NCBI GenBank assembly: GCA_040954595.2
Contig: CM082582.2
Span: 4,324,303 to 4,388,302 of the forward strand
Direction of reading: 5' to 3'
Source of the DNA: Balanoglossus misakiensis
Taxonomy: Eukaryota > Animalia > Hemichordata
DNA: 64,000 bases
Shown here: positions 1-64,000 of the stretch, in pieces
Layout of the letters: each line of letters opens with the position of its first letter
How positions within the stretch are numbered: position 1 is the stretch's first letter
The notes under the pieces: generated by a model
Database searches by the model: none
What the model saw: only the letters and a program-made list of their open reading frames with translations
What the model was told of the DNA's origin: nothing
Made by a program: the position numbers and the translations under genes

Positions 1-2352
1 ATACCTTAGAGCGGCCACCTTGGCATCAGTCGGGATGTCTTCGTCCACTGTAATTAGAAACTCTTCGCGGGGAGACTGGGCTCCCGTAGACAGGGATTCC
101 CAAACATTGAACCCGTCGATGTCGTCTGTAACGAATCGAACAAACACATAGCACCTTTTTGGAAAGATGGAGTGCTTTCGACCAGGTGAGTCGATAAGAA
201 TTAGGATGTGGTCTCCGAATGAAGAAGCTTGCAATGAATAAAATGTTCTCTTATCTGTGCTTGCATGAAATGAAACAACACTCAAGCACGTTGTAGGACA
301 CGTCGTATGATCCTAACGTGTGTAATGAATTTTCAGGCGATAAATACAGTGTGTCACGTACGAGCCGTTGCCTACCTCGGTGGCAAATGATAGATATTTG
401 AATTCTCAACAGATTGCATACGTAACATGCATACGATGGTATAACCTTGTATAACTCACAGTTTATGCTGACCTTGGCGACGGATTCCACAAGAGACGGA
501 AAAATATCGGTAACATGGTACAACCTACAAAAATGTACAAAAATCTAATATTGTAAAATAGAATGAATATGAAAGAATATTTTATATTTGCAATCACATT
601 ACTGCCGTTATTTTTCCGTTGAAAAAGTGTATTTATCATCGGATACATAATAGGCCTAGTCCAAGTCTCGCTCCCGTGCAGATCACGACGGTTCGCTAGT
701 GCGCCACTGGTGGTATGACTACATGTATAGGCGAGGGTCGTCGTGACCAGCCCAGGGCGATCCGCCCGCCAGCATAAGGTCACTCGTCATGTCCGTAGTA
801 CCGGAATCGAGACTAGCTTTTAATAGGTCTAAAAGCTTGGGAAAAATCCCAGTTAAAAATTATGTTTTTAAAATTAACACCAACTCAGTTCGACACAGAT
901 GCCTGTGATCTACTTACTCATGATTGACGTATCCTGTTTTCTCGATTCCCTTTCCCGCCAAGAGCCCGACTGACTTTAAACCGCCTTCGAAGAGACTGGC
1001 CTTGTTTCCTCGCAGCGGCCAGTTGCTGGCGCCAAACGCGACATCGCCCCCATTCTGTTACAAAAAGAGAGGTGAGCATGTGCAAAACCATGCAGAGACT
1101 CTCGTTACAAAGATTTATAGTAGTCAATGCCATAAGGCTGTGTGCTGTCCTAACGACAGACAAGATGGCGGCGAGCATAATCTGTGTCGGAGGTCTGGAA
1201 ATACAGCAAATTTGGTGAAAAAAGGGACGAAGCTAAAGTCTACTTATACGGCGCATGAAATATTGAAGTAAGCGAAGGTAGTCCACTATTTGAATGCGTC
1301 GAATGTAAAATCAGCATAACATTTGGATTTGCACAAATTACACACATGCGCATAAAACGGGCTCTATCTCTGAGCGCGCAATTTGATTAAATGGGAACGC
1401 AGAAAGACTCTAACCTACAGAACAGAAATGAATCAGTCCATGCATTTAGAACAATGTAGAATCTACTCACGTCTGAATGGAATATGATCAAGGAATCTTC
1501 AAACATCCCCTTTTCTTCCAACTTGGCGCGAATGACTCCAACTACGGAATCCATCATTGTAACTTGGCCTTAAATACATGAAAGAAGTTTAAAATTAAAA
1601 TTAAGGATGAGATGCAGGTTTTTTTGCATCGTTATAATGGCGTCCGGACTGTCTTTCAGACGAGCGAGAGATTTTAGAAATGACAGGATGCAAATGTTAA
1701 TTTGAAGTGGAGAACATTGCATTAATCGCTTACCTGAATAATTTCTTCGCAGTAGGTCAGATACGGTGTCTTCATACATGTCTGCATATTCTTGTGGTAC
1801 CTGTATACATGATACAACTGGTCATGTTAAATGGGTCATGCACTACCACGTTGCTATATCATATGAGGCGACGGGGAATTCGTAATGTAATCGACCAAAA
1901 CTGCATTCTGACTATTATTTCTGCTCTAAATTATAGTATCACTATTCTCGGCTATTAAAACAGAAACAAATATGCTCTGCCACACTACAGTCTGATCACC
2001 GGGTAAGACCTCGCCCTGCACTTACCTGGGCAGGTGAATGGACTTGTTGGAACGACATAATGAGAAACATAGGTTCAGAAGCGTCATGGCTATCGATGTA
2101 CTCGATAACTTTTTCTTCGTAAAGGTACTGTGGAAATGAAATTAGTAACGCCAGTTTCAGTGTTGGTAGATACTCGTAATTTGATACAAATGTACTAGAT
2201 TGCAGCTTTGTGCTTTGTTGTCGTGGTATGATTGCGTTCTGTGGCTCGACTACAGTAGCTCCGGCTGACACCGTGAAAATGTCGTGTATTTTAGCCATTT
2301 AAACTGTTGCATGCGAAACAGAAGGGACGGATGGAGGGGAAGGGAGAGGGGA

Positions 2353-2390
<38 letters not shown>

Positions 2391-5300
2391 GGAGGAGGGG
2401 AAGGAGGGATGGATCGACGTCAAAGGAAAGCATCCTAAAATACATTATACATTATACAGTTCAAAGGGAAGGGGTCCTCGCGCCGCGTTGGTGTCCCCCT
2501 TGACAAGAATATGTCCTCCCATACCAGCACGAAGCCCACCGCAGTCGCCACAACATACTAGGATCTTCAGTTGCTGCCTTATCCCGTCTACGCTACGGTG
2601 AACTGCTTCGTTCATTCTAAAATTTATCTTATTTCAGGGATATGTGGGCGAATTCTAACGTTCATCATATGGATAACATACCGTGGCATATACTGTGTTA
2701 TTGATTGGAATTGATGGCTGGCCCGCGATCTCCTCGTGCATGTCAATACCATAGTACACTCCAGGTCTGTATGGCCCTGAAAAACAAAATTCATGTGTTA
2801 TCGGCTTATCTGACCAAGGGAATCGCCGTGCTTGCCATAGTAAAAGAATTCGATGATGCGTTGCTTGACGTGTATATTTTCCTTACCGAATTCAGACAGG
2901 GTGTGAGTGTAAAAATCCATTCCTCCGTTGTAGAAACCGTAGAATTTGTCAACGCCACGGCTGTTGGGCAGGTACTCCTCCTTACAGAATCCCAAGTGCC
3001 ATCTGAGAAATGAAAGTTGTTGAGTGGTCAGAGCTATGGCCAATAGCTGGCGGGAAATTGGCGATTCGCATGATTTGTGAAGTTAACATGCTGCATAGGC
3101 AAATATATATGCAATTTTGCACCGTAGGCTCCAAACAAATCAAACGTGTATGACCATAGGCCTACACTGGAAAAGTTGGTACCTTAGACAGTTTATGTGT
3201 AACAATTTTTACGGACATGCGAGTAAAATGCATCTTCAAAGCAACAATGTTCTGTTGCCCTGATTAATGGTTTTTAACAAGTCTTAGAGCAAAAAAGAAC
3301 CGGTAGTAGAGTTTTACGTACTTTCCCACGTAGTATGTTTTGTAGCCGACTTCCTTGAATATCTCGGGCAATATCTTCAAATCGACGGGCAGTCCGTGCG
3401 GTAAGCACGGTAAGAAAACCCCGTGCTGATATTTGAAAAAGCGAGTTTAAGAAGGTTAATATCAACCCGGTATGTAGTTGTTTTTTTTGCTATAAAAACA
3501 GCACAGCGGAAGATGTAAAGTTTAATTAAGCCTTCCCGGAAGCAACCTTTGTGCCTATGTGGACATGAAAGTGCAATTTTCCCCACAGTTGGCTGGCAAA
3601 TGTTTTAAAAATATCCTCCGATCCCTTCCCCGAACGTCAAATGGTTTGCCAAAATAAAAATATGTGCTGTTCCCATTACCCGACCTACCGTAATTTTAAC
3701 CCGCTGAACCTAATCTTTTTAGAGCTTCGTCCGGAAGTAAAAATAATGATATCAAATATGCAAAAATTCTGAAAATTGCGCGAATCACGCGAGAACTATG
3801 ACGTCGTTCTTTTCTACTACGGCGACCAGAGAAATAAAATCCAATAGCAAAAAAAAAAAAAAAAAAATCCCTACCTACCAACCTAATTTGAATACCATGT
3901 AATCGGAACAGCGCATATTATTTTTTGGCCTTAGGATGAATGTTTCGCGTCCGGCGAAGAGATTGCGCTAGTTTGAGAGCGTCAATGCATCATTAGGCCT
4001 ACCATCCACAACATTGATCTGGTCATGTCTCTTGATGGCTGACACACACGACAACATTAAAACATAACGACAAATATGTACATAAGGTACAAATGAAACT
4101 AGTGGAACAAAATGTTCTCCAATAGTACTAACAATGTATATTGTATATTCCGATTGATGAAATTTTGTTTTCTAACCTGGCTCCCTGTGCGTGATGGATA
4201 GAAACCGGTCATGAGGGCGCTGCGTGTTCTGTGGAGAAATTAGTCTGAATGGTAAACGCCAATACATTAGGCGAGACCCAGGGTTTATGGGGAAAAGGCT
4301 TGGATTATTTCTATTAGATACAACATTGGTCGATTTGTAGGCTACAGCATTTACATCGTTTGTCGTCAAAGCATTAGGCGGGAACATATAAGCTGATGTT
4401 GATCTCCATGTGCAAATAACAGAAAGTTGGCCATGGGTACGGTCATTTGGTGACTGCAGTGACTTCATATTCTTGTTAAAGGTATATGGTCACATATGGA
4501 CATTTAGCTACAGTTACCATGGTAAACTTGAGATGTAGCCAATCACGGATTTTTAGTGGTTGGCACACGCGTAAAAAACAGCGCCGCCATATGTTCTTTA
4601 GAACCCTCAAATAGCAATTTCAGCCATATATGGGCGTAAAACTATGTAAATTGGAGGTGACTGTATACATGTACCTTTAAACCCCGCGCACGCGCACACC
4701 AGTTGCGTACGCGCGCACACCTACACGTCTAGGTCTGAAAAACACTTACGGCGAGCACACGCTTTCGGTGTAGAAGTTTTCCAGGATGACGCCTTCGTCG
4801 GCCAATCGTTGTAGGTTCGGCGTTATCATGCTCTCGTCATGCCAGCTGACGTCATTCCAACCTAGGGGTAGACAACGTGAAGCCTTTATCAGTGAATAGG
4901 TCCCATGGGCTGATGACGGTGTTACACTGTCACATACATGTATTACTTTTATGTTGTAATTAACCGCAAATGGCATTGTATACGTAATCCTCCTGTTGTA
5001 AAAACCTGACACCAACTTCAGTCTTCGGTAGTCTATATAAACGCTATAATTAACATGATTTTGCTCTTTGGGTGTTAAGCTCAACTAAATTGTTGTTTAC
5101 AGACAACATACGACAAAAAGCAAAGTTTCACAAACCGCTGACATCATGCCCTCTAGAATGTCATCATGTGCTTCGTTCGTGGTTCCGTCGAACTGACGGT
5201 CAAATCAAAGTCGCGAGAAAAACTTTGTTCACGCCAACTCTATAAGCTGTGGATGAGTGACTCACCTAAGTCATCTGCAATCAGGTACACAACATGTGTT

Positions 5301-5625
5301 CGTTGCGGTGATTTCTTATTCTCAGAAGAGTCCGAGTTCTCCGACGTTTCAGCTGTGTAAAAAGTGTCATTTTCTTATTCTGGTGTCTGTGATATTTTTG
5401 CATTTAAAGGTAGCATTACTGGTAATAAACAGCCACCTGCTGTACGTAGGCAACGGATCTCTTGTTTACCGATGAAAAAAATTGAGATATGCAACTTTTA
5501 GAAATAAACTGAACGCTGGCGTACACTGTCGCGGGACAGTTTCGCACAATGTACGATTAATACTTACCCAAAGCAAGCTTTATGGCGAACGTGACAAGTA
5601 GAAGCTTTGCTGTTAAACCGATCAT
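1..5625 (-). CDS. Arylsulfatase B/I/J-like sulfatase (family S1), copy A; exons 1-13, 3' end runs off the window
   Basis: ATG at 5625 gives signal peptide MIGLTAKLLLVTFAIKLAL. GT-AG exons give HVVYLIADDLG/WNDVSWH...TPNLQRLADEGVILENFY, the FGly motif CSP|TRSALMTG (exon 4177-4228), GYKTYYVGK|WHLG, HSP, HSD|NGG...SNWPLRGNK and HVTDIFPSL. The last visible exon is at about 5-126. Confidence 0.93.
1080..1345. repeat. Dispersed repeat family member
   Basis: Shares ACAGACAAGATGGCGGCGA...CAGCAAA...CATGAAATA with 44655-44910 and with the mirrored copy at ~11925-12200. Confidence 0.7.
2357..2383. repeat. (AG)n microsatellite
   Basis: Direct reading; absent or much shorter in the mirrored arm (~10605-10630). 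Confidence 0.9.
3648..3929. mobile_element. MITE-like insertion with ~30-bp imperfect terminal inverted repeats (TIRs)
   Basis: GCCAAAATAAAAATATGTGCTGTTCCCATTA ... TAATCGGAACAGCGCATATTATTTTTTGGC. Absent from the mirrored intron (~9355). A related end occurs at ~31620-31685. Confidence 0.6.
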
Positions 5626-7544
5626 CTTGGAGGAACTGAAAACGAAGCGAAAAAAAGTGGGTAACTGCTGCGTTATCGTGCTACAGACACGTTCACAAAC
5701 ACCGACGACAATTTTGCAAGCAAAAACGCGCGAATTTTCTAAATTTGTGAAAGGACGTGATTCCAGAAACGGGAAACGACTCTTAGAGGTGAATGTGGCG
5801 GCCGTGGGCCAACTTCGTGAACTGGATCCCTCACCCGCGTTGCCTTGCAGATCAGAACTGTAAAGCTGTATGCCTTTAGTTGCGGGCCCATTTAAAGTCA
5901 CATCCCGGTTCGACTTCGTGAAAGACAACATGGAACCATCTGTTAGAGATAAAACAACAAAAAATATGACTACCATAATGAGCATTGAACAAAATTATGA
6001 GTGTGCATGTATACTTTGTTTCCCTTTTAAATGTACAATCCGCTTGTAGATTCCAGTAGTACTTTAGTAAGTAGTATATCAATAAATTCACGATTTAATG
6101 ACTTAAAAATGACAATATCAAAAAGCCGTGGTCACTGCACGGCGGTGATAAATTTGTGGTTGACAGACAGAAAATGACAATCATATTCCTTACCTGTTGA
6201 ATGTTCATGTTGAATAACGGCTGTAGAAAGAAAAATGGTGACGACTCAAAGCCGCCGCAACCGTCTCCTCCTCCCCCCCCCCCCCCGCATTAATCCAAAA
6301 TACCTCATTAGAATCTGTGGCATCATAATACTACACATCATCACATTAAACTGTGTTTAGGAGTATTTGTTTTAGAAAACAGGGAGTCTAATGTCTTGTT
6401 TTCGCAAAACGACTACTTTAATTGTTTTAGCCATACTGTTAACACAGAAAATGGCTGCCATTTTGAAACAATTTTGCTCTTTCATTCGAAGTTTTGCATA
6501 GTAACCCCAAATTTCTATTATCAGTTCTAAGGAGAATAGCCCAAGAAGTTGGCTTGAACAAAATATGAGAAAACGTTTTAAGGTGTTGATGCATTTTCGA
6601 GCGTGTGCTATCTTGAATGAAACCAGTCACCACCTTTCAAGACCTGTTGCATTCTGTTGAATTGAGTATACCAAGACTATATTCCTGTCCCAGAGTTCAA
6701 GTGAGGGACAATGCCAAAATGTCGTAATCAAAGGCACCTTTGTCTACGATCCTTTAAAATTCATATCTACCCTTTTCTGAAAGTTTGAAGTAGAAAACGG
6801 AAAAATATTGATATCCTAGTAGCAGTCCATGTGACCCCTGAAATCCGCTGAATCCCAGTACTAAAAGTTTCTATAGACATGGCATATGTAATTTAAGCTT
6901 AATGGCATGGTTTAAATTTTTATACAGGTACCAAACATACGTCATATAGATTTTGTACGATGCGGGGGCATCGAAGTTTTAATTACATGGGCTGAAAACA
7001 GAGATATTGGAAGAGATTACTACAAAAACATTTTACATTCAGTTTTATGGTTATATCAATATGCCCCCTTTTTATGCTTTTATGAAAGCTTAACCGCGGC
7101 TTTTTGATATTGTCATTTTCTAAGTCATTCAATCGTGAATTTATTGATATAATACTAATCTAATACACTCATATTTGTGTAATGCCCATTCTGGTTGACA
7201 TATTTTTGTTGTTTATCTCTAACTCTCTAACAGATGGTTCCATATTGTCTTGCGCTGTCGATTCAATCGATCTTTCACGAAGTCGAATCGGGATATGACT
7301 CTAAATGGGCCCGCAACTATCTGCAAAGCAACGCGGGTGGGGGATCCTGTTCACGAAGTTGGCCCACGGCCGCCACATTCTCCTCTCAGAGTTGTTTCCC
7401 GTTTCTGGAATCACGTCCTTTCACAAAATTAGAAAATTCGCGCGTTTTTGCTTGCAAAATTGTCGTCGGTGTTTGTGAACTTGTCGGCTGCACGATAACG
7501 CAGCACTTACCCACGTTTGTCGCTTCGTTTTCAGTTCCTCCAAG

Positions 7545-10500
7545 ATGATCGGTTTAACAGCAAAGCTTCTACTTGTCACGTTCGCCATAAAGCTTGCTTT
7601 GGGTAAGTATTACACACAAATTGCGCGAACTGTCCCACGTACACCCCCATTGCCGAGGGGAAGTGACCAGGGCTCTCACGTAGTATACTGTCACTGACCG
7701 ACTCCACGGACAATACCACAATTCACGGTGGAGGCCGCTCCAAATCACGAGGGTGACTGAAGACACGCCAACAATATGGTATCGCTCATAAGCCATATTG
7801 TAGTGATGTTGACATTTTGTTTTCTTTTATTAGCTTCCATTTTCCGACCACGCTTACGATGCAGATATTTTGTTGACAATAACAAGCTTTATATGCAAAT
7901 GGTATTTTTTGGAGAAAATATTTTAAAGAGATAATGTTTCGCTAGTAACTATAGCAGTGTGACAACATCCGATCTCGAAAAACACGGAGTTTAAAAGGCA
8001 TTCATTTGATGATCCCACGACAGTGTCCAGTCTATTTCTAAAAGTTGCATATCCCAATTTCCTTCATCGGTAAACAAGACCTCCGTTGTCCACGTAGGGC
8101 AAGTCGTTGTTTGTTAATGCTACGTTCAAATGCAAAAATATCACATACACCGGAATAAGAAAATCATGACACTTTTTACACAGCTGAAACGTCGGAGAAC
8201 TCGGACTCTTCTGAGAATACGGAATCACCGCAACGAACACATGTTGTGTACCTGATTGCAGATGACTTAGGTGAGTCACTCATCCACAGCTTATAGAGTT
8301 GGCGGGAACAGAGTTTTTTTCTCGCTATTTTTGATTTGGCCGGCAGCCCGACGCAACCACGAGCGAAGCACATGATGACATTCTAGAGGGCAGATGTCAG
8401 CTGGTGGTGAAACTTTTAATAATATAGTTGAGTACCCAAAGAGCACAATCATGTTAATTATAGCGTTTATATAGACTACTGAACACTGAAGTTGGTGTCA
8501 AGCTTTTTACAACAGGACTACAATGCCATTTGCGGTTGAATACAACCTGAAAATGAGAGACACGACCGGTCGGTAACTCATTTGTTCATCCAAAGATCTC
8601 AAGAAATTTAGGTGCCTTTTTATAGTGTCGCATGGCACGATACATTTTTAGCGCTAAACTAACACCAAAAAAATAAGTGACAGTGTAAGCCTATTCACTG
8701 ATAAAGGCTTCACGTTGTCTACCCCTAGGTTGGAATGATGTCAGCTGGCATGACGAGAGCATGATAACGCCGAACCTACAGCGATTGGCCGACGAAGGAG
8801 TCATCCTGGAAAACTTGTATACCGAAAGCCTATGCGCGCCGTAAGTGTTTTTCAGATCCAATTATATACGTGTTAGTAGGTGTGCGCGCACGCGACTGGT
8901 GTGCGCGTACGTAGGGTTAGCAAGAATTGAATATGACGCCACTGTACGATTCCAGTCACCGAATGTCCGTTCGCATTTTCAACTTTCTGTTTTTTACTCA
9001 CGGAGATCGGCGACAGCTTATGTGTTCCCGCCAAATGTGTACATGCTAGCCTACAAAATCAACCAAGCTTTACAGGCAAAGATGTTGTATCTAACAGAAA
9101 TCATACCACCCTTTCCCCCATAAATTAAAGTGGGTCTCGTACAAGGTACGTCGTATTGTCGTTTACCATTCAGACTAATTTCTCCACAGAACATGACCGG
9201 TTTCTATCCATCACGCACAGGGACACAGGTGAGAAAACAATGCAATTTCATCAAGCGTAATTGTTAGCAGCATTGGCGAACATTTTGGTCGACCAGTTTC
9301 GTTTGTACTTTATGTACATATTTGTCGTTATGTCAGACTGTTGTCGTGTGCTTCAGGAACCATTTGACGTTCGGGGAAGGGATTGGAGGATATGAAAAAT
9401 GTTGCCAGCCAACTGTGGGGAAATTGCATTTTCATGTCCACGTAGACAAGAAGGTTGCTTCCAGGAAGGCTTAAACTTTACATCTTTCGTTGTACCGTTT
9501 TTATTACAGTAAAAAAAAAACTACCAGGTCAATATTAACCTTAAAATCTTTCTCGTTGTTTTTAAATATCAGCATGTGGTATTCTTACCGCACATACCGA
9601 ACGGCCTACCCGTCCATTTGAAGATACTGCCCGAGATATTCAAGGAAGTCGGCTACAAAACATACTACGTGGGCAAGTACGTAAAACTCTACTGTCGGTT
9701 CCTAATTGCTCTTGTTAACCAGTAACCAGGGCAACAGACCATTGTCGCTTTGAAGATTCATGTTATTCGCAAGTCCGTAAGAATTGTTATATGCTAAACT
9801 GCCTGAGGTACAAACTTTTCCAGTGTATGGTCATACACGTTTGATTTATTTGGAGCCTATGGTGCAAAATTGCATATATTTGGCTATGCAGCATGTTAGC
9901 TTCAAAAAATGCGAATCGTCAATTTCCCGCCAGCTATTGGCCATTGTCCTGACCACTCAACAACTTGCATTTCTCAGATGGCACTTGGGTTTCTGTAAGG
10001 AGGAGTACCTGCCCAACAGCCGTGGCGTTGACAAGTTCTACGGTTTCTACAACGGAGGGATGGATTTTTACACTCATGGCTTGTCAGAATTCGGTAAGGA
10101 AAAGAGAGATTGCAAGCAACGCATCGTTGAATTCTTTTACCGTGGCAAACACGGCGATTCCTCGGGACAGATAAGTCGATAACACGTGAATTTTGTGGGT
10201 ATTTTCAGGGCCAACCACCACTGGAAATTACTATGGGATAGACCTGCGCGAGGAGATCGCGGGCCAGCCATCAATTCCAATCAATAACACAGTATATGCC
10301 ACGGTATGTTATTCATATGATGAACATTAGAATTCGCCCACATATCCCTGAAATTAGATAACTAATAGAATGAACGAAGCAGCCCACCGTAGCGTAGACT
10401 GGGCATGATAGCAACTGAAGATCCTAGTAGGTCGTGGCGACTGCAGTGGGGTTTGCTCTGGTATAGGAGGACATATTCTCATCAAGGGGGACACCCACGC

Positions 10501-13500
10501 GGCGCGATGACCCCTTCCCTTTGAACTGTATGCTAGTGGTGTCGATCTTATACGACATTTACGTCTAAATAATGTATTTTTAGGATGCTTTCCCTGACGT
10601 CAATCCATCTCTCCCTCTCCCTCCCTCCCTTTTGGTTCGTAACATGCAACAGTTCAAATGGCTAAAATACACGAAATTTTCACGGTGTCAGCCGCCACTA
10701 CTGTAGTCGAGCCACAGACCTCAGATTGCAATACCACCACAACAACAAACAAAGCGCAAAGCTGCAATCTGGTATCAAACCACAAGTATCTACCAACACT
10801 GAAACTGACGTTGTTAATTTCATTTCCACAGTACCTTTACGAAGAAAAAGTTATCGAGTACATCGATAGCCATGACGCTTCTGAACCTATGTTTCTCATT
10901 ATGTCTTTCCAACAAGTCCATTCACCTGCCCAGGTAAGTGCAGCCGAGGTCTTACCCGGTGATCAGACTGTAGTGTGGCAGAGCCAGCCATCTGGCATAG
11001 CATATTTGTTTCTGTTTTAATAGCCGAGAATAGTGATACTATAATTTAGAGCAGAAATAATTGCCAGAATGCAGTTTTGGTCGATTACATTACGAAACAT
11101 TTAAAGTGCGTTGTTGGGAGACGGCGAGATGATGGGTCTTTTTTCCGTCGACCTCACCTCATATGATTTAGCAACGTGGTAGTGCATGACCCATTTAACA
11201 TAACCAGTTGTATCATCTATACAGGTACCAAAAGAATATGCAGACATGTATGAAGACACCGTATCTGACCTACTGCGAAGAAATTATTCAGGTAAGCAAT
11301 CAATGCAATGGTCTTCACTTCAAATTAACATTTGCATCCTGTCATTTCTAAAATCTCTCGTCGGATGACCGACTTCCGTATCAGGAGTTAAAGACAGCCC
11401 GGACGCCATTATAACGACGGAATTGTTACCCCATTCATCAAAGTCTCAATATATCCATGTGAATTCATCAAGAATGGTCATTTTTTTTTTTGGGGGGGGG
11501 GGGAGTGACAATGGACAATACTCTGGAGATGTGTAGCTGTACTCAGCTATAGTAAGGACAGACGATCTCGTTGTTGAAATCCCGTCAGCATGTGACCACC
11601 AATTCGTATGCAAATCTCGGATTTCCACGTTAACATTGTTTTGGTTTTAAATTTAAACTTCTTTCTGGTAACCATGCATTTAAGGCCAAGTTACAATGAT
11701 GGATTCCTTAGTTGGAGTCATCCGCGCCAAGTTGGAAGAAAAGGGGATGTTTGAAGATTCCTTGATCATATTCCATTCCGACGTGAGTAGATTCTACATT
11801 GTTCTAAATGCATGGACAGGTTCATTTCTGTTCTGTCGGTCGGTCAGAGTCCTTCTGCGTTCCCATTTAATCAACCTGCGCGCTCAGAGATAGAGCCCGT
11901 TTTATGCGCATGTACATTGCGTAATTTCGTTTGTAAAAACATTACATCAAATCCAGATGTTCTGCTAATTTTGCGTTCGACGCATTCAAATAGTGGACTG
12001 ACTACCTTCGCTTACTTCAATATTTCATGCGCCGTATAAGTAGACTTTAGCTTCGTCCCTTTTCACCAAATTTGCTGTATTTCCCGACCTCTGACACAGA
12101 CTATATTCGCCGCCATCTTGTCTGTCGTTAGGACAGCATGCAGCCTTATGGCATTGACTACTATAAATCTTTGTAACGAGAGTCTCTGCATGGTTTTGCA
12201 CATGCGCACCTTTCTTTTTGTAACAGAATGGGGGCGATGTCGCGTTTGGCGCCAGCAACTGGCCGCTGCGAGGAAGCAAGGCCGGTCTCTTCGAAGGCGG
12301 TTTAAAGGCAGTCGGGTTTTTGGCGGGAAAGGGAATCGAGAAAACAGGATACGTCAATCATGAGTAAGTAGATTTCGAACTGAGTTGGTGTTAATTTTAA
12401 AATAAAAATTTTAACTGTGATTCTTCCCTAGCCTACGCTGAAACTTTTTATGTACACAAATGATGAATGCGTATATGTTAAAAACGTTCGGAACGGACAC
12501 ATTCAAGTTTTCAGCGACGAAAAAACTGCAGTGATGTGACTGCAAAAAAAAAAATTCTTTCACATTCGGTCTGTTTTACAATATTAGATTTTTATACATT
12601 TTTGTAGGTTGTACCATGTTACCGATATTTTTCCGTCTCTTGTGGAATCTGTCGCCAAGGTCAGCATAGACAGTGAGTAACTTATACAATATTGCATCAG
12701 TTTGTCATCTCTTGGCGACGCATACCACGATAGCTGCATACTTTTGGTATGGAAGCTGATTAAAGGGGTGCAGCACCTGTTTAATACATAGCGTATTCAA
12801 CACTGCAACATACAGCCACATTAGGGCGTCGATCAAATGTTGATGTATACCTACAATTAAGCTTTAATATTTAGATGGACTTATTTAAAATGGAAAATAA
12901 AATCATGAAAATAACGCAAAAGGTGGCAGCTCTAGAGGCTTTAAATCACCCAATCTTCCCAAGAAGGTGTTATGTGTTTGTTCGATTCGTTACAGACGAC
13001 ATCGACGGGTTCAATGTTTGGGAATCCCTGTCTACGGGAGCCCAGTCTCCCCGCGAAGAGTTTCTAATTACAGTGGACGAAGACATTCCGGCTGATGCCA
13101 AGGTGGCCGCTCTAAGGTATAGCAATCAACGGCCCAAATATTGGCGTCCTTTCACAAATATGTCATTGTGTACTCACTGAAAAACAATCAATCTGATTAA
13201 AATCAGATGTAGAGAAAGGCGACGTCTGTATTCTCTTATGCTGCACCGCGTACCGACGTCGCCGTGGTCTAGGCCTACATCTGATTTTAATCAGATCGTG
13301 AAAAAAATTGAAATGGTAATTCGACCGCAGGTAAAAAATGGGGTACATATAAGGCCACCGACGTATAACTTTACACAAAATTTTGAACATGATCAATGGT
13401 ATCTCATCCAATGCGTATAAGCCAGATAATCAAACCCAGGGCAGTTAATCTAATAAGCAGTTGGCTGTGATTTTATGTGCATTTATAGTTTTCACATATT

Positions 13501-14540
13501 CGTAGACGGCTTGTAGTTGGGGGGATATAGCGACCACACAATTTTTGTCCACATAGAAACGCGGTGTTCAAGTGAGTCATGCTCCAAAAAGTCTCGTTTA
13601 TACAGTGGAATTTTGTGTTTAATCATAGAATGGTTTATACAACAGATACCGTGATTGGAAGTACATCGAAGGTTATCCGTCATCACTCATATATCCGTCT
13701 TTCTCCAGTAAGTATCCCCGCGCATCTCGACTATTTATAAAAAGATCATCAGATTTCTAGATGCGGTACTCATTAGCATGTAAATTGAACTACAACATGA
13801 ATAGACAATGTTTTTATGTACACGTCACCTGGCGTGAAACCTATGACAAAGTGACATGCCAAGTATAGGCAGTTGTGGTTTGACGTAGACTTGTTCTCCT
13901 CTGTAACACAGCTATTTTCCACTGGCACAAGACTCCTTACCACGGACCTGACGTCATTCCCAGTCCGGATAATATGACCACTCCCACGTGGCTGTTCAAT
14001 TTGCGAAGTGAGTTGCTGACATGGTTTCAAATCTTTACTGTATGTAATTCGTTGCTCTCGTTCGTTGCACAAACGCATTTTTTGTGTCCCACTTTGTAGA
14101 AACATCATGAAAGGCTTGGTACATTACTCGTAAGCTTACCGACACAGCACACAAACACACACACAAACCAATGGTTCCAGAACATACCTCTATGTATTAA
14201 TATAGTATGACTCTTAATAAGGAGTAAAGTTTCAGCGTTTCATCATGTTCAGCTGCTGTAAATTTTGACATCCTGCTTTTCAGATATCGCAAATCAAGGT
14301 GTTCTAACATGCGATAACAAGCTACACGTGCCCCCTCCCTCTAAATCTCTAATCGTTTTTTTTTCAGATGACCCCTTCGAGATGCACAACTTGGCAGACG
14401 AGGAGCCCGTCATGGTAGAGTTCTTGCACGACAAACTGGAAGCATATCGAGCGACAGCGGCCCCGCCCTTCTGGCCAGCCGAAGACCCGAACTGTGACCC
14501 AGACCTCTACGGGGGCTTTTGGAGTGCCGGTTTCTGTTAG
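7545..14540 (+). pseudogene. Arylsulfatase B-like copy B, 16 exons, disrupted by a 13-bp deletion in exon 4
   Basis: Exons start at about 7545, 8184, 8729, 9190, 9573, 9978, 10209, 10832, 11225, 11685, 12227, 12608, 12996, 13646, 13912 and 14368; the last ends DPFEMHNLA...GGFWSAGFC*. Exon 4 (9190-9228) is 39 nt versus 52 nt in copy A, and splicing gives CAP-T-TGA (stop at 9194-9196). Confidence 0.8.
13191..13297. repeat. Short foldback/MITE-like palindrome
   Basis: ATCTGATTAAAATCAGATGTAG ... CTACATCTGATTTTAATCAGAT, plus an internal GGCGACGTC/GACGTCGCC pair. Confidence 0.6.
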
Positions 14541-15063
14541 AGTACACGTGCTTGGAAGAAGCCGCCGAAATGTGATTAGAAGGAATTGAAACATTAATTA
14601 AGTCTTCATGCATCTTTGTAGTTAATTAGAGGATACTCATTCTTTCAATTATTATCGGTTTGTTAGAAGAAAAAAAGGCAAATATTAGGATACTGATGTA
14701 ACTAATAAAATCAACATTAAATCATTACATTGAGTCGTCTTCCTTTCATAGCTTCTGCCGTAATTAACGATGTACATTTAAAACACTGGTAAATGTGAAA
14801 AAACTAGATCAAGATTAATTCCAGATATTCTCATAGCCATACTTTTGTTGTTAGGCTACTCTAAAGGTCTGAAAATAAAAATGGCGTCACACTCCTCAAA
14901 AAGCGATTTCAAGTTTTTGAGAGAATGGTTGCATTTTAACGTTGTGAGCGTGAGAACGATTCGGGAGAGTTCACACCTTGGAAATTTAATTACCTACACA
15001 CGTGGCTGAGATTAATTTACATTTAACACTGGCCCACCTTCGCTTCACAATGTCCACAACGAT

Positions 15064-15330
15064 TTACACAATTCCTTCTACAGCGATGCGTTGCCTGGCA
15101 ACTGTATCATACAGATAGGCGACATCATGTGATGAAGGCTTCGAAAGTGGGGGTGGGGGTCGGCATCTCCTTGTCTGACACTGGCAACAAAGAAACCGCT
15201 GGAACAAGCTGACAAATAGAAGAAGCTCATGCTTGGCCCAAAACTCTCCCAAGCACACGCGACGTCCAGCGGAGAATGGAAGAAAGCTCTCGGGCTTGGG
15301 CAGAGAGGTCTTGCCGTTCCCGTCCTGGAT
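15064..15330 (-). pseudogene. Cytochrome P450 (clan 2-like) C-terminal fragment
   Basis: [34 protein letters not shown] contains the heme-thiolate motif FxxGxRxCxG. The reading degenerates after FQRF, and no other P450 exons are recognisable nearby. Confidence 0.75.
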
Positions 15331-15518
15331 GTAATTCATATCATAGTTCTTCCAATGTTTTTCATTCATCCAGCTTAATAACGCGGCAGGTTTAGCACTC
15401 GGTTGTTGTCCACGTTCACAATTTTGGACATTTTCCACTTGGCAATGGAGAGGATCCATGACTTGCCACTTCTGAATGTGTCCTATTTCAGGCATGCGCA
15501 GTGATGCCACAAAGTTCT

Positions 15519-17198
15519 TTATTGGTTGATCTCAACCAAGGGTATATCGTCATCGTCATTGTGAACCTTAAGTTTGGTGTAATCAAATTGTTTGGTAAGG
15601 CCTACACTTCGACAAAAGCACTGACAAATCATGAAAAGTGAAGCTGTCAGATTACTGAAGTGATGTTGACGATTTTCAGTCAATTTCTTATCCCTCTTTC
15701 TTGGCAAAGCCTCCACTAGCTTCTGCCAAAATATCTTCACGTCGCCCTCATTGCCATCTTGCGGCCACTGGACGTGAGTGATGGTGTTCAGGATTGCCTG
15801 TAAACTCGCCCTGATATTTGCCATTCTGGTGATGTCTTCAAACATAATCGGGATGAGTTTCTGTCGGAGGGCAATCATTTCTGTGTGCGCCAAGGCAACT
15901 TCATAGTCGCACCATTCACTCTCCACAAATGCCGGGGACAGAACCAGAATGGTTCGTCGACTTTCCTGGATCGATCTCACTATGTTCTCCACAATGGCTA
16001 CCAAAATGAATTCAGAAAGTTAAACAAAGAAAGATTTAGGACTTCGGCAATATTATTGTTTAGTCAATGATTTTTCCATTCTGTGATAAAGCATAACTGA
16101 TTAATACAGTTTAAAACTAGACGTGGACCAAACAATCACACGTTTTGATGCAAATCATAGGTATCCCATCTCCACATACATTCTTCTAAATATCTTTAGC
16201 TTACCTTCACCTAATAGGAAATCTCTGTGATGAACACAAAGTTTGAAGCCATATTTCTTTTCAAGTGTTGGCAGTAACGTCTTGTAGACGAATTCCTCTT
16301 CTTTTGTGTTTCCTTTCACGGATACAAATGCGTCATAAAGTCTGCCATCTGCATGTGGTGGGAGACGTCAATTTTTACAATGAATAATGTAAAAATGTGT
16401 GCATATAATTCAATAATTCTCGAGTCATAAAACTAATCATTCAGTTAACAATTGAGTAGGAAAGTGTGCAATTGAAATGTGGCCATTTTAAGCAACTACA
16501 ATTCATGCGATTTTCTAAAAATTATGCTTTTTCCAAAATCCCTTTTGGGAAACACCATTTAAGGTTGCGATCATTTAAACACAGGCAGAGGAAATGTTGA
16601 TTAAATTAACAATTTGTTGTTGTCTGCATGATAAAGCTAACACAACCTGCTGTAACAAGTCGGCTTTGTTAAAGTTACCTGTACCTGTTTTGTAATAGTT
16701 TCTGCCAGAAAAAGCGCTATTAACCTTGCACTATTCTCGTATGGTTCAACTTATATTAGGTTTAGGAAGCTCTGATTTCAGCGAAATCGCACAAATTATG
16801 GTAGTACAAATGACTCCAATTGGCTAACCAATCCCTTTGCAGATTAGGAACATCATTTAATTGGTCACATTACAAAAATGGAAATATTTTGAGCTGCAGA
16901 ATGTTCAGAGAGATGCAGCTCATCAATCTCACACAACTGTCTTGTTGTGTTATCTTACCATCGTCTTCATATGGACGGAGCTTGCTGGCAATTACTGTTT
17001 GTATTTCCCTTCTATATCGATATCCCAAATACGGTCCGAGTACACAAATTGTGCACATTACTACACCCAGCACCGAGAGTAGAGTTATCATTCCTCGTGG
17101 AATCATTTCTGTAATGCAACCGAATATCAGAATGGTTAGAACATATATGCAGTACAAATGCTGACTTACAAAATAGATTAGGTCGCAAAATGTACGCG

Positions 17199-17245
<47 letters not shown>

Positions 17246-20200
17246 TGTATGTATGTATGTATGTATGTATGTATGTATGTATGTATGTATGTATGTATGT
17301 ATGTATGTATGTATGTATGTATGTATGTATGTATGTATGTATGTATGTATGTATGTATGTATGTATGTATGTATGTATGTATGTATGTATGTATGTATGT
17401 ATGTATGTATGTATGTATGTATGTATGTATGTATGTATGTATGTATGTATGTATGTATGTATGTATGTATGTATGTATGTATGTATGTATGTATGTATGT
17501 ATGTATGTATGTATGTATGTATGTATGTATGTATGTATGTATGTATGTATGTATGTATGTATGTATGTATGTATGTATGTATGTATGTATGTATGTATGT
17601 ATGTATGTATGTATGTATGTATGTATGTATGTATGTATGTATGTATGTATGTATGTATGTATGTATGTATGTATGTATGTATGTATGTATGTATGTATGT
17701 ATGTATGTATGTATGTATGTATGTATGTATGTATGTATGTATGTATGTATGTATGTATGTATGTATGTATGTATGTATGTATGTACATTGTATGCTTGTA
17801 TGCTTGTCTGTCTGTCTGATGTAGGTAGGTAGGTAAGTAGGTATGTAGGTAGGTGAGTAGGTGGGTACTTCAGGTAATTATTTAGACATTATACCGTTTA
17901 CTGTTATAGTAAATTCACAAATAGCAACATTGTTTCCCTCGTCGATTGCTTTGTATATCACATTGTGATCGCCATATCCAAACATCTGCCCTGGTCGGTA
18001 GTTTGAAGTCACGTTGACGTCATCTGAATTGTCTGAAACTGTGGGTTCTTTCCAAGTTACCCTGTTTCTGTTGACGTTTCCACTTGGCGTAAGTACCATG
18101 TTACTGGGACAGTCGTCGAATACAGGTAACTCTATATCTGTGAATATAGGAATATAAACCGAACTTTCTCATAGAAAAAAGTAACTTAGTGACCAACACG
18201 GATTTGGAAATATTTTTGAAGATTTGTGTGACCAGGGTGACAAAAATGCCCCCAAATACCATTAAGAATTTTAACCGAGAATTTCAAATGAGTTTTCTCA
18301 TTCTCTCTACATTTCATACAATGTTCATTTTTTATCCCATTCCCTACAAACCATGTGACTCTGTGTGCATGTTGTCTGATAGCCATATGTAAGAATCAAG
18401 TCTTTGGACCATTCCTGGAGATGGGTAATTTTACTCACTTGATAATGGGTGGATTGAGTAAGCATATACCAACATTCCCAGCACTTTCCCTAAATATGTG
18501 AGAAATTTGTGTGTGATGATTTACCACCGCCTCTAGAAAAGGCTACTTGAATTATGATGAATTCGAAAGTTGCTCATACACGTAAAGACCCATATAAACC
18601 TATATGAAAATACAATGTAAACATGCATCTACGATCGAACTAACGTAATTGTAATACAGCATGTTGTTAGCTATTTTGGCTCGCTAGATACATGAAAAGA
18701 TACTTAATTTAAATACATTATATGAAACATCACTCAGTTTTGACCACTGGCCCTATTAGCGTAAATGATTGAATTAAAGCTTACCGTTTGAACATCTGGT
18801 ACCGATCCAGCCTGGACGACAAAGGCAGCCGAGATATCTGTCACAGGAAATGCTTTGATCACAATCGCATGTTTCTTGACACGTGGCTCCCCATTTATTC
18901 GGACTACATCCTTTATAGACAAATGACAGCATATACATGTTGGAAACCGGACCTCCTTACAAAATGTACGACAATGTTACTCCACACATGATATTGGAAA
19001 AATTGGAACTTTGCAAGACGTCACGGGGGCAACTTCCATCCCTCTTATAGACAGGAGAGTGAAAAAACTCGCCAAAATGAATAATCGTGGGCAAGTTTTT
19101 ACTCTCATATCATACAAGTGGGATGGAAGTTTTGTGTGGTTGATCATTGATTCACTATATATCCACAACCAGTGTCTTGTATCAAACATAATTAATGAAA
19201 AAGGGGCAGCTGGAGAGAGACTTTGTCCCTTTAATAGTTAAAGTTTTTGATGCAAAAACCAGGGTTGTGAGCAAGCAGTCATAAATGCTTTTCAAAAACT
19301 CGTATTGGCCTTGTGAAATTAAAGTCAGAAACATTAAAAACATGTCCAGTAGTGACAAAATATGATTCACGACAAAGCGTTAATTATGACAAATGAGTGT
19401 CCACATACAGAGGCACCCCACATAAATCATAATTAATGTAATAATTAACTTGATACAATCTTACGATATAGAGGCGTTTCCAGAAATGATTTACAATCTG
19501 TAGAAATGAATTAAACAGTGATATTCCGGTAATATATCAACACCTAGGCCAAAGCAAAGACATATTTAAAACATACCATTGACTACAAGCCTGGCCGTGT
19601 TCCTGGACCGGAGTCTTCGTCCATTTTGTCTATCGAGGACCTCACATTCATACACACCAGAATCTCCGTCCATGGCCCTCCTTACATAGAGAGACGATTG
19701 TCTGTGGTGCAGACACAGTAGAGAGGGAGGAATGATCGTGTCCAAGAACAACAAAAACTAGTGTCAGACACTGTGCTCCCATTTGATCAGTCGTGACATA
19801 CATTTAACGTCTATAACAGTTGGACTAGACTTGGTATGCGTTGCCGAGAGATGTCAGACTGATGCAAATACAAGTAATACGGCTTAATGGTGAGGATTTT
19901 GAAGGATAAGGAATATATTTGAAGCATTTTATTGTGGAAAAAATATGTGAAATTTAGCAGCTCTAGAAGCTTCAATCAAGGCAAAATTAATTAATCGGAA
20001 AAGCATGTTATCGGAACCACGTATTTTGGATTGTCCATGTGTTTCTCATTTAAACGCATGTAAACAGATCATATTGGAACTTATTGCATGGAAAATTGTG
20101 CAAATGTGTACGACGTAGTGTATCCTCATCCGACCGACACCATTATTAGAGCTATCAAACTCTTGATTTGCCATTCTAGTCGTGAGCAGAATTCTTACCC

Positions 20201-23200
20201 ATCATCGTCGACGTGAATGTCAACAGTTTCGCTTTCTTCCACCACTGTCCCATTATGATACCATATCACGCTCTCATCGGTGGCGGCGCTAATGTTGAGG
20301 TTGTAATGAGTACACATCAGGAGTGTATAACCATCATAGCCAACGCTGGTCATGGCTGGAAGGATGTCCACGTATGCGAGAGCTGTAAATGACAAGATAC
20401 ATCGTGTGGGCCAGGATGGGAGCCAACGAGCATGGATCGAGTATTGTAATTCTCACGTGTGACCAGTAATAAACCAGAACTTTGTGTATAAACTCGGAAA
20501 ACCTTTGGTAAGTCTCTGTCCACGAAAGGTTTACGATCTGCCAGGTATCTCTCCCAGTGCGCGAAGATAATGGGTGGAGAAGGAGATGAATAGATTTTAC
20601 ATTCTCAGCCTTCTAACGTGGCCGATTCCCCACAGAAGCCCCGACGAGGTAAACGCCCGAAGGATGAGGTGTAACACTAGCAACTGTGTCGTATGGAACC
20701 TATACGAGCAGCCACAACGAAGACCCCACCCTTTAAATTCAATGTAATACACAAGTTTCATAAGTCCAGCGCCCTCACGCAGCCATCATGAATTTGAACT
20801 CAAAGCGAGGGGGAAATCTCCTTGATGTGATTGGTCAACTTTCCACATTGGCCTCGCTCTGAGTTCAAATTCATTATGGCTGCGCGAAGGCGCTAGACTT
20901 ATGAACAGGGTTATTACCTTGGCAAAATGCGTTAGAAAAAGCATACATGACTTTTCAGGTGGACAAAATCAGTTGAAAGGCACTAGTTGAAGGTGACTTA
21001 CCAACATCACATGCGGGTCCCGCCCAACCCGGATCACATTTGCAGGCCCCGTTAAACGCATGACACGTCCTTGGATGCTTGCAAATACAATCCTTGTCAC
21101 ACTTGAAGCCGTATTTACCCGCTCTGCAACCTGTATCAGCAGAGAATGACCAAACTGTTGTCGTGAATACAAGAAGGCAAATATGTACAAATTCTCATCT
21201 AGGTGAGTTAACTTAATCGCCATCGGTGTCCACGAAGCGCTGGGGAAAAGTTTAATGATTCTTAGTACGTTAGCATCAAACATATACACAGCAACACACT
21301 TTTTATCTGTGACACTCTTACTTTGCAAAGTTATAGACAACGATGCATTAAACAGCACTTATAAGCTACCATAGATACTTGAGTATAGATGGGTTAATTT
21401 TTCCAGAGTTCCCCAATATAATGTTTTACTAACAAACACTGAAATGTGTCAGTTTAGGAATTTGAAACGAAACCATGATAAGTATAGTTTTTCAAAAATG
21501 AAAATTTTGAAAATAAAAGTTAAAATGCGAAAATTGAAATCGATTAAAATTCAATGTATGGGACGACTGTCCTATGTTGCGACATTTGGACCCCTTCTCT
21601 TTGTTTACATTCGTCACGTTTCTGGTAAATGCAGTTAATTCTTGCTACCTCAAACAGGATTTTGCCATAGGTAAGCGAATGAATTCATAATAATAAAATC
21701 TTGCCTTGAGGGCGAATCTCAAATTTCCCTGCGGCGATGTTGCTGTCTGTAATACTATTGATAAACCGGAACGATCCCTGATCATCTTCATTGGTTAATC
21801 CGGTAACTGTCACTGCCATAACTATGTCCTCTTGAGAAACACGTTCAATCATCGCCGCATGGATGTTTGGATTTTCAGTTATAGCACTGTCGTTCTGAAA
21901 ATATAAGGTGAAATTGAACTTTTCATAGTCCTGGATCTTCTCGTGTTCGAGAGAAAAAACACGGTGATCTATATTTAAGAAAAAGATTGCCTATGTCGAC
22001 CTACCTACCTACCTACCTAGGTATGAGGATACATGAGTATCCAAATCATCACGAGATTAAAATGGTGTCGCCCGTCTGCTAAATTGACGTATTTTATCGT
22101 TAAACTCTGTGCCTTAAGTGGCAGCTAATGTTCCATCTTGCGAAGGGTCAAAGCTTTTGAAATACCAATTACATGAACTCATGGGTTATATAGTGTGAGT
22201 TCCATTACATATCCCCTCTCAATATAGGAACTATCATGCCTTACCTTGTCAAAATTTTCTGCCCGAAAATGTAAACCTGCTAATGTCCTAATTTCAATCT
22301 CGTAAACTTGGTGTAATTCTGCACCGCCTTTTGCTGTAGTTGCGAAAAATATTTTCACCACACCTAGGAAAATGACAATTGTGATACATTTTAAAAAGGG
22401 AATGATAACATTGTCATCGTTATCCTCGTGCTTTTGCATAATTTTCCCGTTTTTGCCATTTTTCCCACTTTTCCCGTCGCGTCCTCCTCATGATGTGAAA
22501 TTCTGAAGTTCCCCATCAGCAGTGACTGATATAGGAATACAGCAATTATCAATCAGTCCACAACTTGACCAGACGACCTTGTTCACACTTTCGGTCAACC
22601 CAGTCCTAAGCCCGTTCAACTTACATTCTCCATTGTCAGAATCGACATCAAATAATGAATCAAAGTTCTGTTTGTCCTCGACTGATAAAAACCTCTCCAA
22701 TATCGACTCGTCTCTCGGTATGTCTTCCTGTTGTTTTAAGCGAACATCATACAACACTCTCTAGAAATCAGAAAAAAATCGAACATCATCACTATTCTTG
22801 ATGAAAGCAAATACGTTCAAATATCTTGTAGCAGGTATGCACCTTTCGCTTACTTTGACTTGCAAGCAACTGTGTCGAATGGTCCGATACACGCAGGCGC
22901 AGACGGGACGACACCCACCCTTTCAATTATGAGAACGACGATGACATATTCTGCCACCACGTGGTATTTACGACAATGTCTGTTCAGTGCATGGACGTGC
23001 TCGTCAGACCGGCTCTGAAGGATGCAACTCTAGACTATAGATCGAGATCATGTCAGTCCTTACCAATTGACGTTCATAGGGGCCTGTCCAAGCATTCAAT
23101 GCACACGTTTCATTGTAGAATGGAGGCCAGTTCAGTACATTGTTGATGAGAATAGTTACAACGACAAGACAGTGGGTGGCGTCATCCTGCAATAAAAACC

Positions 23201-24524
23201 AAATTAATGCATCTGGATGAACCCTGGGAGAAGACATGTCCAGGACATCAGCTGAGTTTTCTGGCGTCGAAGTCTTTCATTGATGTATACGTGTGCATAC
23301 GTGTGTATATAAGAAGCAGTCAAACCTCGCATCAACGGTATAGTAAACAACGTATGCAACCTTCGGACACTGAGAAAAAAACATTCAAAAATAGTGAAAC
23401 AAAACGCCTGTAAAGAGGTACCTTTGTTAAGCAGTACGTCCATTGTGAGATTAGAAAGAAGCAAATGACCCGCAGTGTGCAAATCAAATACAGGACAGTG
23501 GAAGACAGGGAATGTGGTTTATTATTGCTTTTGACAGGTGTTCAGAGTGGACCGAATGTATCCGTGAGGTCACTATATCTTATAGGCCTACCTACCTTTT
23601 CAATTCGAATGTGTAGTTCATAACGATTATCTATGTCGTAATCCAAAAGTCCCGCCAAGGAAACCACTCCTGATTTGTCGGCGGCAAATCTGTGATGCTG
23701 TCACGTGACAGGCGTTCAATTAAAACAAAATGAAACAGTTTGAAAGTAAGAAATCAACATTAGACGTCAGAATACCATTCCCATTTCTATGGGTACAAAC
23801 AAAGGACATTTTATCAGTGCCCGAAACTATTTATTGGTAAACAAATGCATGGGATGCTCCATAAAAGCTGTAACTTGTATACTACTTTGTGTACCCACTA
23901 CGGTTTCTGTTTCGAATCGTTATAACAAATAAGATGAAATACTTATTTAGCTTATCAACACAGCCCATCAATGTTGATTGTAATGGAAATTATGTCGTAC
24001 TGAGGCCCCAAAATTGTCAAGCCTTAGAATGATGAACCTTGGACCAGACCGTCAACTCAAAGCATAGGGAGCTCGATCTCCAAAATATATTGGGACTCTG
24101 TAAAGTTGCTGTTGTTGTTGTTGTTGTTGTTGTTGTTGATAATGATAAAAATGAGATATAATCAATAAAAATAAACGTATCGATGGTCTTACCTCATCTC
24201 CCATTTCTATCATGACGTCATTGAAAGTGACATTTTCGCCACCCAGAGACACAACCTCCGTCCCAACAGGGACGTCCTACAAAACGAAACACGGTTATAA
24301 ACTAAGATCATAAAAGAGCATAGTGGCCACAGTAGAATAAACTTGACAACGGGAAAGTTCAACTAAACGCGTCCGAATTCCTTTTGAAATTGCAATGGTT
24401 AAATAACAAAATTGCAACTTGCCTCATTGATTGATTTGGTGAAGTTCCCGGTGTCAGATACGCTTGTTGTTGTACCGAGCTGGAAGAGAATGAAAAGAGC
24501 TTGAACGAATACACACATCTCCAT
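15519..24524 (-). CDS. Cadherin-EGF-Ig-EGF-HYR-TM-TIR receptor, paralog 1 (15 coding exons)
   Basis: Exon 1 24423-24524 ([17 protein letters not shown]...NFTKSINE); cadherin DVPVGT / LLDYD / NVLNWPPF (~24277-23060); three unknown exons (~22760-21706); [18 protein letters not shown] (~21001-21131); Ig (~20198-20384 and ~19576-19700, DSGVYECEV); EGF (~18785-18913); HYR (~17894-18138); TM (~16959-17108); TIR YDAFVS...CVHHRDF (~16205-16348) and SEWCDYE...FW (15519-~15998). Confidence 0.88.
17199..17785. repeat. (TA)n followed by a very long perfect (TATG)n microsatellite, about 570 bp
   Basis: Direct reading; lies in the HYR-TM intron of paralog 1 and produces the spurious YIHT/MYVC ORFs. Confidence 0.98.
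20757..20905. repeat. Foldback/MITE-like element with ~50-bp imperfect arms
   Basis: TTCATAAGTCCAGCGCC...GAATTTGAACTCAAAGCGAGG is mirrored by CCTCGCTCTGAGTTCAAATTC...GGCGCTAGACTTATGAA. Confidence 0.65.
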
Positions 24525-24651
24525 ATCGTCAGTTTGAATGGAGCGTGGGAGTCAGTGAAAAGTGTTCGGTCAGCCAGTCCGGTCGACGTCACAGACATTC
24601 TCTTCGCTCGTATCAACACTATGCAGGAAACATGTGAGCATTATGCAAAAA

Positions 24652-24661
24652 GGGATTTTCC
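24652..24661. promoter_or_regulatory. Candidate NF-kB/Rel site
   Basis: GGGATTTTCC matches GGGRNNYYCC, about 130 bp upstream of the paralog 1 ATG. A single short match could be chance. Confidence 0.25.
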
Positions 24662-27533
24662 GCTGATCGAAAACCCACGCGACCCGACCGAAAGGCATGA
24701 AGACGGCTTTTGAATAATCAGTTTCACTACAGACACACTCGCCACGTCACATCGCTTTCTACTTACACTTTAAACACACAGTTCTCATTTTTGTTCCTTT
24801 ATACACGTATTTATCAAGGTCTTTTCTTAACACATACTGTCAGAAATCAATGTTCTGTAGTATACCATAAATTATGAAATTTATTACTATAATTCAAACG
24901 CTACGTCATAAAAGTAGTAGAGTGTCCCTGTCATACTCCCGTTGTCATGGTTTCTCAAATGCTTTGGAAACGCCAGCCCTGAAAGTGTCTCAAGGTCCAA
25001 TCAAATTTAGTAGAGACGATTGAGTTTATGAATGTCATGGAAATACCTTGAGTCGCCAACGTTTTCCCGGCGATTTTGTGACGTGACTCGGGTAATTACC
25101 CGACGTGAGGTCTGTGACACGCTCTCGGGGTCAATTTTATAATGTGATGTGCTGTGTGTAGGAAGACCTTTCCCAGAAAACAAAAGTGATAATTTTGACT
25201 GCTATGTTTGTTCCCAGTCGATACTCTCCGGAAACTGACATGTACACCGCCGAATAGATTTACGAGGGTGACGTCAGCACTGTGAAATGAGTAAACACGG
25301 AAATACTACGAACAGTTCACAACACTGGTGATACGTAGACTTGAATGTATTTGTACTTTTCAGATGGCAGGAAACCAGGCGTTCATTTCACTGCACTTTG
25401 GACGCGTATCACTATTAAACAGAGAGTTTGGTACTGTACGCCACCAATAAATAAAACTGACCCTAGCTATCTGATCGCAAAGATCACCATTCTCGCGAAT
25501 CAGACAGATACCGCTACATTTAAATAACCGTACGCCTAATAAAATTGCCTCTTTTCTGGAAACGCACGAGCTGTTCCCGTAAAAGGCCTATAGTTTACGA
25601 CGATGAATGCAACCGCGGTTCTTGTTACGGCATTAAGAACGCTATTCTTGGCCGTTGTATTTGTATTTTGTAGAAAGTGAGACACGACAAGCGCAGCACA
25701 ATCAATTTGGCCTCGAGCGATCGCAAAGCACTGTGGTGGCTCAGTCAAACCACAGCATGTCTGTCCGTGACATTGTTATGGTCTTGTCGCGGTTTTCTTC
25801 AGTTGGGATACTGGTTCCAGTCACCTTAGACATTAGCTCTGCGAGGCTGGGCTGTGCTGGTGTAGAGGCATCGCCGTAAGACACATAGCCCTGCCACGCA
25901 GAGCTATCTAGACATGAGGTACGACCTTTCTACATGCTTTGGCAGGTTTCCAAAGATTCAGTGACAGGACGCTCTAATTTCTTTCTTATAAATAGGCCAT
26001 TGACACACTTTCATACTTTTCATGTGGCTGTCTTCCGCCAGGTTAACAAGTACCTCTCCTTTATAGTCAGAAAGAGTTTATGTAACGAGCAAAGTATGCA
26101 ATTATGTTCACGCGACTTCAAATTTACCAACACTTGAAATTTAAGTGAATACCATTGCCCGTGGTAACTCTATGGGGAACATAGTTGTTGCATATACAAT
26201 AGGAAAATGGTGTCTCTTTTATCCCCCGGGTAAACTCTCACTCAAATCTGCTGTACACAACAACACCAGTCCCAGCCACCCTGTAGTGGCAAAAACTGCT
26301 TAGAATAATTATAGCCGCCACATGCGTACCCACAATGCTGACACATCACTATTGTATCCTTGAAAACTGGGAGACTTCTTGTAGTTTTTTCCTGTAATAT
26401 TGTGATATTATATTGTCTGTCAGTAAACTGAGAGTGAACGGGGTTCTTCCAGATTCTTGCATTTACGGAATATCCGCGTAAAAGAATCACATACAGAAAG
26501 GTAGTGCATTTCTTTTTATTGAGAAAAGTGCGCATAGAATACAAACCAGCGAAAAATAAGGGATAAACTATTTGATGTGTAGGAGAGTAAGGGGTGTGCC
26601 ATACGAGGGGAGTCATATTTTGGATTGTACTACTCCGGTCTTCTACGAAATTCAAGGGCCTCTCATTACGTGTTTGTTAGTGACTGTCTTCAGTGTGATA
26701 AAATATAGAAATATTTATTAGTCTGCAGTAACCGGCAGTCACGTGGTCGGCACTGAAGTTTCTTTTCGATTTCAAAACGTGTTAGGTGATTTAACTTCGG
26801 GTTAGTCTTTTAAAGATTTAAATTCAAGTCATGACTCTGCTTGGTTCATAGTATATAGGCTTAGGTTGGTTTTATTAAAAATTGAATAAATTTGCACGGG
26901 TTATAACATTTTCCCAGGCCAGAAGCTAAAAATGTACTTATCCGATTTTCCTGTCACACGTATTCTCAGGTGACATCCGGTCATGGATACTAGAATACAC
27001 CGACCGACAGGCATACAGGCAAAACAAAAGCCCGCCGCGCCGCACCCAGTGTCGGTGAGCTGTCCACGGGACGTGAGTTAACGCAGAAAGTCGGTTTTGA
27101 ATTGCCTGGTCGATTTGTCACGACTCGGTTCCTTGACCCATAAATGGCAACAAAGGCAGCCGCGCCTATAGGCTTGAACCGTCACAATAAAGCGAAACCT
27201 GTGAACTCTGGCTTGGGAAGTGTTTTAAACAAAGCTTACCTCCATCATTTATGAAAATGAACTTTGGCAAAGTTTCCATGTGAAATTATAAAACAGCCAG
27301 AACATTTTGCGCGTAGGTAGAAGTACTGTATGGTCCGACACTTTGTTTGGGGTACTGCACTGCAGCCATTGTATGTTCAAGAAATCAGGTGACGTGATTA
27401 GTTTACTTTTCCATTCGGAGAGATGACGTGTCCAACGAATTGAAACATCGTTCCCAGAAACATTCTTAAACAGCGCCGATATAACGTACTTCAACCCTAT
27501 TCTAAATACACTCAATCAGTTGGCAGAGAAAGC

Positions 27534-30500
27534 ATGGCATGGTTGCAAATGTGTACTCTGAAAATCACACTTTGTGTGCTATCACTTTCGCTATGGGTCA
27601 CAAGGTCCGTGGGAGCAAACACCGCACTCCATTGTAAAGACTGTAACTTCACTCGTGCCGTCAACGAAGTAAGTACATGTAGTATTATAGCCGGCATGAA
27701 GGCTGCCGGTAAGGTTTTACTTGCTTCGCTTTTACGCTTTTTTGGATGGGATTATGAAAGAAAAAATATTGAGCAGAGCGACGATATCTTTCCTGGCCAT
27801 GCCGCAAACACACTATAATTTCGCGATCATAACAATACTGAGCGTGTTAGGAATTAGGGTAAGTCACTTTCTGAGATTTTTCTTTCCATTCAATTTGCAG
27901 GACATTGATGTTGGTGACCAGATCTTCAGGTTACCTATCGCTGACGTCACTGATGTTCGGCGTGTCGTCTTGGAAAGCGGTAACGAGGCAAGTGTTTTGA
28001 ATTGTTCACATCGGTTTAACACAATATGTCTGATTCGTGGTAGAGTTGGAAATTGTTCAAAATTTTACCTCTTCCCTCTTCTCCCCTCCTTCCGTCCATC
28101 TGTCCATCCATAGTCAGTCCATCCAACCACCCACCCATCCACCTATCTATTATTTACGTATCATAAACTAACTAAACTTAAAATTAAATGTGTCTGCAAC
28201 TTCACCAAAACATATTCCAGCGACAATGACTTTAAGTGTTATAAAAAGTAAAAATTGGGCTTTAATCATGCGTGATATTTCACAAGCTTTATACCGCCTA
28301 CTCCGAACTGCGTGCATAGGCATTCACGATGAGACAAAACGTCGCACCAGTTTATATTCTCAATTCGAAAGTCTATATAATCGGGATGGTGGTCAAGAAC
28401 ATATTTACAAGATTATAGGTAGATTTGCTAGTACTTGTTTGTATTGAAGACCATTGTCTTTTATATTATTGATTTATTTATTCGGATGGCAGCTTGGTAA
28501 GTGACTTTTGGCCAAGTACCTGGTTAATTGTTTCGATTTGTGATTCGATTTCCAAGAAATAAATTATCATTTATGTCAAGCAGTCTTTGTATCAAGCAAT
28601 CATTTATGATTATATACGCAATGATTACCCAATTTACATTTTCACTTTTGTCAGAATGGTCAGTTTTCCATCAATCAACATGGAGTTGTTTATCTTGCCA
28701 AGCTTCTCGATTACGACATAAGCAAAGAGTATCATCTTCTGATATCTATTTATATGGTAAGTGTTTTCAGGCTTCATCATCATATCCCATGCAGATAGGC
28801 ACACACACACACTCGCACTAACAACTGGTGGTACCCGCTCATTCATGTGATCAACTCATGAGAGAACGTTGGTGTTTATAATTGAAATAAGTTATTGGCG
28901 TTAACTTGTTATTTTCCTTTTCAGACAGATGGCATTAAAGACAATCTAACTTTAAGTATAACAGTTAATGACGTCATGAATTGGCCTCCAGTTTTTAACG
29001 AGTCATGTGCGCTGCCAAGCAACAAGACTAACAAGGTATATTTCATTTGCCAACCTACATTACCAGTCTTGCGTGTCTCCCTCTGTTATTCTAGTTTCAT
29101 ATTCAGCTTGACTTGTATTACTGGGTTAGGAACCCGTTGCTACGGCAATTAAAAAGTCTTGTACATGTATATATAATAATCTTCGTAGCATGGCAAAGAC
29201 CCAATAACTTTTATTATTGATACAGGATGACGTTTATATATTTTTCTTTCTAGGGGCTACTTTACAATATTCTTGTAGGCAAAGGACATACACCCTTAGA
29301 GACCCCCCTGATGCTTTTAGAAGACAACACAATCATGGACGCGTTTTACAGCAACACTTCCAATAGTGACTGTACGTATATACACAGAAATAATTATCAG
29401 AATGCTTTTTCTGGCAATCAGCTCAGCTCTACACATGTCTTAGTTGGAACTGCGCCACCCTTACTTATTATATACGATAATACCACATACCCCCGGTACT
29501 AGATTTTTAAATTACAATATTAATCTCAACCGCTGTAAAATGAAGTTGTTTAATTGGACGTCAGTCTAATGTTGCTCCCAGTGGCTGGTGAGGTTGGTAC
29601 ACGTTTACTCGGTGATTTCAATCTGTAAACTATCCAACCTATCCAAGTACCTCAAAACCCACGCAACTTACAGTGAAGATGCAGCTGGTAGATCAGATAT
29701 GTACTATTTGTACAGTATGTAGTCTGATTAAATGGGTGCGTCATCTATTCAGTCCTTTTACCACTAGAAAGAACTTACCACTCACTATATGTTTCCCATG
29801 CATGTAAGTTATTGACATAAACCACACTTGTTGATTCATGATCAGCGACACCATTTAATAACCATGTAAAACATCCATTCACAGGCAGTGCATATTTATA
29901 TTTTGTTACAAAGAGAGGCAAGCACAGCGTTGCACAATCCAATCACTTCAACGTCCAATGCGATAACATGATCACTATATCTATCGAAGTCTTACCAGTG
30001 GTAAGTTTTACCCTTTTCTTTTCCGTTAGTATTAAATTGAGATATACCGGGTTGCATAAAACATATAAAAAGCGAAATTCCACAGCAAAGAATGTGAAAG
30101 TTTGGAGGACGATTAGTGCTCAGAAAATGTAGTACGCTACCTTAAATTATATTCATCTTGTATTTTAACCTAGTGGATGAGTTGTTGTTGATAAACACGA
30201 AATTCGTATGATTCAGAAGGACGTCCTTGTTTCATATTAAAACATACTGACTTCGTTCATTGTCTTCTTTACTTTAATTTCCCCAGGACAATAAAACAGG
30301 TATAGATTACCCGCAATGGTTCGATCATCCTTTGTCATATTATGTCTTCGTGCTCATCAAATTATCACCGATGCCGTTAACCGCCACAGAGGGCGTATGC
30401 ATGATCTCGACTTCCGACTTGACCTTTACGACAGAGATCACTGTTCTGCCTCTTGGTAAGTATTCAAACGTTTCTTTTCACTTTAATCTGAAGTTAATCA

Positions 30501-33500
30501 GCAATCGCCATACTGGATGTAGATTTTTTGTTTCCAGACTCATTTCTTTTTTTTTTTGCACTCTGTAGCTAAAGTTTTAAATTTAATCTTATATCAAATA
30601 GCAGTTATCCTTCCTTCCTTCCTTCTGCCTTTGTTCCCTCCTTCCTTTCCCGTTTATTCCTTCCTTTATTCCTTCTTTCCAACTCACGATTGTTGACGAA
30701 CTCGTGAGCGCACTGTATGACGAACATTCCAAATGAAGCAGCCGCAAAGCTTGCGGACAGATGTGACTTTCGAACTATTTCGTGGAAAGCGTAGTGTAAT
30801 GGACATTTTTCATCTGGAAGTACTGTTTTAAAGATGTGACAGAAGTTCCCACCACTCAAAAAAGAACCCTAACAGTTTGCGTTGTGCATATTGAAGGTTG
30901 CCCGCCAGGGAAGTATGGTTTCAAATGTGAAAATGACTGTCTTTGTAAAAATGGCGCCAGGTGCCATTCTTTCAATGGAGCGTGTCAATGCACGGCCGGC
31001 TGGAGGGGACCGTCATGTGATGTACCATGTAAGCTTATAGTATTATTCTATTTTCACTTTCGACAGAGATTTTTGTGTTAGTTTCAAAGAGACGTTGGTC
31101 CACCCTAAAGACCATACACATGGGTATTAAATCCATAAACTTATTATGAAAATGTTACACTTTCTGTCATTTTTCATGTCTTAGAATAAAGTAGACGAAT
31201 TTTGAAAACCTATTCATTATTTCCTCGTCAATCTACACGGAAATGAGTTGGAAACTGTTCATTTGCGATGACACATTTTATGCACCGAAATTTCTTTTAG
31301 CTCTGAAGACAGTGGAAATAACAGAAAGGGTGATCGAAGCTTCTTATGGGGACATAATGACCATGTGTTGCCTAACCTATCACCTTGTGGTTGAAGATGA
31401 CGACATCGTCTGGTACAGGGGAGACGAGATTCTGGACGAGGACACTGACACCCGTTTGAATTTTCGTCACAAGGATGGGTGACTATATCTTATGACCTAT
31501 TGGCGTGTACTTTCACTTTCCGTTTTCACGTCTTGAGTGATTCTCGCAATTTTCATAGATTTTGTATATTTGACATCGTTATTTTTACTTCCGGTTTACG
31601 AAGCTCTGAAAAGTTTAGGGTCGGCTGGCTAAAATTAGGGTAGGTCAGGTAATCGGAACAGGGCATATTTTTTTTATTTGGCTTAAGGTATTATTTTGTT
31701 TACTAATCGCATTTTATGTGTTGATGTTATTGATTTATTTTATAGCAACTCTTCTATAACGATCGTCCCTGTGACTGACAGCGATGCTGGAATCTATGAG
31801 TGTGAAGTCAAAGACAAGGCTGATCGTAAACACAGAGCATTCTCTGAACTAAGAGTCACAGGTAACGAACGTTTTTTAAACTTGTAAAGAGTTCATGACA
31901 TATGAGATTATAGACATAACAATTGGCAGCGGTAACGTGTACACGAAGATTCCTTGTACATGCAGTCAAAGACTGGTTCCGTTCTAGATGTGGATTTTGG
32001 TTGCTTAGCTTCAAAACTGTCTTTTCTATGATAACTACATTACTTGTAAATCTAATACCTTTGTGCATAGAGCGAGTGTCTTTAATAAACTGTTTCGGTT
32101 CTAACAGGCTGTCGTGGTAATACGTGGGGACCAACATGTTCAAAAACTTGCAACTGTCGACATGGCGCCTCCTGTGATAGGTATGAAGGGTGCCTTTGTT
32201 TAGTGGGATGGAATGGAACCACATGTTCTGACGGTAAGAAATTAACAATTATCGTAATTTATCTCTCCGAAATCACCAAGGTTCTTAAATAGGCATTTTC
32301 ATGCATAGCCGTGGTTCTTACCGAAAAATCGTGGTTCTTACGTTTTACAGCCTACAAAGTCAAAACTACTCAAGGTTCTAGCTTACAAAGTCTTATTTTC
32401 AGTCGATGTGATGATAATTTCTCATTAAAAATTAACTATTATCGTAATCTTCGATATCAAATGACGTCAGACGCGCTCAGGCGGCAGTTGCGTTGGCATT
32501 CAAATTTCCAGATGACGGGCAACTTCAGCAACGTGGACTTACGTGGTGCAGACAAAGACTGTGCAGATGAAATGCAACGAGGCTGATGAGGCACCATATC
32601 TGATACATGTTACGTGTTTGGCGGTTCTAAAGTAAAAACATACTCGGAAAAACTTCTACTGGATGCCGAAATAATGCTTGCCCGTCATCTGAAAATGACA
32701 ACGCCGTGGGGCACATGGCCAGATCACGTGATTGATAGTAAAGAATAAAGAGAATACACATTGTTTTCAATTTTGGGACAGTATTCGTGTGTGAACGATA
32801 AACAACCACGTCGTTTTCTGGCAATTTTTAAAAATAACTGAAATAGAAGAAGAACTATTAATTTCGCGTGTTGTTTGTGTTATATGCCTCCTGAATTTTT
32901 GGCACAATTGAATGATTTGACTCACAGATGTTCAAGTGCCAATCATCGCCCACTGTCCGGATGATAAGGTGGTATTGACCGATGGTCAGAACACGGACAT
33001 CCGGGTCATATGGAAAGAACCGAACATCACAGACAATTCAGAGAAACTGAACGTGACATCTAACTTTAAACCGGGAGACAGCTTCGGACAGGGAACACAC
33101 CATGTCGTGTATCAAGCCGTTGATGAAGGACAAAATGTAGCGTCCTGTCGGTTTTCTATCACAGTTAAGAAATCAGGTGAGGGTCACGTATGAGTATTCT
33201 CTTTACTATTTTATCTGTTCAACATTCTCTGTGTTTAGTTTTCAAAAAACAGAAGTCACAAATCGATTCGCCTTCCTTCAATTATCCACATGAACCGCCA
33301 ATGACATAAGTCTACTGCGTAAGTTTTTATGTCTGAAATACTCTTGATCATAAACTTGCTATGTTCCGCTACCGATTTGATTTACTAATTACGTTTTGGG
33401 TTTTATTTGCAGTCGCACGAGATGTTTCTGCAGTATTCATCGGTGTAGTTTCGTCACTTACCTTTCTGTGTCTGGCGGGACAGTATCTGGTCTATAAGTA

Positions 33501-34815
33501 CAGACACGAAATACAAGCAATTATCGCTCACAAGCTTCAAGCGTATGAAGATGACGGTAAGAATGGGGACTGTAGTTATAACGTCGACGATTTTTCGAGT
33601 TTTTGATCCTTGTATCAATCCTTAAAAGCATGGCGATGAAAAATCAATTATTGTTTGAGTTACGATTAGTCCCTCAGTGTCACATGTCAGCGTCCATAGA
33701 ACTGTATGCAGCCTTGCACATATAGGTGCCGACCCCCGGGACACTTGCATTATTTTCAAATACGGGGGTAGGGTGGGAGCAAGTTCAAAACATCAACCCA
33801 TGTACATGTATACTCCAAACATTGACCCATTGTTAGGGATTTCTTGATATCCTCACCGTTGTGTAATACCATTCGTTTTCTCGAATTATATTGATCAATA
33901 TGTTAAAAACTGATTCTATGTGTAATTAACACGCATATCACATCCTTTTGCTTGGACTTTAGATCAGAGAAAATTCGATGCTTTTGTGTCAGTGAAAGGT
34001 GATACTGCTGAAGAGGAATTTGTCTACAAAATATTACTTCCGGTTCTTGAAAAGGAATATGGATATCGTCTTTGTGTCCATCACAGAGACTTTGTTATTG
34101 GTGAAGGTGGGTCGCATTTATATTTTACTATAACTTTGAATTTTGGTACAAGGATTAAAACATTATCGTGCTTTTCTATCAAATATTTCAGACAGTGAAC
34201 TGATTGACTGTCTTATTTACCCTAACTTTAAGATAAATGTCATTCATTTTGCATGAGAAGGAAATCCCGGTCCTTAAGAAATGACCATAGGCCGTAATAC
34301 ATATTCAAATGACCTCGTTTTAAATTTCAGCCATTGTGGAGAACATTTTGAAATCGATCCAGGAAAGTCGACGAACCATTCTGGTTCTGTCCCCAGCATT
34401 TGTGGAGAGTGAATGGTGCGACTACGAAGTGGCCTTGGCGCATACAGAAATGATTGCCCTCCGACAGAAACTCATCCCGATTATGTTTGAAGACATCACC
34501 AGAATGGCAAATATCAGGGCGAGTTTACAGGCAATCCTGAACACCATCACTTACATCCAATGGCCGGGGGAGGGCGCTGGCAAGGAAGGCGAGAAATTTT
34601 GGAAGCGCTTGGTGAAAGCGATGCCCAAACGAAGGAATAGGGTTGTTCACGCTATGGATCGTCCGCCGTCAAAATACAGGTCGATCAGAAATCGCTTCTG
34701 TAATGCTGTTTGCCGTTTTCGAGGCAACTGGAACAACAGACGTCGGAATGACAGCGTAGAGTCGGATCTCGGTGCCGATGACGAGATCCCGTTGATGGCG
34801 TTAAATCATTGTTGA
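27534..34815 (+). CDS. Cadherin-EGF-Ig-EGF-HYR-TM-TIR receptor, paralog 2 (15 coding exons)
   Basis: Signal exon 27534-27668; cadherin exons ~27901, ~28655 (LLDYD), ~28925 (DVMNWPPVF); unknown exons ~29254, ~29885, ~30287; EGF ~30898; Ig ~31301 and ~31746 (DAGIYECEV); EGF ~32108; HYR ~32929; TM ~33413; TIR ~33963 and 34331-34815. Confidence 0.88.
32450..32622. repeat. Dispersed repeat, second copy at ~38485-38627
   Basis: Both share CTTCGATATCAAATGACGTCAGACGC...CGTTGGCATTCAAATTTCCA...GCTGATGAGGCACC...CATGTTACGTGT. They lie in non-homologous introns and in opposite orientation relative to their host genes. Confidence 0.75.
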
Positions 34816-36138
34816 TCGGATAGATTATTTTCCGCTCGTCAAACGTTGTGTCGCGCGTAGTTAAATTTTTTGCCGTCTTAATACAGATCCAAGATGTTTT
34901 GCAGTGTGTTATCTTCAGATGTATTTACAAAATTGCTGAATTTATTCCGTAAAACTGGTTTAAGAAATGACAGAAATCGTGATAGGCAGTTTTTAAATAC
35001 AATGTCTGTGAGTGTTTTAACTTACCTACGACCAAAGAATACTTTCATAGCTGTGCATAATGCATGTTTTCCACTGTGCTTCACGACACACATCGCCACG
35101 AAAATAGTGATTACTGTTGTTATTTTCACATCACCAAAAAAATGGAAATCGTTATAAATTAGGTGCTGATATTTTGTACTATGTTTTATAGTCCATTTGC
35201 ATCGTGAGTGACTATATACAATAGTGTTGTGACATTTTCTGAAATAATTTAATTTACTGATCGTCGTCGTCGTCAACAACAACAACAACAACTGTTATCA
35301 TTTCTCAGCATACATTCCAAATTGTTCATTCATCGCAGTATAACAAAATACAACACTCACACATACTCGGCTTGTAAATCCCAAGTAAAGCATAAAAGGT
35401 ATAGTAGGGTTGCATCTATCGATATATTTGTGCGCAGTTCGTTTACTTTCTTTTGTACGACAAACTGTTTCACAAGATCAATATATATATATAAGTGTAA
35501 AATCTATTTTATGCAATAAATGTAACAAAACCAATGAAATAATATCAATATTGCGTCATTATTAAGTTAAAACGAATACCCATGATTACTATATGGCTGG
35601 TGCTGGAAATATAAATAAATCTTATTTGACAAAGATGATAGGACTTTCCATTAAAATAAGATTATTTAAGTATAGCTATAGCTATATGAATATTACAGAT
35701 TTACAATGCCAGAAAGGTATTTAAAACGACTCTTTTTGTGAAAAAGGTTGATTTATTTATTATATCACTTTCTTCCGGCAACATACGTCACAATGACATC
35801 ACCACATGGCAGTGATAACAATATTATATGCAAAGCTTAGCAAACCAATCAATGAGTCTTTTTATAAGACCTCTACACAAAATGCAATGTAAAATACAGC
35901 GGACCGCCTAAGGCATACTCTACCAAGATATCATAAGCCACTCGTTGGCAACAAAGTGAATATACAAACTGCAAACAAATTACATGTACACTGTACCACT
36001 ATACGTATGGGGCGGTGTCAACATTACATTGGTGGAATAACCTTGAAACTTTTGTACTTTCAAGTACACGCTTTTACTGTAGCTGTTTGTGCTCAAGCGT
36101 TTGCTATACGTGAAGCTCACAACGGGGAATATTCTCCT

Positions 36139-39100
36139 TTAGGCCACGTGATCTTCTTGCAATATCAAAGGAGCATCGTCACCAATGACGTCATTCAATA
36201 TATCACTTCCCGACGTTTCCTTTTTCGGCCAAAAGTTGCGAAGAAATTTGGTGAACGATGAGAATGTATCAGGAGAGTTCTGGCGAGCTGGCGATTCAGG
36301 TTGTTCCTCGTTTTGATTTGGATCCTGTGGTTTTCGCTTTCTGGGCATTGCCTTTACCAGGCGCTTCCAGAATTTTTCGACGTCCTTTTCCTCGTTTCCC
36401 TTTGGCCATTCAATGTAAGTGATGGTGTTCAATATTGCCTGTAAACTCGGTCTAATGTTGGCCATCTGGCTGATGTCTTCAAACATGAGAGGAATTAATT
36501 TCTGCCTGAGTCCAACCATCTCCTTGTGTGCCATCAGAACCTCGTAGTCACACCATTCACTGTCCACAAATGCCGGCGACAGAATTAGAATCGTCCGTCG
36601 ACTGTCTTTGATCGACATTATGATATTCTCAACGATGGCTGAAAGAATGAAATACAGCAGGATTGTCAAAGAAAAGAAGCACGTGTTTGTTTATCTATGC
36701 ATTTTATATGTTTTGATGTACACTACGATTGTGTGAGTGAGGACACTGAAACTTTTGAGGTATGTATATGTAGACATAGCCTAGTGGTTTTAGCCACGTT
36801 TTTATGTGCGGTAAGTCTGAGTTCGAATACCATTAAAAATGTCCGCTTGAAAATTACGTTCAGAACATGAAGGTTCACGTAGGCCTATTTAATATTGTGA
36901 GAGTTCTTCACGTGCAAAGCCATTTTGCAATGATTTTTGTGGTGGTCTGATTTTGGATTTCATTCCAAAGTAATTCAACCCGGCTTGAAAGAAAAAAAAC
37001 GCCACAGGCCACCGGGGAACATAAATATTTATTTTGCGTTTTGTATTTATTAATTATCATATAGATCCCCGAGATACTAACCTTCTCCTATGATGAAATC
37101 TCTGTGATGAACGCATAGTTTGAAACCATATTGTTTTTCCAATGTAGGCAGCAATATTCGATATACAAATATTTCGTCATCTGTGTCACCTTTTACCGAT
37201 ACAAACGCATCGTATCTCCGACCGTCTGGAAACAAAATGTTCAAGACACTAAGTAACAAGACAGGTCAACTTTAGTGTACAATGACCCACGCATCTGGAT
37301 TGTAGGGCAGTGACTCGTCATTTGTATATTTTTGAATGTCGAATGCAAAGACAACATCGTCGAACGTAAGTATATATTAACTTACCATCGTCTTCGTATG
37401 GTTGGAACTTTTCTGCTATAATTGTCTGAATTTCGTGTCTGTATTTGTATCCCAAATATGGACCGATAACGCACAGTACACAGATTAAGAAAGCCAGGAT
37501 AGCCAACACTGAAATAACAGGCGTCGATAGGACGCCCTCTACAGAAACAAGATGGAAGAGATGGAGAAAAGTGACAAAGAATATTGAAGGGCGCGGCCAA
37601 GGGTTTTGGACTTTCAAAGCACTCGTATTTTTCATTATATTCTGAATATGTGGTATAAAGTATACCAGGGGTATTCTTTTATACAGCCTCGAGCTTTTTG
37701 CCCTACATTCGTGTAAAAACAGTAATGGTCATGTAAATCTACACTATAAAATAAGAGATATTTCTATCGACTGAAAATATACCGGACAGGTATTTTAGCA
37801 ATTGGAAAGACTTCAGATTTCGTATGAGGGCGCTGTAATCTATGGGACTGTGCTTGTGCAACTTGTGCGCGTGCACCAGATCCTGCATTGGCGATAAAGC
37901 ACAAGTCTAAAATCTTCCGACCCTACCTGGTTTATTAACGGTGACAGAAAAAACACACGTGGCCACATTATCGCCCTCGTCGACTGCCCTGTAAATAACA
38001 GTGTGAACTCCGTAGTCAAACTGCTGCCCCGGATGAAAGTTTGACGTCACGTTGAGATGTTTTGAATTATCGCTTATGATTGGCTCTTTCCAGGTCACTG
38101 TGAAGTTTCTCACGTCTTTTCCAGGAGACAAAACGATATCGCTCGGACAGTCTTTGATGGATGGTTTCTGTATGTCTGAAGGTAAAAAAATATACATGTT
38201 TTGCTGGTCAACGACATGTACGCATATATCAGCAATATGTATAATTCTTGCCATTTCAAACATAAATCTCATATTAACGCTGGTATAGGAAATCATCAGA
38301 ATTGGCCACACGATCTATTTAGAATCCATACCGTGTGAACAAGTTGTTCCGTTCCAGCCTGGTAAACACAAACATCCTTTCTCTCTGTTGCAGGGGGCGC
38401 TGTTCTGACAGTCGCAGTAGTGTTCACAAGTTCTTCCCCATCTATTGTCAGCACAACCTGAAGAGGCACAAAAGTGTTACATATTCTTCGATATCAAATG
38501 ACGTCAGACGCAGTTCCGTTGGCATTCAAATTTCCAACTTCAGCAACGTGGTGCAGACGACGACTGTGCAGACGGAACGCCATGATGCTGATGAGGCACC
38601 GTGTCTGATGCATGTTACGTGTCTGGCATATATTTCCGTGATCCCTAAATTACTCGTATCTTAATTCAGCTACATATTGCTAAAACGAAACCATGACAGT
38701 ATTCGACTCACCTGTTACAATGACTTGGCCATGTGCTGTGTGTATCCGTCCATCTATATCAATAACTTGACATTTATATTGACCAGTAAAGTTATCCACA
38801 ACATATTTTGAACTCAGTGTAGAATAGCTACATGAGAAAAGAATAACAAAATTATATATTTATTGTTTTTGTAAGTTTGGTCTAGAGCAGTTTCCAGAGT
38901 CTGTGTATTACTTTTTCTTGGTGTGTTGTGCAGATTCATTCGCATTTGGACTATCCTTTTAAAACATTGATAAGTTCCACGTCAGATGGCATGCATTTTC
39001 CCCACCAGCGCTCATGCCAGCAGTTTTTACTGTGGACATCGAATCCAATCTGGTGGCGGTAGTTCCAAACGAAACCTACCCCTCATATTTTATCCATAAA

Positions 39101-40765
39101 ATCAGATATTGTCTCATAACAAACACCAGCGTGATATCACAGGATTTAGGAACAATTAACTGTATCTTAGTAAACAATAGCCAAGTACACTAATTGCATG
39201 TATGCACACGGGAGCATCCACGAAAGTGACAATATCCAAATACATGTATAGTATGTATGCACACGGGGGCATTCAGAAACAAAACATTGTTGCCTTGGAA
39301 AACTAAAAAAAAAACAAGTATTCAATATGTCACAATAAACGTACCCTTCCTTACTGCTATGGACGTAGAAACGTTGATCGTTACCAGTGATCGCACTGTT
39401 GTTGAGATACCAGGTGATGTCTTTGTGCCGATCTGAAATCTGGATATTGTAGGTATAGCAGAGTACTGTCAGTAAACCTCCATACACCGAATACGACGTC
39501 TTGGGGGATATTTCGATACGGCTGATCTCTGAAATAAATGGCATTGACTTTATCATAAATTATGAATATGGTTTGTGCATTCTTTAAAAAACTATATACC
39601 ACCAAAAGTACGTGACTCTTATATCCACTGTTAACAAAAATTCAATAAAAGTAAAAAAGCAAGATGCGATTAATAGAATCTCACACTCCCAAGGACCTGG
39701 GATCATATTTCTCACACGAGTTTGAGATTTTCTGTCCCACACGAGCCGCAGTACAAAACAACAACATCTAACAAACAAACAAACAAACTACTTATGTAAC
39801 AAAAACAATAAAAACACTCACAACTAAAACAAATAAACAAACAAACATATGTAACAAAAACAAAAACAAACAAACAAACAAACAAACAAACAAACAAACA
39901 AACAAAACTACCTATGTCACAGGCAGGCCCTGTCCAACCATTTGTACATTGACAAGCGCCATTAAAAGGATGGCAAGAAGCTCCATTCAGACATATGCAG
40001 TCCTGGTCACATTTGAAGCCATATTTACCCGTCGGACAACCTACAGAAAATAACGGTGATAAAGCTGTAAAGGCCATATTCATTGTGTCTAAAGAAAGTG
40101 AAGTACAACGAAAGCAAGACAAAAACCTGTAGAGAGTTATTTGCGTTACCAATCTTTAGAAATTATTTGACTGTAGGCATTGCAGAGGGCTGCCAGTGAA
40201 ATCTTTTCCCAAAGTTGTAAGATGGCATGATTATTTTTCCCTCATATGTTCATGTATTGCGTCTGATGCGTTGGAAGAACGTTGTTCAGCTTGTTACAAA
40301 GTACCACTAGTATTGCTAAACTATTACGCATGCCTATTCACCTTTTGAATAATTATCTTATTTGTTCAGATCAAACTAGACATGAAATTAAACATGTATG
40401 CTTGAGACATGAGACATGTGTCGTTCTACTGATGACAAGTTCAAACGAGGACGAAAACAAGAAAGTTCACAAACCCTGTGGCACTATTTTGGTCGACAGT
40501 GTTAGTAAGGCTGTACCAAAAGGTACAAACACCACATCGCAAACTCCACTGTCTATTTCATTCACCATATGCGCCAGATTAATGATGACAACCATGTCGG
40601 CATCCTGGGGCTCCTCGAACCAACTGCGATTGATGTACGGGTTACCGTCGAGGGCGCTATCGTCCTGAGAGTTGCAGAAAAATAGAGATTGTTTGACCTT
40701 GGGAAATAGCTATCATTTCTGACAATTCACATTCCCTTGATATGAGTGATATAGCCCTCATGTCC

Positions 40766-40803
<38 letters not shown>

Positions 40804-40865
40804 TCAGCAGCAGCAGCAGACAGACAGGTAGGCAGGCAGGCAGACAGACAGACAGACAAACAGGC

Positions 40866-40898
<33 letters not shown>

Positions 40899-43800
40899 CA
40901 GACACACATACATGCATGTAGACACACTAACCGGTGTTAATATCTGTGCTGTTACACCAGTTCTCAACTCCTGGCCACAATGTAAACGAAACTGTTGAAG
41001 TGTAACTATTCCCATTTTACCATGATGAGATGCTAAATATATAATTGAGTTGCCTGAAATATTAGAAAGGAAACATATTAATTAAACTTTAGCTTAGACA
41101 TGTTAGAAGCTAACTCGCTTCGATTAAATTTACAGTCTATTTTTCATTCGAAATGTCACGAACATTAATGTACCATATACTTAACTCATGGGTTAATTGA
41201 CATCGTGAACTGACACTGTGTTCTGTTAGTGATCAATAGAGAAGTATGAACTAATATATATATACATTTTTCATTTTACATCTCAGCCTATTTACCGACA
41301 AACTGCAGTTTGTTGGAGATAACCGAGACAACCCTTACATTGACTGTTGTCGGAATCGACGTTGAAAAATTGCTTCATATCGTCTGCATCTTTGAAGAGT
41401 ACTAATTCCTCTATCGGTTTCAGATCGTCTCCTTGCCCGCCATAAAGCTCGTAAAGTAACGCCTGTCGATAAAATTCAAATACACAACCAGTCAGCTTGC
41501 AGTGGGCGAAGAAATTGTGCAATGACGTCACCATTTATAACTGCATTGACGATAATTACGGCAGTTCCCGTATTTTTTCCTTTACACACGGATTGTTGCA
41601 GGATATCGCTTGTCCCTACTATAATGAACGGCACACTTTCTGCAGGAAGGTCTTTGATGGCTGAATTGTTGCTTCACAGTAAAATTATTAAAATCAAAAG
41701 AATCGGGAACTTGTATCAGCAAATTGCGACAATGCCAACCCACAGTATATATTGCAGCACTTTACACAGTTAGTAAAGTAGAATGTGTTTTGAAAATTCT
41801 TCAACCTGAGACGCTCGTCAAGTCAAGTCAAGTCAAAGCCAAGACCTTGCAGTTTTCTGAGCGCTGAAGGCGAAAACATGAAAACACCCAGTGTATATTT
41901 TGTGTTGGACTCGACTTGTCATATACTTACATCCGGGGACTCACTACCAGCATGCCAAAAGCATGATTGGTTGAAAACTGGCGGCCAATCCTCTACGTCA
42001 GTGACAACCACAGTCAACAGAGCAGTATCATATGTGTTGTCTTCCTGTTAAATAAATGTTCAATATTGCTATTTTATCGCTGACCAAGAAGGCAAATTTA
42101 GGCAAAACAGTCAGTCAGATATGGCATATGGTATTATGCCCTTTTCTCAACAAAATGCTTGTCCCATAATAGTCCATTTTGTCCACACTGAAATTGTCAG
42201 CTGTGCGCAATTCTTTTCATTTTATTCTATATTTTCTCTTATGCATGATCATATTCTTTCAATGCTGTAGGGAATTCTGTTTATTGTCACCTGAATCCCG
42301 CAGAGCTCAAATTGCCAAAGGGAAAACAATACTGTTTGTTGTGGACAAAGCCGCTACTCTTCTGAGGTCGGTTATTATTTTGTGAAGAAGATATCCAGAT
42401 CACACATTATTATACTGTTTGGTGTATTTCGGTTACCTTGGTTACGGCTATATGCAGACTATATTCGGATTTCATGCCATAATCCAGAAGCTTGGCGACG
42501 TAAACTACTCCAGACTGGTTGACAGAAAATCTGTCGTTCTAGAAAATGTGTCGGAATGATTAAAAACATTAGGTGTATTCATTAGTAGTTACATTCATTA
42601 AAGTCAGTCTATTGATCACTAAGGCAATAGATTATACACGCATTACCAAGTTTGTTAGAAAAACAATGGTAATAAACTTTTTTTGAGTCCATATCTTATG
42701 CATAGCACCTCCACTTTATATATTTCCATATGGCAAAAATGGCGTATTCTAAAGAAGAAATGGTGGCGCTCTTTTTTTTCTCAATTTGCCTAACTGTTGC
42801 TAAAATTGCATTGGGACGGTACATGTATATTGATGTAGCAATTGAGAATATCTAATATTTCTGTATGTAAAAGAAATGAGTTACAAGATAAGCAAAGCAG
42901 ATACACCCTGAATTACAGGGTTCCTCATGGAGATTGCGCACCAGATAATAATCTTACCAGATTTCCAGATTCTATAGACACATTTGTCACGTGGGAAAAG
43001 TTTCCAATGGGAAGGAAGAATACGTCAGTGCCGACTGTAACATTCTGTGGCAAAAAGCGAGAAGGAAAAGATAATATGCCAAATGAGGTGACGAAATGAA
43101 ACCTCGCTTTATATCGGAAAGAGTCGTAGTCTGAGATTTGTCGTGTTGATTACACAGGAAAAAATACTTGAATTCTTAGAATTCAAATCAGTGAAGAATG
43201 TAAATACTAGTAACTAAAAAATTGTGCAGTGCTACATCATTAATCAATTATATTGTCGCGTGCCGTAGCTTTATTTCCGCTTCACGATATGCTTCGCAGA
43301 ATGGTGACGCACTAGACTGTTGCCACAAATCGGCAATGATTAATTCAATTAAAGAAATAGAAACTATGAAAATAATAAGCTGCGACTAAAGTGGCTCACT
43401 TAGACACATGCTTTAATCTTTCAAATGCAGTTGACGTATGTTAACGTTTTGAGAAATCTGGCCTCGAGTTATTAATACTTCATATTCAAAAGGTCGTAAA
43501 AGTTATTGTTTGATATGAAAAGTTATTGTGTGTCTACTAGGTAGGTAGGTAGGTATTGTAATAATATAAAACAACTCCGCGTTTATAATTACTGAGTTAG
43601 GGCCGTATTTGGATAATTTGCGTAATCTTTATACATATCATTGCAAATTGGCACTTCTGTGTTTGAGTGAGTACATACCTCTTCTATATACCTCGTAAAA
43701 TTGCACTCATCACACGTTAAAACTTGAACTGCGTCACTGTTTCCTAAAATAGAAAAATTGCTTGTTACTATATGTGAGGTATGTTGACAATCCAATCCCT

Positions 43801-45596
43801 GGGTGTGTCAAGGGGCTAGGTGTTTGGATCCGGGTGACTGCACTCGGGGGGGGGGGGGGTGAGTGCCCGTCATTGTGCTAGTTAACGTTCGAGACCGCAA
43901 ATTCCAAGTCAACATACAAGGATGCCGTTTGTACAGAATACGTGAGGAAACTGGGAGAATAAAAAACAGACACAGCCATGTCAATGTTGAATAGTCAAAC
44001 TTGAATAACTGCTGTCTTGACGAGCTTTGAGATACACCCTAATCTGCATTCATTTTCGAATTCCCGTTTTGAATCTGTTGTGAAAATAGGAGAGAGAGTT
44101 TGTATTGACACGGAGCTTTATAGAGTCGTGACGTCATGTTTGCAACGACTGACGAAAGTACAACAAATAGTAATTACAATACAATATTTTCATTTTCTTG
44201 ACATTTTCACAGAAGGCGCTAAATAGAGCCCTTTTATATGAATAAAGAAAACGCAAGGAATTGATCCGTCACGTTTCTTATTCAGTTCATATCTGGTCTG
44301 TTTTGTGATAATGTCCGGTTCAGACCAAACATCCGTCACAGTTATATTGCCATAAGTCTAGGGGGTGACCCATTTGATATTTTGGGAGGGATCGGAAGAA
44401 TTTCGAAAAAATGTTGCTGCAGGCCGACTGTGTACATTGTAAATAGACGATCAGCCGTCTTGTAAAACCACGGTCACTACCTATACACACAAGCTGAAAA
44501 CTAATGTGCGTTTGGTGAGCAAATACATGCTTTTGGTTGAGTGATTTATAAAAGTTCCTTCTACGGCGGCATTGGTAAGGAAGCGTTCCCATCATATCAT
44601 TTTTGCTTTAGTTTTCTGTTGATATATTAAAGGCCGATGGTCGTCCCATGCGAACGTGCCAAACCAGAGACTCTGGTTACTAAAACATATAAAGTCAATG
44701 CTATAAGGCAGTGTGCTGGCCTTACAACAGACAAGATGGCGGCGACCATAGTCCGTGTCGGAGATCAGAAAAGGACAGCAAAGTGGGTGAAAAGATGGAA
44801 CGAAACTAAATTCTACGTATACGGTGCACATGAAATATGGGAGGAAGTGAATGCACTATATGAATGCCTCGAACGCAAAATTTTGGATTGGGTGTAATAT
44901 TTGTTCACAGGAAATTTCACACTCGGTTCACATGGTTCGCCCCTAAGCGGTCTCTGGTAGAAGCGAAAATATTTCATTGTGGAAAGATGTCTGTCATGAG
45001 TATAATTAGTTGTTTGTACTGTGCGTGTTTGCAATAAGGTGGAGCTCCGCCTCAAGACAATTCTCTCATTCCGCCATTAGTCGCTGTGTTATCTGTTCAG
45101 ACGTGACAGCTAACGGCGACCCGCAGATACGCATGTGTCAGGATTTCTTACACAATTGAAAATCTAAAGCCATCGTATGTGGACCTGACAGTAGGCCTAC
45201 TGATAGTGAGAAGAACAATGGAACCATAGTAACAACTAACAGAGGAGCGTTTTACCACAAAAACCACTAAGACTTCGAGAACTACATGCATGTATATGAA
45301 AACCACGAAAGTTTTAGCGGCGGGGGGGGGGGGGGCAACGTATGATTCAAGTATTAATCAAAGTACATGTACAATGGGATCGCGTGAAATGATCATTGAT
45401 GAAATTAAGTGACACTGGTTGAAATCGAATCAATATGTGCACAATGTATCATTGCAGTCTCTGTATCAAATGGCGCCACCGTGATTCCTACTTTTCTTAT
45501 AATACATGGGGAATGGGGAAATAGCCTATACTCACCAATGGTCGAATCATAGCAGACACAGAAAGCGAATAAGTAAATCCAAACTTCCTTCGTCAT
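36139..45596 (-). CDS. Cadherin-EGF-Ig-EGF-HYR-TM-TIR receptor, paralog 3 (16 coding exons)
   Basis: Signal exon 45536-45596 (MTKEVWIYLFAFCVCYDSTI) plus ~43679-43743 (NFTRYIEE); cadherin NVTVGT / LLDYG / DVEDWPPVF (~43044-41930); unknown exons ~41463-40474; EGF ~39912-40040; Ig ~39345-39528 and ~38712-38828; EGF ~38333-38458; HYR ~37927-38176; TM ~37386-37538; TIR ~37082-37226 and 36139-~36639. Confidence 0.88.
39770..39906. repeat. (AAAC)n-rich low-complexity tract
   Basis: Direct reading. Confidence 0.8.
40766..40908. repeat. Compound microsatellite (CAA)n(CAG)n(CAGA/CAGG)n
   Basis: Direct reading. Confidence 0.85.
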
Positions 45597-46332
45597 TGTT
45601 CTTAAAATGGACAACAGTGAGCGTACCAAAAAAGATGCATGTTCGCGATAGCAAGATGGCGAAGCGACTTCCTTAATCAAACTTTGTTTGTGTATTAAAA
45701 TCTGAGATTGATAGCAAGTTTACATGATCTTGTGACCGGGAAGAACCATTTTCTATGTAGGTTCGTCCAACGGGGACAGTGAGGGGGGAAATGAACCGGA
45801 TATCTCAAAGCGTTAACACAAAAAAATAGAGAAAACCGGTTTTTGGAAGGCTATTTAAATTTGTTGTCATGTGATTCTGGAGTTAACAATGGTCACGTCA
45901 CACTGAAGAAATTAAAATGTTCTCCTACATGTAAGCTTTCGGGAAAAATATAGTTTTAGGGGATTCTGAGCTCCATAATTAACAGAGAAATGTGTATTTC
46001 AAAAAGTGAATTAAGATGACAATTTAATAATCACTAAGGTTTCAGATATGTTGTTTGAAGACTAGACGACCGACTTCAATCAAATCCTCATTCTCATGTT
46101 CAAGCAGGGCCCTGTAGTACAGTGGACGCGCAGACATTGTGACGTAAGTAGCAAGTGAGTCCTTCATTCGCACACCATAAACGACGAAGAAGGAAGTATG
46201 AAGGAAAATATTACATCGTATTATGTGTCAGTTTTAATATATTTTGTCTACAAAGCAACAAGGGAGACTAACATTTTGTACAAACAGATAAAGACGCATA
46301 TTATATAAGAGAAAATAGCGTATGGTAACGGT

Positions 46333-46851
46333 TATTACGGTTGGTTTCTCATGATGTTCATGCATTGGGGAATCTGTAGCGATGAGGTATCGGGCTCTGA
46401 CGAGAACAGTGATCCACGGAGACACGTATCTGATTCACGTTCATTTATTGTCCGGAATTATATAGTACATCAACTACGCCCAGTAAAGTACATGAGGAAG
46501 GGAACGAACTCAGTAGCCTGAGGTACTCCCATCTCCCGTTAGATTATTTCTCCCTAACTTTGGAAACAAAGTTATCTTATAATTACTTTTCTCAAGGCGT
46601 GGTTAATAATGTAAAATATATGTGTTACAATTTCATTGGGCATCAGTCAACTCTATACGAACCAATTTACATAAGGTGTTATATAACAAAGTCAGTTCGG
46701 TGATGATTGACAATCAGAGCAGTCAGTTAAACACCCGCTCTCCCTATCTACTTCAAATACATAAAATCAAATACTATCAAACATTGACATTCCCGAGCTC
46801 TGGATTAATTAACCCTTGAAATCGTATTTGACCTTTATACAGATCGTAACA
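46333..46851 (-). repeat. 3' LTR
   Basis: Preceded on the minus strand by the polypurine tract AAAAGGAGGGGAG (46852-46864). Confidence 0.95.
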
Positions 46852-47873
46852 CTCCCCTCCTTTTAAACCAATGCGTCCCGCATTGGACACAAATCTCTTA
46901 AAGAGCAGTACACCAAGGGTAATCGTTCAATTCCACCCCAAGAATATATTAAGATGTACCGTATGATTTTGAAATGTAAGAGTACAATATATATAACAAA
47001 ATTGAAGTAAAATATTTAAAAAAATCGAGTCATGTCTATGAAGTGATCGTCTTGAAAAATTACAAAATTACAATACAAAAATTACTACAGAATAAAAGTA
47101 CATATAAACTTAAAATAGTATGTGCTCATAAAACCTTCGCACACATATCCACCTACTAATAGAAACAATACAATCGCAACTCCTTCTGTAAACCCATAAA
47201 ACGTTGTATCCACTATTGAACACAATCTAAATATCTGTTGTCTTATTGACTCAAAAGAAACACTCTTGCATTCTTTTACATCGAACGATCATCCGACATT
47301 CCTTATTCTCGAGTTACATCATGTCGGGCAAATTCAATAACCTTTAAAAATTTAAAACTGAAACATCTTAGCGTTTTGTCAAAAATCCACTCTTTACAAC
47401 TTCGAAAATGGCATTTTCTTCATTCGAAAATCGGATTTTCTTTGGTTTCTTTATACAAACACATAGCCATTAAAAGGGGCTATTTACACAAATTGGACCA
47501 TCTATTTTAGGTCATCAAACGAAAGGCAAATTCAACTCACAACATTTTTCTCCAGTGTTAAAATCTCTGCAACTTCAAACTTCACTGGTAATTTCTTTAC
47601 AACTCAAATACATAAACACATTTAAACAGAGTGACACGGGAACCAGGTTGCACAGCACTTACAACTAAACTCAGCAAACAACGGACTATAAAATGTCATT
47701 TGACAACTTACGTAACATTAAACGAATCAAGGGACACGCCAATCGTACACTCACTCATACAGGCCGGCCAACACTCATACCTCTCAGTCATATTCACATT
47801 TTCAATTCACCCAACCACGTGTCTCCCTTTTCCGTTTTTTTTCTGTTACGCATATATTTCTCTGTCCATAGAT

Positions 47874-50800
47874 TTAAATGTGCAAATGTGCTATAACCTG
47901 TTTCCCTTGTATCTTTACAGGATTTCTTATCAAATACTCTTTCGCAGTTTCGTTCAAATTGTCTTCATCCTCCCACGTATTATGTTTGTTTGAATAATTC
48001 TTCCACTTAACCAAATACTGTAATTTCCCATTTCTATATCGACCCTTTAACACATTGTCTATATCGTAAAATGGCTCAGAAGCATTAGTCTGACAATTTC
48101 CATTGTTGTCAGTTTCATCGAAAGCACTGGGATTTGTCCTTGACGACAAATCTCTCAATCCCAATCCATCAATTTGATCAGAACCATTTTCTGATTCTGC
48201 ATATGTTTCTGCTTCTGGACTTTGACATATTTCGGTCCCATTTTCATAATTTGTGGTTTCTGGGACATCGTTTTCTTCACACGACTCATCAGATGAGGAT
48301 GAGTCAAACTCAGAGGGGCGCAAATAAGCTCTTTTAAGTCTATTCACATGAATGACCTTACGATAATTCCTGGTGCTATTTATGAAACGCAACTTGTAAT
48401 TAACAGGACCCACCTTCTCAGAAATAATGTAAGGACCTGTCCACTTATGTACGAATTTCTTATTAACTCCTGGTTTAACAGATGGTGTGTATAAATATAC
48501 AGGATCCCCCACTTTAAGATTTTGTGACCGTTGGATATTTTGATCATAACGGTCCTTCATATTCTGTTGATATCGATCTATATTCTCTTTGGCGATTTTA
48601 TGAGCTATCTCCCTTTTAGCAGCTAAATGTTTAAGGTGTGTATCTATATTTCTCGTCCTCCCCTCAACTGGCTGGAATTCAACATCCATGGGCAATGTGG
48701 GATGCCGACCATATAACAGATAATAAGGACTGAACCCACTGGACTCTTGAGGGCTAACTCTATAAGCGAAAAGCACTGAACTTAGGTACCGATCCCAATC
48801 TTTCTGTTTACTATCGACAAACATGGACAGCATGTCGACTAGGCAACCATTGAAACGCTCTGTAAGGCCATTAGTCTGTGGACGATAAGGGGTCGAAACT
48901 TTCCTCTGGATGTTGAAAAATTTGCAAGTTTCACGAACTACTTGGGATAAAAAATTCGATCCCTGATCACTCAGCAAAACTCTGGGGCTGCCATAAGTAG
49001 CAATTACTTCATCAAACAAGATCTTAGCGACTGTCTCAGCTCGTGCATTACGTAATGGATATGCTAGTGGAAATTTAGTAAAGTAATCAGTAAGTACTAA
49101 GATGTATTTATGACCATCATAAGTTCTAGGGAGGGGTCCCACAATATCCATACCCAGTCGGTCCCAGGGTCCTGATACTGGAATAGGTAACAACTTAGCA
49201 TGAGTAGGGGGTGTGGCTCTCTTTCGTGTGTGACAATGTGCGCATGTCTTTACGTACATATTAACATCCCGGGGCATCCTTTCCCAAAAATACCTCTGTC
49301 TTAAAACTCCCAACGTTTTAGTGTATCCCAAATGTCCCGCTAAAACACAATCATGAGCCCACCGCAGAACATAATTTCTTAAGGACTTAGGTATCACAAC
49401 CTGTCTAACACAATCTAATTTACTAGCTGATTTCCCCGTGGGTTTCCAAAAATGATACAAAACCCCGTCAACAATGTCATAATTTGGAGCCATACTAACA
49501 AATTTACGAGCTAACTTTTGATCAGTTGGTAACTCATCATTCTCTAAATAATTAAGAAATTTACTCAAATAATTATCCTTTCTCTGTTCTCCCTTCATTC
49601 GTGATTGCACCTCACTGTCGAATGTTTTATCCACTTCAGTGTTGGAAGCATTTTCCTCCACGTCAGTGTTAGAAGTGTCGTTAGAACTGTTAAGTAAAAT
49701 CCCATACCCAGATGAGTCCTCACTATTAGCAGAATTATGAACCTCAGGTTCGGTTTGTTGCCCTGTATGTATATTATTTATACAAGGTGAGTTTATGGGC
49801 ACAGTGTTTACACACTTATCTACCATTGGCTGACTGTTAGGCTTGTAATTCATTTCAGGCGCATGCTCTAAATCAGTGACGTCAGACTTGTACCCCTCAC
49901 ATTGTTGATATGGTCTCCTTGACAACCCGTCAGCATTCATATGTTTCTTACCAGGTCTATAGATAATTTCGTAATCGTACTGCTGCATGGTCATTATCCA
50001 ACGGCCAATACGCCCCCTTGGTATTTTCTGTTTAAACATGTAAGTCAGATTGGAATGATCAGTCACTATAGTGACATGGTTGCTCCGTACATAGTGATCA
50101 CATTGTCGGATAGCATGAATGACGGCCAAAGCTTCCAATTCTGTAATTGAGTAATTTCTTTCGTGACAGTTTAAACTTCGACCCCCATATAAAATCACTC
50201 GTTCAACACCATTCTGTCGTTGAGCTAAAACAAACCCCAGGGCATGAGTGGAACTATCGGTATAAATTGTGAAATTTTCATTCATATCAGGATACCCTAG
50301 AATTGGTGCTTGACACAGGACATGTTTTAATTTCTCAAATGCATGTTCGCATCGATCATCCCATTCAAATTTCGTGTCCTTTCCCAACAATTTATGCAGA
50401 GGCCTTGCAATGATCGAGAAATTCTTTATAAACTTTCTATAATAATTGGCCAACCCCAAAAATGATTTCAGCTGTGTGACAGTATGGGGACGGGGATATT
50501 CTTTAACAGCTGTTACTTTACTCTCGTCAACCGCAATTCCATTCTTACTGATAATATGACCCAAAAATTTAACACTCTTTCTCATAAATTGACATTTGCT
50601 GGGCTTTAATTTCAATCCAGCTTGACGTAACCTGGTTAGGACAGTATCAATGTGTTGAAGATGCTCCTCAAAAGAGCTGCTAAATATAATAATATCATCA
50701 ATATAACATAACACATATTGCCACATAATATTGCGTAACACGTGTTGCATAGTACGCTGAAAACAACTGGGACTATTTCGCAACCCCTGGGCAAGTCTCC

Positions 50801-53048
50801 TGTATTGATATAAACCTTGATGTGTGACAAAAGCTGTTTTTGGTCTGCTCTCTTCATCTAATTCCAATTGAAAAAATCCTGACTGTAAATCAAGCGTCGA
50901 AAAATACTGAGGCTTATTCTTGCCTAACATTTCAAGAGATTCGTCAGTTCTAGGTAAGGGAAACGAATCAGGCACTGTAATATTATTCAAATGACGGAAA
51001 TCTGTGCAAAAACGCCACGAACCATCAGGCTTTTTGACTAAAACTACTGGACTAGCAAACGGTGAAGTGGACGGCTCGATAATATTTTGTTCTAACAGCT
51101 GATCAACTTGTCGCTCTAGTTCACGCCTTTTCTCAGGCGTTACTCGGTAAGGTGGGCGACGGAACGGGGCAGCACCCTCTTGTAATCGTATTGTATGTTT
51201 GATTACATCACAGTTGCCTAAACGACCACTAGAATCAACAAAAGCTTCCATATTGTGCAGTAAAACATCTCTAAGCTGTTTACGCTGTGCCTTAGTTATC
51301 TCTAATTCATTAAATTTCAATTGACCCATCAAATAATCCGTCTCTTTCTGTGTACGGGGCCCTTGAGGTGAGACACAATTAACGGCAGTATTATCGAGTG
51401 GGACTATTTCACTATTACGGGGCAAAGGCGAAAACATTCCAACAACACTGTTTTTCTTAATTTTGACCACAGTATCCAAAGTGTTTACAACTCGCATTGG
51501 AAGAAAATTCTTATTCGAATAGGCCAACCCCTTAGCTACCAAAAGACCCGGGGTTAAGCGTGTTCGTTTATCACAAATACAACCTAAAACTCCAGTAAGA
51601 TATTTATACGGTACTTTCACTGGAATAACCATTTCACTTCCAGGTGAAATGTTAACATCAACATTTGTTCTTAACGGTACGTCTGATTGTAATCTTAAAA
51701 TATTACCCTTGAAATCAATAACAGCTCTATAACGCTTCATAAAATCAAGTCCCAAAATCAGATTATGCTGAAGAGACTCAACTAAATTAACATACAGTAA
51801 TACACGCTTATTCCCAATAAAAGCAGGTATTTTCATAAATCCAATTACCTTCAATTTGTCTTCGTGTGCTGTATGTACACAATTATATCTGGACTTGAAC
51901 ATCGGATAATTCTTTAGAGCGGGAATAAGCTCTAACAACCGAATAGGAGCTACAGTAATATGTGCTCCAGTATCAATTAATGACGTCACTTTTTCATGAC
52001 ATATTGAAATTGGAATAACATTCTCATGAAAAGCACACCCATCTTTGTTAACAAAGTTTACACCATCTTTAACATTATAGGCACCCTCTTTCCCGAGTGC
52101 ATTTATACCTGTACATGACCTCCTGTCGGACGATCCATCAAAATAAAATTTCCGACTAGGCTTCGAAACATTTCCAGAGAACCCATATTTTGAACAATTT
52201 CTAGCTATATGATCGTAACGCCCACAATTAAAACATGCACGGGAATTAAATTGACTATGTCGAGGAAAACGTTGGGCAGAGTGCCCAGTAAAATTATATC
52301 TGTTCCTCTTTACCTTATAGTCTATTGTTCGTTCTCTTGCTCTGTAATTCGGCGATTTCTTCTCTCTTTTTGTCGATCGTCCTCGATGATCTGCCGCGCT
52401 TGATTTGGTCTTCATTTCTTGATCTTCTTGTTTCATCTCGTCAATCCGTGTCGAGATTTGTTGTAAAAGACCCGCTTCTGGCTCGTCTGTCTCTGGTAAT
52501 CCTGCCACGACCTCTGCTGTTCGAGCATGTTTGTACGCTGTTTCGAAGTCCTTAGGTGTCATTCCCGCTACGAACTTTAGTATGTCCGGTCTCAGTCCGT
52601 TCATGAAGAAAGATAGTATTTCCTCATCAGTCTTTTTCGCTTTTTCTGCTTTTTCGCATATTAATTCCGCATATTGTTCAACAGTCTGGTCCGGCAGTTG
52701 CTTCAGGCGAAACAGTTTCTCGTCATACAGCCACATCGGACCGCACTTATCAAAACGAGCGAGGAAGACATTTTGCAGTGTCGTCAAGTCATTTTTCTTT
52801 TCAGCAGACAGTCTGTAGAACCATCGCTCCGCTTCACCAGTCAAATATAGTCCGATTCCTTTAAGCCGTTTCTCGTCTGACCATTGCTTAAAGTCAGCAA
52901 AATCTATATATTTTTTCCACCATCGGTGTGCATTCTCAGTCTCTGTACCCGAAAAGAAACCTGGGCCTACCTGACCTCCAGCTCTGAGTGTAACCTGTCG
53001 TATTTCCGATATTTGACTGTTCATGTCGTTTAGCATCTCGCGATCCAT
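47874..53048 (-). CDS. Gag-Pol polyprotein (Gag, CCHC knuckle, protease, RT, RNase H, integrase, chromodomain)
   Basis: First ATG at 53048 (the track's GTG at 53111 lies in the PBS). Motifs: CFNCGRYDHIARNC, LIDTGA, YIDD, YTDSS...ELE...TDH, H-H-C-C plus D,D,E, WTGPY, and YDIDNVLKGRYRNGKLQYLVKWKNYSNKHNTWEDEDNL. Confidence 0.97.
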   Translation of the reverse strand: MDREMLNDMNSQISEIRQVTLRAGGQVGPGFFSGTETENAHRWWKKYIDFADFKQWSDEKRLKGIGLYLTGEAERWFYRLSAEKKNDLTTLQNVFLARFDKCGPMWLYDEKLFRLKQLPDQTVEQYAELICEKAEKAKKTDEEILSFFMNGLRPDILKFVAGMTPKDFETAYKHARTAEVVAGLPETDEPEAGLLQQISTRIDEMKQEDQEMKTKSSAADHRGRSTKREKKSPNYRARERTIDYKVKRNRYNFTGHSAQRFPRHSQFNSRACFNCGRYDHIARNCSKYGFSGNVSKPSRKFYFDGSSDRRSCTGINALGKEGAYNVKDGVNFVNKDGCAFHENVIPISICHEKVTSLIDTGAHITVAPIRLLELIPALKNYPMFKSRYNCVHTAHEDKLKVIGFMKIPAFIGNKRVLLYVNLVESLQHNLILGLDFMKRYRAVIDFKGNILRLQSDVPLRTNVDVNISPGSEMVIPVKVPYKYLTGVLGCICDKRTRLTPGLLVAKGLAYSNKNFLPMRVVNTLDTVVKIKKNSVVGMFSPLPRNSEIVPLDNTAVNCVSPQGPRTQKETDYLMGQLKFNELEITKAQRKQLRDVLLHNMEAFVDSSGRLGNCDVIKHTIRLQEGAAPFRRPPYRVTPEKRRELERQVDQLLEQNIIEPSTSPFASPVVLVKKPDGSWRFCTDFRHLNNITVPDSFPLPRTDESLEMLGKNKPQYFSTLDLQSGFFQLELDEESRPKTAFVTHQGLYQYRRLAQGLRNSPSCFQRTMQHVLRNIMWQYVLCYIDDIIIFSSSFEEHLQHIDTVLTRLRQAGLKLKPSKCQFMRKSVKFLGHIISKNGIAVDESKVTAVKEYPRPHTVTQLKSFLGLANYYRKFIKNFSIIARPLHKLLGKDTKFEWDDRCEHAFEKLKHVLCQAPILGYPDMNENFTIYTDSSTHALGFVLAQRQNGVERVILYGGRSLNCHERNYSITELEALAVIHAIRQCDHYVRSNHVTIVTDHSNLTYMFKQKIPRGRIGRWIMTMQQYDYEIIYRPGKKHMNADGLSRRPYQQCEGYKSDVTDLEHAPEMNYKPNSQPMVDKCVNTVPINSPCINNIHTGQQTEPEVHNSANSEDSSGYGILLNSSNDTSNTDVEENASNTEVDKTFDSEVQSRMKGEQRKDNYLSKFLNYLENDELPTDQKLARKFVSMAPNYDIVDGVLYHFWKPTGKSASKLDCVRQVVIPKSLRNYVLRWAHDCVLAGHLGYTKTLGVLRQRYFWERMPRDVNMYVKTCAHCHTRKRATPPTHAKLLPIPVSGPWDRLGMDIVGPLPRTYDGHKYILVLTDYFTKFPLAYPLRNARAETVAKILFDEVIATYGSPRVLLSDQGSNFLSQVVRETCKFFNIQRKVSTPYRPQTNGLTERFNGCLVDMLSMFVDSKQKDWDRYLSSVLFAYRVSPQESSGFSPYYLLYGRHPTLPMDVEFQPVEGRTRNIDTHLKHLAAKREIAHKIAKENIDRYQQNMKDRYDQNIQRSQNLKVGDPVYLYTPSVKPGVNKKFVHKWTGPYIISEKVGPVNYKLRFINSTRNYRKVIHVNRLKRAYLRPSEFDSSSSDESCEENDVPETTNYENGTEICQSPEAETYAESENGSDQIDGLGLRDLSSRTNPSAFDETDNNGNCQTNASEPFYDIDNVLKGRYRNGKLQYLVKWKNYSNKHNTWEDEDNLNETAKEYLIRNPVKIQGKQVIAHLHI

Positions 53049-53106
53049 GCTGTAATCTTTCCGCTGGACGTCGCCGTTTCTGTCTCCGATGGATTTGTTT
53101 CGTCTA

Positions 53107-53123
53107 CCCACGTATCTCCACCA
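53107..53123 (-). other. Primer binding site, probably tRNA-Ala
   Basis: TGGTGGAGATACGTGGG begins 2 nt after the 5' LTR; TGGTGGAGAT is complementary to the ...ATCTCCACCA 3' end of eukaryotic tRNA-Ala. Confidence 0.7.
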
Positions 53124-53125
53124 TG

Positions 53126-53644
53126 TATTACGGTTGGTTTCTCATGATGTTCATGCATTGGGGAATCTGTAGCGATGAGGTATCGGGCTCTGACGAGAAC
53201 AGTGATCCACGGAGACACGTATCTGATTCACGTTCATTTATTGTCCGGAATTATATAGTACATCAACTACGCCCAGTAAAGTACATGAGGAAGGGAACGA
53301 ACTCAGTAGCCTGAGGTACTCCCATCTCCCGTTAGATTATTTCTCCCTAACTTTGGAAACAAAGTTATCTTATAATTACTTTTCTCAAGGCGTGGTTAAT
53401 AATGTAAAATATATGTGTTACAATTTCATTGGGCATCAGTCAACTCTATACGAACCAATTTACATAAGGTGTTATATAACAAAGTCAGTTCGGTGATGAT
53501 TGACAATCAGAGCAGTCAGTTAAACACCCGCTCTCCCTATCTACTTCAAATACATAAAATCAAATACTATCAAACATTGACATTCCCGAGCTCTGGATTA
53601 ATTAACCCTTGAAATCGTATTTGACCTTTATACAGATCGTAACA
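53126..53644 (-). repeat. 5' LTR (TGTTACG...CGTAATA)
   Basis: Direct repeat of 46333-46851; followed on the minus strand by CA and then the PBS. Confidence 0.95.
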
Positions 53645-54140
53645 CGGTGTATCTATATAAAGATGCCGTGAGTGCATGATATATGAAATAGGAGGTCACC
53701 ATGGTCACCAAAGGTCATAAGTGACCCCATATATTTTTCCCTTCCTGATTACATGACCTTTAACGATATAATTCATGTTTTATTACAGTGGCTGTTTGGA
53801 GTACTGAATTTATGATCAACGGAAATATGACAGTCTAGTCATACATGTATATGATTGATTGATTGATTGATACATGAACTTTTTGAGGCAAATTTCGTTC
53901 AACAGGAACATGCGATAGATAACAAATTCTGTTGTCACTGGATTTCTATGCCACAAATTAAACAGCTAAATGTTGAAGTGTTATGAAGAAACTACATTAA
54001 ATAATCCGCTTTTGTCTTCTTTATCGTTGGTCTGCTAAGAATCAAAATTTATTTTTGTCGATTTGCTATCCAATACACTATAATTCTAGATACATTGCAC
54101 GAAAGTACTGCGTAAAAGTTAATGACGTAATGTATACAAA

Positions 54141-58454
<4,314 letters not shown>

Positions 58455-59292
58455 CTAAAGGGATAAAAAGTGCGCATTAAATTTACAAAAATGTGATAAT
58501 AATTATGTCAATTAGTTTATCATTTAAAGTAAAACCCTAATTTGATGACCAAGAGCAGCTGAGGCCAAGTTTGCGACGTACGTCATTAAGTTTAAATAAA
58601 TCTTGCATTGTCACACTTGAAAGAAGCTGTTGTAATATTGTCATTCCCAGCGATGTCATCATGGTCACTCGTGGCAGTAAGCTCAGACTCGAACGGGAAA
58701 AAACCTCTAACATAAAGGTAATGGTACCCTGAACAACTTTGGGCACAACTGTCGTTCCGGTTACTCAGCCATGAGTGGATGCGTAAAACTGTTAACGTTT
58801 GCCTTTACAAATAACAACAACAACATATAATGATATATATCCCCATCCTATGTATAGTGATTAGGATAACGTGGTTCCAAACTAAGTTTTTTTTTATAGA
58901 GAGACAAATTACACATGTTGACAAGTGTAATAATGGAAACAAGTCAGAAAGCCAAAAAAATCGTTAGTTTCACTCAGAGTTTCACATATTTACGTTACAA
59001 GAGATTGCTAACCATTGTTAACCTAAAAGATTGAACTTTAAAAAGTCATAAAAAGTACAATACCCGTGTTGAAACTACTGTGGACGATGATGGTTGCCGC
59101 GGACTAGTTCTCAGCGCTTGGAGAGGATGCGCAGTGGCAACGAGAATCAACAGCTCAGAAGTTTTGTGTAACCGCATATCCCATATCCCCCATTAGACGT
59201 AGAAGGGTTGGGACACCCCCTTGAGAACGGAAGTGGGGTGCGGCAGCATTTTCCTTTCCCAGATTACTTGATTACACATGTCATCACTGTTA

Positions 59293-59299
59293 TTTTATA
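59293..59299 (-). promoter_or_regulatory. Possible TATA box for the carboxypeptidase gene (non-coding first exon ~59064-59265)
   Basis: TATAAAA on the minus strand. A candidate GT donor lies at ~59063, and an AG acceptor directly precedes the ATG at 58454. Confidence 0.3.
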
Positions 59300-60627
59300 A
59301 GATTAAATCTCGCAATAGACACTCCGTACAAATAAAACTCCATACAGCACCAACTTTACTTCGTCATTTTTTGTAGGAGTTCACTTCTTTGTATTAATTA
59401 CAGTATTGAGACAGCTACTTCTTTACCCACCCCCTCCAAAAACAGATGCCCACCGCTAAAGTTATCAGTACCAGTTCACATTATGTATTGAGTGTGTACG
59501 AGAGACAGGGGCAGATAGAAGCATAGGAACTTCCGCGTGATTTTAGTCACTTGATTATTCAAGTTCACCAAAAAAGAAAAAATAACCCACAATGTTTTGC
59601 TAAATTATTTCGTCTTGGTTGCAGTTTCAGCACTATGCTCGGGAATTTTCATCCCAAATAGTCAGGTCCAGTTCACCTATATAGAGTACACCATTGCATG
59701 GGGGGGGGGGGGGGGGGCGTCTCGGTCGTGCAACTCATTGGTGCCCTGATCGAGGTCAATAAACAATACAGGCCTACAGAAGTTGGCCTACTGTAAATAG
59801 TTACGGAAGTATGTGGGTCTCTGTAGGTAATAATGGAACAATCGTCGATCTACTTTGTCTACATGAGTATAGGTGTTGTTGTCATGTACTCACCCAAATC
59901 AGAAAAAAATCCAAGCGTCTACAAAACACTTCTGTATAATCATCACGTAGTTCTTATGAGTTCGTTCTCCATATTTTTATCGAATTCGCGTGTAGCTGCA
60001 ATCTTGATGATGTAATGTAAACAAACAGAAAGCTGCTGGTAAAGCGGATTCTTTCAGTGTAGAGGATTGTTCACAGGTGCGCGAACCCCAAACGGTTAGT
60101 GTCTGTTCAACTGAAGACACCGAACAGGTATACTAAGCAATCCATATAACAAACAATTCCGGCGCTATGATTCCAGTGTTAAATCTGCGACTGTCGGCCA
60201 GACTTCACTGTTAAGACAAACTATAAGATACCTGGTTTGTTCACGACGAGACAGCTTAAATTCTAGTACATGTAAGTCACCGCACCGATGATACCTGCGT
60301 GCGAAATTGAAAACACAGCACCCACCTGACAGTAAATATTGCCTTCCTATAGCGAACAAAGTTCAAGTTTGTGAGCTTTTGACAAACATGTCAAATGTCA
60401 AACAATATTACGACCTTTAGCAGTGCCATGACCTTTTGGTAGGCAGCCAATAATTGTTTCTCAGAGCGCCCGAACATCGTGACCCAGAGCTCGCCTGTAA
60501 TAGCTGGTAAAACGAACACGTGCGACTCCACTTATGTGTTTCACCAAATATATCTTTCTTTAAAATCACATTGCAAGCTTTGAGGATGCGTCATGTCTTT
60601 GCTAACAGCTTTTTTCCCGAGTGGGAC

Positions 60628-60661
60628 TAGCCCGGAGACCAGGGCGTCGGTCTCCGGGCTA
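60628..60661. mobile_element. 34-bp micro-MITE with TAG...CTA termini
   Basis: 13-bp TIR TAGCCCGGAGACC / GGTCTCCGGGCTA, 8-nt spacer, 9-bp TSD GAGTGGGAC (60619-60627 and 60662-60670). Confidence 0.75.
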
Positions 60662-61086
60662 GAGTGGGACTGACACTTCGCAACGAGACTGCCGTTTCTC
60701 TGGATACTATTGTTGATTGCCATTTACTTATCACAAATCGGCAAAATCCCCGCATACTTATACTTTTTTAACTGAGTAAGCAAACTCAAAATGTTCATTT
60801 TTCACCAAAACAAGCACACATACATTTTGGAAAATAACACATTTTGCATAATTTCCAGATAGATAGCGAATAGTACACGGGACTGTTTACGGCCCTCTTA
60901 CGTATAACATCGTAGATTCCTTTGTTTTTTTCTTCATTTCTTGCCGACGATCACGTATCAATGGTTATTGTTTCACTTTGCCTATGGCATCGGAATTTTA
61001 CAGAACAGGTTCCAACTCGATCTGTTTCATTTTCTTTCATATTTGCGCTGGGCGAACCTCAAGTGATAATCCTGAGTATAACATTT

Positions 61087-64000
61087 CTAGTACAGAACTT
61101 TTCCGGGATTCATAAGATTTTTAGGATCAAGTGCACTTTTGATCTGTTTCATTGTCTCTATTCCGGATTGTCCAATCTCTTCAATCAACAGATGTTTCTT
61201 TGAAAGTCCAATCCCGTGTTCACCAGTGCACGTACCATCCAGCGACAGAGCATGTCTGAAAAAAATTGAGAAACAAAATACTCAAGAAATTTTCAAAGCA
61301 GAGTACAGATCCAGGCTATAAATGTCTGGTTTGAATGCATGTGTTGTCAGCTGACATAGGCAAGGCAAGTTCAAGTTCAATATGGGTTAGTCTGGAATCC
61401 CGACTGTCATGTTTTTTTCGCAGGGCTTACACACACAGTCTGGCTTTGTGCTCAACATTTCTTAATTTTGCCAATTTGCATGTGAAAAGGACTGGGGAAC
61501 CTCGGCAACGGGGTCACCACATGATCATGACTATGACATCATTCAAGTCAATCACCTTACACAACACACTACTGATTGGCTGTTACCATGGAACATGTGT
61601 TGCTCCTCTCCCCTCCCCTGGCAGAAGAAACTGACTAGTCCCTTATACTATGACATAGTGCCTATATATAAATAAAAGGGCAGGCTAAGCCCAAAGAGTA
61701 ATGACATCCAGCCTTATACCTGGCAATGTCCGTGGCTAGTTCCTTGGCTGCTTCTGATTCCTCTGGAATAGTCGGATCTATGACAAGAATAACATGGAAA
61801 TTGCCATCCCCAACATGACCAACAATAGGACCTGTAATAAGAATTACATATCTGGTTGGTGAAAAAGAAATGATAACATGATGATGAAAGATTGCAATGT
61901 ACACATTCAAAGTAACAAGAGGATGCTACTAATTCTGATTTTGGTTCAAAATCAACATAAATATGTAAATGTTTCCCTGTTTAAATTGCAAGTGAATGCT
62001 TTTCCCAGTATTTTAGAATCTGCCATTTATGAAGACGTACATTGTGTGTACCATACACTTGGAAAGGCAAGTTTGATTTCTGGTGAAATACTTGTCGCGC
62101 ACACAACTATAAAACATCACAATCAGTTGATTACATACCTACAAGCGACTTCTGCGCAACTTTTTCTTTTGTTGCTACAATGATTTCTGGAAGTTTGGAG
62201 ATTGGCACACACACATCAGTTGACATGCCCTACATGAAAATGAAAAGGCAAGAAAATTATTATTGTTAACTGTAAAATCATTCTTCAGTGATTTGCTGCA
62301 GTTTTTAGGATTTACAATATTTAAGTATTCGTAACATTGACTTGAAATTACACTTCCCCAAATCGTAATCCCTTTCAAGGGGCATGGTCAAACATCATCC
62401 ACTATGCTGGTTTCATTGAAAAACATTTGCAATATGACATCAACATTTGCCCTTTTTTAAACACACAACCAGTCTCACAAACACTCACAAACATTATATA
62501 CATGTACCAGTACACATATCTGCATGCATGGTAACACACACATGTACATTTGTACACACTGACACACACACCCACACACATACCAAGGGAAAAATCCTTA
62601 CCCTACATCCTGGTCTGAGAGCTATACACGCATAAAACAGATCATGGCGAGCTTTCCACAGTTTATTTCTCTCCTGCAAATCTTTTGCCCACACAAATTC
62701 AGAACCACCATTACCCTTGGCAATCTCACCTGAAACAGTTGCAATTTTGTCAATTATAAACATGTTAAAATAGCATCCGATTTGAAGACGTGATCAACTC
62801 ACATGGTTTTCCACCAGAATATTAGAAAAAAAATTTCACTAGATTGATTTCTCACACAAACTCAATGGCACCACCACAGGGATCATGATTAAATTCTTAC
62901 CAACAGCTTGGGCGTTTTCCTCAACCAAGCTCTCTGATCCATGGAACTCAAGAAAGAGGGTAGGGGCAACTTTGTTGTCTAACTTGGAATATCTATTTAC
63001 AGCATCTATGGAAGCTTCATCCAGAAATTCTGAAGGAAAAAACAATGATGGATGAAACAGAAATAAAAGGGAAGTCGATCACTCTCATGTTCAGATAAAG
63101 TCATTTTCAAACTATTCCCCTTTTCACCTACTAGGCCCATAACTACACTGCAGATCTTTGAAATTGCACATGAAGTTATCTCCAGGGTTGGATCAAATCA
63201 ACGTTATCCTTGTACAATGAGGGACAAGCAAATGTAGTTGATGCACAAAACAAAAATATAGAAGAAATAGTGTCAGTGACATTGTGCTCCTATTTGATCA
63301 GAAATAATACATTAAAAACATCAAAAAGTGACATATATAATACACATTATTTCAAGACTCATTCTAATCAGACAGGAATTTTCTGGATTTACAAAGTGAA
63401 AACATGAATGAACCTAATCATGACCGCATCATCCATGTTCTATGGCCAGTGTCACACTGCGAAATGAACAGGGTCTGAAAATGGAGACTATCACATACCC
63501 TGAGTAAAGCATGCATGCACATCTACGAGAGAGTCATTGATCAAAAACACATACCTATACGTGCCATAGGAATACCAGATTGCATTACTTGCAACACTGT
63601 ATCAACTGCTGCATGTACTGTCTCAAAGGAACACACTGCTGACACTATCTACAATTGAAAAACATTGAAACTTTTCTTAGATTACCTTAAAGGTGGTCAC
63701 CCCTTATTTACATATGCCCATATGTGGTCAAAAGGGCGTGTCTAAGTCTTTGAATGATCATATTGTGGCCATGGCACACGTTTTTCACGTCCCGGGGATT
63801 ATTTTCATAATAATGTAGGTGGCTTAAATTAACTTGTTCAGGAATTTACAAGTCTAGTACTTTTCAATGCAATGCATTGCAAGGGCTGGTGTACAAAAAC
63901 TAAAAAGCTAACTCTAACTTAATAACCAAAGTTAACCCATCTTCCATATTAGACATATAGTCTAATATCACTTACAGATTCTGGTATTCCATGAAGTCTG
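61087..64000 (-). CDS. LDHD: Mitochondrial D-lactate dehydrogenase (FAD-linked oxidase), 3' exons; 5' part outside the window
   Basis: Exons give RLHGIPES / [13 protein letters not shown] / EFLDE...[10 protein letters not shown] / [10 protein letters not shown] / [11 protein letters not shown] / GHVGDGNFH / [10 protein letters not shown]...[15 protein letters not shown], with the stop at 61087-61089. Confidence 0.93.

Follow-up and report, generated by a model that had tools for sequence, protein, structure and literature searches.

The window, a stretch of 64,000 nucleotides from the acorn worm Balanoglossus misakiensis (GenBank assembly GCA_040954595.2, contig CM082582.2, positions 4,324,303 to 4,388,302 of the forward strand), is eukaryotic, intron-rich DNA, and its comparison with itself revealed three homologous sets of exons. 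These correspond to three predicted genes, A, B, and C, modeled on the following evidence.

15519..24524, minus strand: gene A, 15 exons, 811 aa (open frame, splice sites, tblastn matches of Ptychodera flava XP_070574189, ectodomain tree)
24524-24423, 24276-24193, 23697-23596, 23186-23064, 22760-22625, 22363-22245, 21894-21705, 21130-21002, 20382-20199, 19701-19577, 18910-18785, 18137-17895, 17108-16959, 16348-16205, 15997-15519, minus strand: exons of gene A
27534..34815, plus strand: gene B, 15 exons, 803 aa (open frame, splice sites, Pfam per exon, matches of XP_070574190)
27534-27668, 27901-27987, 28655-28756, 28925-29035, 29254-29371, 29885-30000, 30287-30455, 30897-31028, 31301-31478, 31746-31861, 32108-32233, 32928-33176, 33413-33556, 33963-34106, 34331-34815, plus strand: exons of gene B
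36139..45596, minus strand: gene C, 16 exons, 821 aa (open frame, splice sites, matches of XP_070574191)
45596-45536, 43743-43679, 43044-42958, 42538-42437, 42044-41931, 41462-41339, 41053-40932, 40664-40475, 40040-39912, 39528-39345, 38827-38712, 38457-38332, 38175-37927, 37538-37386, 37225-37082, 36638-36139, minus strand: exons of gene C

Gene B lies on the plus strand and genes A and C on the minus strand, so that A and B are head-to-head, separated by 3009 bp, and B and C are tail-to-tail, separated by 1323 bp. The models reproduced the outer ends of the cluster, 15519 and 45596, and agreed with the original prediction of three complete spliced genes, as none of them contains an internal stop. 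All 43 predicted introns end in an AG acceptor, and 40 begin with a GT donor; the remaining three (A introns 1 and 7 and B intron 2) require a GC donor. Matching introns had also been claimed, which holds for the 14 introns common to the three genes, all with identical phases (0,0,0,0,1,0,1,1,2,1,1,1,1,1), and fails for one additional phase-1 intron in gene C, after the signal-peptide exon. By tblastn, the P. flava orthologs matched 43 of the 46 predicted exons: 13 of 15 for gene A (exons 1 and 5 unmatched), 15 of 15 for gene B, and 15 of 16 for gene C, whose unmatched exon 1 is the least secure. Each model aligned over its full length with an ortholog or near-ortholog (B with P0002 at 58% identity; C with Ptychodera P0003 at 64%, versus 53% with Glandiceps P0005, which suggests that the window comes from an acorn worm nearer to the former genus), and none of the three genes is a broken copy. 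The possibility that cadherin and TIR belong to separate genes was rejected, since the frames are continuous and NCBI gene models match; in three acorn-worm genera, independent NCBI models run from cadherin to TIR within one gene, as originally proposed. The locus is a real, intact, and conserved acorn-worm cluster of predicted receptor genes.

From the signal peptide to the C-terminus, A, B, and C are predicted single-pass receptors that read cadherin-X-EGF-Ig-EGF-HYR-TM-TIR, where X is an unclassified region. The modules are distributed over the exons as follows.

B exons 2-4, 27901..29035, plus strand; A 24276-23064, minus strand; C 43044-41931, minus strand: single cadherin repeat
B exons 5-7, 29254..30455, plus strand; A 22760-21705, minus strand; C 41462-40475, minus strand: domain X, its start lying at the end of the preceding exon
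B exons 8-12, 30897..33176, plus strand; A 21130-17895, minus strand; C 40040-37927, minus strand: stalk of EGF, Ig (two exons), EGF, and HYR
B exon 13, 33413..33556, plus strand; A 17108-16959, minus strand; C 37538-37386, minus strand: TM helix and conserved juxtamembrane stretch
B exons 14-15, 33963..34815, plus strand; A 16348-15519, minus strand; C 37225-36139, minus strand: TIR, split by an intron just past the BB loop

Window genes were scanned with Pfam exon by exon, as 23 single-exon pieces that took in part of the A and C exons, and acorn-worm relatives served as stand-ins for full-length domain, fold, and profile analyses. The exon scans identified TIR, HYR (E 1e-14 to 1e-16), Ig, and, at about the cut-off, laminin-type EGF. 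The cadherin signal was weak on single exons (E 0.005-0.16), and a profile of seven acorn-worm relatives searched against PDB matched CELSR1, protocadherin-15, and cadherin-23 (E about 1e-16 to 1e-13). Exon scans and family profile bear out the domain string that had been proposed. Each protein has one cadherin repeat, with calcium-linker motifs that are partly degenerate when compared with the canonical motifs. In all three proteins, a single strongly hydrophobic segment lies ahead of the TIR. The N-terminal hydrophobic stretch, a candidate signal peptide, exceeds the threshold of 1.6 in A and B and falls short of it in C. No LRR family was detected in the exon scans of the window or in nine full or near-full acorn-worm relatives, and the ectodomain was wholly assigned to non-LRR modules. 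The receptors are therefore neither TLRs nor IL-1Rs by ectodomain, as had been argued, with no LRR and with Ig as just one of several modules. The full-length structural model was of low confidence (pLDDT 54.7).

Domain X spans 144-162 aa over three exons. In five of five members tested, it had no Pfam match below E 0.09; its alignment had a single chance match among PDB sequences (E 1.8), and Atlas gave only sub-threshold Ig-like leads (scores 0.75-0.76). An AlphaFold model of X, built from five sequences of P. flava and Glandiceps orthologs, was a beta-rich sandwich (pLDDT 64.6, pTM 0.62). Foldseek found no matches to it at E 0.001, and none of 48,161 chains reached Z >=8 with VIA, where the best hits (Z 5.6, rmsd 3.4, 101 residues aligned) were generic Ig/FN3-like sandwiches. 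An HMM of X searched against 1.84 billion representatives returned seven matches. Six were acorn-worm proteins, of which three lay outside the seed and its vicinity; the seventh, a bacterial repeat protein (E 6e-4), was rejected as chance. Since even the family member P0023 of Saccoglossus reached no better than E 0.7 with the X profile, the HMM search is no proof that X is confined to acorn worms. X diverges beyond detection even within the family. A word-based search with cadherin plus X of P0003 recovered only the query itself (one of 1397 candidates) and missed known relatives. Going by the predicted fold, X probably belongs among the Ig-like domains, as a divergent form without an assignable family.

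Against PDB, the family TIR profile was closest to TLR1/6/2/10, followed by IL-1RAcP and SIGIRR (E 3e-33 to 2e-18); the first TIR exon alone was closest to IL-1RAcP, and the whole TIR scored higher to TLRs. It combines a TLR-type extended Box 2 (C-x-H-x-R-D-F-x-x-G) with the IL-1R-type motif E-x3-G-[YF]-x-L, and the SARM-group BB motif is absent from A/B/C-type TIRs (all three motifs as given in the available portion of PMC7075850). None of the 10 A/B/C-type TIRs has the proline of the BB loop (RDxxPG); its place is taken by Leu, Ile, and Ile in A, B, and C, respectively, and by Ile or Val in all seven close relatives. The proline is kept in three of four TIRs of an outer acorn-worm subfamily, which has the same domain string. 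According to the accessible text of PMC2852602, TLR4 and TLR2 are disabled when this proline is substituted, and TLR3 lacks it. TIRs lacking it can signal, as in TLR3, or be inert, and the motif does not decide between these. IL-1R1 also has no BB-loop proline and depends on IL-1RAcP. The alpha-C glutamate (W-C-x-x-E) was present in 10 of 10 sequences checked; it is not diagnostic of NADase activity, as TLR TIRs carry the same Glu and are not known to have that activity.

Relatives with the whole domain string were found only in acorn worms (Ptychodera, Glandiceps, and Saccoglossus), where NCBI models label them merely "uncharacterized." Searches for relatives were word-based, so that counts, which amount to few genes per species, are lower bounds. 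With the last TIR exon of gene B, seven of 72 candidates were retained: P. flava and Glandiceps talaboti contributed three each, and the seventh was a distant TLR-like fragment. A fourth P. flava protein emerged from a cluster look-up. Further members with the domain string of A, B, and C are Glandiceps XP_077982516 and XP_077978445 and Saccoglossus kowalevskii XP_077867596, and a carboxypeptidase D-like neighbor gene is common to the window and Saccoglossus. Recent duplicates occur in P. flava (P0001 and P0008) and at several Glandiceps and Saccoglossus loci. With the EGF-HYR-TM-TIR part as query, seven of 2024 candidates were retained (five hemichordate, one bivalve, and one bird TLR), and Atlas gave TIR-only matches, headed by a molluscan cluster with some EGF. 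The bivalve EGF-TM-TIR protein KAL3869473.1, which has also lost the BB-loop proline, was the best non-hemichordate match, at 147 bits versus 64 for the single TLR listed. It was placed inside the ingroup (98/95) as one mollusc sequence on a long branch, and these scores, with a tree that has long branches and only two outgroups, point to a tentative link between bivalve and acorn-worm TIRs.

The P. flava proteins XP_070574189, XP_070574190, and XP_070574191, which have consecutive accessions and lie on a contig of one and the same length, correspond as orthologs to A, B, and C. In the ectodomain tree, each gene paired with its P. flava ortholog, with support of 100/100, 100/100, and, for C, 97/99; with two added rows, these became 100/99, 98/100, and, for C, 93/94. 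Since each gene has its own P. flava ortholog and members occur in other genera, A, B, and C appear to be old, stable paralogs and not a fast-turnover sensor array. Recent triplication was rejected, as the identity of same-residue codons is about 0.45 in the ectodomains. Identity between the paralogs is 16-26% in X, 26-30% in Ig, and 75-95% in TIR, X and Ig being the most divergent parts; between orthologs, it is 33-55%, 45-57%, and 81-92%, respectively. A divergent N-terminal part and a conserved TIR had been noted, and the identities fit that pattern; the likeness of the A and B TIRs, however, is probably due in part to gene conversion and not to selection alone.

The putative conversion tract occupies the start of the last exon in both genes.

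15762..15997, minus strand: inferred gene-conversion tract in the last exon of gene A, covering the TIR from past the BB loop to roughly strand E
34331..34566, plus strand: partner tract in the last exon of gene B, 10 mismatches to the A tract

The first 236 bases of this exon contain 10 differences between A and B (224 of 234 nucleotides identical), and the preceding intron and the downstream sequence, which flank the tract, diverge. It is the sole self-match of >=85% over >=60 bp within 15,000-46,000. Same-residue codons are identical between A and B at 63 of 69 positions in the tract versus 78 of 170 in the ectodomain. Identity across the exon's initial 77 residues is 95% between A and B and likewise 95% between their two P. 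flava orthologs, but only 83% within ortholog pairs. Informative sites in ectodomain plus TM follow the ortholog pattern (43 sites, versus six with a species pattern), as do those downstream of the tract (five versus zero); in the tract, all eight follow the species pattern (Fisher p 1.8e-6 compared with ectodomain plus TM), and the AU test rejects both ortholog pairs (p 0.006 and 0.005). The tract ends were picked after the BLAST match had been seen, which makes both the Fisher and the AU p values post hoc, and the P. flava side of the comparison is at the protein level. A nine-row tree of the tract resolved no branch. Assembly collapse was rejected as the source of the A/B tract, given that 10 differences persist, the flanks diverge, and the P. 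flava proteins are likewise alike. Separate gene conversion in both lineages is likely, being the simplest reading, and mammalian TLR1/TLR6 offer a precedent (PMC2077338, available in part). Between inverted neighbors, such conversion can be neutral.

We consider the three paralogs likely to represent a family of immune receptors that is as yet undescribed; their outer parts separated long ago, and repeated gene conversion has likely kept two of the tails alike. The immune role is proposed solely because a TIR is present, and Toll-type TIR receptors also act in development, as stated in the part of PMC2858798 at hand. In our main reading, with a probability of roughly 0.5, a ligand at cadherin plus X would cluster the chains, and the TIR would become a scaffold for immune or stress signaling by way of a partner chain or of an adaptor distinct from MyD88. 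A, B, and C would then be an acorn-worm branch of the invertebrate EGF-TIR kind, in which the distal cadherin-X unit, raised on the EGF-Ig-EGF-HYR stalk, binds a ligand fixed for each paralog. Ligand binding would bring about chain clustering, and clustered TIRs would serve as a non-enzymatic scaffold for an adaptor that leads on to NF-kB or MAPK. More weakly, the proline-less chains may need either a proline-bearing partner, such as the outer subfamily could supply, or a non-MyD88 adaptor. The half of the TIR that faces downstream might also be kept interchangeable between A and B by recurrent conversion, as in TLR1/TLR6, and such interchangeable tails might give two different sensors one output. 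A narrower version, which we regard as rather doubtful, is a two-chain system resembling cytokine receptors and assembled by acorn worms from adhesion modules, in which proline-less A, B, and C would bind ligands via cadherin plus X as a new recognition module, pair with a proline-bearing accessory paralog that has their architecture, and recruit MyD88; the logic of IL-1R/IL-1RAcP would have been reinvented independently, and recurrent conversion would hold the A and B tails to a form that fits the shared partner.

Other readings of the same domain string were weighed. Contact- or adhesion-coupled developmental receptors, whose tip and stalk bind cells or matrix and whose TIR reports position or damage, as in most fly Tolls, deserve serious attention even if we hold them to be the less likely answer. 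Every ectodomain module is of adhesion type, the family is small and stable, with orthologs and a conserved neighbor gene, and a proline-less TIR speaks against plain MyD88 recruitment; on the other hand, a single cadherin repeat with partly degenerate calcium linkers makes classical homophilic adhesion unlikely, and the paralog ectodomains are very divergent. The original prediction favored variable-ligand sensors, that is, fast-evolving pathogen sensors under birth-and-death evolution like the sea-urchin TLRs. That view has been weakened and now seems improbable: the strongly supported P. flava ortholog for each of the three genes, the lack of a broken copy among them, the small size of the family (few genes per species, as a lower bound), and the conversion between A and B tell against it, despite the low identity of X between paralogs and the recent duplicates in P. 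flava, Glandiceps, and Saccoglossus.

The TIR itself invites two further proposals. Inhibitory or decoy receptors like SIGIRR or ST2, standing beside TLRs and sequestering adaptors with a proline-less TIR, would account for the loss of the proline in 10 of 10 close members, a change that disables TLR4 and TLR2 (PMC2852602, as above), and SIGIRR is among the PDB matches. We judge this improbable too, because activating TLR TIRs rank above SIGIRR among those matches and a large, conserved multi-domain ectodomain in three kept paralogs better suits ligand-specific input. Receptor-coupled NADases, in which clustering would turn on TIR enzyme activity as in SARM1, are very unlikely: the alpha-C glutamate is invariant in the 10 sequences, but the SARM-group BB motif (PMC7075850, portion available) is absent and the top PDB matches are TLR and IL-1R TIRs.

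To our knowledge, immunity has been studied less in hemichordates, the sister group of echinoderms, than in any other deuterostome phylum. A small, conserved family of non-LRR TIR receptors would represent a third way to mount a sensor on a TIR, with the extracellular, unclassified X as the candidate ligand-binding module. The A/B tract would provide a clean second case of concerted TIR evolution of the TLR1/TLR6 type, and the split in the proline between subfamilies makes the co-receptor model directly testable. The family is not a new kind of system, since invertebrates offer well-documented cases of domains shuffled onto TIRs; new ectodomain combinations with TIR are expected there, and database models of this family already exist.

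The string had not been recognized in any characterized receptor, and we found no description of cadherin-X-EGF-Ig-EGF-HYR-TM-TIR in the literature searched; the surveys Gerdol 2017 and Tassia 2017 lie outside that coverage and could list it. A search for TIR and HYR as whole words returned unrelated work only. In the portions available, PMC8662601 counts hemichordate TIR families without naming cadherin, EGF, or HYR, and the main text of PMC7075850 contains neither "cadherin" nor "EGF"; PMC11087794 and PMC5549309 were also covered in part. EGF-TIR and Ig-TIR are known classes (PMC4346834, PMC9334734, PMC2858798, and PMC2575513, each available in part), and in the accessible text of PMC4346834 and PMC9334734, EGF-TIR appears just as a category with counts, and the word cadherin is never used.

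Several known systems share parts of the architecture. Cadherin-superfamily proteins share the repeat with A, B, and C, which have neither tandem repeats nor full calcium-binding linkers. TLRs share the extended Box 2, but A, B, and C have neither leucine-rich repeats nor the BB-loop proline, and SARM1-type NADase TIRs share the Glu but not the group's BB motif. The IL-1 receptor family and the independently evolved invertebrate Ig-TIR proteins (PMC2858798, in part) resemble A, B, and C in having an intron-split gene, Ig, TM, and the IL-1R-type AB-loop pattern; the ectodomain of the IL-1 receptor family is Ig-only, whereas A, B, and C have one Ig amid five other modules. TLR1/TLR6 are likewise neighboring paralogs with TIRs homogenized independently by species and ectodomains that follow orthology (PMC2077338, in part), but their tract covers about 300 residues including TM, compared with about 78 codons within one TIR exon for A and B. 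Invertebrate EGF-TIR proteins of oyster and Aplysia (PMC4346834 and PMC9334734, in part) have the same EGF ectodomain, TM, and TIR, and the bivalve KAL3869473.1 has EGF repeats, one TM helix, a similar juxtamembrane stretch, and a TIR; its matched half is 43% identical (E 2e-37), and no cadherin, X, Ig, or HYR was detected in it. The invertebrate EGF-TIR and Ig-TIR receptors are the closest known kind, from which the acorn-worm family differs by its unclassified domain, its proline-less TIR, and its probable repeated TIR conversion.

Three paralogous genes for predicted receptors (A, B and C), encoding proteins with a cadherin-X-EGF-Ig-EGF-HYR ectodomain and a TIR domain, share the window with repeats and pieces of other genes. 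These features, together with the unusual splice sites of the receptor models, are as follows:

1-14600, large inverted duplication, centre near 6100-7100 (self-comparison)
1093-1311, 11923-12208 and 44649-44916, dispersed repeat (self-comparison)
15067-15531, minus, C-terminal fragment of a cytochrome P450 (Pfam E 1e-8)
17200-17851, TATG microsatellite (650 bp, 163 copies) inside gene A intron 12
21699-21704, 24417-24422 and 27988-27993, GC donor sites of predicted introns
32445-32622 and 38482-38627, second dispersed repeat, in introns of B and C (self-comparison)
46333-53645, intact-looking Ty3/Gypsy-type LTR retrotransposon with C-terminal chromodomain
54237-58355, minus, carboxypeptidase D-like gene (Pfam M14)
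61665-63078, minus, FAD-linked oxidase exons (Pfam FAD-oxidase_C)

The retrotransposon has a single open frame of 1755 codons (gag, protease, RT, RNase H, integrase, and chromo), flanked by two 520-bp terminal repeats that were 100% identical by window self-comparison, and its edge lies ~740 bp upstream of the gene C start codon. This identity and proximity suggest that the element inserted very recently and could influence the gene C promoter.

The inverted duplication comprises many blocks that are 71-95% identical (self-comparison), and the dispersed repeat of the gene C first intron also occurs within it. Its exon-sized frames were taken by eye to resemble arylsulfatase B; a Pfam scan of six exon-sized pieces gave no match. 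GC donors were required at a high share of predicted introns (3 of 43), and at all three sites a paralog has a GT donor at the matching place. The cytochrome P450 fragment, directly following the gene A stop codon, looks like a relic, and the oxidase exons are presumably D-lactate dehydrogenase-like.

The carboxypeptidase D-like gene is oriented like gene C and lies upstream of it. The accession adjoining that of the Saccoglossus family member XP_077867596 likewise belongs to a carboxypeptidase D-like model; these two are joined into one in an older model. The neighbourhood is conserved between the window and Saccoglossus, and the older model is a mis-fused database entry.
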